Of a stretch of DNA of 57,418 nucleotides, positions 1 to 57,418 are shown one piece after another. The position numbers and the translations under genes are program-made. The stretch lies in contig JWZX01002380.1 of the NCBI GenBank assembly GCA_001275005.1, positions 1 to 57,418 of the forward strand. The letters are read 5' to 3'. Every line of letters starts with the position of its first letter. Within the stretch, counting starts at the first letter, position 1. Under the pieces are notes generated by a model. The model did not search any database, was not told the DNA's origin, and was given only the letters and a program-made list of their open reading frames with translations. This stretch comes from Chrysochromulina tobinii (taxonomy: Eukaryota).

Positions 1-272
1 GAGGGTGGTGGCGGATGGGGCGGTGGCGGTGATGGCGGTGGCAACGGTGGCAACGGTGGCGCAGATGGCGGCGGTGGCGAAGGCGGCGGAAGCGTGGGCG
101 GTGGTGGTAAGAGTGGTGACGGCGGCGGTATTCTGGGTGGAGGCGAGACAGCCGCGCACCTCAGCAGCAGCAGCAATCGTAGCACGCCCAACGGACCCGA
201 ACGGCCCAATGACGGCCAGAGGCCGGTGGACCTTCGGCCGCCTGGCACCTTGACGAGTACCCTGGGTAGCAT
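1..272 (-). CDS. 5' part of a proline-rich (PPPSPPP-type) protein, probably secreted or surface; runs off the window
   Basis: ATG at 272-270 reads MLPRVLVK...GVLRLLLLLRCAAVSPPPRIPPPSPLLPPPP...; a hydrophobic stretch precedes poly-Pro, and the frame is open to position 1. Confidence 0.65.
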   Translation of the reverse strand, partial: MLPRVLVKVPGGRRSTGLWPSLGRSGPLGVLRLLLLLRCAAVSPPPRIPPPSPLLPPPPTLPPPSPPPPSAPPLPPLPPPSPPPPHPPPP

Positions 273-461
273 TGCAGCAGCCTTCACACCGAAGCCTCTG
301 TGAATGGAGCGGGCGGAAAACAGTTTGTGTGAAATTCACACCGGCGGCGTGTGCACCTTGAGGTGAGGCCATGTCGTCGCTTGTAATTCACCTCATCGTC
401 AAAGCCATTTGCTCGCTCGCTTTTTCTCGCGCGCTCGCTCGCTTCTCGCCGCGCGCCGCTT

Positions 462-2395
462 ATGGCGAAGCTCTACCACCAAACCGACGCTGAGACGGCC
501 GAAATCATCCTTCGCACGCAGCAGATGAAGCCAGGAATTGGTGGGCTCGCTGGGGGTGGCATCTACTTTGCCACGACTCCAGAGCTCACGGGCCACAAGG
601 CGCACAAGAACGGCGTGATCCTGGAGGCGACGGTTTCCCTCGGTAAGGTCCTTACCCTTGATGCCACCGGGGACCCTGACATGACGCTGCAGAAGCTCAA
701 GTCCATGGGCTTTGATTCCGTCTGCATCGCCCGGGCGGTTTCGAGCGGCCAGGAGTACGTCGTGTACGACCCGGAGCAGGTGCTGAGCATCGTCCGCGCG
801 ATGGACAGCCCGATTTCGAGGCTCGTCGACTCTGCACGCGACGAGGTCGGGAGCCTGTTCTGTGTCAAGCCCAAGCGCGTCGTGGAGAGCGAGGGTGTGC
901 CGGGGAACCCGTCTGCCTCCGAGCCCTCGCCGCAGCCCCCGGCGAGCCCGGCCAAGCCCAAGCCGCAGCCCACGCCGCAGCCACCACCAAAGGCGCCCGC
1001 GATGGCGGCACGGGAACCGCAGCCGCCACCGTCGCAGCCGCCGGTCGCACCCTTGGCCACGAAGCGCAGATTGTGGTGGGGATCAAGGCTGACTGCCCCT
1101 CTCATCAGGTGGAGAAAGGAGAAGGCCCTGAAGGATGCGCTGGCCTCGGGCCGGACGCTGAAGCAGCTGCGAGCCAGGGTTTCGTTGAGGGGCTCAAGGC
1201 GGTGGGGATTATATGCGCCGAGGCCAAGGCCGCGGGCTATACTTTAGAAGAGGTCAAGCGAGCTGGCTATACGGCACGCGAGGCCAAGGCCGCCGGGTTC
1301 GAGATCAAGGCGGGCGGCTACACGTGCGCCGAGATCAAGGCGGCGGGGCTCACATGCGCCGAGGCCAAGAGCGCAGGCTATGGGGTGGAGGAGGTCCAGC
1401 GAGGTGGCTATACGGCACGTGAGGCCAAGGACGTCGGGTACGAGATCAGGGCGGGCTACACGTGCGCCGAGGTCAAGGCGGCGGGGCTCACATGCGCCGA
1501 GGCCAAGAGCGCTGGCTATACTTTGGAGGAGGTCAAGCGAGCTAACTATGTCGAGGGCCTCAAGGAGGCAGGCTTTCAGCTGGAGGACGTCATGGAGGCG
1601 GGGTACGCGTTACCTGAGATCCTGCGCGGCGGCTTTACCAAGGCGGACGCTGTCCATGCTGGGTACGCGGTGGCGCAGCTCCAGGTCGCGCTGAAGGCGG
1701 CCAGGGCGGCGGGCTATGCATGCAAGGACGCGAGGGCGGCTGGCATGCTTTCGACCTGCAAGGACGCGAAGGAGGCTGGGTTCACCTGCAAGGACGCGAA
1801 GGAGGCTCGGTTCACCTGCAAGGACGCGAGGGAGGCTGGTATGCTGTCAACCTGCAAGGACGCGAAGGAGGCTGGGTTCACCTGCAAGGACGCGAAGGAG
1901 GCTGGGTTCACCTGCAAGGACGCGAGGGCGGCTGGCATGCTTTCGACCTGCAAGGACGCGAAGGAGGCTGGGTTCACCTGCAAGGACGCGAGGGAGGCTG
2001 GGTTCACCTGCAAGGACGCGAGGGAGGCTGGTATGCTGTCAACCTGCAAGGACGCGAAGGAGGCTGGGTTCACCTGCAAGGACGCGAGGGCGGCTGGCAT
2101 GCTTTCGACCTGCAAGGACGCGAAGGAGGCTGGGTTCACCTGCAAGGGCGCGAAGGAGGCTGGGTTCACCTGCAAGGACGCGAGGGAGGCTGGTATGCTG
2201 TCAACTTTCAAGGACGTGAAGGAGGCTGGGTTCACCTGCAAGGACGCGAGGGAGGCTGGGTTCATGCCGAGGGAGTGCGCGCAGGCCGGCTTCACCTACG
2301 AAGAGGGCAGGGCGGCTGGTTTTCCTTCGCGTCCCCCTTCCAGTATTACTTATGGCGCTTATTATGACTGGGTGGGTTATTTTTTTGTTTTGTAA
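462..2395 (+). CDS. PARP/Gig2-like (H-Y-E) ADP-ribosyltransferase domain, Pro linker and decapeptide (TCKDAKEAGF-type) repeat region; two frames joined by an intron or a frameshift
   Basis: ORF 462 has LYHQT...GGIYFA...QEYVVY, the H-Y-E ART triad. ORF 1073-2395 carries about 35 xCxxAKxAGF/Y units. The join is unresolved: either an intron ending at 1108 (CTGACTGCCCCTCTCATCAG; in-phase GT at 1044 or 846) or a 1-nt shift near 1175. Confidence 0.65.
1715..2320 (+). repeat. Coding tandem repeat with 30/36-nt units (ACCTGCAAGGACGCGA(A/G)GGAGGCTGGGTTC)
   Basis: Near-identical units are directly visible. Confidence 0.95.
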
Positions 2396-3629
2396 GTCCC
2401 CCTCCTAGAATTCGTACCCAGGTTGCCCCTTGCCACCGCGCCCCCCTCCGCCTGGCGAGCATCGCCGCGGCGGCCACACCGTGCCGCCGCGCGTGCGGCC
2501 CGCCCATTTCAAGTACTTCCCCTTAACCACTCTTCCCTCTCCCCCGTATGCGCAGGTAATTTTGACTGGGTTGCGAATCATCTTTAAAAAGCTTGGTTGA
2601 TAAACGTAGTGCCGCCCACACCATGCCGCGACGACCCCAGATAGCAGCCACCATACCAAGGGCGCGCCGGCCACCTACACCAGCCGACGTGGAGCCGCCT
2701 TCCAGCCGAGATGCAGGGAGGGGAGATGGGAGTGATTGCCGCAGATGTGCACAGGGGTTCCTCGTGCTGTAAGCCCTCCGAGAATCGAACTCAGATAGAC
2801 CCTCGCCGCGCGCGCGCCCACATCGCCCTCCCGCGCGCCCCCCCCATCCTCCGCCCGGCGAGGCGGCCGCGTCGTGCCGCCACGCCGTGCGGCCCACGCC
2901 CTGCGTGCGGCCCGGCGCCGGCGTGGCGAGCCCGCGCTGCCGCGACTCTCACGCCCGCTCGTGCGCGTGGCGTCCTCGCGTGTGGCGGCGCAGGTCCGGT
3001 CTGAGTGTGGGAAGGGAAGGAGTTGCGCGGATGGCGCCATGCCATGGGCCCCCCCCGGGAGTCTTTACCTGCATCTGTGCCGTGTGGAGCAAGGGTGGCA
3101 GCCGCCGCGCTCAGGCGGCCGCCGACGCTGGCCCAGATGGTGCAGGTGACGACGGCTGACGACAGCATATAAGAGTATAATATGAGAGCGATGAGCCATC
3201 AGCCAATACGATAACATGACAGAGCGATTGAGCCAATAACATGAAAGAGCATCGCATCGTCGGGACCGACGAAGAATGCTTGGAGTGCCGGGTCACCCGA
3301 GATAGACCGTATACCTGTACTTCTGCGCTGTGGGTATCTCTGTCGTCTGTGTGCCCGTCGTCACTTCGCTAGTTCGCTGTCTGTGTGCGGGGTCCGGAAA
3401 TAGCGAAAACAAAACGGCCTTGGCGTCACAGGTCGGGACTATTTTTCCGCGATCATTGTCAATCTTATCTCTCAACACTCAACTGAACGGGTACTAGGGC
3501 CGTAACCCCGTATTCTAACCACACCCGTCGAAGCCATGATTAGCGGTGCGCGGAGTGGCGCCCATTCCAGAGGCAACGCCGCTCACGACGAAGGACAGCA
3601 CCCGCCCGCCGTCTGCCGACTTCTCTTCT

Positions 3630-3775
3630 CAGCTCACTTCCAGCGCTCCGATGCCGGCTGAGTGCACCTCTGACTGTGCCTGATTGCAGCTCACTTCCAG
3701 CGCTCCGATGCCGGCTGAGTGCACCTCTGATTGCGCCTGATTGCAGCTCACTTCCAGCGCTCCGATGCCGCCTGA
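3630..3775. repeat. 57-bp tandem repeat (about 2.5 copies) duplicating the stop-codon region of the minus-strand ART-like gene, with GCAATCAG/GCACTCAG filler
   Basis: CAGCTCACTTCCAGCGCTCCGATGCCG starts at 3630, 3687 and 3744; the third copy contains the real stop (ASERWK*). Confidence 0.9.
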
Positions 3776-6700
3776 GTGGCGGCCGCCTGGCCGCGCTGGA
3801 TCAGATACTCCTTGAGCAGAGAGGAGTTGGCCGGGGTGCTGGGTAGCGGCGGGGCGCCCCCCTCCCGCGCCTCCCTCGATCTGGAGAGCTCCGTGGGGGC
3901 GCCGAGCTGGGCGCCGCCCTGGATCACGAGGGTGTGTGCATCGGGCGGGGGCCCAAAGGACGGGTGCGTCGCAGGCTGTCCACTCAGCTCGGCGGCCTTT
4001 CGGAACGGGTTGCCCCTGTGCACCCGCCCAGTGAACGCATGCCCTCCGGTGCCATTCGTGCCATTCGTGCCCGAGCGCGCCCCACCCGTCCCACCCGCCA
4101 CACCCGCCGCACCCGCCGTACTCGGACGGACGCGAGCTGGAGCCGTGCTGGGCGCCGAGCGGCTCAGGGGACGGCTCAGAGGTTCGACACTCAGCAGCTC
4201 GCCGAGATTGGCATCGAGATTCGTGTCGAGATTCTCGTCGCTCAGCAGCATGCCGCCGACGCCGCCGGCCGCGGTCGGTGCGCCAACCGGCGTGCAACCA
4301 CGCGCCGTCGTGAGCGCATACGAGCCCGCGGTCGAGCGTTGTCTTGGGCGCGGCAACGGCTCGTCGGGATGGTGGCGGCGGCGTGGGGCCGTCGCGGCCG
4401 TCGCCCAACATGGCGCGGGTACCTCGGCCGGCGGCGGCTCTGGAGGCGGGTAGAGGGCTTGCTGCGAATACGCTTGCTGCTTGTACGCTTGCTGCGCGTA
4501 ATACGTCTGCACGGCTGGCGAGGAGAGCGCCTGCTGCGAGTCAGGGTACATCAGGTGCTGTCCGTGGTACATCGGGTGCAGTCCGGGGTGCGTTGGCTGC
4601 GGCGGTGAGCAGCCGGCGTACCCCTGCGCGTCGCCCAACACAGCGCGCGCGTGCGCCTCAGCCTCTGGCGACGTGTGCTCGTCGGTCCAGTGAGGCTGCG
4701 CTGTGTTGGGCGCGTGGCTGAGCGAGGGCATGGGCGAAGGCGTGGGCAGCGCTGTGTTGGGCAACGGCTGCGCTCCGGCGACGCCGAGCTCATCGGCAGA
4801 TGGCATCTCCCGCGATCTCGCGTGCTCCAACGGCCGATCGTACCGCGGTCGAGCGCCGTCCCGAGCGCCGTCCCTGCCGAGCGAGGCGCCGTACCGAGCA
4901 CCACCCCCGCCCACGACGGTCGAGCGCTCCGGCTCGGCAGGGTCGGCGCTCGTTACGGCGCCCACGCTCGGTACGGCGCTCAGCCCGCCGATGCGTAGGC
5001 AGGCGCACGCGTGCCTCGCCGCCTCGACGGCCTCATGCAGGGCCTCGTTCTCGCTCTGCAGCCGCTCGAGCCGCTTCTCATCCTCCTCGGCCAGCCGACC
5101 GCTCCCCTCCGCATCGGCCGGGTGGACGCCGTCCCGAGCATCAGCGCCGTCCCGAGCACCAGCGCCGTCCCGAGCGTGTAGCACGATCGCTGCGCCGGCG
5201 CTGACCGACTCGCTGTGCACGAGCGTCCTCTCAGACAAGGCCATCGCCTCCTCCGCCGTCGCCATGGCCTTCGACGCCGTCGCCATCGCGTCGCCGGCGC
5301 CCGCCTCCCCCTGTGGAAACGGCGCCTCCCCCTGTGGAAACGGCCACGGACGCACTGCGTCAGCCTCCGCGGCGGCAGCGAGCCCGGCCCGCACCGCCGC
5401 GGCCGCCTCCATTTTGGCACGCACGCTCGAGCCCGCGCTGTGAAGCATCTTGTTCACACGCTCCATGGCCTGGGCCTTGGTCCGGTGCCTGAGGAGCTCG
5501 CCTGTCTGCGACGAGAGCTTGTCGCGTCAGATGCAATCCAGTGGCAATCAGATGTAATCAAGGGGCCATCAGTGGCCCTCACCTGCTTCGATAGCTTGTC
5601 GCGCAGCTCGTTGCGCTCGCGCTCGAGGGCAGCGTTCTTAGCCGCCAAGGCCGCGAGGCCATCGCTCAGCCCTCGCATCTCGCCCATCGCGAGATCGCGC
5701 CGGCGCTCGTATGCGGCGGCCTCGCGCCGCCACGGGCGCCCCGCCTCCTTGGCCCAGCTGGTGCTCACGCCGAGCACAATCACGAGCACCTGCTTCATCC
5801 GATGCAATCCAGTGGCAATCAGATTTAATCCAGTGGCAATCCGATGCAATCAAGTGGCCGAGCACAATCACGAGCACCTGCTTCAAGAGCGTTCATCAGA
5901 TGCAATCCAGTGGCAATCAGATGCAATCATGTGGCCATCAGATGCAATCAAGTGGACGAGCACCTCGCCAGCGTCCATCGCGGGGAAGCTGCTGCCACCG
6001 CCGGCGCCGTCCTGGGCGCTCTCGACGCTGGTCAGGTAGGTGCGCCTGAGGTCGAGCGCGCACACGGGTGGGAAGACCGCATCGGCGCGGCTCTCGTACT
6101 GCGACAACCACGAGATGTCGGCCGCCCGGTCGACGGCGCTTTGCTCGAGCTGCAGCACGGTCTGCGCGCCCGCGACGACGCTCGCAAAGCTCATCGCATG
6201 CTGCCGACTGCTGGTGCAGGCAAGCACGCCCCACTCGACGCCCGCGACGGCGCCCGCCAACGCGGCACCTCCGCTGCCGCTGCTCGTCAACGGGGCGGCG
6301 GTGGCGCCGCCGCTCACCGGCAAGGGCGTCGTGCCGGGCGTGACGAGGGGATGGGACGGTGCCGCGCTGTGTTGGGCGGCGCCTGGCGTCGGCAGGCCAG
6401 CGGCAGGCGGCGCGCGGTACAAGGGTGTCGAGGCCTCCGCGATGCGCCCGAGTTTGCCCAGGCACGCCGCGAGCGTGTGCAGCGTCGCCGGGTACGCGTT
6501 CGCGCGGTTGGTGACCTCAAACGCGCGCGCGAGCTCAGCGGCCGCGCGGCCGAAGCGCGCGGCCGCATACTCGCCCAAGACGGCGCGTCGCTCGTCGGCG
6601 GGCAGCTTGGCGAGGCGCGCCGTGCCGAGCGCGCGCAGCGCCACGTTGTACTTGGCCTGCAGATGCAATCAGATGCAGTCAGGTGCAGTCAGATGCAGTC

Positions 6701-8865
6701 AGATGCAATCAGATGCAATCAGCTGCAGTCAGATGCAGTCAGCTGCACTCAGAGGCACTCAGAGGCACTCAGATGCACTCAGAGGCACTCAGCTGCATTC
6801 AGATGCAATCATCTGCACTCAGCTGCACTCAGCTGCACTCAGACGCAAAAAGCTGCACTCAGAGGCAATCAGCTGCACTCAGTGGCACCTCGCCGCACGG
6901 TCCTGTGAAGAGGCGCGCCGCTGTGAACTCTGCGTCGCTCAGGTTGGACTCGCCGAGTTTTCGTAACCGCACGCCCACGCGCTTGCGCCCCGCGACGAAG
7001 CGCTCAGCACGGCGCGCGAGCGGTTCGCGCGGGAGCCACGCGCCCTTGGGGGCGTGCCCCGTCGCCTGATGAGGGAGGTCATCAGTGGTCATCAGAGGTC
7101 ATCAGGGGTCATCATCATCATTGGGGGCGTGCCCCGTCGCCTGATCGATGGTGGCGGTGGTCATCAGTGGTCATCAGTGGTCATCAGTGGTCATCAGTGG
7201 TCATCAGTGGTCATCAGTGGCCATCAGTGGTCATCAGTGGTCATCAGTGGCCATCAGTGGTCCTCAGTGGTCATCAGTGGTCATCAGTGGTCATCAGTGG
7301 CCACACGCCTGATCAATGGTGGCGATGGGTCGGTACGTCTCCGTCGGCCAAGCTCCCGGCATCAGGCCCAGGCGCTCGCGCGCCGTGTCGAGCGCCTCGC
7401 GGTCCGCCTCCGTCGCGCCTCCGTCGATGCCCCCCTCCATGGTCGGGTCCACCACGAACCACCACTCCACACACGAGGTCGTGTGCACGCCATACGTGCC
7501 CGCGAACACGAGATGCGCATCTGGCCCGCTCGTGTGTTCATGCCGCATCGCCTCGAGGGTCAATACGCCTTCCTCGAGGCCTCCTACGAGCCCGTGGAGC
7601 CCGCTGAAAAAGTCCGACGGCCCACCGAGCACTGAGGCACGCCCGAGGCGCTCGAAGCTCTCCGCCTCAAACTCGCGCGCTGGAACGAAGCGCTTGCGGG
7701 GGCGCGCGCGCGTCAGATGGGACTGTGGAGGCGCCGTGCCGGGCTCGGCCGTTGAGCCGCTGACCTCTTCGGCCACAGACTGCTGTGAAGGCTGCTGTGA
7801 AGGCTGGTGTGAAGGCTGCTGTGAAGACGGCTCCGAGATCGGCTCCGTGGGCTCCTCAGCCGACGAGGCCTCGGCCGCCCCGGCGCCCGGCACGGCGCCC
7901 GGCACGGCGCCCGGCACGGCGCCCGGCACGGCGCGTTGGCGCGCCGCTCGTTCCGCCAGAGCGTGTGCGCGCGCCTCGGCCTGCCCATGCAGCAGCTGGG
8001 CGCGTGCCACCACGCGCTGCGCCACCAGCCCGAGCAGGTCGTCGCCTGCGCCTCCCTCGGTGAGCATGCTCTTGACGAGCGCGCGCGCCGTGCTGAGCGC
8101 CCCCTCGTGCGCGAGCGCGCCGCCGCCGCTTGCGAGCGCGCCGCCGCCGCTTGCGAGCGCGCCGCTGCCGCTTGCGAGCGCGCCGAGTTCTCTCACGAAC
8201 TCCCTCTCGAGCGCACACAGCTGCGCCTCGGCCTTGGCAGGCGCCGGATCGAGCGCGAGGCGCTTCGAGCTGCGCTGGAGATACCGGCGCACGCTCAGCC
8301 GATCGCGAAGCAGCGCGGTGAGCTCGAGGCCCTCCAGCCAAGCACCGAGCTGCCACCGCGCCGGCGAAGCGGCGGCGACCTCGAGCGCAGTCTCGCCAAC
8401 GTAGTCCGACACGGCTCGGAGCTCCGCCTCGGCCGCGGCCGTCGCCCGGCTGACGGCGGCGGTCAGAGACGCCTCCAGTGCCTCCGAGCGCGCTCCGCGG
8501 CCGAGCTCGGCGCGCAGCCGCGCCACCTCTGCGTCGCGCTCGCGCAGCTTCTCCTCGCTCGCGTGCAGCCTGTCCTTGGTCTCGCGCATCTGCCTAGAGA
8601 GCAGCGACTTATCGGAGCGCGCCAGAATCTCCGACAGCTGCTCCTCTTCGACTTCCGGCCTCTTTGGCTTGGCAGCGGGCGCGGCCTGCTGCGGCGCCGC
8701 CTGCGCCGAGCGCAGCTTGATGCGAAGCGACGCATTCTCCGCCTTTATGCTAAGCATCTCCGACAGAGATGTCTTGAGGCTGCTATTCTCCTCGACGAGT
8801 CGCTGGTAAGCCATGTGCAGGCGCTGCAGCTCGTTGACCAGCTCGGTGGCAGTGTCGAGTGACAT
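3748..8865 (-). CDS. About 1463-aa protein: N-terminal coiled coil, degenerate ARTC-type (R-S-E) mono-ADP-ribosyltransferase-like domain, coiled coil and disordered C-terminus
   Basis: Exons 8865-7309, 7065-6889, 6656-5964, 5789-5583, 5505-3748 (all phase 0, frame closes). Motifs FFSGLHGLVG..EAMRHEH..YGVHTTSCVEWWFV, RLFTGP..KYNVALR..NAYPATLH..LYRA..GVEWGVLACTS..DRAADISWLSQY match algal ART-family proteins as I recall them. Confidence 0.75.
5506..5582 (-). other. 77-nt GT-AG intron with CTGATTGC array; acceptor supplied by a copy of the upstream exon end
   Basis: The exon ends GCGACAAGCTATCGAAGCAG|GT and the intron ends GCGACAAGCTCTCGTCGCAG|ACA. Confidence 0.8.
5790..5963 (-). other. 174-nt GT-AG array intron with a 10-nt flanking duplication (AGGTGCTCGT) and an internal copy of acceptor plus exon start
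   Basis: GAG|GTGCTCGT ... CAG|GTGCTCGT; internal copy at about 5857-5886. Confidence 0.8.
6657..6888 (-). other. 232-nt GT-AG intron made almost entirely of 10-mers (CTGAGTGCAG/CTGATTGCAT/CTGACTGCAT)
   Basis: Splicing joins FTGPCGE|AKYNVALR in frame. Confidence 0.85.
7066..7308 (-). other. 243-nt GC-AG array intron containing a copy of its own spliced junction
   Basis: (ACTGATGACC)n arrays flank CGCCACCATCGATCAG-GCGACGGGGCACGCCCCCAA at 7121-7156. Confidence 0.8.
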
Positions 8866-9046
8866 GACGGTTGCGGCCGTTCGTTACATGAAAATTCGGT
8901 CCTCGTATGAGGGGTTACCTGGAGCAGACATCCGTGCTTCAGAAATGTTAGTTCTGACGGGGTCATCAAGTTTCGTTCCGTGCCCGCGCAGGGGCGTCGC
9001 GTTGCGAGACGAGTGCTTGCTTGCGTGAAGCTCCTCTCGGATCCGG

Positions 9047-10180
9047 ATGAGCCGGACTCTGGAGGCTCAGGCAGAGCACGCGCCCCGTGCAAGGTGGCCG
9101 ACCCCCCCAAGTGGAGAGTACGTTCATGATGTGGCATACGACTACTACGGCCAGCGGGTGGCGACGTGTTCTTCCGATAACACGATAAAGATCTTCAACG
9201 AGCACGGTCGCAAGGTTGCCGAGTGGAGAGCGCATGGTGGCTCCATCTGGCGACTCTCGTGGATGCATCCCGAGTTCGGGGTGGCGCTGGCCTCCTGCTC
9301 CTTTGACCGCAAGGTGTGCGTCTGGGAGGACGTGGCCGATGCCGAAGAGGCAGCTGCGCAGCTCGACAGTGCAGCCGGCCGCGTGGCGTGGACACGCACC
9401 GCCGAGCTCGCCGATGCGCGCGACTCGGTGGTGGATGTGCAGTTTGCGCCACACCACCTTGGCGTGCGCCTCGCCTCTTGCAGCATGGACGGATTTGTGC
9501 GCATCCACGAGGCGGCCGACGTGCTCGACTTGTCCACGTGGGAACGGCACTCGGACTTCCATGCGGCGGCCGACACAGCCGCCTCCAAGGAGGGCGCGGG
9601 CGGCGCCGAGGCTGGAGGCGAGGGCGGCTACGCAGGCACCAGTCCTCTTTGCCTGTCTTGGTGCCCTTCGATCGTTGAGAACGAGCCGATGCTCGTGGTC
9701 GGCCTCTCCGACGGCTCTGCAAGGCTCTGGCGAGGCCACGAGAGCAGCTGGTCCTGCGTGCTCAGCCTGGGCCTCGGCGGCGCCCGCTGCCACGCCGACT
9801 GCGTGCGCTCGGTGAGCTGGGCCATGGATGCGGGCCGCTCGTACCAGCTCGTCGCCACAGCGTCGCGCGACCAGACGGTAAAGCTGTGGGCTTTGCGACG
9901 CACATCGGTGGCCGAGGAAGACGATGCCGCGGGCGCTGGGCCCGAGGGCGGCGGAGGCGCTGGCGCCGGTGGCGCCGTTAACCCCCCTGCGGATGCCCTC
10001 GGCGACGGATGGAGCGCAAGGTGCTGCGCCGAGCTGCCGCATCGTTCGCAGGTCTGGCGTGTCTCTTGGAACGCAACCGGATCGATGCTCGCTACGTCGG
10101 AAGATGATGGCACTGTGACCGTCTACCAAATGGACGCAACCGGCGGTTGGCGCTTCGCCAGGCCTGTGGCCTGCCAGTGA
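9047..10180 (+). CDS. SEH1: Nucleoporin/GATOR2 WD40 protein SEH1
   Basis: HDVAYDYYGQRVATCSSD, WMHPEFG..LASCSFDR, DVQFAPHHLG, GRSYQLVATA, VWRVSWNATG; intronless. Confidence 0.9.
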   Translation: MSRTLEAQAEHAPRARWPTPPSGEYVHDVAYDYYGQRVATCSSDNTIKIFNEHGRKVAEWRAHGGSIWRLSWMHPEFGVALASCSFDRKVCVWEDVADAEEAAAQLDSAAGRVAWTRTAELADARDSVVDVQFAPHHLGVRLASCSMDGFVRIHEAADVLDLSTWERHSDFHAAADTAASKEGAGGAEAGGEGGYAGTSPLCLSWCPSIVENEPMLVVGLSDGSARLWRGHESSWSCVLSLGLGGARCHADCVRSVSWAMDAGRSYQLVATASRDQTVKLWALRRTSVAEEDDAAGAGPEGGGGAGAGGAVNPPADALGDGWSARCCAELPHRSQVWRVSWNATGSMLATSEDDGTVTVYQMDATGGWRFARPVACQ

Positions 10181-10266
10181 AGAGCCATTAGTGCCATCAG
10201 TGCCATCAGTGCCATCAGTGCCATCAGTGCCATTAGTGCCAGGCCTGTGGCCTGCCAGTGAAGAGC
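10157..10266. repeat. 29-bp direct duplication spanning the SEH1 stop, flanking a (GTGCCATCA)n 9-mer array
   Basis: GCCAGGCCTGTGGCCTGCCAGTGAAGAGC at 10157-10185 and 10238-10266. Confidence 0.95.
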
Positions 10267-11076
10267 GCTCATACGGAAGCCTCAGCGGAAGCGTGTGGGG
10301 CTCGGCCGGGCTCGACGGCCGGGCTCCCCCCCGCGCTCCCGCGTCCTGCTATTCTCCCGCTAGGATCCCGCCGGCTCCGCCCGCCCCCCCTCTCAGCTTG
10401 GCTCTGGCTGAGCCCAGCGGCTCGGCTCTCCGCGCTCCTTGCGCGACCTAGTGCTGTTCGATCACGGTCTCGACCCGACCCCTGGGCTCCTGATCTCGTG
10501 ATCTGAGATCTCCCCGAAGTCCGATCTCATCCGATCTCGTGGATCTCTGGATCTGGACGGGATGGGTCGCGGTGTTCGGGTGCGTGCGGTGCCCGGGTGC
10601 GTGGTAGCCCTACGGCGTCATACGATACGTAGAAGAAAGTGCGAACTTCGCCCGGCGGGACGCGTTCAAGAAACAGAAACAGCCGCCACCAACACCGAAC
10701 ACGACCTCGGAATCTTCGGAACGGTATACGGTTCAAAACACAAAAGTTCGGGTCGCGGGGCTCGCGATGACCCCATGAACGGTTGGCGTGAAGTCTGAAG
10801 AGCGATTCATATAATCAGTAAATCAACGTTGACGCGAAGGCGAACCCGCGCTAATATCGCAATCCGGTAAAGCGGGACTCGAGCCCAGCGGAGCCGACCC
10901 GGCGCGTTTACCTCACAACTGACAACGCCCACATTACACGCCAGTGACCTAATGTGGTTTGTGAAGTTCGATGTCTTTCCTTCGATCCGCACGGCGTCGC
11001 AGCAAAACCCGAAACCCCTGAGCGGTTTCGGGCATGCATGCCCTCACGCGGCGAGAGTCCTGCTCCGCTGGTGCGC

Positions 11077-11640
11077 TTACGCAATCCGCTGCCGGGTCAC
11101 CTTGCGGGCCGAGCCGGTGTTTTCGAACATATCAAAAGCATCGATAGCCTCCCTTGGCGCAGGTGATGGCGAGGCCTTCGCCTTGAGAGAGGAAACCGTT
11201 GGCTCAGGCGATGGCGAGGCCTGGAGAGAGGACACCGTTGGCTCAGGCGAAGGCGAGGCCTGGAGAGAGGACACCGTTGGCTCAGGCGAAGGCGAGGCCT
11301 GGAGAGAGGACACCGTTGGCTCAGGCGATGGCGAGGCCTGGAGAGAGGACATCCTTGTCTTGTCCCGTTTCATGGCCTTAAATTGCGCAAACTTTGCGAT
11401 GCGCTCGCTCTTCGACAGTTGCTTGGAGGGCAGCAACGCATTCTCCGCGGCTAGATGCGCCTCGAACATCTCGTGCGTGCGCTTCCAGTGCTGCTTCTGC
11501 TTCCACCAGTGCTTCTGCGCAAGGTTGCGGATCATCGACTTGTCGGTCAGGAAGTTCTCGGTTGCGACCTCGTAGCCGCAGAGGATGGCGAGCGAGGCCG
11601 CGACGATCAACGCAAGGGATCGGTAAGTAGAGGCTTGCAT
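11077..11640 (-). CDS. Small putatively secreted or anchored protein with four 13-aa repeats (SSLQASPSPEPTV)
   Basis: MQASTYRSLALIVAASLAILCG hydrophobic N-terminus; 39-bp tandem units at about 11165-11350. Confidence 0.65.
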   Translation of the reverse strand: MQASTYRSLALIVAASLAILCGYEVATENFLTDKSMIRNLAQKHWWKQKQHWKRTHEMFEAHLAAENALLPSKQLSKSERIAKFAQFKAMKRDKTRMSSLQASPSPEPTVSSLQASPSPEPTVSSLQASPSPEPTVSSLQASPSPEPTVSSLKAKASPSPAPREAIDAFDMFENTGSARKVTRQRIA

Positions 11641-12399
11641 GGAAGCTTCTTGAGCGTAAGCTTGTTCCCGCGGGGTTGCGCGGCACCGCGACGAGGGGGT
11701 CCAGGTCACAGAGTTAGATTCCGAAGCGACCGAAGCGGTGCGCCTAATTTGGTTAGAGCGACTTCTCCTTCGAGGGGTTTTCGATTTCCCCATTTCCGCA
11801 CAAACGTGCCGCAAAAATACAAACTGATGATTACAGCGGTAATTTGGTCCCAGGAATAGTGCGCGGTGCGTCTACAACACGACGTGTTCTCGTCGTTGCC
11901 TAAAAGCTTTGAGGTTGACCTCGCTCGGGAAAGAATTCCGAATCCCTAATGTTGTTACTGAGTTGGGGTTGGGCGACAGCGTGGTTAGGTGCAGGACAAG
12001 GACTGGTCCAAGCACTCGCGCGGGCCAACTGTAGGAGCCGCTTCGTGGGCGCTTCTGAGGCCAAGTGTGCAAGGATGCGTGCTGGATGTGCCTTAGGATT
12101 CGTGAGATTCATTGGATACCTCATGGGGTATCAGACAATGTAGATAAGTGTTTGTTCGTCATCGGCAACGTGTAGGGGATTGGGTGCAGCGAAGCAGGGA
12201 GCAGACCCGTGGCAACGGCCATGCGAGTTCGAGGCCCGGGTTCACTGTTGCCGTGTTCACAGTTGCCATGCGAGTTCGAGGCCCGGGCAGCTCACCTGTT
12301 CACAGCGACGTCAGCGAAGGTGGCGGGCCGGAGCTAATGAAGTGCGTGATTGGGTCTGATCAGGTCTGACGATGGTGGCGGGCCGGAGCTCATGAAGTA

Positions 12400-14025
12400 T
12401 TAGGTCTGATTAGGTCTGAAGAAGTGCGGCGACGCACAGGCTGAGATGGGGCAGAAGACCGAATCCACTCGCATGCCGTCCTCAACGGCCTCGGCCTGCC
12501 TGTCAGCACCGGTAAGGGCTTCGTCACCTGTAACGGCTTCGTCAGCCTTGGCCAGCGATGGTGCCGGCGAGCGTGGTGTAGGCTCGAGCGAGGCGACGGA
12601 CGAGTCAGTGGCAGACCAGCCGCACACAAGCCCACGCCAGCGCGTGAGGCGCCGTCCCTCGGCATCCAACGAAGGTTTTAGCCGTTGCCGCTCCATTCCC
12701 GCGCTCCACGGCGCGATTCGACTGGCAGCGGGAGGCTCCCCCCCAGAACTCATGGCTGCTTGGCGCACAGCGTAGCTGCGTGCTTTGCCCACAGCGCGCA
12801 GCACGCGATCGCGCGTCAGCAGCCGCAGCCCCATCGCGGCCAAGTCGGCGGTCCCCAGCTTCACGGCGGCGTCGAGGGAGGTCACTCCGGCACGCTCGAG
12901 AGCCTCAATGGACGGCCGGTCGACCCCGAGCAGACTCAGTAGCGCCGCGAACGAGTCGGGTTGATAGCTCGAGGCGGCCGTGTCCACTGGGCGCTCGCGG
13001 GCGGGCGACGCAAAGGGCGACGAGCCAGGTGACGGTCTCGGCGAGGCGTGCACAGAGGAAGCTCGGAATGTGCTGGAATGTGCCCGATACGACGCGTCGA
13101 ACGAGGCGCTGCGAACGAGGCGCCGCCGCGCCGGGCTCGGGGCGTCGGGGCGTGCGTGAAGCATCGTGTCCAGACTCAGGACGCTCCCACGAAAGTTGCC
13201 CGTCGGCCCGGCGTTGCGCCACGTCTTCGGCAACGGCCTCTCGGCCTCGGCGACGGCGGCGGCGGCGGCGCGAGCGGAGGCGACAGCGGCGGCGGCCTCG
13301 ACGGCGGCGGCGACGGCGGCGGCGGCGGCGGTTCCAGCGGCACAGCTGCTGCTGCCTCCATTGCCGCCGGCGCTCACGGAAGCCACAGCGTAGCTGCCGA
13401 GCTTGGCGGCCGGCGGCGGCTTGCTGCGGATCGCCGTGCGTGAGGCAGACGCGTGCGGCCGCGCGTACCAGGGTGGCGACGCGTCTGCTCGCGTGTTGGT
13501 CACCTCACGGTGTCGGCATTCCTCGTCCCAGAGCGCGCGCAGCCGCGCAGACTCGACGGCACCCTCCGCGTGCAGCCGACTCCAAAGGGTCTGATTGGGC
13601 GCTTGCATGGCCTCCGACAAGATGGCGTCATCCACCACGACTGACAGGTCGAGTATTGGCATCCGCAGCGCAGGCGGCGGAGGCGGCGGAGGTGCAGGTG
13701 GCTTGGGAGTCGGCTGTCGCACGCCGATCACCTCCATCAGGGATGGCCCCTGCCGGGGCGAGAACTCAGCCGAATTCGCCAGCTTTGCAGGCGTGTAGCC
13801 TGTTGAGAGCAGGTGCTGGGCGATGGCGGAGATCTGAACAGCTGGCATGATCTCCGGCGTTTTCGAAAATGGCATAAAATGGGATGAAATGGCATGATCT
13901 CCGGCGTCGGGCGTCGAGGCCTCGCACTCGAGCCGTTTGCGATGACTTCGCTCCTGCGCATATCGGCGCTCCTCCTCCTCTTGTTGGCGCACGTGTGAGG
14001 CCAGAGCTGACACGTCGCCTGCCAT
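12400..14025 (-). CDS. Low-complexity protein with a SAM-like domain
   Basis: Long ORF from MAGDV; FAALLSLLGVDRPSIEALERAGVTSLDAAVKLGTADLAAMGLRLLTRDRVLRAV fits the SAM pattern. Confidence 0.65.
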   Translation of the reverse strand: MAGDVSALASHVRQQEEEERRYAQERSHRKRLECEASTPDAGDHAISSHFMPFSKTPEIMPAVQISAIAQHLLSTGYTPAKLANSAEFSPRQGPSLMEVIGVRQPTPKPPAPPPPPPPALRMPILDLSVVVDDAILSEAMQAPNQTLWSRLHAEGAVESARLRALWDEECRHREVTNTRADASPPWYARPHASASRTAIRSKPPPAAKLGSYAVASVSAGGNGGSSSCAAGTAAAAAVAAAVEAAAAVASARAAAAAVAEAERPLPKTWRNAGPTGNFRGSVLSLDTMLHARPDAPSPARRRLVRSASFDASYRAHSSTFRASSVHASPRPSPGSSPFASPARERPVDTAASSYQPDSFAALLSLLGVDRPSIEALERAGVTSLDAAVKLGTADLAAMGLRLLTRDRVLRAVGKARSYAVRQAAMSSGGEPPAASRIAPWSAGMERQRLKPSLDAEGRRLTRWRGLVCGWSATDSSVASLEPTPRSPAPSLAKADEAVTGDEALTGADRQAEAVEDGMRVDSVFCPISACASPHFFRPNQT

Positions 14026-14187
14026 AATCGTTCCTTCGAAGAAACGACCTCGAAGAAATGTCGTTTCTTCACAGCAACACAACAAAACGGCGGCCTGCAC
14101 ACTGGCGCTCCGTCGCCAACCGCGCTACCGGTACGCGTACTGTACACACAAAACGATTCGTGATTGGCACTGAAGCCGCTGGGCGCC

Positions 14188-15132
14188 ATGCTCGTGAGCT
14201 GTGCCATTTACATCTCGTCGGGCGTGGCCTCGATCGCCTCACGCGTGGCGGCGTCCGCACTTGCGGCGCACCCACGTGTCGCCGTCGTCGACACCTTCAC
14301 TGACGTGGCGTACGCGCGCTCCTCGGTCAAGCTCGTCGGTGAAACAGGGCCGCTCGTCGCCGCCGCCCGAGCAGCAGCGGCTGAGGCCCTCTCGCTTATC
14401 GATCTCTCGCAAGAGCCGCATCCGGCGCCCCACCCACGACAGGGCGCAGTCGACATGGTCTCGTTCATGCCGCTCTCGGAGGCCAGCGCCGACGCGCTCG
14501 CGGACGAGTTGGCAGCGTGCGACGTGGCAGCGTGGCAGCTTGGCGGTGCGCTCGGCGAGCTCGGCTGCCCGGTGCTCATGTACGGCCCACGGGCTGCGCG
14601 TTCGCTACTTGAGACGCGGCGCGGTACCTCCTTCTTCGCTTCGGTCCGCGCTGGGTCACCGCGCGAAGCGAGCACGTCGCTCGTGCTCGACTTTGGCGGT
14701 GGTGGCATTGTTCCAGGCGCGGACGGCGCCGCGGCGGCGGCGATGGCGGCGCCGAGCGGCACGAGTGCCGCGGGGCCACCGCTGCCGCTGCGAGCCGGCG
14801 TCGCCATCGTTGGTGTGCAGCCGTACGTGACCAACTTCAACATCCAGGTAGAGGAGGCGACGCTAGACGAGTGCAGGGGTGCGGCGGGCGCGTTGCGCCG
14901 CGAGATAGGTGTGCAGGTGATGGCGCTGCCACACGAGGCGTCAGGCACCGTGGAGATTGGGTGCAACTTGCAGGCGTCGCAGCAGCATGGCAGCCCGGCA
15001 CGCGAGGCGGTGCTCGCGCTCGTGGCGAGTTCGCTGCCCGCGAGAGCGCGCGTGCGCAAGAGCTACGTGATCGGGCTGACTCCGGACGAGGCGCGCGGCG
15101 AGGGAGTGAGGTGGCTGGCGGCGGCGGCGTGA
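14188..15132 (+). CDS. Glutamate formiminotransferase (FTCD N-terminal domain)-like protein
   Basis: LVSCAIYISSG, FTDVAYARSS, IDLSQ..HPRQGAVDMVSFMPL, YVTNFNI. Confidence 0.85.
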   Translation: MLVSCAIYISSGVASIASRVAASALAAHPRVAVVDTFTDVAYARSSVKLVGETGPLVAAARAAAAEALSLIDLSQEPHPAPHPRQGAVDMVSFMPLSEASADALADELAACDVAAWQLGGALGELGCPVLMYGPRAARSLLETRRGTSFFASVRAGSPREASTSLVLDFGGGGIVPGADGAAAAAMAAPSGTSAAGPPLPLRAGVAIVGVQPYVTNFNIQVEEATLDECRGAAGALRREIGVQVMALPHEASGTVEIGCNLQASQQHGSPAREAVLALVASSLPARARVRKSYVIGLTPDEARGEGVRWLAAAA

Positions 15133-15364
15133 AACCGTGATTCGTGCGCACCGGTCCTTGTGGGTGTTTAGCTGAGGACCTACAAGCAAGTTTAAAGGTT
15201 GCTGTCCACCTGGACTGTGCTAGACTGTGCCGAAGGGGAACGGACGAAACGTCCCTCGACTCGTTTGCCGCGAAAAGCGAGGTCGAGAGCAAGGTCCAAG
15301 GAGGAGTCCGCCCAGGGAGCGCCAAGCCACACCCTCTCGCCTCGCAGTCGTCGTTGGCGCGACC

Positions 15365-17389
15365 ATGTTCTACTCACAACTGGTGCTGAGCAAGAAGGGC
15401 GCGCTGGGCAAGATCTGGCTCGCCGCACACATGGGCCTCGAGAAGAAGGGCTCCAAGCCGATGATCATGCAGACAAACATTCCCGAGTCAGTCAACGAGA
15501 TCGAGAACCCCCCGCAGAACGTGCCGCTCGCGCTGCGCGTGTCGGGGCATCTGCTGCTCGGCGTGGTGCGCATCTTCTCCAAGAAGGTCGTCTACCTGCT
15601 TACCGACTGCTCCGATGCGCTTACCAAGATCAAGGACGCCTTCAAGCAGCCGGGCAACGTGGAGCTCGCCCCAGGCGCGGGCGTCAAGGGCTACCATGAG
15701 CTGACGCGCGGCACCGAGCTGGCCGACGAGGATGAGCTCGATCCGGAGCTCATGCCTTCGATGGACTACGACGACGAGGACCAGCAGCTCGAGGGCATCC
15801 AGCTCGATGACGAGGACGAGTTTGGCACCGCTGGGCTGACGGGCATCGATCCGTCCTTCGCCGAGGAGGAGGAGGACGACGAGCATTTCGGCGCGACGAG
15901 CAAGTTCGAGCACTTCTTCCGGAAGCCGAGCGCTGAGGTGGAAGACGAGGACGAAGGCGCGCGTGGGGGCAAGCGCGCACGCAAGAGCCGCGAGCCCGAC
16001 GTGGCGGCGGCGGCCGCGGCCGCCGCTGAGGAGGAGGACGCGGAGGAGGACGATCTGCCTCCGATCGAGATAAGCCGGCGCGAGGAGCGGAAGAGCATGG
16101 AGCGGCGGACCGATGAGGACGAGGAGCTGCTTCAGCAGGTCGAGGAGGACGAGGACGCCCTTGGGCCGAACGCCTTCGGCTTCGGCGGCGAGGAGGAGGT
16201 TGGCCTGGGGCCGATGGAGGCAGAGGAGGGCGAGGAGGGCGAGGAGGGCGAGGAGGGCGAGGAACCGGATTCGCTCGCGCCAGTGATGCAGGATGCGCCG
16301 CCTGCACGCGGTGCGCGCGCCGCCGCCGCCGACAAGGCGGCGGGGCGCGCGGCCCAGGCCAAGCTCCCGCCCAAGGGCAAGCCGAAGCGTAAGATGGTCC
16401 TCGACGTCGAGACGATGATCTCGACGGAGCAGATCCGGAAGCAGCTGACAGACCCGGAGGAGCTGCGCAAGATCACGCGCGACTTCGACGCGGAGGAGGC
16501 CGCGCACGCCGCCGCCGCCACGCGCGACGATGAGTGGGATCCGATCGCTGGCCCGCCGCGCGGCCTGTCCTACTTGCCACGCGGAGCCGAGTCCTTTGCG
16601 TGCTTCCGGCCGAATGCGCCGCGGGTGGCGCCCAAGAAGGCGCGCTTCTCTGACGCAGTGGACGTGGCGAGCGGCCGCGCGGCGAAGCAGCCCGCCGCCG
16701 CCGCCGCCGCCGCGTCCGCGTCCGCGTCCGCGTCCGCCGCGCTCGACGACGAGGATGACGCGCCCGAGCAGTTCCGCTCCGCCGACACTCCGGGGAGAGG
16801 TCCAACCGCGGCGGCTCACGCGCGCGCCAGTCTCGAGCCGCCCTCGTCGGGCGGCCGAGGCTCCTTTGGTGCGGTGCCCATGGGCGACGAGGAGGAGGAG
16901 CCGGTGCCCTTTGACAACGAGGAGGAGCCGCTGGACGACGAAGAGGAGGGGCTCGGCAGCATGGAGGCGCCCGACGACTTTGGCGCCGCGTATGTGGCGC
17001 CCAGTGACGAGCCTGAGGTGGACACGGGCTTCGACCCGAAGCTCAAGCTGCCCAACGTGGCGGCCGACAACTCGTTCGCCGACGCGGCCGACGGCGCCGG
17101 CGCCACTCAAGAGGATCCGAAGCACTGGAACCCGCGCACGCGCAAAATGTACGAGGTGCTCGCGATGGCCTTCGATGCCGCGGGCGACGAGCCGGTCTCG
17201 TACAAGGCGATGATCAGCAGCACGTGCCGCTCCTCCAAGCCGAACTCCGAGAAGCGCAAGATCGTCGCCGGCTGCTTCCAGGAGGTGCTCTTCCTCGCCA
17301 CGCATGGCCTTGTGGAGCTTGACCAGAAGCGTGCCTACGGTAACCTGCTCATCGCGAAGACGGAGCTGTTCGCCGACGCGGCCGCCTGA
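15365..17389 (+). CDS. RAD21: Cohesin kleisin subunit Rad21/Rec8 family
   Basis: MFYSQLVLSKKGALGKIWLAAH...LALRVSGHLLLGVVRIFSKKVVYLLTDC N-terminal domain; C-terminal AGCFQEVLFLAT...LDQKRAYGNL; acidic linker. Confidence 0.93.
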   Translation: MFYSQLVLSKKGALGKIWLAAHMGLEKKGSKPMIMQTNIPESVNEIENPPQNVPLALRVSGHLLLGVVRIFSKKVVYLLTDCSDALTKIKDAFKQPGNVELAPGAGVKGYHELTRGTELADEDELDPELMPSMDYDDEDQQLEGIQLDDEDEFGTAGLTGIDPSFAEEEEDDEHFGATSKFEHFFRKPSAEVEDEDEGARGGKRARKSREPDVAAAAAAAAEEEDAEEDDLPPIEISRREERKSMERRTDEDEELLQQVEEDEDALGPNAFGFGGEEEVGLGPMEAEEGEEGEEGEEGEEPDSLAPVMQDAPPARGARAAAADKAAGRAAQAKLPPKGKPKRKMVLDVETMISTEQIRKQLTDPEELRKITRDFDAEEAAHAAAATRDDEWDPIAGPPRGLSYLPRGAESFACFRPNAPRVAPKKARFSDAVDVASGRAAKQPAAAAAAASASASASAALDDEDDAPEQFRSADTPGRGPTAAAHARASLEPPSSGGRGSFGAVPMGDEEEEPVPFDNEEEPLDDEEEGLGSMEAPDDFGAAYVAPSDEPEVDTGFDPKLKLPNVAADNSFADAADGAGATQEDPKHWNPRTRKMYEVLAMAFDAAGDEPVSYKAMISSTCRSSKPNSEKRKIVAGCFQEVLFLATHGLVELDQKRAYGNLLIAKTELFADAAA

Positions 17390-18132
17390 GCGGCACACAT
17401 CCAACGCCTGGCCTGCATGCGATGAGGGACGCAACCAGCATGCATTGTCCACGAAGACGGTCGCCAGAGCGGCGCGCTCCCCGCGGGCATGCACTAGTGC
17501 AGGCGGCGCTCCGCAGCAGAGTTAGAGCAGAGGCGGCAGCCACAGCAGCTCAGGTGAGAGCGATCGTGCGTGGCGGGCCGCCCGCTAGCTTGCCATCGGC
17601 GGCCCAGTACAGTGCATGTTTGTGTGCCTCAACGAGGGGCAACACACCGCGACTCGCCCGTCGATGCGCCGACGCGGAACGTACAACGTGTCCGAATCGA
17701 CCTACGCGCAGCAGACCCAAGACCGGTCGCAGAGAGTCTAGACCCATACGCATAATACTGAGTAGTACTGAGTACAGTAAAGCTGCTGGTGAAAGTCGCG
17801 AAGTACAGTTGGCGCGAAACCGCGCGGAACGCGGCACTCTCTGCGCGAATAGACCGTAACTCCGTAAGACCGAAGCGAATTTCCGCGCCGCCGCCGCGGG
17901 CGCGTGGCCAGGACCGCGTGCGATCTGCGAACCAGAACGGAGCCGCGCACGCCCACGGACAAACGCCGGACTCTCCTCGCGACTCGCGGGCGACCGCGTC
18001 GTGCGGTCCCAAAATCGACCGTACACACAAGTCAACGCACAATTGTCACGTGCCTCGCTTTCCGCGTTCGCATCACACGCCGCTGACCGCTCTGCGCCGC
18101 CCTCCCATCACGTGGTGGGCGCGCCGTGCTAA

Positions 18133-19671
18133 TCACGCCGCGAGGAAGTCCGCGAGTGAGTCGTCCTCGACGTCGTCGTCGGCCTGGTGCGGCAGGATGG
18201 TGTGAAAGGTCTGGAACATGGGCCAGAAGACCGAGTCGGCCGAGCGGGTGCCGAAGCAAGCCTCGATCTCGGGCAGGGTGTACCCGAGCACCCCGGCGGA
18301 CTCGAAGGGGGAGCGAAAGGCGTGGCGGGTGAGCACCGACGCCGTGCAGCTCGGATCGTCGAGCAGCTTTGTCCGCAGCTCGTGCAGCAGCGTCATCGCG
18401 CGGCGGGTGTTGGGCGGAAGCCGCGGGTCCGTGGATAAGAAGGTGCGCACCGCAGCAAGCGCGTCGGCAGCCGGCGCGGCGGCGAGCGCTTCGGAGAGTG
18501 CGCGCTCACGCCCGCCCGCGGCTGCGGTGGACACGGACAGGGACACGCTCACGTGCCCTGCGGGCTTCGACGGTGTAACCACCTCCCTCTTGGCCGCAGG
18601 TGTAACCTCCCTGGGCCAGGGGCGGGGCTCTGCCTTGAAGACAGCGGCCGGCGGTCCGGCGGGTACGGCCACGTCACTTCGGCTGCTGCAGCCTCCTCCT
18701 CCGCCGCCGCCGCCGCCGCTGCCGCCGCCGCCGCTTCCGCCCGGGAACATGGGGGGCGGCGGGCCACTGCTCAAGCTGCGTTGCATCTCTACCGGCCGTG
18801 TCATAGACAGCATACCGTCACGCTGCGTCGCTGTTAGCCCGTCACCGCCGTAGCCGGGCAACGTGCCTCCACGCCCATCGCTACCCGGCCGGAAGATATT
18901 TGGCGTGCCCGGGTCGAGACGCTGCAGAATGACCTGTCGGCCACAAAGGAATTCGCTCTGCTTGCGCAGCCCTGCGTTCAGGTCGGCCGTTGAGCGAAGG
19001 CGCACGTACACCATGCCCGAGAAGCGGCCCGCGTGGTCCTTGCCCATCTCAATCGCATCGCGGTCGAGCACGAGCGGCTTGTAAAAGTTACGAATGTCCT
19101 CTTCCTTGGCTGTCCAGAGCACGGAGCGCATCTTGAGGACGCGGTTCTCGTGCACGTCGCGCTCCATGCGTTCGGGCAGGAAAAAGGGCGGCAGCTTGCT
19201 CCCGGGAAAGCCGTTCACGAAGCCATTCATCGGCATAGCGCCCGTGAAGCCGCCCGGTCCGCCCGGCGCCGGCGCGGGCCTGGGCATCACGGGTGGTTGC
19301 ATCGCGGGTGTGGGCAGAGGTGGCTTTGGCGTAGGTGGCGCAGGTGGGGCCGACGATTGCGGCTGTTGCGACTGCGTTGAGGGCTCGTTGCGGGCGCTGT
19401 CAAAGACAACTGTCATGGTGCTTCCGCGGAGCGGCATTTCGTTGAGCCGGCGCTTGGCGCTCGTGGCCTCGCGCGTGCACGACATCTCCACAAGCGCGAG
19501 CATGCCGCCGCCGCTCGCCCTCGCGACCTGCACCTCCTCCACCTTGCCGAGCGGCTCGAGAAGCGTCTTGAGCTCATCAGAGGAGCAGCCGTGCGGCAGG
19601 TTGGAGAAGCGCAGGTAGCGGCAGCGCGGCTCGTCGTCCGCCGCGCGCGGTCGCTTGGCCTCGGACTCCAT
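18133..19671 (-). CDS. RNA-binding protein with an RRM and an hnRNP F/H-like quasi-RRM
   Basis: LRFSNLPHGCSSDELKTLLEPLGKV...ALVEM; VLKMRSVLWTAKEEDIRNFY...GRFSGMVYVRL. Confidence 0.8.
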   Translation of the reverse strand: MESEAKRPRAADDEPRCRYLRFSNLPHGCSSDELKTLLEPLGKVEEVQVARASGGGMLALVEMSCTREATSAKRRLNEMPLRGSTMTVVFDSARNEPSTQSQQPQSSAPPAPPTPKPPLPTPAMQPPVMPRPAPAPGGPGGFTGAMPMNGFVNGFPGSKLPPFFLPERMERDVHENRVLKMRSVLWTAKEEDIRNFYKPLVLDRDAIEMGKDHAGRFSGMVYVRLRSTADLNAGLRKQSEFLCGRQVILQRLDPGTPNIFRPGSDGRGGTLPGYGGDGLTATQRDGMLSMTRPVEMQRSLSSGPPPPMFPGGSGGGGSGGGGGGGGGCSSRSDVAVPAGPPAAVFKAEPRPWPREVTPAAKREVVTPSKPAGHVSVSLSVSTAAAGGRERALSEALAAAPAADALAAVRTFLSTDPRLPPNTRRAMTLLHELRTKLLDDPSCTASVLTRHAFRSPFESAGVLGYTLPEIEACFGTRSADSVFWPMFQTFHTILPHQADDDVEDDSLADFLAA

Positions 19672-19732
19672 CGATCGGCACGTCTTCGGATTGTGAACAA
19701 GACTGTGAACACAGTAGATTGATCGAAAAAAA

Positions 19733-20911
19733 CTACCTCGAAACTTCAGCCGGAGGAGCAGCACGCCACCGTTCGAGCAGCACGCTCGCACTCTCGAGCA
19801 TGCGACGCACGGCGACGGCGCCTTCTGGCGGCGCTGCGGCGCGCTGGCAGATCGGGGCGGGGAAGTCTGTGTGACGTGGTGCTGGTGGCGCGGGCGGCTC
19901 CGCGCCCGCGCCGTCCTCTGTCATCGGGCGCGGGCGCCGCGGCGGCACGACGGGTGACGCGTCGAGGCCGATCAGTGCATGACCGAAGAGCGCGGCCAAT
20001 GGAATGGGGGATCGAGGAGCACTTGCGAGCCATGCCTCCTCTTCCACAGCAAGGCGAGCGCTCACGCGCCGGCACTCGTCGTATATGAGAAGGCGGCCGA
20101 GCAGCTGGAGGGCCGCGTCCGACGCGAGCGGCACGAGCACGCGCAGCGGCACGGGCGGCAGGCCCGCGGGCAACTCAATCTTGTGAAAGTCGGGCAGCGC
20201 TTCGACTCCGGGCCAGCTCTCTCTTGTGGGGCTACCTAGGAAGGCGACGACGCGGAAGAGCTGGTCGATGTCCGACTCGCCGGGCAGGAGAGCGCAGAGC
20301 GTGTGCAGCTGCGCGAGCACGCATCCCGCCGCCCACAGGTCCACCCCCATGCCATAACGGCGCGATCCCAAGAGCAACTCGGGAGCACGGTACCAGCGCG
20401 ACGCGACGGCATGCGAGAGCGAGGCGTCGTGCGCCGTCGGCAGCAGCCGTGCCTGCCCAAAGTCAGCGATGCGCAGCATGCCCGATGCGGAGAGCAGCAG
20501 GTTGTGTGGCTTGATGTCGCGGTGCAGCAAGCCGTCGGAGTGGATGGCACAAAGACCGCAGAACAGCATACGGCCCAGCGTGCTCGCATGCTCGTCGCAG
20601 AGAGGTAAATCACGCTGTGCTAGGAGTGACGCCAGCGAGCTCGACTCGAACGGCATGACGAGCACGATGTTCGAGCCGTGCGTGTGCACGCCGAGAAGCG
20701 GCACCACGTTCGGGTGGCTCACGCGGCGGAGCGCGTTCATCTCACGCACTGCATTGGTTGGAAGCTCGCGCACGTCACGTACGCGGATCCGCTTGAGCGC
20801 GACCTCAGTGCCCGTGCGGTCCCGCGCACGAAACACTGTTCCAAAGGCGCCCTCGCCCACCTTACCGAGGACCCGATAGTCGCCCGCGCAGGCAGAACCG
20901 CAATCCGCCAT
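19733..20911 (-). CDS. Cyclin-dependent kinase, CDK20/CCRK-like
   Basis: GEGAFGTV, VALK, HRDIKPHN, DFGQAR, SHAVASRWYRAPELL, DLWAAGC, GESDIDQL. Confidence 0.85.
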   Translation of the reverse strand: MADCGSACAGDYRVLGKVGEGAFGTVFRARDRTGTEVALKRIRVRDVRELPTNAVREMNALRRVSHPNVVPLLGVHTHGSNIVLVMPFESSSLASLLAQRDLPLCDEHASTLGRMLFCGLCAIHSDGLLHRDIKPHNLLLSASGMLRIADFGQARLLPTAHDASLSHAVASRWYRAPELLLGSRRYGMGVDLWAAGCVLAQLHTLCALLPGESDIDQLFRVVAFLGSPTRESWPGVEALPDFHKIELPAGLPPVPLRVLVPLASDAALQLLGRLLIYDECRRVSARLAVEEEAWLASAPRSPIPLAALFGHALIGLDASPVVPPRRPRPMTEDGAGAEPPAPPAPRHTDFPAPICQRAAAPPEGAVAVRRMLESASVLLERWRAAPPAEVSR

Positions 20912-21127
20912 ATCGGGTTTCGTCGCGAACTTGCAGCAGGCCTCACCGCACGTTCGTCTCGAAGTAGATGTGTCCGGATTCGACCAAGTGTAACATTCAC
21001 AAGTCGAACCTCAGGTACGATTCCAATTGGCACATTCCAAATTAGGCCATCATCAGGCACGGCTCCGGCGGGTGTGAGAACTGGTGTGAGGCTCGTCAAC
21101 GCTCGCGGGCCGCCCTTGTAGGCGGCG

Positions 21128-21631
21128 ATGCCCAAGAAGGGCGGCAAGAAGGGCAAAAAGGGCCCAGCGCTGGTGACAGACGCAGCTTCCCTTGCCCCTT
21201 TCAACGTCAACGTGCGCGACATCATCGCGACACCCCTTGGTGTCGAGACTACGGTGGTCGGCGTCAAGGATGGCGCCCTCATGGTGATGTGGCCGGGTGG
21301 ACTGGTCACCGCAGCGACCTGCGCACCGAGCAAGGCCTGCAACGCTCATGAGCTCAGCGTATTCGGGTACAACAAGCGGCCGGCGTCTGCCCACATCGAG
21401 CGATCCATCAACGAGCGTGAAAAGGCTCTTTACGAGCACCGACGATATGACAAGCCGCTCCCACTGACGGCGCGTATCAACCTGCCACTCGGCAAGAAGG
21501 GCGTAGCGCGTGGCAAGACTGGCCTCGATGGCACTGAGAAATACGAGGCCTTCCAAGCGTACCTCAGTAACCCCTCGGCTCCGCGTGCGGGGAGCGCGCC
21601 CGCGGGCAAGGACGCCAAGAAGAAGAAGTGA
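21128..21631 (+). CDS. Hypothetical basic protein (167 aa)
   Basis: Clean ORF MPKKGGKKGKKG... with GC3-rich codons; no family recognised. Confidence 0.7.
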   Translation: MPKKGGKKGKKGPALVTDAASLAPFNVNVRDIIATPLGVETTVVGVKDGALMVMWPGGLVTAATCAPSKACNAHELSVFGYNKRPASAHIERSINEREKALYEHRRYDKPLPLTARINLPLGKKGVARGKTGLDGTEKYEAFQAYLSNPSAPRAGSAPAGKDAKKKK

Positions 21632-22401
21632 GCCCAGATAACTTGCGTTCGAGTGCTTGCACTGCTGGAAGCTCGCTTCAGACCGGAGCATCACGGCTCC
21701 GAAATTCTACTGTACGGTCAATAGTCCCGTAGCATGCGATGATTAGGCCATGTGAGTACTACGCTGCGCCGAGCGCCGGTTTGCGGCGCCTGCGTGCTCT
21801 GCGGACATGAGTCGTGTATCAGGACCGCACCTGCAGGGCCCCGCCCATTACTTGATCTGCCCAAGACCTCCAGACCTCAATTACATGGGTATAGTTAGTA
21901 AGAGTCCGAAAACGTGACTAAACTCACAAGCGTCGGATTACGTGGCACGCTCCTCGCTCGGGTCGTTCGTGCTCGTTCTCGACGATGCCGGCCCATTAGC
22001 CGCGCGCGGCCCCCGACCGGCGAACCCGACGGTGTACCATGCGGTGAACCCACATGCGGCCATGCGCGATACATGCCGCGTTTACGAGTACGCGGTTCCA
22101 TTACGTAACGTGTCTTTGTGCCCGCACTGTCCGCGGAGTACTCCGCGACGGGTGCCGGAACGCCCGCGCAGCAAGCGCCCAAGCGAAAATCCAACGCGCC
22201 TCTCGGACCGACGCGCGACAGCCGAGCTGGGAGGCGTGAGCCACCCGCAATAGCACGGTTCGCACCCACAGCCACTGGTGTATCTCGACCAAAGCGGCCC
22301 TGGGCGGCTATCGGGGCGACACAAAAAGCCGCCTTGTACAGCTTGCGATTGGCTGTGCTCAGATCGATTCGCGCCTCCCAGTACCGGTAGCATCCCAGGA
22401 T

Positions 22402-24400
22402 CTACCCAGGATCGATTCGCGCAATGTACTCGGTCGTAGAAGGCCCGTTCCTTGTAGTGTAAGTCAAGTCGGGCGAGCGCTCCTTGGCGCGTTCGATGCG
22501 CCAGCGCATCAAGCTGCCGATACAATGGCCGATGGCACCGATCGAGAGTACGACGACGAAGGCGACCGTGTTCTCCCATGAGGAGTAGAGATTCGTCAAA
22601 AGAGCGCTGACGGCAAAGCAGAACGGCAGCAAGCAGTAGCAGACGGCGGTCTGCACGCCGCCCGGCAGCTGGAAGGGACGCTCGACGTTCGGGCGCTGTA
22701 CTCGCAGCGCGATGAAAGAGTACAGGAAGAGGCAGTGCGAGCATGCGAACAGCATCATCTCCACCTCGACGAGCGCCTCGAGGTGAAACTGATGAGGGAG
22801 GCAATCATGGGTCATCAGTGATCATCAGAGGTCATCAGAGCGCCTCAAGGTGCACCTGATGAGGGAGGCAATCCATCGCACTCAATGGCACTCGTTCATT
22901 CAATCGCAACGTGAGTCGCACAGCTGAGCGAAACAAGGAGCTATGCAGGAGCTATGCGTGGCCATCCGTGGCGATCTCCGGCACTCGAGATCAGCTCGGG
23001 ATGATCTCCGGCACTCGAGATCAGCTCGGGATGCACCTGGGTCAGGCAGCCCGCAATCGTCGCGTTGAAGAGTACGTTGGCGCGCGACATGCCGCCGCCC
23101 TCTGGCTCGGTCTTCAGCCAGAGGGTGAGCGAAGCCAAGCAGCGTCGGTGCAGCATCGGGGTCTGCGCGGCCTCCAGCGGGGGCTCATTCATGCGGGGGG
23201 TGAGCCTCGACGGCGGCGGGGCCTCTCGATTCAACGGCAGCAGGCACGTGAACCCAAGGTCACTCAAGTACGCGTGAACAAAGGCGCCGCACGAGCGCTC
23301 CGCCGCGATGACCTGCGAGTGGTACAGGCCGACCTGCGCCATGTTCGCGCCAACCACGAAGAGCGTCTTGAGCCACAGGCCGGAGAGCTGACCAGCGAGG
23401 GTTCCAAAGTAGCCCGCGTCGTAATGCTCAGTGTCGGGGTCGAGAGAGAGCGCGACGGCAAAGGGCATCACGTTGAGCGCGATGACGAGCGGCAGCAGGA
23501 ATGCGACGACGGCTGGGTAGGTGTACTTGGGATTTTCGACTTCACCCGCCATCGATCCGAGCGTCGAGAAGCCCGAGTAGAGCCACTGGAGTTCAACAAG
23601 GTGCCACAATGAGTCAGAGGGACAAGAGCACTCAGAGGCCCTCAGAAGCACTCAGAGGCACCCAGAAGCATTCAGAAGCAATCGTACCAGCGCCCACGAG
23701 ATGAGGAGAGCCCAGTCAGCATGCAATCAGCATGCAATCAGCATGCAATCAGCATGCAATCAGCATGCAATCGTACCAGCGCCCACGAGATGAGGAGAGC
23801 CCAGTCAGTCTCGCCTTCCGTCGAGGTGAGCACCTCGGGCTCGAGCCGACCGAGACCGATGACGATGAAGATGAGGCTCGGGGTGAGAGAGAGGAAGAAG
23901 ACGACGCTCTGCGAGGCCGTCACCCAGTCGAGGCCCATGCAGTTGGTCACCGCCACGCAGACGACCATGGCCAAGCAGATCCCCTGCTCGCTGCCCAGCC
24001 CCAGTTGGAGTGCCTTGCTCACGTACTTAGCGGCGATCTGCGGGTACACCGCCGCGTCGAGCAGGTTGGTGAACCACACCCAAAAGCAGTTGTGGCCGCC
24101 GATGCGCGGCCCGCACGCCTCGGCCGTCCACACGACCTGACCGCCGTCCACCGGGAAGGCGGTGGCAAGCTCGGCCGTCATGAGTGCGTTCGGGAGCGCG
24201 AAGCAGAGTCCAGCGAGCACCGTCCAGAGGAAGACGATCAGCGGCGGCCCCGACGAGACCATCGTCTCATTGCCGTACAGGCCGCCCGAGACCCAGAAGA
24301 AGCCGATGACCACGAGCGTGCACACGCCCACTCGCTTTTTTGCCTCGCTCTCCGATGTCGGTAACAAAACCTGCCGCTCGCCGCCAGGCGCGGGCATCAT
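22402..24400 (-). CDS. APC-superfamily polyamine/amino-acid permease (PUT/RMV1-like), about 519 aa
   Basis: FFWVSGGLYGNE, ALMTAELATAFPVDGGQVVW, NLLDAAVYP, WLYSGF..AGEVENPKYTYP. Exons 24400-23777, 23585-23037, 22788-22402 (phase 0, frame closes). The true start may lie further upstream. Confidence 0.88.
22789..23036 (-). other. 248-nt intron with arrays and an internal duplicate of acceptor plus exon start
   Basis: Internal GATTGCCTCCCTCATCAG-GTGCACCTTGAGGCGCTC versus terminal GATTGCCTCCCTCATCAG-TTTCACCTCGAGGCGCTC. Confidence 0.75.
23586..23776 (-). other. 191-nt array intron with an exact 42-bp internal duplicate of exon end plus donor
   Basis: 23678-23719 equals 23767-23808; splicing gives ISWAL|WLYSGF. 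Confidence 0.85.
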
Positions 24401-24543
24401 CGCGGATGCGGGTGCCGAGGCGGCGCCCGGGACGGCAGGCGCTCCCTCTGCTGTGGCGGCGACGCTCGCCGTGGCGTCCGCACCACCCGTGTGGACCCGC
24501 CCCCGGTGGTCCCGCTCGAGTTGCAGCCCGGTCGTGTCATGTT

Positions 24544-24712
24544 AGGTCAAGTCAAGTCAAGTTCAAGTCAAGTCAAGTCAAGTCACATAAGAATAGTCTG
24601 CATACGAGTGAGGCACTCACTCACTCACTCACTCACTCACTCACTCACTCACTCACTCACTCACTCACTCACTCACTCACTCACTCACTCACTCACTCAC
24701 TCACTCGCTCAC
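24544..24712. repeat. Compound microsatellite (AGTCA)n plus (CACT)n between divergent genes
   Basis: Directly visible. Confidence 0.95.
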
Positions 24713-24898
24713 TCCCTGGACTCCCTGCTTACGAAATCGAAATTGGTCGTCTTGAACTCACATCTGAAAACGGGAGATTCTGCGGACAAGTTCGAGGAGT
24801 TTTGAGGCATCGATTTTTTGACGAAGCGAGATGTTCGAGGTCTACATGCGCGTAATCTCACCGGCTGAGTGTGTGTCTCTTTTCATTAGTAATCCGCA

Positions 24899-26839
24899 AT
24901 GGCGAGCGGCTTGGCTGCCCCGAACTATGGAATGGCCCCCTGCGGACGCGTGCGCGTGCAGCCGGCGAGCCCTCAGCTCCTGAGCGCCGTCGACAATCCC
25001 TCGTCCACCATCGGTGGGCGCTGGATCATCTCGTCGTCGGCGCTTTACTTGCTCGAGCAAGTGTACAAGATCGAGAACTACCCCTCACTGCACATGCGCC
25101 AGCGGCTCGCAACGGACTTGGAAGTATCGCAGCGGCAGGTATTTGCGCGCGCATGGCCGCCCGTGCGGCCGGGCTCCCTTCCCCCTCCCACTTGCAACCG
25201 GGAGATCTGCAACCGGGGCTCCGCAGATCTCTCCCTTACCGTTGCTGTGCTTGCCACCCCTTCGCTCGACGCGACGCAGATCCAGGTGTGGTTCCAGAAC
25301 CGGCGCCAGCGCGACCGCAACCTCATCAAGGCGTCCGAGAAGCTCTCTCCCAAGATGGAGTCGTCGGGGCTGCGCCCCAGCGATGCGAGCCGCTCGGCCA
25401 AGGACGGCGATGAGTCCATGGAGAAGGACGAGGCGAGCGACCACTGTGATGCGGGATCGGACGCGTCGGGGGCGTCGCACTCGCGGGCCAAGAAGGCACC
25501 GTGCGCCTCCGACAAGACTCCGACGAGCGGCCACTCGAGCACGCCTTCGTCATTGGCCTCCCCGTCACCGGAGCTCTCGCCGCCTTCCAGCCCGGGCCTT
25601 CTCTCGGAGCACTCGCACTCCCGAAAGACCGTGCCGTCGTTGCAGATGGCGCCACCGACGGCGCGACCGTGGCAGACCCTCGGGCTCTTGCCCCTGATGC
25701 CGCAGCCAATGGGCAATCGCTCCTCGGCTGCGCATGCAAGTGCTCACCACGGCGCCGGTCCGTCGTCTTCTTCCGCTGAGCGCGCGACCCACGCCGAAAG
25801 GGGGGTCGCGAGGGCGGGGGCCGGCCAGTCGTTCAGGCCGTCCCTGGCATCGATGCCCGCGCCCCCGCTCCCAGGCGTACCGTCGTGGGGCGCTCCCCCT
25901 CCGCAGGCCGGCATCGGCGGAAGCGCTCGCCCCAGCGCTCGACCCTCCCTTCTCACCCAAGGGTTGGGACTTGAGCCCTCAGTGGCCGCCGCGCTGCCCA
26001 ATGTGGCAGTCTATCTGCAGCACATTGAGCGGCTGCAATCGGCCTATCTGCGCCTCGGCAGCGGCGTGAACGCGCCTAGCCTTGAGGGCGAGGCGCCGCC
26101 GCTGCCTCAACCTTCGAAAGCGGCGCATTCCACACACCCGCTGCCTCGTCTCCCCTCTTCCTCCGTTGCCGCCTCGCCGATGCCGCTGCCGACCAACCCG
26201 CCCTTCTTTGCCACCGCCCTTGGCACGCCTCTGTTCGATCTGCCGCTGTCCCAAGGCATCCCGGGCCTGTGGGGTGGCTACCCTCCTCCGGCGTTGAGTC
26301 TGGACCCGTCGGTCTTTTACAATTTGCACATGTCGGACCTCTCGGCGCACGTCCTGCGTGCTCACACTGCAGCGCTCTCGCAGGCCTTTTCGGCGCCCCC
26401 CCTTTCGATCCCCCCCCTTTCGATCCCCCCCCTTTCGAGCCTCCCCCTTTCGAGCCTTCCCCTTTCGAGCCCCCCAATGGCCACCGGCACCGCGATGCCC
26501 GCCCCGACCGCTTCCTCGAGTTTCCCGTTCCAACGGTCATCGTCCACGATGGACGACGCACCGGAGCTGGGCAAATGCTTCAAGAAGCCGCGCAGCAACA
26601 CGGACCCCTTCCCGCAAAGCTATGCGCGGGCCACCTCCGTCGACGCGACCTCCGCGACCACGTTCGAGCAGCCCTCGACAGAGACCTCGGCCATCGGCTC
26701 AGATTATGGGACCAACTCGAACGACCTGAACGTCGACCAGGCCTTCGACTGGCGCGGCGCCAACAGTATGATGGACCTGGACATGGACCTGATCATGGGC
26801 ATGGCGGGCGTGGTCGACTCGAAGGTGGCCGTCGTCTGA
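24899..26839 (+). CDS. Homeobox transcription factor (about 599 aa) with a conventional intron at 25139-25279
   Basis: RW...LLEQVY..ENYPSLHMRQRLATDLEVSQRQ|IQVWFQNRRQR; removing the GT-AG 141-nt intron restores the homeodomain. Confidence 0.9.
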   Translation: MASGLAAPNYGMAPCGRVRVQPASPQLLSAVDNPSSTIGGRWIISSSALYLLEQVYKIENYPSLHMRQRLATDLEVSQRQVFARAWPPVRPGSLPPPTCNREICNRGSADLSLTVAVLATPSLDATQIQVWFQNRRQRDRNLIKASEKLSPKMESSGLRPSDASRSAKDGDESMEKDEASDHCDAGSDASGASHSRAKKAPCASDKTPTSGHSSTPSSLASPSPELSPPSSPGLLSEHSHSRKTVPSLQMAPPTARPWQTLGLLPLMPQPMGNRSSAAHASAHHGAGPSSSSAERATHAERGVARAGAGQSFRPSLASMPAPPLPGVPSWGAPPPQAGIGGSARPSARPSLLTQGLGLEPSVAAALPNVAVYLQHIERLQSAYLRLGSGVNAPSLEGEAPPLPQPSKAAHSTHPLPRLPSSSVAASPMPLPTNPPFFATALGTPLFDLPLSQGIPGLWGGYPPPALSLDPSVFYNLHMSDLSAHVLRAHTAALSQAFSAPPLSIPPLSIPPLSSLPLSSLPLSSPPMATGTAMPAPTASSSFPFQRSSSTMDDAPELGKCFKKPRSNTDPFPQSYARATSVDATSATTFEQPSTETSAIGSDYGTNSNDLNVDQAFDWRGANSMMDLDMDLIMGMAGVVDSKVAVV

Positions 26840-27849
26840 GCCGCAGGCTCGCGGGACTGAATGCCACAAGAGAAACGCCAAAGGCCCGCCGCCTTCACAT
26901 GCATGCTGGCGGCAACGCGGCATCATGTCATAGACGTAAGACGAAAGTATAGCGCTGAGCCTGAGGCCCTGAGCGGGTCCGGCGTGTGTAAGGACTAATG
27001 CGAAATGACGGAAATGACCTGCTGATGTCCTGCTCTCGTGAATCGGTTTCGTTCAACCCCGTGCGGTGACACCTGTCTCACCTGTCGACTGTGCACAGAG
27101 ATCAGAGTGAGCAGTGACGCTTCGAAGTAGTCTCAGCCGGAGCCGAGAGCTCTGACACTTTTGTCTTTTCGTGTTTCGACGTCGCGTGGATCTTGGTTCT
27201 ATCTCGTCTTCTTGTTGGCTTGGTGTTGGTGGCTGGTGCCGCCGCTCCGCCTGTATCCGCCTGTCCCACTCAGAGTGGCTTTACTGTGCGGTGGCTGTCG
27301 CGCTGTGCGCCTCGACTGCGGACTGCCTCGTTGGCGTGGACCGGTCGGGAAGTCGGGGATCGACGGTCCTGGACAGGAGCCTGCTGTGGGCCTGGTGTGA
27401 TTCGTTTCTCGCGCGTGTGCCAGTCCCCGCCCTCGCACGTGGGTCGCACCGCACACCACAGCCCCGCCCTGGTGAGGGAGGTGAACATGAAACGTCAAAT
27501 GACAGGACAGTCAGAGAATGGACAACTCCGCGCGGTCGAAACGGGTCTTACACGGGTCTCCGGGGAGGGTCGAGGGATTGAGCCCGCCCGTCGCCGGGGA
27601 TCCCTTGTTCGTCTGATTCGTCCGCGGCGCGTCAGAAACGAAGAAAATGAAACCGCGAGCAGCCTAGATCACGAGTTTGGAAGTGAGAGAAGTGCACGAG
27701 TGCACGAGCTGGACTGCCCTCTCCTTCCTTCGTTCATCCTGTGGACGTGTGCGCGCATCTCCGTGCCCACTCTCGAGCGACGTCCAAGACAGACGGTACA
27801 AAACGCGCCTATTACCGGCTCGTCCGTCCGCGCAAATTTATCCGTTTCG

Positions 27850-28941
27850 ATGCCCGCTTCGCTCACCGACTATCTGTGCTATGGGGCCGTCGACCTCATC
27901 GACGGGCTCTCTGCTGAGCAGGTCAAGGATGCGCTCGCAGTGTCCTGCACAGAGATGGAGGCGCAACGGCAAGCGGCCCTTGCGGCTCTACTCCCGGGCA
28001 AGCGCTTGGCGCTGCCAGGTTTGGCGATGCTACACGCATTTCAAGCAACCCACGGCAAAGGATGTGCCTTGTCCAAGCTGCAGCCAGGCCCACTGCCAAA
28101 CAAGGTACGCGAGGATGTGATGCTCCAGCTTTACCGCAAGATCAGCGGCGACAAGATAACAGACGATGCAACCCTCTTGGACCAGGCAATCAAGATCTAT
28201 CGGCGGCGAGTCAGTGGTACAAGACCTCCGGATGGCACGCTCTGGAGAAACGTCGGTCCGTCGAGGCCCGAGATTGGCGTCGAGATCCGCAACGCTGCGC
28301 TGTCCGCGGCTCTGCAGTGGAAGGTCACGTTTAGCTCTCAGGAGCTCCAGGCGCTGTGTGTCAAGCGTTTGCACCATAATAGCTTCATTAAGGCAGGAGA
28401 AGACTATTATGAGGCGCTTGAGAAGCCATCTCTCGGGATGCGCAACTGGTTTGCGAGCTTGTCATTCCAGAAGCGCGAGCCGCTCTCCGGTAGTGGAGGC
28501 GCCGAGAGGCTACAGATCGAAGTGGCAGAGAATGGCCTCACGGTGCTGAGAAAGTGCCCAGACATGGACGTGGACGGACTGAAGGTCGGCATGGAGTGCT
28601 GGGTCATGGACCCCGCGCAATTTCCCCTGCTTGAAGTGCCAAGAGCTATGAGCAAAGAGGACAAACGGTGGTACCGCGGCCGGATCACCGCGATCAATTA
28701 TCGATGCATGGTCACTCCAAGTTCTCTTGTTCTTGACACTCCGCCACCGATCAGCATCAGGATCTTGGCCACCGCCGATGGAGCCACAGATGCCGCTCTG
28801 CTGCCCGGGCAGAGAGACTTTGTTTGCCGCAAGAAGCACCTCAGGCCGCTCAGGGAGGGTGACCTGGTCGCTTCGAGCACACCGCGACGTAGTGCAGTCG
28901 TCGGACCGTCGTCCGCCCGTCGTCACGCCGTGCACATATGA
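27850..28941 (+). CDS. Hypothetical protein, possibly with a C-terminal Tudor/SH3-like beta barrel
   Basis: Long non-repetitive ORF; LKVGMECWV...WYRGRITAIN resembles a Tudor-like pattern; start uncertain. Confidence 0.55.
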   Translation: MPASLTDYLCYGAVDLIDGLSAEQVKDALAVSCTEMEAQRQAALAALLPGKRLALPGLAMLHAFQATHGKGCALSKLQPGPLPNKVREDVMLQLYRKISGDKITDDATLLDQAIKIYRRRVSGTRPPDGTLWRNVGPSRPEIGVEIRNAALSAALQWKVTFSSQELQALCVKRLHHNSFIKAGEDYYEALEKPSLGMRNWFASLSFQKREPLSGSGGAERLQIEVAENGLTVLRKCPDMDVDGLKVGMECWVMDPAQFPLLEVPRAMSKEDKRWYRGRITAINYRCMVTPSSLVLDTPPPISIRILATADGATDAALLPGQRDFVCRKKHLRPLREGDLVASSTPRRSAVVGPSSARRHAVHI

Positions 28942-29166
28942 TCCGCTAAAGGCGAGGGTGTTTTAATCACCCCCCCTGTCGTAGAAAACGATAGCTAGCG
29001 CGCCCCGTGAACAGATTCGTCGATGATTCTCCGAGCGGGTTTGACTAATGAAAGACAATTGTGTCTTCACAGCCAAACTCCAGTTTCATATCCAGTTTCG
29101 CGCCATCCTCTCTGCCTCCACGCGCGCGCCTTGACTCGCGCGCTCGAAACCATCGCGACCAACGTC

Positions 29167-31491
29167 ATGTTGACCCAGCGAGCCATACCGCACGTGCAGC
29201 CGCTGCTGCCCTCTGGTGCCTCCACCAGCCCGGGCGCAACGCGGCTCGCCGTCTCGGAGAGCATGCACGTCATCCTCGTCGCCAAAGGCCATGCCATCGA
29301 CTGCTTTGACCTTCAGATGTCCTTCCTATGCACGGCCCGGTTGCCTTCGCCGGCTGTCGAGCTGAGGTTTTCGCCGCACGACTCTAGCCTCCTCGCTGTC
29401 GGGACGGCTGCCGGCGATCTGCTCCTGATGCGCCTCCGCCGGGCGCCAGCGGATGGGCAGCTCGTGCTCTTCCACATCTTGCAACAGTGGAGCATGCGAC
29501 CCGACGCGGCTCCGCTGACGGCCGCCGCGCCGGCCGATGTCGTGCGCTTCCACCCGTCACGTGACGACCTCCTCGCAGTCGTCTGCAGTGGCCAAGTGCG
29601 CCTCCTCAGCCACGGCCTTGGCAAGCTCGCGATCTCTTCGCCTTGCTGCCGTGTGGATGACGACGGCGCTCACGACGGCGCCATCGCCACGACGATCACC
29701 TGGTGCGGCTCGCTGCTCGCTGTGGGCCGCGCGAGCGGCGCCGTGCACCTGTGGCGCGTCGACGTGCCGCAGCGCTCCGACACACGAGCGGGCCTCGCGC
29801 TCGAACTGTCCCTCGGGGCGCAAACTCTCGTGAGCGCACTCCCAGCGCCTCCCACACGTTCGTCAGGCTCGTCAGGCTCGTCAGGGGTGCGCTGCCTCCG
29901 CTGGATGCCCTCTGATATCGAGGGGGAGGCCGAGGGCTCCGCGGGCGTGCTTCTCGTCGGCGACGAACCCAGCCGACTGCGAGCCTTCCTGCTGCCCTCT
30001 GCATGGTCCACCTCGGCCCATGGAGCCAACGGCGCTCAGTTGCTGGCCAACTTGCCTACTGGTCCTCTGCCCGGCGCGAGCGCCTTGGCGCACGTGAGCG
30101 AGCCACTCACGCTGGGTGCGCACATCGGCGGCGAGCTGCGCGCGACCATCGCGCTCTCCGAATGTGACGAATCTCGGCGGCCGGACGATGTGACGAAACT
30201 TCGCACCTTCGAGGTGAGCCACCCTCGCTGGCTTCTGCTATCCGGGCCGGGCTCGCCATGCCTCTTCGCGATGCCCTACGGCCAGCCGACGACGGCGGAC
30301 GCGCATCCCGCCCAACACGACGCGCATCATCCCGCCGCCGCGGCGGTACGCTTTCCGACGCCGACGGAATTGCTGTGCGCGCCCAACGTCGTCCTCGAGC
30401 CGCCGCCGTGCCACGTGTACGGCCTGCACCGGATCGCCTCTCGCGACTGCCGTGCCCGGGTCCATGCACGGATGATGGCCTCGACAGAGAGCCTGGCGGA
30501 GCCCGACACGGCGCCCAAGATGCCCGACACGGCGTCCATGAAGCCCGACACGGCGCCGACCCATCTTGGAGAAGGCACGGAGCTGCTGCTCGTGTTGAGC
30601 GACGTCGCGCTCCATGTCGTCCAACTGCGCGCGGACCCGGCGGGCATGCTCACGACGGCGCGCCACGCGTCCGAGCCGACCGAAGGGCCCAAGCTGAAGC
30701 CCAAGATGCCCGGCACGGCGCCACCGCTGGGGCGCGCGCCGCCGCCGCCGCCGCCGCCCGCACGTCCAGAGAAGCCGTACCCACAGCCGCTGGTCGCCCA
30801 CCTGCTACCCGCCGCGCCTCGTCGGCCAGAGGGGCCCACGACGGCGCCCGTAACGGCCGGCCGTGAGGCGTCGGCGCGGCCGGTTGTGCCCACGACGGCG
30901 CCCGTAACGGCCGGCCGTGAGGCGTCGGCGGTCGTCGACACCCACGACGGGCTCGTCCCCGGGTCGAATGCTGCCCTGCTCGCTCAGGTGACGAGCTGAT
31001 GGCCCCCGATTGCATGCTGATTGCGCCCGATTGCATGCTGATTGCCCCCCGATTGCATGCTGATTGCGCCCTATTCGAATCTGCTCGCGAAGGTGGCGGC
31101 TCTGGAAGCGCGCGCGCGCGGTGCAGAGGCCCGCGTCGCCGAGCTCCAAACCTCCTTCGATCTCTTCATGGCGCAGAGCCAGCAGCAGCAACAGCTCCTG
31201 CTGGTGGCGCTCGAGACGGCGCTCGAGAAGATGGCTGCCGAGCGCCGTCTCGGGCGCCTCTCCGCCGTCGGGGCGGCACAGGGAAGTGCACCCTACGACT
31301 CCGAAGCGTTTGCATTCACACCTCCTGGGTCCCGCCAGCGGCAGGGGCGCCCACCTGAGGCGTCGTCGTGGGCGGCCTTGGATTCGTCTGACGATTCAGA
31401 GCTGTCGCCATCGGATGCGTCGAACGAGTCGGAGCCGACGTCGGCGCCCATCTCCCCCACGCCCGTCGCGCGCATGCAAAATGCACGCTAA
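29167..31491 (+). CDS. WD40-like beta-propeller protein with a Pro-rich linker and C-terminal coiled coil
   Basis: ELRFSPHDSSLLAVGTAAGD, VRFHPSRDDLLAV, ITWCGSLLAVGRASGAVHLW; exons 29167-30987 and 31093-31491. Confidence 0.7.
30988..31092 (+). other. 105-nt array intron (CTGATTGC/CCGATTGCATG); acceptor from a degenerate copy of the upstream exon end
   Basis: CTGCTCGCTCAG|GTGACG ... CTGCTCGCGAAG|GTGGCG. Confidence 0.75.
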
Positions 31492-32061
31492 TTGCACGGG
31501 TCTCCCCCACGGCCACGCCCGTCGCGCGCTTGCTAGTTGCCGTGCAAGCTAATCACGGCGAGCATGGGTGCGTCGCCCCAACGCACCAGCCACCACACGC
31601 TGTGAAGCTGTGTGATGTCGTCGCGCGGAGTTGCCGGTTCCGGTTTTAGTTTATTCGTAATGTTTGCGAGGTATGCTAATTAGCACGCAGAGCACCAACT
31701 ATCGTGCACCGACGGGCGGGGTCTCCCCCGCCCCAGCACGCGCCCACGCCCGTCGCGCCGCGCAAGCTAATTGCACGGCCACGGGTCTTACTCCACGAGG
31801 TATCGAACCACGTCCACGACGCCTGTCGCGCCGGGCGACCGATCACTGCTTTATGTACATCTTTGACCACGCCCAAGCAGCAAGCAGCTCGTTATATGTG
31901 TGTGTATTCGTCGATAAGTGCCACACCGACCCACAACCGGCTGTACGGGCAGCGGGATAGTGGTGGCTGTAAGGTGCTATGCTATGAGTGGTGAATGAGT
32001 GGTGGTTGGTGCCCCAGCGCGCGCGTGCAGCGCCCAGCGGTCGCATACGGCACGTTCTACG

Positions 32062-35000
32062 TCAGCAGAAGAGGTCGACCCGGACGCCGGCGGCATGGCT
32101 GCCACGTGGCCGCGCCGAGTCGAGCGCCGAGCAGCCGGCAGCGGGCTCGTTCACGGCAGCCACGTCGCTGTGAACCCAGCATTCGTAACGGCCATCGCGC
32201 GACCGCACCAGCCGACACGCGCTGCCGCGGGCGCCCAGCCGACACGCGCTGCCGCGGGCGCCGTCGCCGGCCGTTTCGAACGCACCCGCCGTTCCCAACT
32301 CGAGCGCCGTTCCGAGCAGCGGCGGGTGCAGCGGGCAGAGCACGTGGTCAAAGAGGAACTTGTACAAGAGCGTACGCACACGGTCGGTGCCGTACCGGAC
32401 GGAGCCCAACGGCCGCACCTAATGAGGGAGGTCATCAGAGGTCGTCAGAGGTCATCAGAGGTCGTCAGAGGTCATCAGAGGTCATCAGAGGTCATCAGAG
32501 GTCATCAAAGGTCATCAGAGGTCGGAGCCCAACGGCCGCACGTTGGTCAGGTGCTCACGCCGCCACGCGATGCTCTCGCTGACGGCGAGACCGTGCACGT
32601 CCATGCCGCCGACAGTACTGCCGCTGCCGCCAGCAGCGCCCGCCACAGCGCCCGAATACACGTGGCCTCCGCTCGCCACAGCGCCCGAATACACGTGGCC
32701 TCCGCTCCATGAGCTTACAAGCAGCCCGAGGAGCATCGGGCGGGCGGCGGGCGGCGCGGGCAGCAGCAGCGAGCGAGCCTCCTCCATCCGCGCGCGTAGC
32801 TGTGCATCGTGCGCGAGGTCGAGGAGGAGCACCTGATGAGGGAGGTCATCAGAGGCTCATCAGAGGTCATCAGAGGTCATCAGAGGTCATCAGAGGTCAT
32901 CAGAGGCTCATCAGAGGTCATCAGAGGTCATCAGAGGTCATCAGAGGTCATCAGAGGTCATCAGAGGTCATCAGAGGTCATCAGAGGTCGAGGAGTAGCA
33001 CCTCGGGCAACGAGTCGGCTGGTGCGGCTCGCAGCTCGTCGAGGAGTGCCAAAGGGCGTGCGTACCTGATGAGGATGGTCATCAGAGGTCATCAGAGGTC
33101 ATCAGAGGTCATCAGAGGTCATCAAGGAGCGCCAGAGGACGCGCGCACATGCATGCAGGCGTGGCCGCCACGACGTCGTAGAAGGTGCCGTCGGCGGGCA
33201 GGGGTGTGAACGGATAGGTGCTCGAGAGGACGCCCAGGTGATGAAAGCGCCACACGAGCGCGCCGAAGACTTTGATAGGCTCAGCAGCAGCCAATGGTAG
33301 TGGACGGCCAATGGAAGTGGACGGCCGATGGCAGTGGAGCGCCGTCGTGGGCGCCGGGGGCAGTGGACGGCCGATGGCTGTGGTGCTGGCGGACGCGAGC
33401 GACGAGGCGCTCACGACGGCGCTCGCGACGGCGCTCGTCGGCGCGCGCAGCTCGACGTGCATGCGCAGCATGCCGGCACGGCGCGGCACGAACTCGAAGG
33501 TGAGGTGGAGCGCCGTCGTGGGCGCCGGGTCGCGCGCCGTGTCGAGCGTCGCCAGGGAGTGCAGCAGCGCTTCGCCCTCGTCGACACCATCGTAGCGGCA
33601 GCACACCTGCATGCAATCAGCACGCAATCAATATGCAATCAGAACGCAATCAGCATTCACTCAGCATGCAATCAGTATGCAATCAGAATGCAATCATACT
33701 GCAATCAGCATGCAATCAGCACCCTCGTAGCGGCAGCATACCGCCGCGCGTGCAAAGGCCTCCGCACGCTCTCGTGCGGCGCCCGTGACGACGCCCAACT
33801 CAACGCCAGGACCGCTCCTGAGCCGCAGCTTGAGGTGGGCGTCGAGGCGCGCCGTCTCACCCTCGATAGCGCAGCGCAGCCTGATGGACAAGATCTCGAG
33901 GGCGGATACCTCAAAGTCAAACGCGGCTCCGCCCTCGAGATCTCCGCCCTTTGCGATCTCCGCACTCGAGATCTCAAAGTCAGACGCGGCTCCGCCCTCG
34001 GACAGCAGCGCCACGTCGCCGGGCGTGCGAGGATGCGACGAAACCCTCTGCTGGAGAGCGCCGTACTGATCGCCCTGAGCGTCGTAATGAGCGCCATGAG
34101 CGCCGTGAGCGTCGTCCTGAGCGCCCACCGCAACGCCATCGGGCTCCGTCCCCTTGAGCTCGACGCCCGTGGTGCTGCTCAATACGGCGCCCGGCGCTCC
34201 CAAATCGAGCACACGCACCTTGAGAGGCGTGCCTGCAATGAGGGAGCAATCAGCATGCAATCAGGGAGGCAATCAGCATACAATCAGGGAGGCAATCAGC
34301 ATGCAATCAGGGAGGCAATCAGCCTGCAATCAGGGAGGAAATCAGCATGCAAAGGCGTGCCTGCAATGCGATCGGTTCCGTTGAGGAGGACGGTGAGGTA
34401 ATGCAGGCCGGCGGTCTGCAGGTAGCCTTCACAGATGTAGACGCCCGCCTCGGCGCTCGGCGTGGTGGAGATGCGAGTGCCCGAGATAATACCCGAGGTG
34501 TTGCCCGAGGTAATGCCCGAAGTGGTGCTCGAAGGGCCGCTCACCTGCATCGGGGCAAGGCAACAACCCGCGGTCATCAGGGGCCATCGGGCGAAATTAG
34601 TAGCACTCCTAATGAGGCCATCATGAGCACACTCAGAGGCCATCCGCTCACCTGCACCTCAAGGCGGTCCTGCGCCGCGGGCCGTGCGTTACCGTACGTG
34701 TCGCACACGGCCACGGAGAAACGCAGCGCCGTGCCGAGCGCATGCGGCGCCGTGAGCAGCGGCCCGGCGGCTCGGACCTGATGAGGATGGTCATTAGAGG
34801 TCATCAAAGGTCATCAGAAGTCATCAGAGGTCATCAGAGGTCATCAGAGGTCATCAGAGGTCATCAGCGGCCCTGCGGCTCGGACCTTGCATGCAATGAG
34901 GGAGGCAATCAGCATGCAATGAGGGAGGCAATCAGCATGCAATGAGCAGCGGCCCGGCGGCTCGGACCTTGCATGCGGAGGCGGCGGCGGCGGCGGGCAA

Positions 35001-35614
35001 CACATTGAGAAAGTAGGGCGAGTCTCCAAGAGGGGCTGCCCCCTCCGAGCTACGGAAGAAGATGACGAGACGGCCCGAACGGACGGGCTGGAAGATGGCG
35101 CGGTAGGTGCCATCTCCGAGGCTCGAGATCCAAACGGCCACGTGGTCCTCGCCCGGGACGGCGTCTGCACGGAGCCCAGCCGCGGAGCTCACGACGACGA
35201 TCTCCACAGGGGAGATCGTGCCGCCCCCGCCGTTGCCGCCGTTGCCGCCGCCGCCGCCGCCGCCGCTTGCTCGCGGCTTGGAGGAGATGCGATTGCCGAA
35301 GCGATCACAGGCGCTGATGAGGAGTTCCTGACGCTCACCTGGGTTGACGAAGCTCATGAGTGGCAATCAATGACAATCAAGGGCAATCAAGGACATTCAA
35401 GGACCATCCTGGCGCTCACCTGCGATGGCGGTGCCCAAGCGCAGGCAGTCGCCGGTGAGGGTACAGTGCTCGGGCGACGGGGCGGCCGGTGAGACGAAAA
35501 TCGACGCCGGCGAGCCAGTGACGTCTACCCCGCCGTCGTCATCCACTAGAGCCGCCTCTCCACACAAACGATCAGTCCGCTGGCCGCCGTCGCCGCCGCC
35601 CTGCTCTCCTGGCA

Positions 35615-35654
<40 letters not shown>

Positions 35655-38600
35655 CTGCTCGCCTGGCACAGCTCCACGGTAGAGCTGCACCCGAAGCTCA
35701 TACGCCCCTGCCACCTCGCAGCACAGGCTCAGCTCATAGAGGCCAGCACGCACCTGATGAGGATGGTCATCATAAGTCATCAGTGGTCATCAGTGGTCAT
35801 CAGTGGTCATCAGCACAGGCTGAGCTCGTAGAGGCCAGCACGCACGTGGCGGATCGTCGGTGGCGGCAGCTCGGCACCTCGACGCCCGCTGAGCGACGCG
35901 CCGAAGTGAGCGCCTTCCGAAAGCGAGCACTCCACCCCCGCCGCGCTGCGTGCGATGACCTTGAAGTTGAGCGGTGTGCCTGCCACTGCACGGAGACGCC
36001 CGCCAGGTCGGGGGGTCGAAGAGCCTGCGCTCGCGCCCGCGACGGCGCCGTCGTCGATGCTGTTGCTGCTGCCGGCGCAGTCGCTGCTGGCGGTCGTGTC
36101 GAGAATGCACATGCGCGCCTCGACCGCCACCTTCTTTGCGCGCCTGCTGGCCGGCTTGGGCGAGCGACACAGCGCGGACCGCGCCGACTGGGTGCCACAG
36201 AGCACCAGCGTATGAGCGCCGCCGCATGCGACGCCGATGACCCTTACGGGCTCGACTACGTCGCCATCCTCTGTAGGCGCGCTCGAGGGGCGTTCTCGGC
36301 CTGGAGGTTCTCGATCTCGGGAGACCTCCATGCCGAGATCGAGGCCGAGATCGAGGCCGAGATCGAGGCCGAGATCGAGGCCCTCGAGAAAGGGGAGCGC
36401 CACACCTGCATGCAATCAGCACGCAATCAGCACGCAATCGAGGCCCTCGAGAAAGGTCCGCCCGGCACACCTCGCATCTCACTCGCAGCATCGCGCTCCA
36501 CCTTGGCGCCGCCGCCGCCGCCGCTGCTCGCCGCCACCGTACCGGTGCCGGTACGTAACGGTCGGCTGCCACCGGTAACCACAATGGCACCGGACGCGCG
36601 CGTGTGAGGCGTGGCAAGGCGCGCGGCCGCCTGCACGGTCGCGTGCATGGCGGCGGTTGGCTGGTCGAGTGGCTGATCGGACCCAAGGCGCCCTGAGCAC
36701 GACCTCCCCCATGAGATCACTCGGCCTGTGCGTGTCAAGGCGACCATGTGGTCCTCCGCACACGCCACCTCGGCTAAGGGATACGCCTCGACCGCCTCGA
36801 CAAGGCGTGGCTCGAGCTCATCGCCGCGCTGCGTGCCATGCCCGCATTGGTTCCAGGATCCACCTGGTGCGGCAATCAGTGGCAATCAGTGGCGATCAGT
36901 GGCAATCAGTGGCCATCAGTGGCCATCAGTGGCCATCAGTGGCAATCAGTTGGCAATTAGTGGCAATCAGTGGCAATCAGTGGCAATCAGTGGCAATCAT
37001 AGACAGGGCTTGGTCAGAGGCACTCAGTGGCAATCAAAGGCCACCGAGGCAATCAACGACACTCACTTCCCCAAGTCCATAACTGTCCCGCCTCGTCGAT
37101 GCACGCCGTGCACGCGCCGCCGCATGCAATCATCTGCACGCGCACGCCGGCAAGCGGCCCCAGCACCAACCGCGGCATGCGCTCGGAGCTGTTCAAGCCG
37201 TGCCCGAGTCGGCCATACCTGCATGCACAATCAGAGAGGCCATTAGCATGCCACATCAGCCATTAGCATGCACAATCAGAGGGAGGCGCCATCAGCATGC
37301 ACCATCAGCGAGGCCAGCATGCACAATCAGAGGGAGGCGCCATCAGCATGCACCATCAGCGAGGCCAGCATGCACAATCAGAGGGATGCCATCAGGGAGG
37401 TCATCAGCGAGGCCAGCATGCACAATCAGAGGGATGCCATCAGGGAGGTCATCAGCGAGGCCAGCATGCACAATCAGGGATGCCATCAGGAAGGTCATCA
37501 GAGAAGACACCAGCGAGGCCATCAGGGAGGCCATCACGCAGACCATCGGCAACCTATCAGCACGCAATCAGCACGCAATCGGCACGCAATCAGCACGCAA
37601 TCGGCACGCAATCAGCACGCAATCGGCACGCAATCAGCACGCAATCAGCACGCAATCAGCACGCAATCAGCACACAATCAGCACGTAATCAGCACGTAAT
37701 CAGCACACAATCAGCACGCAATCAGCACGCAATCAGCACGCAATCAGCATGCAATCACTCATACCTCCCCTCGCCCCAGGTGTACACGACGCCCTCATCG
37801 CGGGAGAGCGCGCAGCTGTGATAGTTGCCACAGGCGATCGCGCTACAGGCGACGCTCGCGAGCTCCGCCACGGAACTGGGCGTGAATACGTCGTGTGGCG
37901 CACGGACGGACGTCAATGTGAACACGTCGTGCCCATTTGGCGCGGCGACGCGCGGCTGCTCCTGCTCGGTGCCCAGCACAGCGCTCGATGGCCGCTCGTG
38001 CACGCTGCCCAGCCCGAGCTGCCCGAGCTCGCCCGCGCCGCACGCGAGTACAGCGCCCGGGCGCGAGAGGAAGAGCGTGTGCGCGAAGCCGCACGCGACC
38101 GCCACGACGCGAGTGCCGCTCAGCGCCGACAACATCTCCGGCCTGAGCACCAGATCGTCGTCGGCTGGCGTGCCGAGGCCCAGCTGTCCGTTGCTGTTGG
38201 AGCCGCACGCTAGGACGCGGCCGCGCGAGGTGCAAAAGACCGTGTGCTTCGCGCCGCACGCGACGCCCGCCAGCCGCTGCCCGTCGCACCCGATCGCTTC
38301 GGGCGTCATTCTCACGATCTTGTCCCCCATCCCAAGCTGCCCGTGCGCATTGTTGCCCCAGGCATGGGCGACGCCTTCCTCGTCGATGGCGACCGAATGG
38401 CTCGAGCCGGCCGCGATCAGGCGCACGCGGATGCCGCTCGTAAACATTGACCGAAGCGGCCGTGGCGCCGCACGCTCGACGCTGTCGCCCAGTCCGAGCT
38501 GCCCGTTGCCGTTCCAGCCAAAGGCAAAGCACAGACCGTCAGGAGATGCGGAGCTGCTCCACTCCTCACTGCGCTGTGGCGGAGGCGGAGGTAGCGCTGC

Positions 38601-38702
38601 GAGTAGGCCCTCGCTCGCGTGGAGCGCTAGAGCTCCCGCGCCGGAGCGCCGCGAGGAACGCTTCATGGGACCCAGCACAAATTGCGAGCGCCTCCGAAAC
38701 AT
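32062..38702 (-). CDS. About 1572-aa protein: RCC1 repeats, filamin-type Ig repeats and a C-terminal EDR1/ARMC3-like domain; 13 exons
   Basis: Introns 37219-37764, 36864-37066, 36406-36470, 35754-35845, 35339-35419, 34778-34967, 34545-34651, 34233-34360 (GC), 33607-33741, 33066-33148, 32833-33001, 32419-32541; exon lengths sum to 4719 nt in frame. Motifs GWNGNGQLG/ACGAKHT (RCC1); ACDRFGN..LGDGTYRA..GDSPY, IAGTPLKV (filamin); DGTFYDV..VLLLD..RPLGSVRYG..RTLLYKFL (EDR1-like). Confidence 0.8.
32833..33001 (-). other. 169-nt intron of about 14 TCTGATGACC units with a 20-nt flanking duplication
   Basis: AG|GTGCTACTCCTCGACCTC ... AG|GTGCTCCTCCTCGACCTC. Confidence 0.85.
35754..35845 (-). other. 92-nt array intron beginning with a 35-nt copy of the downstream exon
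   Basis: GTGCGTGCTGGCCTCTA(C/T)GAGCT(C/G)AGCCTGTGCTG occurs at both the donor and the exon start. Confidence 0.85.
37219..37764 (-). other. 546-nt array intron with 11-mer (CTGATTGCGTG) tract and 48-51-bp higher-order repeats
   Basis: AG|GTATG at both ends; splicing gives the RCC1 motif WGEGR-YGRLGHG. Confidence 0.85.
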
Positions 38703-39568
38703 ACATGTTCAGTACAATAGACCACACATGTCGAGGAAATGCGGTTCGGTGTTCTCAGCTCTTCGTGGATTCACCGACAGGTTTTGCACACAAGCGGCTC
38801 ACAACGCTCTCTCATACTCCCGATTTGTCCAACTTTGGCCTCGCGGTCCGCAGCGACGAGGTGACGAGGGGACGCCGCCACGGAAGGTCACGCAGCGAAA
38901 GGCCAGACCATCTCGACCCTCGCGCTACGGGCATCGAGACGGTCGTCAAGAATGCGACCGGAACATGTACAAGAAGGTAAGATCATGATGGCGCCCGCCG
39001 CCGCCGCCCACTGCCACCGCCATCGCTACCATCCACCGCCTTCGGTCGCCTGCATACTCGCCCTCGCCCCACTCCAATCTCCTTCCAATCTCCAGCGCTC
39101 CAATGCCAACCGTTCCCGCCCATGGGCGGTCGGTCAAAAGCGATACGTACTCTCTGGGACAGTGCCTTGCGGGGTAATGAGCGGGCGCCGCTCTCCTCCA
39201 TGCGACGCTTCCTCTCCATCTCGCGCACAGCCACTCACCTGACAGCCTGGCCACACAACGGTCCACCCACTTCGCCCCCGCGCGTCCGCCGTGTCACCGT
39301 TCTTTTCGCCCTCTCGCCGCCGTGCTGCGCGCAGATGCGCGACTGCAAGCTCCTCACCGCCAGCTTCAACTTCACAAGCTCTCAGCGGCAGCCTTCCTGA
39401 ATATAATGCGTCCTTTCATCGCTCGCCGAAGAACAAAGACCGAGACAACAGAGTTCACGAACCGTGCCTCAATGCGCTGTACTTGTATGCACGACAAAAT
39501 TGCGGGTGTGAAAGTGAGCCTTTCTTGTGTGACTCTGACTGAGCACTTTCCCTGAGCGGGAAGTCCGC

Positions 39569-40711
39569 ATGCCCACCGAGGAACCCGACGCGACGGTAGC
39601 GCTGTCTTCCCTATGCCGGAACGTAGAACGTTGGTTGGAGCTGCAAGCCGACTCTGCAGCCGCCCTCCTCAGCGCCACCGAGCAGGAGCACCAGCAGTTG
39701 CTCACGGCTCTCGACACGGTCGAGAAGCAATGCGCAGACACTCAGTCGCTAGTGCAACTCCGCGCAGCACCAGCAGCAGCACAGTCAGATGCGGCCGCGC
39801 CGAGCACGCCACCGCGCTCGGCGGTCGGCACCGCCGCGAGCCTGTTATCCACTAGGAAGGTCAAAACTTCGTTCCCTGCGATCGAGACCGTGCTTGCGGC
39901 AAGGGCCCGACGCATCCCGCCGCTGCACGATTCACCTCCGCTTCCGTTTCCGTCGCTTGATGTGGAGTCGCCACCTCGTCCGCGGCTCTCTCCTCCCACG
40001 CCGCTAACGATGCTCACCCTCGTCGGCGGCGACTCGCCGGCGGCGCGCCAGCTGCGCCTCGTCTTTGTGCGGCACGGCCTGCGGAAGTGGCGTGCGACGC
40101 GTCGGTGCACGGCTGCAGTCACCGAGCTGCTGCTCTCGCGAGGCGCCGCGGCCGCACCGGCGCTGACCAAGGCGGCTGCACTGCGCCGCCTCGCCCATCG
40201 CTCGCACGAAGCCCTCGCGATCGAAGTGAATGAGGCGTGGGCGCTGCGCGCGGCCCTCAAGGGTCACTGGCGTCGCCTGTGCACAGGCGGGGTGCGCGCG
40301 GCGAGCGCGCTCCGCTGCCTTAGGACGGCAGTGGAGCACTCACGACCCGCGCTGCTGCGGCGTGCGGTGCGCGGCTGGGCCGCATGCTCTGCCGCGGCGC
40401 GAGCGTGCTGCCTCGCCTCGGCTCTCGGCGCTGTGAAGGCGCGCCGTGCCGAGCACGCCATGGCCCTCCGTCGCTGGAGAGGGTGGGTGCTGCGACGAGC
40501 GGCGTGGCGCCGACGCGTCGTGCGGCGTACGGAGGCCGCTGGCGGCTGGGCGGCGGTCCACTTGCCCGCCATGAAGGCCTTCGATGCGCGGGCCGTCTTC
40601 GTTGAGGAGGGTGCCTCCGCGATGGCGGACGCCTACCGGCGCAGGCGCACCGCAGCCGTGGTGCTGTGCCGGTGGCTTAGCGTCGTGGTGCGGACGGCGC
40701 CCGCGGTGTAA
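39569..40711 (+). CDS. Hypothetical Arg/Ala/Trp-rich helical protein (weak Sfi1-repeat-like pattern)
   Basis: 380-aa ORF with an N-terminal coiled coil and periodic LRKWR/HWRRL/VRGW/LRRWR motifs. Confidence 0.55.
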   Translation: MPTEEPDATVALSSLCRNVERWLELQADSAAALLSATEQEHQQLLTALDTVEKQCADTQSLVQLRAAPAAAQSDAAAPSTPPRSAVGTAASLLSTRKVKTSFPAIETVLAARARRIPPLHDSPPLPFPSLDVESPPRPRLSPPTPLTMLTLVGGDSPAARQLRLVFVRHGLRKWRATRRCTAAVTELLLSRGAAAAPALTKAAALRRLAHRSHEALAIEVNEAWALRAALKGHWRRLCTGGVRAASALRCLRTAVEHSRPALLRRAVRGWAACSAAARACCLASALGAVKARRAEHAMALRRWRGWVLRRAAWRRRVVRRTEAAGGWAAVHLPAMKAFDARAVFVEEGASAMADAYRRRRTAAVVLCRWLSVVVRTAPAV

Positions 40712-40879
40712 ACATCAGCTGGTGCTCACGTCACGGGGTCCACCCAGAATTGGAAGTGTTAAATGATGCCAATTGTTAACACCCCTCGGCGCTCTGAACG
40801 GCGCTCCGATCTGATTTTCATGAGGACGGAGTTCTTCTTGCTGAACGTCGCGTCGACGTAAAGCACACCATAGCACCAC

Positions 40880-43051
40880 ATGGGCAGTAGTAGCAGCACG
40901 CCGAGTACTCCGGCAAAGGTGCTCCCGAGCCCACGGCAGTCGCTTCCGAGTCCACGGCTGGCTCCACCTCCGAGTCCAAGGCGGGCTCCACTACCGTCCG
41001 AAAGCAGCAGCAGCAGCAAGGCTGGAGCGCCGCCGCCGACGACGACTCCGCGGCTGGCCCCGCAGGAACTGCTCCTGCGGCTCGAGGGGCCAAAACTCGA
41101 GGCCCCACTCGAGCGGCTCTCCATTGCCGAGCTCCGTATCTTCATCGAGGTGGCCGAGCTCCCTATGCCGGAGGGCAAGCTCGAAAAGGCCGACTTGGTG
41201 ACTCGCGCGAGGTGTCTCGGACCGCTAAATGGCCTGCGGCCAGCGCAGCTCAAGCGGCTGATTGAGGCGACGGCGCACGAGCACTCCGGCTGCGTCGAGA
41301 AGGCCGAGCTGATCGCGTGCCTGCTCGCGGCCATCGAGGCCGGAGGCAAGGCGACGCGGGAGCGGCCCGTGACGGACGAGCACGGACTCGAGCCCGGCAA
41401 GAGTAACTTTCGTCTGGCGGCGCAGGAATGGAGCGAGCGCGAGCGCGAGCTGGCCGACGAGATGGCCGCGCGCGCGCGCACGGCGGCCGAGCGCTACCGT
41501 ACCGAAGAGACGCTCAAGGCGCGCGCGATGCTCGCAGCTGCCGAGGTGGAAGAGCAAAAGGAGGCCGAGGAGCGCGAGGCGGCGGCGGCGGAGAGGCGCT
41601 GGCTGCAGGAGCGCAAGGTGCTGCTGCAAGTGGAGGCAGCTAACCAACAGGTCAAGCTGCTCGAGAAGCGCCTCGCCCTCTAATGACCTCTAATGACCTC
41701 TAATGACCTCTGATGACGCCCTTGATTGCCTCCCTCATCAGGTCAAGCTGCTCGAGAAGCGCCTCGCCCTCGAGCATGAGCAGCAGAAGCGTCAGGCCGC
41801 CGAGCGCGATCATCTCGAGGCGAAGCTTCGAGAGGCGACCCAGGCTACTGTGAGGGCGCATGCCTCGGAGGCAGCCCACGCGGCCGAGTCGCAGATTACG
41901 CGCCTGCAGCTCGAGGACAACCAGCGCCAGATGGAGCAGCTGCAGGTGTGGATCCGGCGCTCCAAGGAGGGCCGCCTGATGACCTCTGATGACCTCTGAT
42001 GACCTCTGATGACGCCCTTGATTGCCTCCCTCATCAGGCCGAGCTGCACACGCTCCAGAAGCAGCATGAGCTCGAGAAGGAGATCTTGATCTCCTCCGCC
42101 AAGATTGCCGAGCAGCAGCAGCAGCAGGAGCAGGAGCAGCAGCAGGAGCAGGAGGAGCGGCTGCGCAGGAATGCGCCCTCGGAGCCGCCGCCGACGCCGC
42201 CCGCGTCGAAGCAGCAGCACCTGCTTCAGCTCCTGGCGGCGGGCCCTGCGCGTCCGAGGGCGGCTTCTCGTGACTCGGTGGCTTCCACTGCGGCGGCGAC
42301 CCCCGTGGCCACCAGCGCGGGGCCGTCAAAGTACTACAGCGACGAAGAGGAGGCGATGATGGCCTTGTACGCCGAGGCGGACCAGGCCGATCCGGAACGG
42401 GTGGATGAGGACGAGGCCGAGGCATTTGCGTCCCATCGACGTGCCATTGACGCCCTGGCCGCTGCGGCGACGCCTGCGCTCGATGCCCTGGCCGCATCCG
42501 CACCGAGGGGGCTGACAGGGGGGGGCGACACAGGGGGGGGCGACACAGGGGGGGTCGTGTCGCCCTCGTCTCGTGTGCAAGCACTGCTCAGCGAAACAGC
42601 CCCCGAGGGTACCTGGTCCGCCGTGCCGCACGCCCAGCAGCCGCCCAGCACGGCGCCGCTTGGCCTCGCCCAACTCGGCGCCCGGCCCAACACGACGCTC
42701 GGGGTGAGCCGGGGCTCGATGGACAGCGGCGCGCTCCTGAATCGAGGCGCCCAACACGGTGCCCAGCACGGCGCCGGGGGCGAGCCGCTGCCGAATACGA
42801 AGCAGCGCGTCGAGGCCGCGCTCGAAGCGCTCTACCGTAAGAACGGGGGTGAGGCGCCTGGGCTCCTGCTGCAGCAAGTTCGCATCCCGAACTCGCGCAT
42901 CCAACGGTTCCCCCGTCCAGGTGAGCCGCTCAGTACGGCGCTCAGCCCTCCGGACGCGGCGCTGCCGGTGACGTCGACTCTCTTGAGGGGCCTTGCCGCG
43001 TGGCCCTCGCCGTCGCCGGCCTCGCGGATGCCCTTGCCGGCCGAGCTATGA
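40880..43051 (+). CDS. About 662-aa coiled-coil protein with two SAP/HeH-like motifs
   Basis: LSIAELRIFI...LEKADLV and LRPAQLKRLI...GCVEKAELI; exons 40880-41650, 41742-41945, 42038-43051 (phase 0). Confidence 0.7.
41651..41741 (+). other. 91-nt intron: perfect 33-bp flanking duplication, (TAATGACCTC)n array and shared 3' terminus
   Basis: CAGGTCAAGCTGCTCGAGAAGCGCCTCGCCCTC at 41648-41680 and 41739-41771. Confidence 0.9.
41946..42037 (+). other. 92-nt array intron whose last 39 nt are identical to those of the preceding intron
   Basis: 41999-42037 equals 41703-41741. Confidence 0.85.
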
Positions 43052-44036
43052 ACTCGAGCTATGAACGCATGGTTGGCGACGGACCGTCGCCGCGCCCCAC
43101 GCAGACCCAGCAGCGCAGCAGGCCAAGCATGCTGAATTCAGAATGGTGACTCCGATTAGCGTAGGCTGGTGCACCGGGATCCCAGCGCGAGCGCCCGCCG
43201 TGATAAAACTCTTGGGTAGCTCGCGTGTCCGGCGGTTCAGTACCCCGTGGCGACGGCCCCGCGATTTGTACGCGGTTCAGTACCCCGTGGCGACGGCCCC
43301 GCGGTTTTTCGTACGCCGATTTGGATTTCTCATTTCGTCGTCGCGAGTGGCCGGAGATCCGCCATCCCGCATCCGGCCCGGGTTCCGGGAGTTCCAGTTA
43401 GTGAAAGTTGAGCATGGACGATTGACCGGAGTCGTGCGCGGCGCCGCCGAGACGTTCCGGGAGCGTGTAGTGTTAGGAGTATCGTAGTGGAGTGACGGCC
43501 TAGTTACAGTACGGCGCCCGCAAAGACGCGACGGATTGGGCGACACAACCGCCGACACGAGAAGGCTGCGCCTGCGGACCGTGACTCCACAGGAGGTGCT
43601 CAAGACCGGCCAGAGCACGGCGGCCTCACAGAGCGTGACCCTCTTCCGAACTCTTCGATCCACGGCTCCGATGCATCACGTGTCGGGGGCTCTCACGGGC
43701 GGTGCCGGTGCATGTGCCGGTGGGACACCGAGGTCAGGCACCAAGGCAGCTCTAGGCAGTTCCGCAGACCGGAGCTACAGCCCGAGCTCCGGTATCACCG
43801 GTCACCAAGGATCCCCAGCAACGCTCCGCACCGCCTCCCGCCACGTGGACCTCGAAAGTCCATTCGAATTTGAGAGTCCGGGGGCCCCTAATGAGGGATG
43901 GCATTGCGCCCGCATTTTGAGCGTCCGGGGCTCGTCCGGGAGCCTGTATCTCAGCTCTGGCGCGCTTAGCGCTTTTCGTCGCTCCTCGCATGCAAGCGCC
44001 CACCATGGCGCGCGATCAGCGCATTCCGTCGCTCCG

Positions 44037-46719
44037 CTACTCGCCGCGCGACCCTCGCGGTGTGCCTGAGCTCGTTGAGGAAGGCGACGCTCCGCCTAAC
44101 GCTCCGCCGGCGGCCTCGTCGTCAGGCCAAAGTAGCCATGCGACGAGGATGGTGACGTTGTCCATCGAGCCGCTGTCCATCGCCTTGCGCATGAGCGCGC
44201 GCGCCGCCGCGAGCGCGCTGCCGTGGCCGTCGACGTCCCCTCCGGGGGGAGGGGGATGCACTACGCCGCGCCCTCGCGCCGCGGTGCATGCAATCTGGAC
44301 AGCCTGCGAGTCATCGACCACATCCCACAGCCCATCGCTGGCCATGATGAGGAGCCGATCGTGCGGTGAGAGTTCGTGTGAGAGGACCTCGGGCTCGTGC
44401 GACACGAGGGGCACGCTTGTGCACCTCTTGAGCTCCCGGTTACCTGATGAGAGGGGCAATCAGACGTCATCAGAGCGAGGAGGGAGGCAATCAGACGTCA
44501 TCACGGTGGCCCTCTTGAGCTCCCGGTCACCGAAGGCGCGGCTGATGGCAAGCATGGTCGACGTGCAATCAAGGGCGTCATCAGAGGTCATCAGAGGTCA
44601 TCACCGAAGGCGCGGCTGATGGCAAGCATGGTCGACGTGCCCGGTGGACCGGTGACCCGCCAGCAGCCGTTAATCGAGCGAACAAAGCCGCCCGACGCGC
44701 GCACGCGCTCCGCCTCCTTGGGCAGGTCTGGCTTATGGTCGACGCTCAGCCGATGCGCTTCAAGCTCACGCTCACGCATCGAGCGGCCCGAGTTGCCGCT
44801 GAAGCGCGCGTGCGGCGCCGCCGGTTTGCGTCCGAGCACCGCGCGCGTGTCGCCGCAGTTGGCGACATCGAGGGTCGTCCCGCGCAGCAGGGCGCAGAGC
44901 ACGGTCGTGCCGTCCGTGAGCACCTTGCGTGTCGCGAGCTCGAGGAAGTCGGTGTCGACCTGTTTAACGCAGATGCACTCAGAAGCACTCAGAAGCACTC
45001 AGAAGCACTCGGATGCACTCAGAAGCACGCAGATGCACTCGGATGCACTCAGAAGCACGCAGATGCACTCGGATGCACTCAGATGCACTCAGGGCTCATC
45101 AGAGGGTCCTGCTCGACCTGTTTGAACGCCAACGTGAAGGCGCGAGAGACCGCCTCCGCCGGCACGGCCGCAAGGTCCAAAGTGGGTGGCGCTGTGGTGG
45201 GCACGGCCGCAAGGTCCAAAGTGGGTGGCGCTGTGGTGGGCGCGGGGCCCTCCGACGTGTCTGGAGGCGGCGGGAGCGCGGCAGGCGGCAGAGCGGCAGG
45301 CGGCGGGAGCGCGGCAGGCGGCGGAGCGGCAGGCGGCGGCGGAGCGGCAGGCGGCGACGCGACATGTGGCGCTGTGGTGGGCGCCAGAGAGCGGTATGTG
45401 AGCGCGGGCGCGTCGTCATCCAGCGAGCCCCGAAGCTCAGCGACCACTGCGGCTTCGGCCGCTGCCTCCGCCGTCGCCTCCGCCGCCGCCGCCTCATGCG
45501 TCAGCATGCATGTGCTCAAAACGGCGCCTCGACCACGGCGCGCATCGAAAGCGTCATCCAGCCATGCCGGAGCGTCGTGGTGAGCGTCATGGTCGAAGGC
45601 AGTGATCTCGTCCGCCTCGGGTGCAGCGCCAGGGCCTGCTGCGGCTCCTGCTGCGGCTCCTGCTGCTGCTGCGGCTCCTGCTGCGGCTGCGGCTGCGGCT
45701 GCGGCTGCGGCTGCGGCTCCTGCTGCGGCTGCTGCGGCGGCGGCGGCGGCGGCTTCTGCTGGTGGTGGTTCCGCTGCTGCTGCTTCTGTTGGCGCCGCCG
45801 CCGCTGCTGGCGCCGTTGCCGCCGCTGCCTGCTGCTGCTGCCGCTTCTTGCGCTCGCCTTTGCGCTCTTTCCACGCCTGCCAGGCGCCCTCGCCGTCAGT
45901 CGACTCGGGCTCCGTCTCGGTCACGTCATCCTCTGCCTCGACGGCACCACTGCCGCGCCGAGCCGCACTCGCACGGCGCGCATCGAAAGCGCCCTCCAGC
46001 CATGCCGGAGCGCGGCCACTCGCGGCCAAACCCGAAGGCTCACTCTCCATTTGAGACGGCGGCGCCGACGATCGCGGCGCCGACGACCGCGGCTCGCCCT
46101 GGGTGCGGCTCCACCAGCAACCAGGGCGCGTAGCAACCAGGTGCTGCTGGTGGAGCAGCTCGGCGGCAAGTGCAGCCACCAGGCGCCGCGGCAGCTGTGC
46201 CTTCGCGAAGTCGCAGCAGTTGATGCCGCCGTGCCCGTCGAGCACGCTCAGGTACGAGGCACCCTCAAGGCCAGCGTGCAGCTCGCCCAGGTTGGCGACG
46301 ACATCGTGCCGGTCCTCCATGTACGGCCGCCTGCCTTGAGCTTCGACGACAGCCCACGCGAGGCGCGGGCCCGCCGAAGCGTCGGCGGCGGCGCCAGGCG
46401 TGGAGGGCAGTGGTCCAGCAGCAGCTGCAGCGGCGGCGGGCGCGGAGGCCTGGGGCTCGCTCGAGGGAGCGGGTGCGTCACCCGACGGGGAGCAGCGCAG
46501 AAGCTTACGCGCACGCATCTGGCTGGAGCTCCCCGCCGGCGTGGGGCCGGCATGATCGAATCGAGCCGCTGTCACGTCAGCCAGTGAACGTGCGGGCTGC
46601 TCAGCGCCAGTCTCCTCAAGCTCCTCGGCAAAGGAGAGCAACAAGCCGGCTTTGCGCGCCTTGAGCTTGGGCCTGGTGACAGCTGGTGCCGTTGTGGCGC
46701 CAGCCATGCTCGCTTCCAT
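44037..46719 (-). CDS. PP2C/PPM-family Ser/Thr phosphatase with a large low-complexity insertion (about 787 aa)
   Basis: QGRRPYMED, DGHGG, GTT, VANCGDTRAVL, LSVDHKP, LAISRAFG, IMASDGLWDV, GSMDNVTI; exons 46719-45118, 44959-44605, 44443-44037. Confidence 0.92.
44444..44604 (-). other. 161-nt array intron containing a 56-nt copy of its spliced junction
   Basis: 44511-44566 joins the upstream exon end to the downstream exon start. Confidence 0.85.
44960..45117 (-). other. 158-nt (CTGAGTGCAT/CTGAGTGCTT)n intron with flanking duplication
   Basis: GCGTTCAAACAG|GTCGA ... GCGTTAAACAG|GTCGA. Confidence 0.85.
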
Positions 46720-46905
46720 GAGCTCGGCGGGTGCGAGACAGCGGACGGTCAGGGGGTAGGCTACCTTCCATCAGTCGCGCGTGTTCTACTTTCGCGGCGA
46801 GAAAAAATCTCCGAATTTTTCGGCTACGATGTGGAGCGCAGAGGGTACCCCTGTTTACAGATAAAACTTCGCAGTTCTTTCACACGGGCCGCCTCACGGC
46901 CCGAC

Positions 46906-48330
46906 ATGGAGCGAGGCTCGACGAATCGATTGACGCCGCTCCTACCATCCGAGGACGCGACGGCTGCGCATCCAGCCCTCGTGCGCGTGTTCCTCACTGT
47001 CACTGTGGTCTCGCTGGGCAGCTCCTTCCAGTTCGGCTTCGGCCAGGGCATCGTCAACAACCTCTACCTGATCTTGCCACTGGACCTCGAGAAACGAGGA
47101 GGGCACGGGTTGTCGCTGTTCGCGTGGTCGCTCGTCGTGAGCGGCTTCGCCGTCGGCGGGCTCTTCGGGTCCCTCCTCGCCACGCTATACGCGTCGTCGT
47201 ACGGACGCAGGACCGTGCTGCATGCGACCAACGTGGTGGTCGTGGCCTCCTCAGCACTGTTCATGCTCGGCACCAAGTGGCAGACGGTATTCACGGCCCG
47301 CGTGCTCTGCGGCGTGGTGTCAGGCGTGGTCACCGCCGTCGTGCCGCGCTACTTCGCCGAGATCGCGCCCGCCCGCGTGCGCGGCGCCGTCGGCCTCGCG
47401 CACCAGCTCGGCGTCTCTGCAGGCCTCGTCGCGTCGCTAGCGCTCACGACCCCGTCGCTGGGGCTGCTCGGCTCGAATGAACTGTGGCGCTACGTCTTCC
47501 TCGTGCCCATGGCACTCGCGCTCATAGAGTCCGCCGTGCTCCCCTTGTGCCCCGAGTCGCCCGCGTACCTGTGCAGGCATGCAGGGACGGCCACGGCGGC
47601 GGAGGCACTCTCCGAGCTGCACCCAAGTGCCGATGCGGCGCGCGAGCTGCAGCAGATGCGGCACGCGGAGCGCCGAGGGCCGAGCGACGCCAGCCGGTAC
47701 AGCGTCGCCGAGCTGCTGCGCGCGCCACAGCTGCGGAAGCAGCTGCTCGTGAGCCTCGTCCTCCAACTCTCGATGCAGCTCTGCGGCATCGACGCGCTCC
47801 TCTATTATTCTACCTTGGTGCTGAGTGAGGCCGGGCTGACGGACGCGCCGCTCGCCTCAACGTGCCTCGGCGCGGCCAACATTGTGACCTCAGTGCTCGC
47901 CGTCAGCGTCGTGGACAAGGCCGGCCGACGCACGCTCTTCCTCAGCTCATTGTCGGCGCTGTGCGTCAGCTATGCCCTGCTCGCCTATGGACTGCTGCAA
48001 GGACTGACGGCGCTCACGCTCGTCGCGATGCTCGGCGTGCTCGGCGCCTTCGCGATCGGCCCTGGCTGCGTCGCGTGGTTCATCATCGCCGACATCTTCC
48101 CACCGTACGCGCGCGACGCTGCCATGACCCTCGGTGTGAGTCTCACGTGGTTAGCCAATGCCCTCCTCGCCATCGCCTTCCCCGCCGTCTACGAAGCGCT
48201 CGGCGAGTACACGTTCCTCCTCTTCGCACTCGCAGCCGCGGCCTCTGGTGCCTTCACGTGGCGCTTCGTGCCCGAGACCAGGGGGAAGACGTCGGCGCAG
48301 ATCGCGCACGCCTTCGAGATGCTCGAGTGA
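46906..48330 (+). CDS. MFS sugar porter (GLUT-like hexose transporter)
   Basis: GSSFQFGF, YGRR, EIAPARVRG, PESP, QLCGIDA, VDKAGRR, GPGCVAW, PETRG. Confidence 0.93.
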   Translation: MERGSTNRLTPLLPSEDATAAHPALVRVFLTVTVVSLGSSFQFGFGQGIVNNLYLILPLDLEKRGGHGLSLFAWSLVVSGFAVGGLFGSLLATLYASSYGRRTVLHATNVVVVASSALFMLGTKWQTVFTARVLCGVVSGVVTAVVPRYFAEIAPARVRGAVGLAHQLGVSAGLVASLALTTPSLGLLGSNELWRYVFLVPMALALIESAVLPLCPESPAYLCRHAGTATAAEALSELHPSADAARELQQMRHAERRGPSDASRYSVAELLRAPQLRKQLLVSLVLQLSMQLCGIDALLYYSTLVLSEAGLTDAPLASTCLGAANIVTSVLAVSVVDKAGRRTLFLSSLSALCVSYALLAYGLLQGLTALTLVAMLGVLGAFAIGPGCVAWFIIADIFPPYARDAAMTLGVSLTWLANALLAIAFPAVYEALGEYTFLLFALAAAASGAFTWRFVPETRGKTSAQIAHAFEMLE

Positions 48331-48447
48331 AACTACTTTCTTAGAGGTACAAATGTTATGCAACAGATTCATGTAACAGCGAATCAGACGTCCTGCACTG
48401 GAGACCTTTCATATGTGACCAAGACAGCGCTCAAACTTTTGCCGCGA

Positions 48448-49710
48448 ATGCCGATGAGGAGGGCCGCTTTCGTACTGCTCGCGCCGCCAATCGCGGCATG
48501 CGTTGCGTACCTGCTGTACCTCAAGTACTTGAAGCGGGTGAACGCGGACGCGAGTGCCGCGGCGGCGGCAGCGGAAGCGGCTGACGCCGCCGCGGCAGCG
48601 CGTACTGCCCGCCATGCAGCTCGGGCGGCGCAAGTAGCAGAAATGGTCCGCCGCGAAAAGATTGCGGCCGCTGTGAAGGCGGCCGTAGACTCTGACGAGG
48701 AGGAGGACGAGCACGATGAGAAGAATGATGCGGTTTGGACGAAAGTGGAGGGCGTGCTCGCGGAGTACGGGCTCACTCCGCTCGGCATGGCCGCGGCCAA
48801 AAAGTGGGTGCGCCTGATGGGCGACCCGAAGAATGAGGAGCTCGCGCGGATTCGGCAATGGCTGCTGATGCGCGTCAACGGACGCACGCGCGCACCGCCG
48901 CCAACGACGTGGCAAGCAGGTTGCCCCGAGATCTTTGCGGGGCTGCGTGCGAAGCCCGTCTGGGACCGCGCCGACTGTCCGTGGGTGAAGCCATTTGAGG
49001 AGAATTTTGCGGCGATCCGCGACGAGCTGTGTGCACTCCGAGCACAGCGGGGCTTCCAGCCACTCAAACTGCCCTCCTGGACGTCAAAGAAGAACACCCT
49101 GCCGTCGCCCGACGGCTCGGGCAGCGTCTCGCACGATTCTGGCAATTGGAACGTCTTCTACCTTTACTTGCATGAGGTGCAATTCCCGGAGAATATCTCG
49201 CGATGCCCGGTGACGGTTGGGCTGCTCAAGGCGCTCGGCGCGCGCTCGTACACGCACGCCTTCTTCTCTGCGCTCACGCCTGGCACGCACATCCTGCAGC
49301 ATCACGGCCCTACCAACAAGAAGCTGCGTATCCATTTGCCTCTCGTCGGCGCAGCAGGCTCGGAGCTTCGAGTGGCCGACCACATCCTGCGGGGCAAGGA
49401 GGGCGAGTGCTTGATCTTCGACGACTCGTTTGAGCACGAGGCGTGGCACAAGGGCGACGGCACGCGCATAGTGCTCGTCTTCGACGTTTGGCACCCAGAC
49501 CTCACTGATAAGGAAGTTCAGTTCCTTTCCTTCCTCCAGCGCGCACGGATGCGTGCCGAGATGGCGACGGAGAAGGCGTTGAGGGAGGCGCGCACGCAGA
49601 AGGCCATCGATGCGGGGGGCGTCGCGCCGCCCGAGGATGCGGGCGACAACTTCTACCTGCTGCTGCAGGAGGCCAGGGACCTTCTTCCCGACAATAGCTG
49701 GTGGACGTAG
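48448..49710 (+). CDS. Aspartyl/asparaginyl beta-hydroxylase-domain (2OG-Fe(II)) protein with an N-terminal membrane anchor
   Basis: FSALTPGTHILQHHGPTN..LRIHLPL..FDDSFEHEAWH..RIVLVFDVWHPDL. Confidence 0.9.
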   Translation: MPMRRAAFVLLAPPIAACVAYLLYLKYLKRVNADASAAAAAAEAADAAAAARTARHAARAAQVAEMVRREKIAAAVKAAVDSDEEEDEHDEKNDAVWTKVEGVLAEYGLTPLGMAAAKKWVRLMGDPKNEELARIRQWLLMRVNGRTRAPPPTTWQAGCPEIFAGLRAKPVWDRADCPWVKPFEENFAAIRDELCALRAQRGFQPLKLPSWTSKKNTLPSPDGSGSVSHDSGNWNVFYLYLHEVQFPENISRCPVTVGLLKALGARSYTHAFFSALTPGTHILQHHGPTNKKLRIHLPLVGAAGSELRVADHILRGKEGECLIFDDSFEHEAWHKGDGTRIVLVFDVWHPDLTDKEVQFLSFLQRARMRAEMATEKALREARTQKAIDAGGVAPPEDAGDNFYLLLQEARDLLPDNSWWT

Positions 49711-50567
49711 GACGTTGGGGCATGGATTGGGATGAGGATGGCGGGACCGTCCCCTCCCCCCGTCCCCACACTCTGACTCTCACTCGATGCTGTCCGTGAA
49801 TCAGCCAACCACACCTCTAACCAGACTCAGGGAGATGTTGGCTGCATTGTGGTGTGTGGGGTGGATGTTCGGTTTGAAGCCGAGCATGTAGAGCTAGAGG
49901 TGGAGGAGAACCCGTGTTGCATTAAGTCGTTGCACAGATTGGAATTTGGAGATCGTTCTGCCCGTGTGCGTTAACGTGTGTATAATTAGAATTGTTTCTT
50001 CGTTGCACTTGCCAGCTTGCAAGAGGTTGAGCATGACGTGTTCGGCGGAGTTGTGCACCAATGCGAAATGGCTCGCCCGCAGGGCACATCTACGTTAAAT
50101 CTACGTTTATGCACGCTCTCACTCGCCCGCACCCAAGGCCCGCGCACCAGGTGGTTCGGGCGCCGGGGCACGAGCCGGGCTTAGGTGTCAACTACGCAAG
50201 GCCAAGGGGGCGAGGCGTCAATGGTATGCGCGAATAGCGAATAACGCGCGAAGTGCGGCTAACAAAAGTGCGGCGCGCCCTGCTTCGTATGGCCAATTGC
50301 GTCATAATTATGTTGCGTATGGCGGCCACCTCACGGGTCACGGCTGAGAGCTGAGTCCCACGTCATGATCGAACGTCATGATGAAGTAAGAGTAACCTAC
50401 TGCACCGTGACATATTTCCAGATTCCAACAACCCATATCGCGGTTTATTATCTGACTGTGAAACTACAGCAAGACCGCAAGTTTTGATTCTTTTGTAAAC
50501 TGTAACAGACACCAGCAACACGGCACGCTCTCTGTTGCGCCCTGGTGGCAAAAGTGGCTGGCAAAAA

Positions 50568-53500
50568 ATGTTGCCGAAGCTCACGTCACCCCGGCCTTCG
50601 GCGGTCGGCACAGGCGATGGCGAGCAACCCGTCCTCGCCGAGTGGAAGGCTGCAGTCAACGAGGAGGCCGCGATGCGCAAACGCATTGCCAAGCTGCAGC
50701 GGGAGCTGCAGCGCAAGAAGCAGCAGCAGTCGGCCTCGGAGCTGCAGCGCCAGCGAGACACCACGGCCTCTATTTTGCGCGAAGAGCTCAACGAAGCGCG
50801 CGGTTCCAGAATGATGCACCTTATTGCTGACGTGCTGCCAGCTTCAGAGGACGAGCTCAATCAGCTCTCGAAGCTCATCAACACAAAGTGCTTGCCCTCG
50901 GGGCCCGGCGGTAAGAACGTCTCCTGGTACGCATGCTTCAAGAACCTCGACACGGATCATTCGGGTTCGATCAACTTCAAAGAGTACGTAGCTCTCATCC
51001 GGACGAGCAGGGGCCTCAACATCCCTCCTGAGACGCTGAGCGACATGAAGCTCAAGAGCATCTGGAAGGCGGTGGACGAGGACAACAGTGGGCTCATCTC
51101 GGTGGGAGAGTTTGGACACTTCATGCGCCGTGGCGAGTCAGCCGCCGCTGAGACGGCGCATGAGCGCCTGGTCGCTGCACGGCTGGAGGTGCAGCGACGG
51201 CAGCATGTCGAGAACAAAGTGCGGCGTGACGCGTCGGGCCGCGACATCAGTGCGCTGCTGGATGCCTCGGAGCCGGCCACGGAGGAAGAGCTGCAGGAGC
51301 ACTCGCACCTCTTCAACCGGTACCTGTTCCATAACCTCGGTGAGACCAACGGCGGAGCTTGGTATAAGGTGTTCAAGGCCGTCGACACAAACCTATCCGG
51401 CCTCATTTCCTTCAGCGAGTATGAGGTCGCCGTGCGTGATCCTGTGATCGGCTGCGGCTGCACAGTGAACGAGGTGAGCGACGCCAAGCTTCGGAGGCTG
51501 TGGAAGGCGCTCGACGCAAACGGCAACGGCACCATTGACGCGGGTGAGTGGGGGCGGTTCATGAAGCGCGGCCAGCCCGCCGAAGGATCTTCACCCCGTG
51601 CGAGAATCCTTGCACGCAAGCTCGAGAAGCAGCAGGAGAAGCTTGAGGAACTGCGGCAGGCAAGTGACCTCCGTTATCGGCATCTCGCAGCGCCTGTTGA
51701 TTTTGAGGGTATCCAGCCAGCGAGTGCCGCGGACCTGGGCGCGATGTCGCGCCAATTCACTGAGAGGCTTGCACATCTCTATCGAAACTCGACGCCGGCC
51801 ACGGAGTGGTATCGGCTCTTCAAACTTGAAGCGGAGCAGCACCTTCACCATGTTGGCGGCACAAAGGTCCCCACGGCACAGGCAACGTGTCTCCGCATTG
51901 GCTTCGAGGAATTGTGCCGGATCGTACGTATCGGGATGCAGTTCGACAGGGATCAGTTGAGCGACAAGAAGATCAAGCGTCTGTGGAAGGCGCTCGATGA
52001 ACCCGGTGCAGGCTTTGTGGAGGTGGGAATCTTCGGGCGATTCATGCGCTTCGGGATCGGCCCCGGCATGATGCCAGAGGGCAACACCTCCGAGCTGGAT
52101 GCCACGCGCAAAACATCTCGAACCCATCAACAACGAGTTGCAGAGGTGCGCGAGGCGAAGCTCGCCGCTGTTCTAAAGGAGTCGACAGAGCGGCTCAAGG
52201 CTTCAGCTCTCCAAGCCCAAGATTCTGCAGCCGCGGCGGCGCTCGAGATGAAGCGGCTTGAGGAGGAGCTTGCCTCGGTTGCCGCCGTAGAACTGTACAG
52301 CCGCAACGAGGCGCAACTCTCGGGTCGCCTTCATGAAGAGCTCATCGACTTCGGGTATGCGCTCTCGCAAACGGACCTCGACGAGCTGCGGCGCTTGGCG
52401 GCGGAGGAGCGTGCCGTTGAAACGCGCCTGAATCGGGCGGTCAAGGGGCGACGGGGCCGCCCGGTCAAGGGTGAACGCGTGAAGATGAACTTGAAACTGA
52501 AGAAGCCGGATGAAGCTGATCCGGTCCAAGACAGCAACCTGTCGAGCTCGACAGGTAAAACCCCAGCGCCCGATGCAGAGCCTGTGGGCATATCAGCCAC
52601 GGCGCCACGAGAGCAAAGTCATGTGACATCAGCGTCACCGTCTATGAGCCCGCGTCCGCCGTCCTCGCCGCGGAATCCGGCCGCTAGGCGCCCCTCAGAG
52701 AGAAGCCCTCAGAGAGGACTCGATCCACACGGCGTGAAGGTTCCGCTCAGCCCGAGCACGTCGCCGAAGCGCATCCAGGGAGTAGCACCTGAAGAGGTGC
52801 TTGAAGAGGCAGCAGGATCCATAGTGGCGCCGGCACCGGGTGAGGCTGCAGTACTTCTGACAACAATGCCGCTGCCGCCGATGTCGCCAGCGCTTGATGA
52901 GGTGCCAGAGGAGGCCACGTCTGCGCCAGCTCATATTGTCGAAGACGAGGCGCAGGAGGTGGCCGACGAGGATGCTTCGTCAGAAGCCTCCAGCAAGAAG
53001 CTCTCCGCCACGCCGCTCAGGCTCGACGGCGACGGCACCATCCCCTCGCAGATGCGCCGTGCACTGCAAACAAGCTTGTCTCGCGTCATCGACCTGTTTC
53101 GCCAGTTTGACGACGATGCGAGCGGGTACATAGATGGGCCCGAGTTCGTCAAGGCGCTGGCCGAGCTCGGCTTCGATCCCGACGAGCCGTCAGTCAGCGC
53201 GCTCTTCGCCTCCTTTGACCTGGACGACAGCGGCACGATCGAGTACGAGGAGCTGCACAATCTCCTCGTGCGCTCGGTGCAGCACAAGCCGGAGCTGGAG
53301 CCACTGGAACTCAAGGCGGCTAATCGCATCGCGCTGCGCAAGAAGCGCATGAGCAAGGTCGACGCCAACCTGTTCAGCGGGCTCGAGCTCGGCAGCCTTG
53401 ACGCCGACGCGATCCCGGGCGCCATTCGGAAGGCGCTCGACGAGAGGATGGTGCGCGTGATCGACCTGTTCCGTCAGTTTGACGACGACTCGTCGGGGCT

Positions 53501-54029
53501 GCTGGACGCGTCCGAGTTTGCGAAGGCGATGCGCGAGCTCGGAATGACGGACGCACCGCCGGAGGCGATCGCCGCCGTCTTCGCCTCCTTCGACCACGAC
53601 GAGAGCGGCACGATCGAGTACCGCGAGCTGCACGCGATCATCAAGCGCTCGTTGCAGGATCGACCCGTGGTGCCGCTGCTGGGGCTCCAAACGGCCAACC
53701 GCATCACGCTGAGAACCAAGAGAGTGCTCAAGGCGAACGCCAACCTTCTGGAGGGTCTGGACCTCGATGAAGCCGCGCTGCACTCGATCCCCGGTCAGAT
53801 CAAGGGCGCCATGCAGGCGTCGCTGGTGCGTGTGGTCGACCTATTCCGCCAGTTTGACGATGATGGGGACGGCCGTATCAGCTTCGACGAGTTTGGCAAG
53901 GCGATGGGCGAGCTCGGTCTGGACGTGCTGCCCCAGGCGCTTCGGCTCCTCTTCGATGAGTGGGACCCAGATAAGAGCGGCTACATTGAGTACGAGGAGC
54001 TGTACACCCTGCTGCGGCATGCCAAATGA
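50568..54029 (+). CDS. Large intronless multi-EF-hand Ca2+-binding protein (about 10 canonical loops)
   Basis: DTDHSGSINFKE, DEDNSGLISVGE, DTNLSGLISFSE, DANGNGTIDAGE, DDDASGYIDGPE, DLDDSGTIEYEE, DDDSSGLLDASE, DHDESGTIEYRE, DDDGDGRISFDE, DPDKSGYIEYEE. Confidence 0.9.
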   Translation: MLPKLTSPRPSAVGTGDGEQPVLAEWKAAVNEEAAMRKRIAKLQRELQRKKQQQSASELQRQRDTTASILREELNEARGSRMMHLIADVLPASEDELNQLSKLINTKCLPSGPGGKNVSWYACFKNLDTDHSGSINFKEYVALIRTSRGLNIPPETLSDMKLKSIWKAVDEDNSGLISVGEFGHFMRRGESAAAETAHERLVAARLEVQRRQHVENKVRRDASGRDISALLDASEPATEEELQEHSHLFNRYLFHNLGETNGGAWYKVFKAVDTNLSGLISFSEYEVAVRDPVIGCGCTVNEVSDAKLRRLWKALDANGNGTIDAGEWGRFMKRGQPAEGSSPRARILARKLEKQQEKLEELRQASDLRYRHLAAPVDFEGIQPASAADLGAMSRQFTERLAHLYRNSTPATEWYRLFKLEAEQHLHHVGGTKVPTAQATCLRIGFEELCRIVRIGMQFDRDQLSDKKIKRLWKALDEPGAGFVEVGIFGRFMRFGIGPGMMPEGNTSELDATRKTSRTHQQRVAEVREAKLAAVLKESTERLKASALQAQDSAAAAALEMKRLEEELASVAAVELYSRNEAQLSGRLHEELIDFGYALSQTDLDELRRLAAEERAVETRLNRAVKGRRGRPVKGERVKMNLKLKKPDEADPVQDSNLSSSTGKTPAPDAEPVGISATAPREQSHVTSASPSMSPRPPSSPRNPAARRPSERSPQRGLDPHGVKVPLSPSTSPKRIQGVAPEEVLEEAAGSIVAPAPGEAAVLLTTMPLPPMSPALDEVPEEATSAPAHIVEDEAQEVADEDASSEASSKKLSATPLRLDGDGTIPSQMRRALQTSLSRVIDLFRQFDDDASGYIDGPEFVKALAELGFDPDEPSVSALFASFDLDDSGTIEYEELHNLLVRSVQHKPELEPLELKAANRIALRKKRMSKVDANLFSGLELGSLDADAIPGAIRKALDERMVRVIDLFRQFDDDSSGLLDASEFAKAMRELGMTDAPPEAIAAVFASFDHDESGTIEYRELHAIIKRSLQDRPVVPLLGLQTANRITLRTKRVLKANANLLEGLDLDEAALHSIPGQIKGAMQASLVRVVDLFRQFDDDGDGRISFDEFGKAMGELGLDVLPQALRLLFDEWDPDKSGYIEYEELYTLLRHAK

Positions 54030-54344
54030 TTTGGAAATGCGTTGTGTTGGACCAAACTTGTCGAGTCGCAAAGTGTCCTACTTCTAGCACCTTTGACCTC
54101 GCACCTTCGACCTTGCTGTTACCACGCAGTGCCTTGTCTTGCCTTCGTTGCCTTTTCGCTTTTGCCTAGCACCTGTAGTTGATCTTGCGACCCTTTGAAT
54201 AGGATAGAGATTGGAACGGATTTGGCCTTTTTGTGTGTGAGCATCGCATCGAAAGCGCCGTGAAACGAAACCGCCGCGTTGTCTTGAACAGACGCCCCTA
54301 ACCACACGTCGCTCCTCGCGTCTCAATCCGAAAGCGCGCGAAAC

Positions 54345-55378
54345 ATGTCGGCCAAGCTGGGCATGAGCCTGGACGACATCGTCGCAAAAGAGGCGCCTAA
54401 AAAGGGCGGCGGCAAGGGTGGTGGTAAGGGTGGCGGCAAAGGCGGTGCAATGAAGCGAATGGGGGCCGGAAGAGACGCTCGTGCCGCGGCGGCTCCGTAC
54501 CAGAGGCCAGTGCGGCCTGGCAAGGGGGGCAAGGGTCAGATGGCGGCGGCGGAAGAGCCGGCCGCTCAGGCACAGCCCGCCTTCACGCTGACCACTGGCA
54601 CGACTGTCAAGGTCGCCAACCTTGCATTCAACGTGACCAGGTACATTCTTTGCCGCAGCAGAATGCACGCGGTCGGCGCAGCATCTTATTAGCTGCCTAC
54701 GCAGGGCGCAAACTTGCAGCCCGCTGCGGCGCCGTTCATGCACCCGTGGCAGCATGCGGCGACAGCCCGCCTCCGCCACGCCTCGCTCACTCGCGGCCGC
54801 TCCCGCCTGCCTGCCTTGCCCACTTGTCTCGCAGCGAGGACATCGAGGAACTTTTTGGCGAGATTGGTGCTCTCAAGTCGGTCTCGCTGCTGACCAAGGA
54901 GGATGGCAGCTCAAGGGGCATGGCGCTCGTCGTCTTCAAGCGCAAGGCGGACGCCGAGACGGCCCTCGAGAAGTACAACGGCGTCCCGCTCGACGGGAGG
55001 CCTCTGAAGATCTCCTTGCAGAGCAACCTGACGCCAGTTAGCGCGACCACCCCTCGTGGCGGGAAAGGCGCTGGCGCGGACGCAGTGCAGATCATCTCCG
55101 GCCGGGGAGGCGGGCGCGTCGTGACCGTCGAGGGTGGCGGGAAGGGTGGTGGGAAAGGCAAGGGCGTCGGGCGCGGCCGCGGCCGCGGTGGCTTCGACTT
55201 GGCCTCGATGATGGGGGCTGATGAGGACGCAGCGCCAACTGGTTGGAAGGGAACGGGCAAGGGCAAGGGCAGGGGCAAGGGCGGCAAGGGGAAGGGCGGC
55301 AAGGGGAAGGGTGCGCCCGTCTCGGCGGACGACCTCGACGCCGACCTCGAATCGTACCACAACATGGCCGCGTCCTAA
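54345..55378 (+). CDS. ALYREF: mRNA export adaptor ALY/REF (THOC4/Yra1), 279 aa, with a conventional intron at 54641-54834
   Basis: N-terminal LGMSLDDIV, central RRM (VKVANLAFNVTS-EDIEELF...YNGVPLDG), C-terminal SADDLDADLESYH. Confidence 0.9.
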
Positions 55379-55521
55379 AGCGCCCACGGCAGCGCCACAA
55401 TATGGCCTCGTCCTCAAGCGCCCACGGCAGCGCCTCGAATCGTGCCACAATATGCCCGCGTCCTAAAGCGCCCACGGAAGCGCCACAATATGGCCTCGTC
55501 CTCAAGCGCCCACGGCAGCGC
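55345..55521. repeat. Four tandem degenerate copies of the ALY/REF stop-codon region
   Basis: CCACAA(C/T)ATG(G/C)CC(G/T)CGTCCT(A/C)AAGCGCCCACGG(C/A)AGCG x4. Confidence 0.9.
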
Positions 55522-55927
55522 AACGACCCGATCGCGGCATGGTACAGGCTATTCCATGCACGCGCTCCGCAGCTCGTAGCAATGGCGCCCGAGGCGCCAC
55601 CGGTGTCCTCTCGGGCGGCAGCTGCAGCAGCAAGAGCAGAGGCGGCTTCCGTGCTGCCGTTTGTGTGTCTTCGCTCCACCACAGTACATGTATCGCGTCG
55701 GAAAGGAGACTCTCGGCGCAAAAGACTGCTGAATCAAGTTCGAGTATGAACCGTCGTTCCTGCTTCGTCACTACGCCTAAGGGATGGTGTGAAACGAATG
55801 CTGCCTTCCAGAAGTCAGCTCTTCTCGGTCGCCTACAAAAGGCGAAAAAAATAAAATTAAATTGGATGGGGGCCAGATCCGCACCTCGATCCCACGGCAG
55901 AGACGATCCACCGCGTTCTCGAGACAA

Positions 55928-56482
55928 ATGCTTGCCGCCGTCACAGCGATCCTTGGCTTCCAGGCTGTCGCGCCGATGTCGCCGACCAGCAGCCGCGCTG
56001 CAGTGCAGATGAGCGGCCGCCCGTCCGACTACCCGACCAAGAACGTGTGGACGACCGTGTGCAAGACCCGGGACCTCAAGCCGGCGTCGCTCAAGGCGGT
56101 CTTCGGCGCGGGCCAGGACATCCTCATCGCGACGGACAAGGGCGGCAAGACCTTTGCGGCTGCCAACGTGTGCCCGCACATCGGCACCCCGCTCGACCAG
56201 GGCACCGTTGAGAATGGCGCGATCATCTGCCCCCTGCACCGCTCCGCCTTTGACCTCAAGACCGGCAAGCTGGTCGGCCCGTGGTGCCCCGCGCCGCCGC
56301 TCATCGGCCCCCTCACGGGCAAGCTGAAGTCGCCGCGGTCGCTCACCATCTTCCCTTGCCGCTCCAACGCGGGAGGTGACGTGCAGGTGCTGCTCGACGT
56401 GAACGCGAAGAAGCGCTTCGATTCGCAGTACTGGCGTGGCATCCTCGACGCGCAGGGCAAGGTCGACGGCGGCTACTACTGA
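55928..56482 (+). CDS. Rieske [2Fe-2S] ferredoxin-like protein with a probable bipartite plastid-targeting leader
   Basis: CPHIG...CPLHRSAF ligand motifs; MLAAVTAILGFQAVAPM...RAAVQM leader. Confidence 0.88.
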   Translation: MLAAVTAILGFQAVAPMSPTSSRAAVQMSGRPSDYPTKNVWTTVCKTRDLKPASLKAVFGAGQDILIATDKGGKTFAAANVCPHIGTPLDQGTVENGAIICPLHRSAFDLKTGKLVGPWCPAPPLIGPLTGKLKSPRSLTIFPCRSNAGGDVQVLLDVNAKKRFDSQYWRGILDAQGKVDGGYY

Positions 56483-57418
56483 GGCGCCTACTAAATCATC
56501 ACGTGCGGCTGCCGATGGCTTCGCAGATCTTCGTGCGAGAGAGAGAGGGGTGTTACGCCGAGGTTGCAGCGGAGCAACCCGATCCAACGGTGCTCGGCCG
56601 CAGGCCCGTGTCGCTGCTGCTGCCCCCGCCTTATTCCCCCGCTGCCTTTCGGCGGAGGTGGCGGGGCGGGGGCGCGGGGGCGGCGTTCTCGGGCACCTGG
56701 CTCCCGGGCGGGGCGCCGGTGACTTCATGAGCTTACAGGATACATGTGCCGCTAAAAGTTTTCAAGTACATGTCCGTTTTTTTACGTACCGGCTTTTCCA
56801 AGACGGCGCGTTTGTTCGCCCGCGGCCCGCACCTTTTCGCTATTTGGCCGTCTTCATCCGATCGACCGCCTTTGCCCTTTCGTTTCGAGCTCTACGTCCG
56901 ACCTCCGAAGTGCTACGTGCTACGTCGACGTGCTACGAGCACTTTCTACGCGCCGTCTACTCTCTAACTTCAAACTTGAAAAGTTATCTTTTGTCTCACG
57001 ACTCACCGGACCGTACCTAACGAGGCGGGCGACCATCGCGCATCGGGCGGTTAGCGAAATCCCCCTTGGCAGGGGGCGGTTCGTTGATCCCCCCTACGTG
57101 CGGACCCCACAAGTATAACGGCCAATACGGCCCGGGGTTCATCAACATGAATCATGATGACACCCGGTGAGGGTGACAGATGTCTACTCTCTTATTCGTT
57201 CAAGGATAACGGCCACTTCGACGAGCACCTGGTTGTCTTCCATTTGACCATTTCAGTGTGGCTCGAGCGAGTGGTGGCGTGCAGCACAGGGCACGTGACA
57301 CCCTCTCTAATATCAACCGGGCGGCATGACCCCATACCACACACAATGCACTCAGCATTTTCTGTTTGACGTAGAAACAGGCAGATCTGAAAGCACTCAG
57401 CATTTGAATGCACTCAAC

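Follow-up and report, generated by a model that had tools for sequence, protein, structure and literature searches.

The direction in which a short tandem array is inserted into a haptophyte gene likely decides whether the insert becomes an intron or extra protein. The array observation is real and well beyond chance: on the sense strand of the surrounding genes the units read predominantly as CTRAY-like motifs. This sense polarity is strong, not strict, and the exceptions to it are the informative part.

The origin of new spliceosomal introns is a long-standing question, and most of the proven mass gains are tied to transposons whose ends are fixed. In this case, hundreds of young predicted introns have kept long, readable footprints (133 of 251 flanking duplications are still identical), and the orientation that is rejected can still be seen, as inserts that are likely translated, so that the split between mutation and selection can be counted in one genome. 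The inserts also form a natural test of the minimal spliceable insertion, with a donor from the duplication, an AG tail, a branch point and an AG-poor body. They are a warning as well, since gene callers will misread such arrays.

The window and the larger sample

The window, that is, the whole stretch of 57,418 nt that was analysed, is GC-rich eukaryotic DNA (59-69% GC). It belongs to a haptophyte genome, the closest named homologues of two tested proteins being from Prymnesium parvum (53%) and Haptolina brevifila (30%). For the orientation of the arrays a larger sample was assembled from metagenome loci matching the commonest array unit (at least 126 loci). Seven duplicates were dropped from 126 loci, and the 119 kept together with the window make up 686 kb; these loci are a mix of strains, perhaps of species, and all were seeded by one type of array unit. 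The sample holds 658 arrays which share a few cores, such as CTGATGAC with 1396 and CTGATTGC with 593 occurrences in the 686 kb. Similar intron sequences thus recur at many unrelated sites, as expected of introners. The viral contigs searched for the array pattern gave no match.

Predicted array introns of the window

A total of 23 array introns were modelled in six genes of the window (Table 1), 20 of them in four minus-strand genes and three in two plus-strand genes. The cuts were chosen by eye, and one acceptor in gene A was set at 5506 instead of 5502 by the requirement for an open frame. The strands of the permease, RCC1 and PP2C genes are confirmed by Pfam matches, those of the other three by a codon model. 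With the cuts, five genes become one ORF each with a single terminal stop (1463, 739, 1560, 662 and 804 aa), while the permease gene gives 519 codons with no internal stop.

Table 1. Predicted array introns and inverted arrays in the window and in the metagenome loci (prefix L)
Feature	Position	Strand	Remarks
Predicted array intron, gene A (8865-3748)	5506..5582	-	GT-AG, 77 nt; 1463-aa ORF only with acceptor 5506
Predicted compound array intron (two arrays), gene A	5790..5963	-	
Predicted array intron, gene A	6657..6888	-	
Predicted compound array intron, gene A	7066..7308	-	GC donor; one site with two insertions
Predicted compound array intron, amino-acid permease gene	22789..23036	-	Homologues jump from about 23019-23031 to 22791
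Predicted compound array intron, permease gene	23586..23776	-	Later insertion copied about 40 nt of exon end plus donor
Predicted array intron, gene 29167-31386	30988..31092	+	
RCC1-repeat gene, from 38666 downward, 1560 aa	32419..37764	-	12 predicted array introns; a single ORF with one terminal stop
RCC1 gene, predicted introns 1-6	37219-37764, 36864-37066, 36406-36470, 35754-35845, 35339-35419, 34778-34967	-	
RCC1 gene, predicted introns 7-12	34545-34651, 34233-34360, 33607-33741, 33066-33148, 32833-33001, 32419-32541	-	GC donor in 34233-34360
Predicted array intron	41651..41741	+	GT donor from 33-nt duplication; AG from array tail
Predicted array intron	41946..42037	+	3' module as in 41651-41741
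Predicted compound array intron, PP2C gene	44444..44604	-	Later insertion copied about 39 nt of exon end plus donor
Predicted array intron, PP2C gene	44960..45117	-	Units of CTGAG; strict CTRAY no closer than 140 nt to acceptor
Inverted array with duplication	3630..3775	+ (CTGAG/CTGAT)	Just past TGA (3748-3750) of minus-strand gene A
Inverted 9-nt array between perfect 29-nt copies	10157..10266	- (CTGAT)	81 nt added
Third inverted array, 18-nt duplication	12315..12420 (array 12330-12420)	+	Gene end; missed in the original prediction
Inverted array in 766-aa ORF	L034:4387		AMP-binding (Pfam)
Inverted array in 686-aa ORF	L035:8387		Ankyrin (Pfam)
Inverted array in 638-aa ORF	L014:1213		TIR (Pfam); no detectable duplication
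Inverted array in ORF	L034:9903		Methyltransf_32 (Pfam); best duplication gives 182 nt, not 3n (12-nt match with mismatch, perhaps chance)
Inverted arrays in ORFs without Pfam support	L006:989, L035:2934, L068:8819, L096:439, L126:292		L096:439 has a weak strand call

CTRAY/CTGAG cores are in excess on the sense strand in 22 of the 23 introns (for instance 35:0, 19:0 and 4:1), and the remaining one, 35339-35419, has no strict core, only TTGAT units in the sense direction. The original prediction that all 23 read CTGAT, CTAAT or CTGAG on the transcribed strand thus holds, for 35339-35419 by way of its TTGAT units. CTRAY is the consensus of the U2 branch point. A strict CTRAY with its A at most 33 nt from the 3' end is present in 21 of the 23 array introns; two have none near the acceptor, and it is found in none of three array-free introns examined in the window. 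It had also been proposed that the arrays place TGA in all frames. Stops are found in all three frames in 19 of the introns, while in the other four they occupy two frames only. Retained introns, putative substrates of nonsense-mediated decay in the original prediction, would indeed carry premature stops: retention gives an in-frame stop within the intron in 22 cases and a frame shift in the last one.

The 23 introns share six genes and are therefore not 23 independent draws. Counted by gene the orientation is the same in six of six (p ~0.016, one-sided, by our own arithmetic), and the larger 686-kb sample removes the doubt about chance. The alignments of five permease homologues reach 23777 and take up again at 23585 with the very next residue, which is independent support for one predicted intron (23586-23776). 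Contiguity of homologues is exact at this intron and rough at one other, also in the permease gene. The low-depth RNA contigs listed contain no junction of an array intron, and the listed pieces do not bridge the introns of gene A. The gaps in RNA-contig coverage over these introns are evidence neither way.

Anatomy of the insertions

An insertion consists of a duplication, an array of 9-11-nt units, often a CCCTCATCAG or TTGCATGCAG tail, and the duplication again. In the sample, 261 array clusters are flanked by a direct duplication with a median length of 28 nt (quartiles 20-35, 5th-95th percentile 15-46; the filter needed a score of 13, and shorter duplications are invisible to it). The inserts are 33-152 nt long and the unit type is variable. 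An exact GY-AG excision is possible on the CTRAY strand for 169 of the 261 (130 GT, 39 GC) and on the other strand for 83, the donor often being provided by the start of the duplicated exon stretch and the acceptor by the tail of the insert. The tail CATCAG is found at 64 of 251 3' junctions and is absent from the other 187. As many as 92 clusters allow no exact excision; many of these are, in our uncounted reading, later insertions into existing introns. In this second class of insertions the end of an exon and the existing donor have been duplicated, and the new array lies inside the old intron (23677-23806, 44527-44640).

The junctions share 1.8 nt (n=158) and 2.1 nt (n=106) of microhomology with the repeat, compared to 0.3 nt in shifted controls, figures that are inflated where the duplication extends into a resident array. 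The microhomology is as high at the 5' as at the 3' junction. Direct repeats over the splice sites together with microhomology at the junctions are what is seen in break repair. Copies do not resemble each other from end to end, the 5' ends being locus-specific duplicated exon and the unit and length variable, nor is there a short target duplication of fixed length. Terminal inverted repeats are limited to a 7-bp CTGATGA/TCATCAG pair, which closes many of the inserts. A hairpin element was considered and rejected, since the folds of all five sequences were no stronger than those of shuffles (z -1.07 to 1.21). No poly(A) tail was seen in the junctions inspected.

The two strands of an array differ about eightfold both in AG and in stops: the sense strand has 0.017 AG and 0.128 stops per nt, the inverted strand 0.137 AG and 0.016 stops. 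Stops are found in all three sense frames of 528 of the 658 arrays, and 624 have a stop-free inverted frame. A sense copy, with stops in all frames and few AGs, must therefore be spliced or lost, while an inverted copy, being mostly stop-free, can be translated. The branch-point motif, the acceptor tail, the scarcity of AG and the stop content all share one strand, and the polarity can thus not be credited to the branch point by sequence alone. An Rfam search of 137,560 bases (the window and four of the 126 loci) gave no match, U2 included.

Orientation of the arrays and fate of the inverted copies

When the 658 arrays were compared with the flanking coding DNA by a codon model, 474 were sense only, 30 inverted only, three mixed and 151 could not be called. 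Adjacent arrays have the same orientation in 226 cases and opposite orientations in eight. In the 686 kb, 474 of 504 one-strand calls are thus sense, and intronic arrays are almost all CTRAY-sense as claimed; the strictness of the claimed polarity is lost, however, through inverted arrays in ORFs. Some of the 30 inverted calls are false, being tails of sense arrays read backwards (L004:11284, L009:166) or unrelated coding repeats. Besides selection, a mutational bias may be needed for a sense excess of roughly 35-fold.

Nine inverted arrays with family cores lie stop-free and in frame within ORFs, four of them in genes where Pfam confirms the strand, which makes the claim false that coding regions retain arrays in the branch-point orientation only. 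The related claim that insertions arise in both orientations gains support. The inverted copies share the anatomy of the sense ones. Two of the four Pfam-confirmed arrays are flanked by duplications of 21-24 nt. Five of the nine have a clean adjacent duplication and add 48, 84, 78, 72 and 48 nt, all multiples of three, compared with 98, 71 and 92 lengths leaving 0, 1 and 2 modulo three among all 261 duplication-flanked clusters. For the other four the values are 117 nt, 141 nt (with an 8-nt match), 182 nt (with a doubtful match) and no duplication; at L126:292 the duplication is only 8 nt. Among clusters between coding segments, two of 201 evaluable sense clusters can be read through, preserving the frame without a stop, compared to ten of 13 inverted ones (the exceptions are L009:166, L024:608 and L042:13346). 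Six of the ten carry family cores. The other four (L017, L027, L051 and 29862-29884 of the window) were rejected as members of the family; they lack the cores and look like ordinary coding repeats.

The insert at L034:4387 adds 28 residues to an adenylation-domain protein. Its relatives P0023 and P0024 (80-88% identity) keep the inverted peptide, and P0023 has the 28-aa unit twice. The peptide at L014 is kept in P0012 and P0013, while P0014 has a different linker throughout. Judged from the ORFs and from database gene calls, the inverted in-frame arrays are likely translated.

Inverted arrays are also found at gene ends, and the two described earlier, at 3630-3775 and 10157-10266, do lie inverted past stop codons, with the stop inside the duplication and the array within about 5 nt. 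At 3630 the duplication contains the TGA of gene A and is followed by two 57-nt units reading ATCAG/CTCAG on the sense strand; the doubled 28-aa unit of P0023 parallels this doubling. Gene A has no Pfam match; the codon model and the spliced 1463-aa ORF are the basis for its strand. At 10157 a plus-strand WD40 gene (Pfam) has its TGA (10178-10180) within the duplication, and 5 nt past that stop begins a 9-nt, not a 10/11-nt, array with ATCAG on the sense strand. Both structures appear to be retained in RNA, as seen in low-depth contigs that may include DNA. RNA contigs break at 3630 where DNA contigs do, and one of them holds letters specific to the insertion; splicing of this structure from the gene strand, for which an exact excision is possible on paper, was rejected for this reason. 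Two runs gave RNA contigs (9009-10219 and 10204-10691/10812) that enter the 10157 array from both sides. They enter it unbroken, with DNA carry-over possible, and antisense splicing by way of CAG followed by GC in the minus-strand duplication was likewise set aside.

In the third structure of this kind, at 12315-12420, the minus-strand ORF 12400-14124 now stops inside the structure. Its membership in the family is uncertain, as the unit lacks the 8-mer cores. Gene ends are not reserved for inverted arrays, since a sense array without exact excision survives near a stop at L053:10001.

Distribution of the arrays

Of 455 clusters, only five are separated from coding DNA by 350 nt or more on each side, compared to 11.2% of random positions, which is about a tenfold depletion, and three of these five have the look of introns. 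The arrays are clustered in some of the genes, too, with none in 60 of 93 gene models where 42 such models would be expected (chi2/df 2.25). Insertion is thus bound to gene bodies, and its spread is probably local. The similarity between array units falls from 0.111 over 0.083 to 0.051 and 0.062 with rising distance and is 0.048 between loci, so that an array is more like those within 2 kb than like those farther away. Together with the depletion away from coding DNA and the microhomology at the junctions, this suggests that insertion is local and templated.

Array-bearing and array-free genes are alike in GC (0.674 and 0.667) and in CpG (1.17 and 1.16). Introners of the Micromonas/Aureococcus type are targeted to nucleosome linkers. 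No periodicity or peak of CpG was found at 169 insertion sites, and the exon lengths (n=125) had no clear period; both samples are small. An origin from telomere-like repeats was rejected, as the 686 kb contain one TTAGGG-type tract and the array units are unlike it.

No empty allele was found among the strain pairs L034/L039 and L012/L054, which share their arrays, or among the relatives of the L034 protein, all of which carry the insert; insertion is therefore inferred from the duplications. The two pairs differ only in the copy number of units or modules.

Origin of the arrays

The explanation that probably accounts best for these observations is local insertion templated by existing arrays in both orientations, followed by a fate that depends on orientation: intron on the one hand, translated or post-stop sequence on the other. 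A break or pair of nicks in a gene body would be repaired by synthesis that is primed on an existing array, preferably at most about 2 kb away, through 1-6 nt of microhomology. The synthesis would stutter through the units, and rejoining about 28 nt upstream would give the target duplication. A sense copy would bring TGA or TAA into all frames and be kept only if it can be excised exactly, using GT or GC from the duplication and AG from the tail or duplication, or if it falls inside an existing intron. With the 10/11-nt period, some CTRAY-like unit would always be left 10-40 nt ahead of the acceptor. An inverted copy would offer no such intron but usually a stop-free frame, and would be kept only after a stop or where a tolerant loop takes up an addition of 3n bases. 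The part of this account in which orientation decides the fate is firmer than the enzymatic part, where DNA-templated end-joining at staggered breaks is preferred over RNA templating.

A more far-reaching version, which we put forward tentatively, is that array introns breed introns in cis, possibly as RNA, by templating repairs of their own gene in which about 28 nt of exon are duplicated, with no transposon involved, and that the reversed product is a stop-free peptide that adds loops to proteins. If true, introns and novel coding sequence would come from a single process, the strand deciding between them.

Unlikely, and the most serious of the rival explanations, is that the polarity is mainly mutational. 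An RNA template, either an excised intron or a nascent transcript, would be copied back mostly in sense by a reverse transcriptase or by RNA-templated repair, into its own or a nearby gene, and selection would only trim the result. The confinement of arrays to gene bodies, their clustering in some genes, the resemblance to neighbours within 2 kb and the acceptor-like CATCAG tail of many inserts all fit such a route. Long and variable duplications also fit target-primed insertion. The route is less compatible with inverted copies of the same anatomy, with the inserts that lack the CATCAG tail, which are the majority, and with microhomology at the 5' junction equal to that at the 3' junction. 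The inspected junctions, as noted, have no poly(A) tail, and an unsystematic look noticed no reverse-transcriptase gene or full-length source element.

Insertion that is random in place and orientation, with survival in coding regions reserved for the orientation that supplies the U2 branch point, is very improbable. The 23 window introns, the 474 sense arrays and the well-placed CTRAY in 21 introns are all as this strict reading would have them, but its clause on coding regions fails with the nine inverted arrays in ORFs. Random insertion would moreover fill neutral DNA with both orientations; the depletion found there means that selection alone is incomplete as an explanation. Finally, the three array-free introns examined do without a strict CTRAY, and acceptor tail, AG content and stop content change together with the strand of the motif.

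It is very improbable that the arrays are classical introners, in the sense of non-autonomous DNA transposons with defined ends that form introns in one orientation. One splice site from the duplication, one from the insert and a bias in orientation is the pattern described for Symbiodinium and Polarella (10.1101/2020.10.14.339549), and a short inverted CTGATGA...TCATCAG pair closes many of the inserts. Against this, the duplications are 15-46 nt and not fixed at 3-8 nt as in the available portions of two introner studies (10.1101/2022.06.06.494994, 10.1101/2020.10.14.339549), and the inserts vary in unit and length and fold no better than shuffles. Least probable of all is an artefactual nature of the inverted in-frame cases, whether through miscalled strands, through dead genes or through ordinary microsatellites in coding sequence. 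Such a reading fits the four of ten read-through clusters without family cores and the sense tails read backwards, but four cases combine Pfam-confirmed strands with the commonest family cores, two of them have the 21-24-nt duplications, and the inserted peptides recur in other sequence clusters.

Relation to known introners and intron gains

The genome of the haptophyte Emiliania huxleyi, in the 2013 work of Read et al., reportedly has tandem repeats of 10-11 bp in its introns and frequent GC donors. Neither target duplications, an orientation rule nor translated inverted copies are known to have been described for these repeats.

The array family works like an introner, but it lacks the fixed ends and the fixed short duplications described in the accessible parts of the introner literature (10.1101/2020.10.14.339549, 10.1101/2022.06.06.494994, PMC12130899). 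No paper on the array family or its orientation was found in the open literature. The supplements of introner surveys might include it, among them the family lists of 10.1101/2022.06.06.494994.

As in the arrays, one splice site of the introner-like elements of Symbiodinium and Polarella glacialis comes from the target duplication and the other is carried by the element, and some classes of element yield introns in a single orientation, others in both with a bias (10.1101/2020.10.14.339549, from an extract). The differences are that the same extract gives fixed duplications of 3-8 nt and, for Symbiodinium, inverted repeats, while the array family has variable duplications, a body made up of a variable 9-11-nt array, and a reverse orientation that survives as in-frame coding sequence. 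The introners of a Chrysochromulina sp. MAG are also from a haptophyte and have, in the text sections available, a duplication without terminal inverted repeats and one co-opted splice site (10.1101/2022.06.06.494994). There, however, the duplication is 4 bp, the 5' site is carried and the 3' site co-opted, whereas the donor of the array introns usually comes from the duplication of about 28 nt. Replitrons, for which one haptophyte locus is mentioned, were considered and set aside, as no similarity of anatomy was found in the excerpt (PMC10288648).

Intron gain by break repair in Daphnia, Drosophila and Aspergillus resembles the array insertions in its direct repeats that overlap with the splice sites and in its 1-6 nt of junction microhomology (PMC3020277, in part). 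In those cases the repeats are described as short and the captured DNA as exogenous or free, while here a single repeat family has been used hundreds of times over, with copying from nearby and recurrent insertion at existing donors.

Repeats and predicted splice sites in the window and related loci

The PP2C gene reads RAFGN at its motif once the predicted splice is made, and the duplication copy within the intron encodes at the corresponding place a D, the conserved residue. The gene may be decaying, or it may be spliced in a way alternative to that predicted. Near the end of another minus-strand gene, an RNA contig (X14, record 23) spans 12296-12537 and carries 169 additional letters. Read leftwards from 12295, the minus strand begins with GTGAGC, so an intron of the ordinary kind probably lies here in the 3' UTR.

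Two metagenome strains about 98% identical (L012:793 and L054) differ by three copies of a 56-nt intronic module (168 nt), and compound arrays therefore change length quickly. Two other metagenome loci, L060 (6641-8388) and L069, have in common a coding block of roughly 1.7 kb, repeated in tandem at 82-88% identity, which in L069 is present in both orientations. The 686 kb of window and metagenome loci hold a single TTAGGG-type tract (L052:1600), arranged as a short inverted pair.

The 9-nt coding repeat is in frame and reads CTGAC on the opposite strand; it has neither the family cores nor a duplication. The short GATCTC-rich repeats are also present within other introns and loci and are possibly a second repeat family.

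Positions of repeats and related features in the window
Feature	Position	Strand	Details
Decapeptide gene	1143-2300	+	long repeats of 10 residues, matching Pfam Decapeptide at E 2.6e-90; periods 30/66/96 nt
GATCTC-rich repeats	10487-10554, 22973-23033		
RNA contig	12296-12537		
Microsatellites	24546-24714		(GTCAA)n and (CACT)25, upstream of the permease gene
9-nt coding repeat	29862-29884	+	
PP2C motif region	44425-44570	-

What the first reader, a model, noticed from the sequence alone, without database searches (positions are those of the whole stretch)
5506..45117. Candidate intron-generating system: microsatellite-array insertions whose flanking exon duplications supply the splice sites
Seen: 23 introns in 6 unrelated genes share one design, a tract of 10-11-mers (TCTGATGACC, CTGATTGCATG, CTGATTGCCA, CTGAGTGCAT). 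About 20 also carry a direct duplication of adjacent exon sequence, 7-56 nt long. Examples: a perfect 33 bp at 41648/41739, 35 bp at 35754-35845, CATTGCAGGCACGCCT at 34233-34360 and TGCAGGTGAGCGG at 34545-34651. The duplicate provides the GT/GC donor, the AG acceptor or both, so splicing restores the pre-insertion reading frame exactly. Known: 10-11-bp intronic tandem repeats and GC donors are reported for Emiliania, and Introner elements in other algae co-opt short fixed-length target-site duplications. Inference: duplication lengths vary and there are no terminal inverted repeats or constant body, so this is not a classic Introner transposon. It looks like break repair with repeat filler, or a templated repeat-adding activity, that creates new introns.
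Basis: partly seen in the sequence, partly recalled or inferred. Interest (0 to 1): 0.93.

Follow-up and report, generated by a model that had tools for sequence, protein, structure and literature searches.

The report
Introns that seed new introns
In a Chrysochromulina alga, many introns are a short copy of the gene's own sequence plus a repeat-rich piece like the ends of its other introns, are present in some relatives and cleanly absent in others, and are likely made by DNA break repair that copies from existing introns, which gives a living test case for where introns come from.

Summary
Real, and an active intron-gain process. The 23 introns in 6 genes are there; 19 carry a duplication of 10 nt or more. 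RNA contigs fit nine junctions of the RCC1 gene, five by exact length. The organism belongs to the Chrysochromulina tobinii/parva group. Relatives lack the introns: the 33-bp example and its neighbour are empty in a sister lineage at 93% protein identity, three RCC1 introns at 85%. Near-identical alleles show three presence/absence sites with one target copy, one hit twice independently. Corrections: fillers share a near-constant 3' end; a second, non-repeat filler family works alike; some duplications only re-duplicate older introns. Duplications run 13-60 nt, junctions show microhomology, fillers are patchworks sometimes copied from the neighbouring intron, and no two are alike end to end. 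Best reading (0.55): break repair by template switching from existing introns, filtered by selection. Rival (0.22): reverse transcription of intron RNA. Not a classic Introner. The scan noted this footprint before on another piece of this genome (e1-2577349).

The parts
7066..7308 (-). A1/A2 compound intron, GC donor; two nested duplications (23 and 25 nt), CTGATGACCA array, CCTCCCTCATCAG end
   Evidence: not bridged by RNA, and two RNA runs read 32 nt into it
6657..6888 (-). A3 intron, CTGAGTGCAT/CTGATTGCAT array, no duplication beyond AG|G
   Evidence: frame only
5790..5963 (-). A4 compound intron, nested duplications of 10 and 29 nt
   Evidence: frame only
5506..5582 (-). A5 intron, upstream-exon duplication (about 21 nt, degenerate) supplies the acceptor
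   Evidence: this acceptor opens the frame to 1463 aa, the one at 5502 does not
23586..23776 (-). B1 intron in amino-acid permease; older intron with a later 42-nt re-duplication of exon end plus donor
   Evidence: relatives P0280 and P0272 have the intron without the re-duplication; position unbroken in 6 of 6 more distant homologues
22789..23036 (-). B2 compound intron, nested duplication of 36 nt, two CCTCCCTCATCAG ends
   Evidence: unbroken in 5 of 5 alignable homologues
30988..31092 (+). C1 intron, 15-nt duplication, unusual AAG acceptor taken from the duplicate
   Evidence: frame only, acceptor untested
37219..37764 (-). D1 intron (RCC1/filamin gene), long mixed arrays, 7-nt duplication
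   Evidence: RNA contig removes D1+D2 = 749 nt exactly
36864..37066 (-). D2 intron, CTGATTGCCA array, no duplication
36406..36470 (-). D3 intron, 65 nt, duplication with a 2-nt indel
   Evidence: RNA piece ends at 36466
35754..35845 (-). D4 intron, 35-nt duplication supplies a C|GT donor
   Evidence: RNA piece differs from the intronic copy at its 2 mismatches
35339..35419 (-). D5 intron, 16-nt duplication supplies both sites
   Evidence: RNA pieces of 3 runs end at 35331
34778..34967 (-). D6 compound intron, three target copies (27-30 nt)
   Evidence: RNA contig removes D6+D7+D8 = 425 nt exactly
34545..34651 (-). D7 intron, 13-nt duplication; older, shared with the 85%-identical relative
   Evidence: P0325 begins with a translation of this intron's tail
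34233..34360 (-). D8 intron, 16-nt duplication, GC donor; empty in P0325 and P0047
33607..33741 (-). D9 intron, 23-nt duplication; empty in P0325 and P0047
   Evidence: RNA pieces of 3 runs end at 33740; one DNA unitig spans both copies with 0 differences
33066..33148 (-). D10 intron, decayed 24-nt duplication (5 mismatches); empty in P0325 and P0047
32833..33001 (-). D11 intron, 20-nt duplication, CTCTGATGAC array
   Evidence: collinear with P0047; no RNA bridge seen
32419..32541 (-). D12 intron, 19-nt duplication, C|GT donor
   Evidence: no RNA bridge seen
41651..41741 (+). E1 intron, perfect 33-nt duplication; empty in the sister lineage
41946..42037 (+). E2 intron, no duplication; last 39 nt identical to E1 and found nowhere else in held loci; empty in the sister lineage
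44960..45117 (-). F1 intron (PP2C-like gene, label from motif by eye), 11-nt duplication supplies both sites
   Evidence: an RNA piece ends at 44954 with 78 letters going on elsewhere
44444..44604 (-). F2 compound intron, nested duplications of 40 and 21 nt
   Evidence: frame only
10157..10266 (-). Array plus 29-nt duplication, antisense to the SEH1-like gene, spanning its stop codon; not spliced
   Evidence: RNA contigs of 2 runs read into it unbroken
3630..3778 (+). Two array fillers plus 35-nt duplications, antisense to gene A, spanning its stop codon
12319..12427 (+). Two array fillers plus duplications, antisense to the gene on the minus strand, replacing its last codons; kept in a spliced RNA contig

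Best explanation
New introns arise in this alga as a 13-60 nt duplication of exon sequence with a filler matching the 3' part of existing introns, and they are likely made by error-prone break repair that switches template by microhomology. Shown: the anatomy, splicing of nine junctions, empty sites in relatives and alleles, microhomology at the filler's 5' junction, fillers copied from a neighbouring intron in two cases. Inferred: a staggered break or gap in a transcribed exon is filled in (giving the duplication) while one end copies a few tens of bases from an intron nearby or elsewhere (polymerase-theta-like end joining; enzyme not tested). Inferred: selection keeps sense-strand inserts whose duplicate starts GT/GC (donor) and whose filler or duplicate ends in AG, with total length above about 60 nt, so splicing restores the mRNA; antisense inserts survive at stop codons. 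Each new intron is a further template and a further target, so the family seeds itself without a transposon.
For: Anchored duplications after family acceptors: 57 of 157 (array family) and 20 of 36 (non-array family) against 0.3% and 0.6% in permutations. Lengths continuous, 13-60 nt in 72 events; duplication and filler length anticorrelated (rho -0.40, n=59). 5' junction microhomology 2.6 nt against 1.25 expected (17 testable of 60, p=6e-4). 70 distinct 5' ends in 72 fillers, 0 of 1549 pairs alike end to end. Many fillers carry no acceptor (window A1, B1, D8, F2). Local copying: 31 nt identical to the intron 123 nt upstream, best match elsewhere 18 (L040); E1/E2 share 39 nt found nowhere else in held loci; 4 of 35 pairs under 500 bp share 25 nt or more against 2.3%. 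The L040 filler is a patchwork of upstream exon, target and neighbour intron. Two different inserts at one site (L016, L040) beside an empty allele (L069). No reverse transcriptase, transposase or endonuclease among 224 long ORFs scanned.
Against: No enzyme or repair pathway was tested. Most fillers are not locally templated: 1 of 4 polymorphic inserts has its best match next door, and enrichment vanishes beyond 500 bp. The copy begins within 3 nt of the acceptor AG in 46 of 94 cases and true foreign-exon carry-over is rare, and the last 20 nt fold into a hairpin ending at the AG: both fit a defined RNA end. Arrays are gene-sense (274 of 285 neighbouring pairs agree) and absent from about 11 kb of intergenic DNA (gene bounds set by eye), which random DNA repair does not explain without coupling to transcription. 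About half of the arrays have no detectable duplication. The ORF scan covers about 0.5 Mb, not the genome.
Confidence: 0.55

Rival explanations
1. RNA-templated insertion: a reverse transcriptase (LINE-type in trans, or a repair polymerase) primes at a nick and copies excised or nascent intron RNA from its 3' AG; second-strand joining by microhomology gives a variable duplication and a truncated 5' end.
For: Near-fixed 3' end with free 5' end; variable 13-60 nt duplication as in target-primed reverse transcription (recalled); terminal hairpin CTGATGA/TCATCAG, 5 bp or more in 135 of 204 ends; sense and gene-body bias; some fillers end at AG although the target does not start GT.
Against: Many fillers lack an acceptor; three antisense inserts in the window; patchwork fillers; all 19 non-array fillers run 10-61 nt past the putative branch point (motif recalled), so not a lariat-blocked copy; no compensatory change in the hairpin; no RT in 224 ORFs.
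Confidence: 0.22
2. A short non-autonomous mobile element (Introner, SINE-like) with a conserved 3' end inserts with a target duplication, and its arrays expand afterwards.
For: Two recognisable filler families with conserved 3' modules; same splice-site logic as Symbiodinium and Polarella classes that carry the 3' site and co-opt the 5' site; polymorphic insertions.
Against: No fixed duplication length, no shared 5' end, no end-to-end copies, inverted matches at most 7 nt; neighbour-specific tails; a published screen of a C. tobinii assembly found 0 families, though it removed satellite-driven families.
Confidence: 0.1
3. The introns are older and the duplications are later scars: slippage next to unstable arrays, or aborted intron loss copied from spliced mRNA or an intron-less allele; empty alleles are precise losses between the direct repeats.
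For: True for B1 and for many re-duplications (57 of 157). The three allele-level sites have no outgroup. In gene D 8 of 10 copy differences looked synonymous by eye.
Against: D8-D10 are empty in two successive outgroups while D7 is shared; E1's copies are identical although the empty lineage is 7% diverged in protein; two unrelated fillers at one site; antisense inserts cannot descend from an intron; paralogues share about 1 of 10 positions (read by eye); synonymous excess did not hold overall (26 of 64).
Confidence: 0.1
4. The duplications are assembly artefacts at repeat edges.
For: All assemblies seen are probably short-read; two other assemblies differ from the window in D1 array length (by about 50 nt) and one in a 54-nt exon repeat.
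Against: Copies differ by substitutions; a DNA unitig spans D9 with both copies; two other assemblies give the same duplications; RNA keeps the downstream copy; environmental alleles share or lack them cleanly.
Confidence: 0.03

Closest known systems
Break-repair neointrons of Daphnia pulex (PMC4202315, passages; PMC3443670, passages)
   Same: Recent polymorphic gains, direct repeats read as staggered-break repair, parallel gains at one site, repeated internal events that lengthen young introns.
   Different: There the filler source is mostly unknown and repeats are described as short; here the filler is recognisably other introns of the genome, the duplication is 13-60 nt and itself supplies the splice sites.
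Introners that carry the 3' site and co-opt the 5' site from the TSD (Symbiodinium, Polarella classes 4-6, 8, 10; bioRxiv 10.1101/2020.10.14.339549 parts 1-2 of 4; PMC9860276 section 7)
   Same: Donor from the duplicated target, acceptor from the insert, AG|GT or AG|GC at both ends, mRNA restored.
   Different: Those have class-specific TSDs of 3-8 nt, defined ends, often TIRs; here length is continuous, 5' ends differ and no copies match end to end. The marine Chrysochromulina Introner of that paper has a 4-bp TSD and the reverse logic.
Tandem genomic duplication at AG|GT (PMC3443670, passages)
   Same: Duplicated exon sequence provides donor and acceptor (D5, D7, D8, F1).
   Different: The duplicate alone is too short here; filler from other introns supplies length, branch-like motif and usually the acceptor.
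Local intron transposition in Oikopleura (mentioned in 10.1101/051292 part 1 of 2, and PMC3443670; original paper not seen)
   Same: A new intron resembles a neighbouring one.
   Different: Here only the 3' part is copied, with a long target duplication, and most templates are not local.
Unclassified Emiliania huxleyi introner families, e.g. fam24 with '10bp terminal direct repeats', co-opt 5' carry 3' (PMC12130899 supplement rows)
   Same: Haptophyte, short, same splice-site logic, mechanism unknown; may be a glimpse of the same process.
   Different: 5 copies, automated TSD of 2 nt; sequences not seen, so identity with this system is untested.

Membership tests
Introner (TIR DNA transposon type) | Fixed short target-site duplication per family | tested here: not met
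   13-60 nt, continuous, in 72 events
Introner (TIR DNA transposon type) | Terminal inverted repeats | tested here: not met
   Longest inverted match between first and last 20 nt is 2-7 nt in 66 fillers (mean 5.2, shuffled 3.7), explained by unit/acceptor complementarity
Introner (any) | Copies alike from end to end | tested here: not met
   0 of 1549 within-family pairs at 90% or more; sample is about 1% of the genome
Introner (any) | Recent presence/absence polymorphism with mRNA restored | tested here: met
   splicing
Non-LTR retroposon (SINE/LINE, TPRT) | Variable TSD, fixed 3' end, 5' truncation with microhomology | tested here: inconclusive
   Met for acceptor-bearing fillers, not for the many fillers without acceptor; selection alone also fixes the 3' end
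Non-LTR retroposon (SINE/LINE, TPRT) | Autonomous RT element or master copy sharing the tail | tested here: inconclusive
   None among 224 of 492 long ORFs scanned in about 0.5 Mb; no whole genome held
Break-repair (NHEJ/MMEJ) intron gain | Direct repeats flank new introns above chance | tested here: met
Break-repair (NHEJ/MMEJ) intron gain | Junction microhomology and templated, patchwork filler | tested here: met
   (17 testable junctions only)
Break-repair (NHEJ/MMEJ) intron gain | Dependence on a break and on the repair enzyme | not testable with these tools
   needs induced breaks or mutants
Tandem genomic duplication | Intron consists of duplicated exon sequence alone | tested here: not met
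   filler median 52-57 nt, not from the exon
Intron transposition by reverse splicing | Whole intron copied, no target duplication | tested here: not met

The most novel reading that the evidence does not exclude
Spliceosomal introns here are self-propagating without any transposon: intron RNA (excised or nascent), ending in a small hairpin at the AG, is the preferred template when breaks in transcribed exons are repaired, so every intron breeds new ones at protosplice sites. This would be a new class of intron-generating system that Introner screens filter out.
Probability: 0.25. Interest if true: 0.94.

Novelty: new variant of a known kind. Interest (0 to 1): 0.82.

Why it matters
Where new introns come from is an open question, and the favoured answer for bursts of gain is transposons. 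Here gain is ongoing, polarised by outgroups, polymorphic in wild alleles, and leaves both a long target scar and a traceable filler, with no sign of a discrete element. A screen of 8,716 genomes scored a C. tobinii assembly as having no introner families and removed satellite-driven candidates, so a route like this would be missed by design. The species group has sequenced strains and many environmental alleles, so repair versus reverse transcription can be tested directly. It also bears on annotation: a public gene model in the gene E cluster reads into E2 and ends in array-derived peptide.

Tried and rejected
Whole genome: none held; records behind the loci are not held either. Viral contigs: 0 matches to the tail. 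The joints table of the first read-laying was swamped by repeat junk, so junctions were taken from piece coordinates; depths there are no copy numbers. The second laying did not bridge any gene A intron. Idea that copy differences are mostly synonymous (copying from a diverged allele): suggested by gene D, not supported overall, 26 of 64 against a neutral bound of 45%, frames inferred. Idea that templates are mainly local: only a minority. Hairpin under structural selection: no compensatory changes. Dropped rows: L060, L080, L095 (possibly other organisms) and 48 of 241 anchors followed by more array; one 'de novo' row at a contig end, L023:3174. The alt models with zero-length exons mis-translated through a script bug; merged models are the ones cited. 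The last homologue search gave one hit. Literature searches showed no description of this system in haptophytes; subscription papers are mostly not searched, files 13-14 of the PMC12130899 supplement were not searched and the PMC9860276 file was cut when stored.


Full report
Observation. The window is 65% GC with tandem 9-12-mers built on CTGAT/CTGAG. Core motifs lie on the sense strand of the gene they interrupt (190 on minus, 32 on plus). Modelling gives 23 introns in six genes, counting compound ones once: gene A (no Pfam hit in exon 1) 4, amino-acid permease 2, gene C 1, RCC1/filamin gene D 12, gene E 2, PP2C-like gene F 2. Removing them opens all six frames. 19 of 23 have a duplication of 10 nt or more, D1 has 7 nt, A3, D2 and E2 have none.

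Organism. Clusters at 90% identity of window proteins include members named Chrysochromulina tobinii and C. parva; homologues of the permease are haptophyte.

Splicing. In RNA run X14 one contig has 293 letters where the genome has 718, and D6+D7+D8 sum to 425; another has 150 where the genome has 899, and D1+D2 sum to 749. Piece ends match D3, D5 (3 runs) and D9 (3 runs); at D4 the RNA differs from the intronic copy at exactly its two mismatches. So nine junctions are supported, from assembled contigs and not raw reads. D10-D12, B1, B2, E1, E2 are supported by collinear homologues. A, C and F2 rest on frame alone. Against: two RNA runs read 32 nt into A1, which may be unspliced RNA or DNA.

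Not artefacts. A DNA unitig spans D9 with both copies and no difference. Two other assemblies of 22.8-42.8 kb agree on the duplications but differ in D1 array length and one exon repeat.

The introns are new. Gene E: 10 of 14 fetched cluster members (15 listed of 20) are single ORFs through both E1 and E2, on contigs of 2.2-11.5 kb; three checked are 93% identical. Gene D: P0325 (85%) starts with a translation of the D7 intron tail, so it is genomic and shares D7, yet reads through D8, D9 and D10; P0047 and P0144 (46%, 1284 aa, contigs of 12-18 kb) read through all 12 positions. Parsimony makes D8-D10 gains after D7. B1 and B2 are unbroken in distant homologues but present in close relatives, and the 42-nt duplication in B1 is missing from P0280 and P0272, so it was added to an older intron.

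Still polymorphic. 33 alignments of overlapping loci (40.7 kb aligned, 93-100% identical) gave three clean sites: 73 nt in L069 against L016, 79 nt in L016 against L069, 84 nt in L042 against L024 and L108, each with one target copy in the empty allele. L040 has a different 112-nt insert at the second site. Empty alleles are open frames; the inserts break them unless spliced. There is no outgroup for these sites. Re-duplications at existing introns were more frequent. A paralogue pair shares about one of ten positions (by eye).

Anatomy across loci. After family acceptors, the following sequence recurs upstream in 57 of 157 array-type ends and 20 of 36 ends of a second, non-array family (GCATGCAAGTGCTCACCACGGCGCC...CCCCACAG), against 0.3-0.6% in permutations and 3-8% with a shifted control. 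134 of 157 are followed by GT or GC, with or without a visible duplication. Of 384 arrays in 476 kb, 191 have a flanking duplication against 7%. Lengths run 13-60 nt; introns start near 60 nt and peak at 70-80; duplication and filler lengths trade off. 38 of 53 array fillers share the last 13 nt, but 70 of 72 differ at the 5' end and none match end to end. The 5' junction has excess microhomology. Of 157 duplication-bearing arrays, 57 contain older intron sequence, 37 have the acceptor in the filler, 11 have both sites in the duplicate and 52 fell in a mixed class that includes misclassified rows. The acceptor tail TCATCAG is the reverse complement of the unit CTGATGA and folds as a 7-bp hairpin ending at the AG, without compensatory changes.

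Templates. The L040 insert copies 31 nt, including 4 nt of exon, from the intron 123 nt upstream, and also holds patches of the upstream exon and the target. E1 and E2 share 39 nt seen nowhere else in held loci. But the other three polymorphic fillers match best elsewhere or nowhere, and pair similarity is raised only under 500 bp.

Orientation and place. 274 of 285 neighbouring arrays share a strand. The window has none in about 11.3 kb between genes against 27 in 42.8 kb of genes (P about 0.0008, bounds by eye). Three antisense inserts all overlap a stop codon region, and two are kept in RNA contigs: insertion does not need splicing, and selection shapes what remains.

Mechanism. Shown: duplication plus intron-derived filler creates spliced, lineage-specific introns. 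Inferred: fill-in of a staggered break with microhomology-led template switches, as known for polymerase-theta end joining (recalled; one search gave a search listing only), best explains variable length, free ends, patchwork and neighbour copying (0.55). Reverse transcription of intron RNA better explains the sharp 3' end and the gene-sense bias (0.22). A discrete element (0.10), older introns with later scars (0.10, true for a subset) and artefact (0.03) follow. No RT, transposase or endonuclease was found in 224 of 492 long ORFs.

Known systems. It works like Daphnia break-repair gain (PMC4202315 passages) and uses the splice-site logic of dinoflagellate Introners, but fails Introner membership on TSD length, TIRs and end-to-end identity. 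PMC12130899 lists 0 families for C. tobinii and three of unknown mechanism for Emiliania, and removed satellite-driven families (passages and supplement rows). PMC9860276 lists Introners in marine Chrysochromulina genomes, its example with a 4-bp TSD. The C. tobin genome paper mentions introns once (passages); PMC8379373 raises haptophyte intron gain as open (passage). Ten searches showed no description of this system.

Verdict. A real, active intron-generating process; a new variant of duplication-and-repair gain in which existing introns are the filler. Interest 0.82.

Noticed in passing
window 11958-12295 (minus strand): A 338-nt GT..AG intron without arrays, spliced in 3 RNA runs, downstream of the stop codon; it holds its own 22-nt internal duplication with a filler resembling the upstream exon end.
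   Followed up: partly
window about 1000-1108 (plus strand): A further intron-like end CCCCTCTCATCAG|GT outside the finding's range, in the decapeptide-repeat gene.
   Followed up: no
window 25728-25755 (plus strand): The second-family motif GCATGCAAGTGCTCACCACGGCGCC without its acceptor lies inside the long ORF of a homeobox gene; possibly an exonised or failed insert. Similar cases in L005 and L020.
   Followed up: no
window 44444-44604: After splicing, the PP2C-like motif reads FGNRELK while the intronic copy keeps the usual GD codon; likewise B2 leaves F where homologues and the intronic copy have V.
   Followed up: partly
L036 about 10000-10230 and L037 5814-6031: Paralogues about 80% alike share one intron position, and there the acceptor plus about 120 nt of exon are nearly identical, as after gene conversion or intron transfer.
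   Followed up: partly
L066 3050-4862, L065, L111, L113, L119: Tandem units of about 380 nt, each a long array, the CCTCCCTCATCAG end and a constant stretch of about 107 nt with an in-frame-looking stop; a satellite built from an intron end, or a candidate source locus.
   Followed up: no
L055 1106-3250 against L005: A 2.1-kb insertion in the environmental allele, unrelated to the arrays; its long ORF has no Pfam hit at 1e-10.
   Followed up: partly
window 57345-57416 (minus strand): A short CTGAGTGCAT-type tract with a 10-nt repeat at the window's end, context unknown.
   Followed up: no
window, whole: Intron-free genes (Rad21, kinase, sugar transporter, Asp/Asn hydroxylase, EF-hand protein) sit beside genes with 4-12 such introns; spacing of arrays is clumped (CV 1.76 in 350 gaps).
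   Followed up: partly

What the first reader, a model, noticed from the sequence alone, without database searches (positions are those of the whole stretch)
41703..42037. Shared 3' terminal module among introns of unrelated genes
Seen: 41703-41741 and 41999-42037 are identical over 39 nt (ATGACCTCTGATGACGCCCTTGATTGCCTCCCTCATCAG), and the same block up to ...CTTGATTGC lies in the PP2C intron (44565-44602). Ten acceptors end in (CTCC/CATC/CCCT)CTCAT(C/T)AG: 7066, 22789, 32419, 32833, 33066, 34778, 35754, 41741, 42037 and 44444. A second class ends ...CATGCAG (33607, 36406, 37219). Inference: a common template or donor element, or gene conversion between introns; independent local slippage would not give identical non-repetitive ends.
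Basis: partly seen in the sequence, partly recalled or inferred. Interest (0 to 1): 0.72.

Follow-up and report, generated by a model that had tools for sequence, protein, structure and literature searches.

The report
Introns built by copying other introns
In this alga many introns consist of a 13–35-base copy of the gene's own next exon followed by a piece shared with other introns, and one intron begins with 29 bases matching an unrelated gene's exon, which likely records a repair-type copying process that makes new introns out of old ones.

Summary
In 21 of 42 repeat clusters (125 kb, haptophyte), the first 13–35 nt of the downstream exon are copied just upstream of the repeats. Controls give 0.5% (permuted) and 3.9% (random AG). 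The copy supplies the GT/GC donor; the repeats and module supply the acceptor. RNA contigs support eight introns. Intron 41946–42037 has no local copy. Its first 29 nt match, at 28 positions, a conserved exon of an unlinked PIP5K gene whose intron has the same 3' module: a whole intron likely moved. Junction microhomology, antisense and nested inserts, and a second, non-repetitive filler family favour microhomology-guided templated insertion with target duplication (0.5) over RNA-templated copying (0.22) or a dedicated element (0.15). No master copy or enzyme was found, but no genome was held. Gain at new positions is inferred, not shown. The scan noted the duplication footprint before, on another piece of this genome (e1-2577349).

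The parts
41651..41741 (+). Intron 1 (91 nt, GT-AG): 30-nt exact copy of the next exon's start, three decamers, shared 3' module
   Evidence: RNA joint skipping 91 nt in 2 of 4 runs, ambiguous because 33 nt fit either side; frame restored
41648..41680 (+). First copy of the 33-nt direct repeat (second copy 41739-41771); contains the donor GT
41703..41741 (+). 39-nt shared 3' module with branch-like motif and acceptor AG
   Evidence: branch role inferred from motif position
41946..42037 (+). Intron 2 (92 nt, GT-AG), no local exon copy; likely a whole intron copied from an unlinked gene into a CAG|G site
   Evidence: RNA joint skipping 92 nt in 2 of 4 runs, only 4 nt ambiguous
41946..41974 (+). 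Foreign 5' segment: 28 of 29 nt identical to the exon start after the L007 intron (acceptor L007 9647, minus) of a 7TM-PIP5K gene
   Evidence: segment is conserved protein sequence in P0001 and P0003; Pfam PIP5K
41999..42037 (+). 39-nt shared 3' module, second copy; 36 of 39 identical to the L007 intron's end (37 of 39 in strain copy L013)
40874..43051 (+). Host gene (664-codon frame after removing both introns; no Pfam family)
44444..44604 (-). Holds a 20-nt exon copy plus module and a later nested insert
   Evidence: frame restored only with donor 44604; same bounds from a gene finder blind to repeats; no RNA joint seen in 4 runs
44565..44602 (-). Module fragment without the AG, between 38-nt direct repeats (44527-44564 and 44601-44638)
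44960..45117 (-). Intron (158 nt) whose two splice sites both lie in a 17-nt direct repeat, filled with decamers
   Evidence: RNA joint in 2 of 4 runs
32062..38702 (-). RCC1-repeat gene with 12 repeat-bearing introns; one open frame of about 1,570 codons after removal
   Evidence: five introns fit RNA contig lengths exactly (425 and 749 nt)
3630..3773 (+). Two tandem module inserts between about 30-nt direct repeats that include the stop codon of the minus-strand gene; antisense, not a spliceable intron
   Evidence: host strand from codon model only
10157..10266 (-). Repeat insert between 29-nt direct repeats that include the stop codon of the plus-strand WD40 gene; antisense
5506..7308 (-). 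Four repeat-bearing introns of a minus-strand gene, including the mirror type (end of the upstream exon copied at the intron's 3' end: acceptors 5506, 7141)
   Evidence: no RNA laid here
22789..23776 (-). Two repeat-bearing introns of an amino-acid permease gene; nested insert at 23723-23763 between 42-nt direct repeats
   Evidence: no RNA laid here

Best explanation
These are spliced introns made of a long copy of the host exon plus a piece shared with other introns, and they likely arise when a broken or stalled DNA end briefly copies part of an existing intron and then rejoins its own gene a few tens of bases back. Inferred steps: (1) a 3' end inside an exon anneals by 2-7 nt to the repeat tract of another intron, often one nearby; (2) it copies through the repeats, usually to the acceptor; (3) it re-anneals 13-40 nt upstream, duplicating that stretch. 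If the duplicated stretch starts with GT/GC and the copied piece ends in AG, the result is a clean intron. Mirror products (donor imported, acceptor from the duplication) and whole-intron copies (41946-42037) would come from the same process. Products that do not splice would survive only inside introns, in frame, or over a stop codon, which is where they are seen. Each new intron is followed by GT and carries repeats, so it would be a template for the next round. Slippage and unequal exchange later change repeat and unit numbers.
For: Shown: exon-start copy in 21 of 42 clusters against 0.5% of 1,722 permuted pairs and 3.9% of 2,000 random AG sites; lengths 13-35 nt, not fixed. Splicing of eight introns in RNA contigs, one of them ambiguous. 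Foreign 5' segment traced to a conserved exon, beside an intron with the same 3' end. Microhomology at the copy-to-repeat junction: mean 2.4 nt against 1.24, p about 0.002, 15 of 23 junctions testable. 7 nt shared at one return junction. Inserts with the same long repeats but no AG end, nested in introns (44565, 23723), and three antisense inserts (3630, 10157, L018 about 160-230 in frame, 51 nt). A second, non-tandem filler family with 23-41 nt repeats at 4 sites. The nearest 3' end lies in the same gene for 11.8 of 33 introns against 6.0 expected, p 0.005.
Against: No ortholog DNA lacking any window intron was seen, so gain at a new position is inferred. In nine strain-to-strain alignments no whole repeat-bearing intron was missing, and the single presence/absence candidate ends at a contig end (L005). 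Half of the clusters (21 of 42) fail the automatic test. The second return junction tested shares only 0-2 nt. Mean 3'-end similarity is no higher within genes than between them (p 0.57). A strand-blind DNA process should leave many inserts between genes (about 16% of the sequence), yet only one intergenic tract was noticed and it has no repeat. Both non-coding antisense inserts straddle stop codons, so a bias to coding DNA remains unexplained. The whole-intron copy fits reverse splicing equally well. The host strand for the 3630 insert rests on a codon model.
Confidence: 0.5

Rival explanations
1. RNA-templated copying. Excised introns or pre-mRNA are copied by a reverse transcriptase (reverse splicing, template switching on mRNA, or priming at a DNA nick), which gives sense-strand, gene-targeted inserts that end at the AG.
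For: Most inserts are sense and end exactly at AG. The whole intron 41946-42037 sits precisely in a CAG|G site. Strong bias to genes; nearest relatives in the same gene.
Against: Three antisense inserts and two nested ones end inside the repeats, not at AG. Mirror-type introns import the 5' part instead. No RT among 85 frames, which is weak without the genome.
Confidence: 0.22
2. A non-autonomous mobile element (introner, or a very short LINE/SINE tail of tandem repeats) moved by an enzyme that makes long, variable target duplications.
For: Shared terminal module at 6 sites in 5 regions and at 45 or more flanks in one DNA run. Variable duplication plus a repeat tail with microhomology resembles target-primed retrotransposition (own knowledge). 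The earlier scan note e1-2577349 read it this way.
Against: No fixed element: unit sequence, length and both ends vary, and two unrelated filler families share the layout. No terminal inverted repeats: 2-7 nt best match in 15 introns. No common continuation beyond the module. A passenger exon piece was carried to another gene.
Confidence: 0.15
3. Renewal of old introns. A 'mirage' duplication of an existing intron end plus exon start, followed by loss of the original intron, leaves the same layout at an old position; gene conversion homogenises the modules.
For: Mirage-like arrays exist here (22856/22789, 5878/5790, L009, L017 8801-9043). Some old exon copies (5 differences in 24 nt at 33066) sit beside perfect repeats.
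Against: It needs a precise loss at most sites. It does not explain antisense, nested or mirror inserts, or the foreign 5' segment.
Confidence: 0.08
4. Species acceptor consensus plus independent slippage of branch-site words.
For: A branch-like motif has its A 17 nt before the end in 16 of 33 introns; repeat numbers differ between strains.
Against: 32-39 nt identity at unlinked loci, 13-35 nt exon copies and the 28 of 29 foreign match cannot come from a consensus.
Confidence: 0.05

Closest known systems
Intron gain at staggered double-strand breaks (Daphnia; PMC4202315 passages, PMC3443670 section 9)
   Same: Insert flanked by a direct repeat of the adjacent exon end; repeated events inside young introns.
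   Different: Repeats at Daphnia intron ends are 4-12 bp (33 cases); here 13-35 nt and up to about 40. In the passages read the Daphnia filler is of unknown or mitochondrial origin; here it is a piece of another intron that brings splice signals.
Introners (Gozashti et al. 2022, PMC9860276 and its preprint; Roy et al. bioRxiv 10.1101/2020.10.14.339549)
   Same: One splice site carried, the other taken from the duplicated target. Families of similar introns in unrelated genes. Chrysochromulina MAGs and Emiliania huxleyi are listed as introner-bearing.
   Different: Reported duplications are 3-9 bp and family-specific (4 bp for the Chrysochromulina example). Here they are long and variable, similarity covers only one end, and the filler is repeat-rich, which that pipeline filters out.
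Intron transposition (reverse splicing or RT template switching; PMC3443670 passages)
   Same: 41946-42037 is a whole-intron copy in a CAG|G site of an unrelated gene.
   Different: One case only; most introns here are partial copies with a long target duplication. The source is traceable through a passenger exon segment.
Intron gain by tandem genomic duplication (PMC3443670 passages) and amphioxus 'mirage' minisatellites (PMC3087553 passages)
   Same: Duplicated exon sequence supplies splice sites; secondary arrays of intron-exon boundaries occur.
   Different: The duplicated stretch is too short to be the intron, and in most cases the acceptor is imported, not duplicated.
10-11 bp tandem repeats in Emiliania huxleyi introns (genome paper of 2013; recalled, not held)
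   Same: Decamer and 11-mer arrays in haptophyte introns.
   Different: I recall no link to exon copies or intron gain; not checked.

Membership tests
Introner (MITE-like) | Similarity between introns reaching both splice boundaries | tested here: not met
   5' ends are host-specific exon copies in 21 of 42 clusters; met only in part by the pair 41946-42037 / L007 9647
Introner (MITE-like) | Short target duplication of fixed length (3-9 bp) | tested here: not met
   13-35 nt, median 22; 41946-42037 alone can be read as a 4-nt duplication
Introner (MITE-like) | Terminal inverted repeats | tested here: not met
   best match 2-7 nt in 15 introns; many introner families also lack them
Introner (MITE-like) | Autonomous partner in the genome | not testable with these tools
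   no genome held; none in 85 frames scanned
Intron gain at staggered breaks | Direct repeats at intron ends above background | tested here: met
   with two controls; no set of dated old introns was available as a third control
Intron gain at staggered breaks | Intron absent from the ancestral allele or ortholog | tested here: inconclusive
   one candidate at a contig end (L005 against window and L004); none other in nine alignments
Intron transposition | Whole intron with both ends in a non-paralogous gene, source identifiable | tested here: met
   one case: 28 of 29 nt at the 5' end match the source gene's exon, 36 of 39 at the 3' end match its intron; the present source intron keeps only 8 nt of that 5' copy
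Intron transposition | RNA intermediate | not testable with these tools
   only contigs were available
Tandem genomic duplication | Both splice sites from the duplicated stretch and intron body equal to exon copy | tested here: not met
   22 of 39 curated inserts copy only the downstream exon; 4 of 39 score on both sides, and in all the body is repeat filler (five boundaries there were mis-set)
SINE/LINE target-primed insertion | Variable target duplication with repeat tail and junction microhomology | tested here: met
SINE/LINE target-primed insertion | A common element body beyond the tail | tested here: not met
   diverse flanks on both sides in DNA run X1; no Rfam match

The most novel reading that the evidence does not exclude
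A self-feeding route of intron gain with no dedicated mobile element: ordinary introns serve as templates for duplication-plus-insertion events in coding DNA, each product is a ready template for the next, and passenger exon pieces let intron genealogies be traced gene to gene across a haptophyte genome.
Probability: 0.35. Interest if true: 0.85.

Novelty: new variant of a known kind. Interest (0 to 1): 0.7.

Why it matters
How new spliceosomal introns arise outside transposon bursts is an open question; a 2012 review counted only 14 clear transposition cases and 5 break-repair cases (PMC3443670, Table 1). Here about 40 repeat-bearing inserts in 125 kb keep readable footprints: which exon was duplicated, where the filler joined and, once, which gene donated the intron. 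Standard introner screens would discard this class. A genome-wide census in these algae would make the DNA-versus-RNA question directly testable.

Tried and rejected
No whole genome was held, so there is no genome-wide clustering. A viral-contig scan for the last 19 nt found 0. Rfam found 0 in five sources. Summed contig depth over the repeats in RNA runs was not used; it is no measure of expression, so an abundant module RNA is neither shown nor excluded. The first flank test (42 of 61 tracts at score 14 or more) was dropped because tracts of one intron were counted apart and flanks held repeat words. Its strand call (39 of 61 sense) was unreliable for the same reason. The curated table used the duplications to set many donors, had five mis-set boundaries (36864, 31090, L017 1799, 3431, 11855), a sixth found later (36406), and included the antisense insert at 10171. 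Its class counts are therefore descriptive only, and its microhomology mean (3.4 against 0.68) was replaced by the stricter. Mismatches are not clearly enriched next to the acceptor (9 of 126 against 20 of 358), so copying past the AG is not supported. Whether relatives' PIP5K genes lack the introns could not be told from proteins. The PP2C label was not confirmed by Pfam. Paper searches listed no description of this layout in haptophytes. The library lacks most subscription papers, two wanted papers were not held, the Gozashti supplement was cut when stored, and its intron sequences were not seen.

Full report
Setting. The window is GC-rich eukaryotic DNA (59-69% GC). The best named relatives of a window kinase are Chrysotila carterae and an entry whose name is cut at 'Coc', which I read as a coccolithophore, so the organism is most likely a haptophyte. 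Chrysochromulina is my guess from GC content (63.4% in PMC4580454, passages), not a result. No genome was held. One metagenome scan with the last 32 nt of the module gave 22 stretches, which collapse to 6 sites in 5 regions plus close strain copies. The non-redundant set used below is the window plus L007, L009, L017 and L018, 124,816 bases. The four loci were chosen for the module, not for any duplication.

Observation. The 39-nt identity, the 44565-44602 block and all 13 acceptors are as described. The two 39-nt copies are in one gene, and 8 of the 13 acceptors are in one RCC1-repeat gene.

These are introns. RNA contigs skip 41946-42037 and 44960-45117, each in 2 of 4 runs. They also skip 41651-41741 in 2 of 4 runs, but 33 nt fit either side there, so an assembly graph could make that joint without splicing. 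Two contigs of run X14 are short by exactly 425 nt (190+107+128) and 749 nt (546+203). A DNA contig runs unbroken through the 107-nt intron. Removing the introns gives frames of 664 codons, about 1,570 codons and 804 codons. No joint was seen for 44444-44604 in 4 runs; its bounds rest on frame and on a gene finder that knows nothing of repeats.

The missed half. Intron 41651-41741 starts with an exact 30-nt copy of the next exon's start. Of 48 repeat clusters, 6 had no acceptor nearby or lay at an edge. In 21 of the other 42, the exon start is copied just upstream of the repeats (score 10 or more), against 0.5% of 1,722 permuted pairs and 3.9% of 2,000 random AG sites. Lengths are 13-35 nt, median 22. 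The test misses copies hidden by merged clusters (7066, 5790, 22789, L018 8946). It also counts two inserts later found to be antisense (3746, 10171) and one nested insert (44542). Of the 6 sites with the 32-mer, 4 have a 27-30 nt copy at the donor, one has a 21-nt copy set 13 nt off, and one has none. Mirror introns copy the end of the upstream exon at their 3' end (5506, 7141), and some take both sites from the repeat (34233, 44960).

A traceable transfer. Intron 41946-42037 has no local copy. Its first 29 nt match, at 28 positions, the exon start that follows an intron in the unlinked locus L007, and no other distinct place among the fetched sequences within 5 mismatches. That gene is a 7TM-PIP5K. 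The segment is coding sequence conserved in homologs at 90% and 67% identity, so the exon is the source. The L007 intron ends in the same module (36 of 39; 37 of 39 in strain copy L013) and keeps 8 nt of its own exon copy. Inference: the L007 intron was born by duplication plus module and was copied whole into a CAG|G site of the window gene before its 5' copy decayed. The neighbouring introns in both genes carry the same module. A third, unseen intron as intermediate is not excluded.

Footprints of mechanism. At the join between exon copy and repeats, bases shared with repeat words from other genes average 2.4 nt against 1.24 expected (p about 0.002; 8 of 15 have 3 or more; 8 of 23 junctions could not be tested). 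In a second, non-tandem filler family, seen at 4 sites with 23-41 nt repeats, one return junction shares 7 nt with the template and the other 0-2 nt. Module pieces that stop short of the AG sit between 38- and 42-nt repeats inside introns (44565, 23723). Three inserts are antisense to their genes: two cover stop codons (3630-3773; 10157-10266, WD40 gene) and one is a 51-nt in-frame insert in an EF-hand gene of L018. So both filler ends and the strand can vary, and the AG-ended sense form is likely what selection keeps. The nearest 3' end lies in the same gene more often than expected (11.8 of 33 against 6.0, p 0.005), but mean similarity does not differ (p 0.57).

Against this reading. Intergenic inserts are nearly absent although about 16% of the sequence lies outside called genes. 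Gain is not shown. Nine strain alignments shared their repeat-bearing introns and differed in repeat number. The exception is L005, which turns into a module near window 42900 where the window and L004 do not, but it ends one base after the AG. Precise sense insertion of a whole intron is also what reverse splicing predicts.

No master element found. In DNA run X1, 49 contigs enter and 45 leave the terminal module with little agreement (0.48 and 0.4), which shows many loci and no common body. No RT, transposase or endonuclease domain appeared in 85 frames, no Rfam family in 124,816 bases, no match in viral contigs, and no terminal inverted repeats in 15 introns. These are weak negatives without the genome.

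Literature seen. Gozashti 2022: preprint passages and part 2 of 5, journal passages and supplement rows. Duplications there are 3-9 bp; the pipeline needs similarity at both ends and drops repeat-rich families. 'tobin' occurs once in the stored, cut supplement, in the list of genomes screened. Roy 2020 preprint: part 1 of 4, 4- and 8-nt duplications. PMC12130899: passages. PMC3443670: passages and section 9. PMC4202315: passages, 4-12 bp repeats. PMC11782384: abstract only, repeats of 4-30 bp, mean 11.4, near borders of 213 introns of all classes, so long repeats at intron ends are not unheard of. PMC3087553: passages, mirages. PMC11282704, PMC4580454, PMC12480563: passages, nothing on this layout. 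Templated insertion by polymerase theta: search listing only, otherwise own knowledge. Preprint supplements were not available and could hold haptophyte families of this kind.

Earlier scan notes. e1-2577349, on another piece of this genome, reports a 66-nt intron with a 15-nt repeat and reads it as a mobile family. It agrees on the footprint, which I had found before looking. I did not test its count of related introns. e1-7275744 gave the 'mirage' lead.

Verdict. The feature is real, spliced and more than a consensus. It works like intron gain at staggered breaks, with filler taken from other introns, and once like intron transposition. It fails the usual introner tests. New variant of a known kind; interest 0.7.

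Noticed in passing
L009 9971-10370 (+): A 75-nt unit (exon piece plus whole module) repeats about five times in a TBC-domain gene and is free of stops in frame, so it may be translated as a 25-residue repeat; copy number differs between assemblies and strains.
   Followed up: partly
window 44444-44604 (-): The spliced phosphatase reads Asn where the intron's copy of the same codon reads Asp; the Asp is what I recall as conserved in PP2C enzymes.
   Followed up: no
L017 3447-3527, 11478-11554; L007 14245-14336; L018 8128-8237; window about 25725-25760: Second, non-tandem filler family with the same long direct repeats; the window copy lies in a homeodomain frame and has no repeat.
   Followed up: partly
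L005 contig end, opposite window about 42900: A strain contig turns into the module where the window and L004 continue as exon; possible intron presence/absence polymorphism.
   Followed up: partly
window 3630-3773 and 10157-10266: Both antisense inserts outside reading frames duplicate the stop codon itself, which suggests the process aims at coding DNA.
   Followed up: partly
L007 8192-11625 (-): Seven-transmembrane domain fused to PIP5K.
   Followed up: no
window, many genes (15224-17389, 46588-49710, 50499-54029): Long frames without repeat introns lie beside genes with 12 of them; the repeat introns are strongly clustered by gene.
   Followed up: no
curated inserts: 32 of 39 have stop codons in all three frames, as 10- and 11-nt units containing TGA must give; retained introns would likely be degraded.
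   Followed up: no
L009 394-3673 and 4288-7576: Inverted pair of sodium/calcium exchanger genes, 94% identical.
   Followed up: no
window 716-2395 (+): Decapeptide-repeat protein (PF25296) with a short module-like acceptor at 1108 inside an open frame.
   Followed up: no

What the first reader, a model, noticed from the sequence alone, without database searches (positions are those of the whole stretch)
44444..44604. PP2C intron stores a 56-nt copy of its own spliced junction that keeps the conserved SRAFGD Asp, while the predicted mRNA has Asn
Seen: 44511-44566 (minus strand) reads GCACGTCGACCATGCTTGCCATCAGCCGCGCCTTCG-GTGACCGGGAGCTCAAGAGG (STMLAISRAFGDRELKR). This is the upstream exon end joined to the downstream exon start, sitting between two arrays. 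The only GT/GC-AG splice I can find gives TTC G|GT AAC, i.e. SRAFGN. Known: SRAxGD is a highly conserved PP2C motif. Inference: the inner block is the ancestral uninterrupted sequence, fossilised by two successive duplicating insertions or copied from mRNA/cDNA. Non-canonical splicing that retains it is also possible.
Basis: partly seen in the sequence, partly recalled or inferred. Interest (0 to 1): 0.8.

Follow-up and report, generated by a model that had tools for sequence, protein, structure and literature searches.

The report
Twice-hit intron mimics spliced junction
In an algal phosphatase gene an intron holds what looks like a copy of its own spliced junction, likely because two repeat insertions each duplicated the coding sequence on one side; other strains appear to carry only the first insertion, and the 'preserved' aspartate codon is probably a late change in this strain, not a fossil.

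Summary
The 56-nt block is real: 36 nt exactly copy the upstream exon end, 20 nt copy the downstream exon start with one mismatch. RNA contigs of 2 of 2 runs laid fit only the ordinary GT-AG splice, giving Asn. The headline reading fails. A second strain (L004) has the same layout with the Asn codon in the inner copy and a different first array. Read-through gene calls show alleles lacking the first array, also with Asn (2 of 16 proteins, 30 contigs). Asn also stands in 5 of 16 close homologues. Best reading: insertion 1 duplicated the downstream exon start and made the intron; insertion 2 duplicated the upstream exon end and buried the old donor; the G is probably derived. Two more introns in this window hold such junction copies (one RNA-confirmed). 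It resembles the 'staggered-then-staggered' introns of Daphnia, with longer duplications (10-42 nt) and an abundant repeat family as filler. The scan already noted this intron family elsewhere in this genome (e1-2577349); the nested form and its intermediate alleles are the addition. Organism: a Chrysochromulina haptophyte.

The parts
45118..46719 (-). PP2C exon 1 (start codon inferred; carries the MEDRH and LDGHGG motifs, then a long low-complexity insert)
   Evidence: homologues P0001, P0002 share both motifs
44960..45117 (-). Intron 1, GT-AG, 158 nt, repeat array between copies of the junction (11 nt exact here; 18 nt exact in L004)
   Evidence: spliced in one contig of RNA run X13; absent in L005
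44605..44959 (-). PP2C exon 2 (PF00481 positions 96-174)
   Evidence: 3 of 355 nt differ in L004
44444..44604 (-). Intron 2, GT-AG, 161 nt, the finding
   Evidence: absent in L005 and L006
44567..44604 (-). Outer donor and array 1 (younger insertion; no acceptor tail; 39 nt identical to the intron array at 41987-42025)
   Evidence: different array in L004; missing in P0222 and P0236
44531..44566 (-). Inner copy of the upstream exon end, 36 nt (29 nt in L004): target duplication of the younger insertion
44511..44530 (-). Inner copy of the downstream exon start, 20 nt, G at 44528: target duplication of the older insertion, and the old 5' splice site
   Evidence: L004, P0222, P0236 have the Asn codon here
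44444..44510 (-). Array 2 (older insertion) with the acceptor tail; 1 nt differs in L004
44037..44443 (-). PP2C exon 3 to the stop codon (PF00481 positions 185-255; SDGLWD and DNVT motifs)
   Evidence: 4 of 407 nt differ in L004
41987..42025 (+). Sibling array identical to array 1 over 39 nt, followed by a full acceptor tail
34778..34967 (-). Second intron of the same nested build; 30-nt junction copy (9 + 21 nt, 1 mismatch) at 34894-34865
   Evidence: spliced in RNA runs X13 and X15
7066..7308 (-). Third nested intron (predicted GC-AG); 36-nt junction copy (16 + 20 nt, 1 mismatch) at 7156-7121
   Evidence: splicing not tested

Best explanation
The block is an ordinary GT-AG intron's internal scar, likely left by two successive repeat-array insertions that each duplicated their target, and the spliced RNA contigs encode Asn. 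Step 1 (inferred; intermediate alleles seen): an array with an acceptor tail entered an intronless exon and duplicated the next 20 nt; the first copy begins with GT and became the donor. Step 2 (inferred): a second array, cut short before its acceptor tail, entered 2-4 nt inside that donor and duplicated the last 29-36 nt of the upstream exon; the outer GT took over and the old donor was buried, so 'exon end + copy of next exon start' now reads like the spliced junction. Step 3 (inferred, about 80%): the Asp-to-Asn change predates step 1, and the inner G of this strain is a later intronic change, by point mutation or by conversion from the outer donor that lies in register. The insertions most likely arise by repair synthesis that copies a sibling array and joins at short microhomologies (about 55%; a mobile-element enzyme is the main rival).
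For: RNA: a 57-nt contig laid 44558-44511 with one other letter in 2 of 2 RNA runs (depth 9 and 7) is reproduced exactly by genomic + canonical splice, and X14's 142-nt contig would break into 46 + 130 if the Asp form were present. Order: array 2 carries the acceptor and is shared with L004 (1 difference), array 1 has none and differs wholly. Intermediate: of 16 read-through proteins seen, 2 (P0222, 2 contigs; P0236, 28 contigs) run from the motif straight into the Asn copy and array 2; 6 end as the window does, 8 as L004 does. Intronless Asp state in L005 and L006. Intronic copies mutate in this strain: the 18-nt repeat of intron 1 is perfect in L004 and has 2 changes here. Generality: 6 of 9 RNA-confirmed introns listed at 32.8-37.1 kb have exact junction repeats of 7-27 nt; two more nested junction copies. 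Microhomology at the 5' join: mean 2.8 nt against 1.1 for simulated blunt joins, P = 5e-5, 14 of 24 duplications scorable.
Against: Parsimony alone ties the two polarities of the G/A site (two changes each); my preference rests on timing and on 3 allele types against 1. L004's outer donor matches the Asp version of the copy for 6 nt, which fits an older G but also fits the array unit. The array-1-less alleles are known only as gene calls on short-read contigs and could be collapsed repeats (P0236 has its own junction, which argues against simple collapse of L004 or the window). The 57-nt contig cannot tell the outer from the inner donor. The microhomology set was hand-picked, 10 of 24 were unscorable, one (22873) is doubtful, the 3' figure (3.1 against 1.1) is inflated by shared splice signals, and later array slippage can mimic microhomology. 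Contigs drop rare RNA forms.
Confidence: 0.72

Rival explanations
1. Same two insertions, but the inner G is a true fossil: the exon still encoded Asp when array 2 entered, the exon then changed to Asn, and other alleles converted their intronic copy to match.
For: Asp is ancestral at depth (P0001, P0002, L005, L006). L004's outer donor matches the Asp version for 6 nt, and a G gives longer microhomology with the array unit in both strains.
Against: Three allele types, two of them without array 1, have Asn in the copy. It squeezes the amino-acid change into the short time since the insertion (copies otherwise identical; exons of the two strains differ at 7 of 762 nt) rather than the long branch to P0001 (about 77% nt identity).
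Confidence: 0.15
2. The insertions are made by a mobile element's own enzyme (an introner; for example an HUH or retro-type element that leaves variable-length duplications), not by host repair.
Against: No constant ends or length: inserts of 31-149 nt, duplications of 10-42 nt, ends cut at microhomologies; array 1 lacks the family's acceptor tail in both strains. No enzyme was looked for (no genome held).
Confidence: 0.3
3. The 56 nt were pasted in one event from mRNA or cDNA of this gene.
For: The block is colinear with the spliced junction; in L004 it matches the mRNA exactly.
Against: Alleles hold the downstream half without the upstream half; the upstream half has different edges in two strains (36 and 29 nt); single-sided duplications are common in the window; here the block mismatches the mRNA.
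Confidence: 0.04
4. Non-canonical splicing keeps the inner block and yields the Asp protein.
For: A GA-AC cut would give the motif with Asp; unspliced inner-block sequence is present in RNA runs at depth about 4.
Against: No joint from the inner block to the downstream exon, and unbroken 142/144-nt contigs, in 2 of 2 runs; L004 could not make Asp from its inner block.
Confidence: 0.02
5. Assembly artefact joining two alleles.
For: All data are short-read contigs; the 40-nt repeat breaks 31-mer contigs.
Against: Single-copy depth in DNA runs, bridging contigs, identical L001-L003 and the same layout in the diverged L004.
Confidence: 0.02

Closest known systems
Daphnia pulex new introns, category 6 'staggered-then-staggered' (PMC4202315; passages and section 19 read)
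   Same: New intron flanked by a direct repeat of adjacent exon, a second insertion with its own direct repeat inside, allele variation within populations, different inserts at one site.
   Different: Daphnia repeats are 4-17 nt (4-12 nt for intron-exon repeats) and the filler is AT-rich; here 10-42 nt, the filler is one abundant array family with a ready acceptor, and the second duplication spans the splice site and replaces the donor.
Introners that take the 5' splice site from the target duplication (10.1101/2022.06.06.494994; 10.1101/2020.10.14.339549; passages read)
   Same: Insert carries the 3' splice site, GT comes from the duplicated target, mRNA length unchanged.
   Different: Those classes have set duplication lengths (3-8 nt in the passages read). 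The Chrysochromulina sp. family shown there has a 4-bp duplication and carries its 5' site, the opposite arrangement. 'Nested' and 'tandem' had 0 hits in both texts.
[quoted passage not shown]
   Same: Exon sequence duplicated into a new intron; a 10-nt exon copy at an intron end in potato.
   Different: No AGGT is duplicated at this intron; the acceptor comes from foreign array sequence.
Replitron-1 of Chlamydomonas reinhardtii (PMC10288648; passages read)
   Same: Orientation-specific insertion, variable-length target duplications, ragged ends.
   Different: Defined 0.9-3.6 kb elements with terminal direct repeats and a Rep transposase; none shown here.
PP2C / PPM phosphatases (Pfam PF00481)
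   Same: Both coding exons pass the curated cut-off; DGH, GD, DG and DN aspartate motifs present.
   Different: Asn in the SRAxG(D) motif, as in 5 of 16 close homologues; long low-complexity insert in exon 1.

Membership tests
PP2C phosphatase (PF00481) | Profile match above the curated cut-off | tested here: met
   69.6 and 55.4 bits against cut-off 20.3
PP2C phosphatase (PF00481) | Metal-binding aspartate motifs kept | tested here: met
   MEDRH, LDGHGG, NCGD, SDGLWD, DNVT in the 787-aa spliced frame. PMC5390078 (passages) names D38, D60, D146, D239, D243 as metal sites and has 0 hits for D199; mapping those numbers to motifs is recalled.
PP2C phosphatase (PF00481) | Phosphatase activity of the Asn form | not testable with these tools
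   needs an assay
Staggered-then-staggered new intron (Daphnia type) | Direct repeat of adjacent exon at an intron end | tested here: met
   20-nt copy begins the intron in array-1-less alleles
Staggered-then-staggered new intron (Daphnia type) | Second insertion with its own direct repeat | tested here: met
   array 1 with 36-nt (window) or 29-nt (L004) exon copy
Staggered-then-staggered new intron (Daphnia type) | Intron absent in relatives | tested here: met
   L005 and L006 continuous across the site; they may be transcripts, which would void this row
Staggered-then-staggered new intron (Daphnia type) | Short repeats, 4-17 nt | tested here: not met
   10-42 nt in 22 duplications with an insert
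Introner (transposon-made intron) | Family of similar introns at unrelated sites | tested here: met
   39-nt identity with 41987-42025; shared units and tails across the window
Introner (transposon-made intron) | Set duplication length and constant ends | tested here: not met
   variable duplication and insert lengths
Introner (transposon-made intron) | Terminal inverted repeats | not tested
   no inverted-repeat search was run
Introner (transposon-made intron) | Autonomous partner or transposase | not testable with these tools
   no genome held
Tandem genomic duplication (Rogers model) | Duplicated AGGT supplies both splice sites | tested here: not met
   upstream exon ends in CG; acceptor lies in array 2. 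It may hold for the older half of 34967-34778.
Twintron / recursive splicing | Inner piece removed as its own intron | tested here: inconclusive
   array 1 has no acceptor at the buried donor and no such joint was listed; contigs drop rare forms

The most novel reading that the evidence does not exclude
Chrysochromulina has an active, undescribed intron generator that is neither a classical transposon nor random repair: branch-point-like arrays are copied from other introns, always in sense, onto breaks at existing 5' splice sites, so that one donor has been hit twice independently within one population (window and L004 types). 3 of 3 upstream-duplicating second insertions end 2-4 nt inside the old donor. 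An RNA (lariat) template or a splicing-linked break is not excluded.
Probability: 0.2. Interest if true: 0.75.

Novelty: new variant of a known kind. Interest (0 to 1): 0.42.

Why it matters
Intron gain is rarely caught in steps. Here one site shows four states: no intron (relatives), one insertion, and two different second insertions, in strains whose exons differ by about 1%. That makes this alga a place to test repair against transposon models of intron gain, and shows that a splice donor can be replaced by duplication without changing the mRNA. It is also a caution: an intron that contains its own spliced junction needs no cDNA, and a 'restored' conserved codon in such a copy need not be old. 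Practically, these exon copies mislead gene models (P0285 stops at this intron).

Tried and rejected
No whole genome is held, so the genome-wide search for junction copies could not be run. Array-tail pattern in viral contigs: 0 matches. Junction pattern in prokaryote genomes: 3 matches, all short chance hits without the gene. Downstream exon in viral contigs: 1 locus at 30% identity, no DNA likeness. The metagenome scan gave 6 loci, 3 identical to the window. Cluster look-up for the 7308-7066 intron failed: protein not in the collection. For 34967-34778, 12 of 13 read-through proteins keep the outer array and one is cut short, so no outer-array-less allele was seen there, as expected if the order was reversed. 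My junction test for 7309-7066 used a donor one base off and returned nothing; the copy is read. X13 lacks array-1 contigs among the pieces shown; I do not count this as evidence, since depth is about 4 and the table was cut. Summed depth over the arrays is not a copy number. Recursive splicing at the AG-GT of the acceptor was considered and gives a frameshift (by hand). Paper searches listed no description of these arrays or of junction-copy introns in Chrysochromulina; supplements were not read, and the introner tables of 10.1101/2022.06.06.494994 and PMC12130899 may list related families.

Full report
Observation. The minus strand reads: exon end (44640-44605), donor and array 1 (44604-44567), exact 36-nt copy of the exon end (44566-44531), 20-nt copy of the next exon start with G at 44528 (44530-44511), array 2 with the acceptor (44510-44444), next exon with A at 44441. 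Chance is negligible. Both exons match Pfam PP2C, and the three-exon frame is open for 787 residues with the DGH, GD, DG and DN motifs. Named members of the clusters of two window proteins are Chrysochromulina tobinii and C. parva, so the organism is a Chrysochromulina haptophyte.

Is it real DNA? In two DNA runs the contig over the block has the depth of the flanks and no joint skips it; RNA contigs of X14 bridge exon, array 1 and block. Three further assemblies are identical over 6354 nt and a diverged strain, L004, has the same layout. The DNA runs and L001-L003 are probably the same strain and are weak as independent support; L004 is the independent witness.

What is spliced? Only one GT/GC-AG cut among 13 single-intron candidates keeps the motif, and it gives Asn. 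I laid 2 of the 6 RNA runs found on this stretch. Each holds a 57-nt contig laid at 44558-44511 over its first 48 letters with one other letter (depth 9 and 7). A 31-mer simulation gives exactly that record for genomic plus canonical splice, and not for genomic alone or genomic plus the Asp form; the Asp form would also split the 142-nt contig of X14 into 46 and 130 nt. So the mRNA seen has Asn. Limits: the record fits the outer and the buried donor alike, the piece table was cut, and contigs drop rare forms. Protein P0253 runs through the junction with Asn (transcript or intronless allele).

Is Asn odd? Among 16 close homologues 11 have Asp and 5 Asn; among 103 distant PP2Cs 98 have Asp, 4 gave no motif and 1 gave a spurious first match. 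On a tree of 22 rows the Asn tips are scattered among Asp tips, with modest support at several forks; the nearest rows, P0001 and P0002, have Asp. Asn is therefore derived in this lineage but recurrent in the subfamily. The residue is not among the metal sites named in PMC5390078 (passages; motif mapping recalled).

Alleles give the history. L004 differs at 7 of 762 nt in exons 2 and 3. It shares array 2 (1 difference), has the Asn codon in the inner copy, a 29-nt rather than 36-nt upstream copy, and a different array 1. The window's array 1 is identical over 39 nt to an intron array at 41987-42025 and stops before the acceptor tail; L004's matches another subfamily (22 nt, 35795) and also stops before the tail, at 4 shared letters by script and 6 by eye. 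Gene callers that read from exon 2 into the intron show more: of 16 proteins seen (15 listed from a cluster of 42, plus P0223), 6 end as the window does (36 contigs), 8 as L004 does (29 contigs), and 2 run straight into the Asn copy and array 2 (30 contigs). One allele can be counted twice under different start calls, and collapse of the repeat in assembly could mimic the last class, though P0236 has its own junction. L005 and L006 (81% and 75% protein identity) are continuous at both intron sites, with Asp; they may be transcripts.

Mechanism. Array 2 must have come first, because array 1 has no acceptor. Its 20-nt duplication began with GT and gave the donor. Array 1 then entered just inside that donor and duplicated the exon end, so the outer GT took over. 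The old exon-intron boundary, now buried, reads as the spliced junction only because the old intron began with a copy of the next exon. The G is most likely late: three allele types have A, the copies are otherwise perfect (young), the branch to Asp-bearing relatives is long, and this strain has also changed two letters in the repeat of intron 1 that L004 keeps perfect. Parsimony alone is tied, and L004's outer donor fits an older G, so I leave about 15% for the fossil.

Generality. Of 9 RNA-confirmed introns listed at 32.8-37.1 kb (4 runs; 18 joint rows not shown), 6 have exact junction repeats of 7-27 nt. Intron 34967-34778 is spliced in two runs and holds a 30-nt junction copy between two arrays; there the outer array looks older (12 of 13 read-through proteins keep it). 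A predicted intron at 7308-7066 holds a 36-nt junction copy. In 24 hand-picked duplications (23 window, 1 L004), the 22 with an insert are 10-42 nt long; 14 were scorable per side, with mean microhomology 2.8 nt (5' join) and 3.1 nt (3' join) against 1.1 for simulated blunt joins; the 3' value is inflated by shared splice signals. Array units lie mainly in sense in 11 of 11 RNA-supported introns. This favours repair synthesis templated on sibling arrays over a fixed-cut transposase, but does not exclude an element with ragged ends.

Comparison. The closest described case is the staggered-then-staggered class of new Daphnia introns (PMC4202315, passages and section 19). Introners that take the donor from the duplication are known (passages), with short set lengths; the Chrysochromulina family shown there is arranged the other way. 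PMC12130899 had 0 hits for Chrysochromulina or haptophyte (passages). Replitron-1 leaves variable duplications (passages). The Rogers model needs AGGT, absent at this intron (passages). The C. tobin genome paper mentions introns once, without these arrays in the passages shown. Searches listed nothing on junction-copy introns in this group; supplements were not read.

Verdict. Real feature, sound splice prediction, but the Asp-fossil story is probably wrong. What remains is a clear, staged example of compound intron growth with natural intermediates: a new variant of a known kind, interest 0.42.

Noticed in passing
window 44037-46719 (-): A public gene model in the same cluster (P0285, 183 aa) reads into intron 2 and stops there, so it lacks exon 3 with the DG and DN motifs.
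   Followed up: partly
window 5963-5792 (-): Two arrays with an inner copy of an old acceptor plus exon start (29 nt); read-through protein P0274 appears to lack the second array, another possible single-insertion allele.
   Followed up: partly
window 3630-3778 (+): A 57-nt unit made of apparent exon sequence plus array units is repeated 2.6 times.
   Followed up: no
window 23678-23808 and 10157-10266 (-): Arrays flanked by exact 42-nt and 29-nt duplications; splicing not tested.
   Followed up: no
window 44960-45117 and 44444-44604, proteins P0222-P0241: Variants at the end of intron 1 occur in all four combinations with the two array-1 types of intron 2, 360 nt away; recombination between strains or chimeric metagenome contigs.
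   Followed up: no
window 33607-33741 (-): Intronic copy of the next exon has A at +3 where the exon has G, the reverse of the finding; a change towards a stronger donor.
   Followed up: no
arrays throughout the window: The 10-11 nt units each hold CTGAT or CTGAG, which resembles the branch-point consensus (consensus recalled); the arrays may be tandem branch points.
   Followed up: no
window 34233-34360 (-): RNA-confirmed GC-AG intron with a 16-nt exact repeat spanning both splice sites.
   Followed up: partly
window 45534-45574 and 45972-46012 (-): A 41-nt, 95% identical repeat within exon 1 of the phosphatase, in the low-complexity insert.
   Followed up: no
window 1194-2264 (+) and 53082-53917 (+): Coding tandem repeats: 30-33 nt units in one gene, and three EF-hand-like units about 375 nt apart in a 1153-aa ORF.
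   Followed up: no
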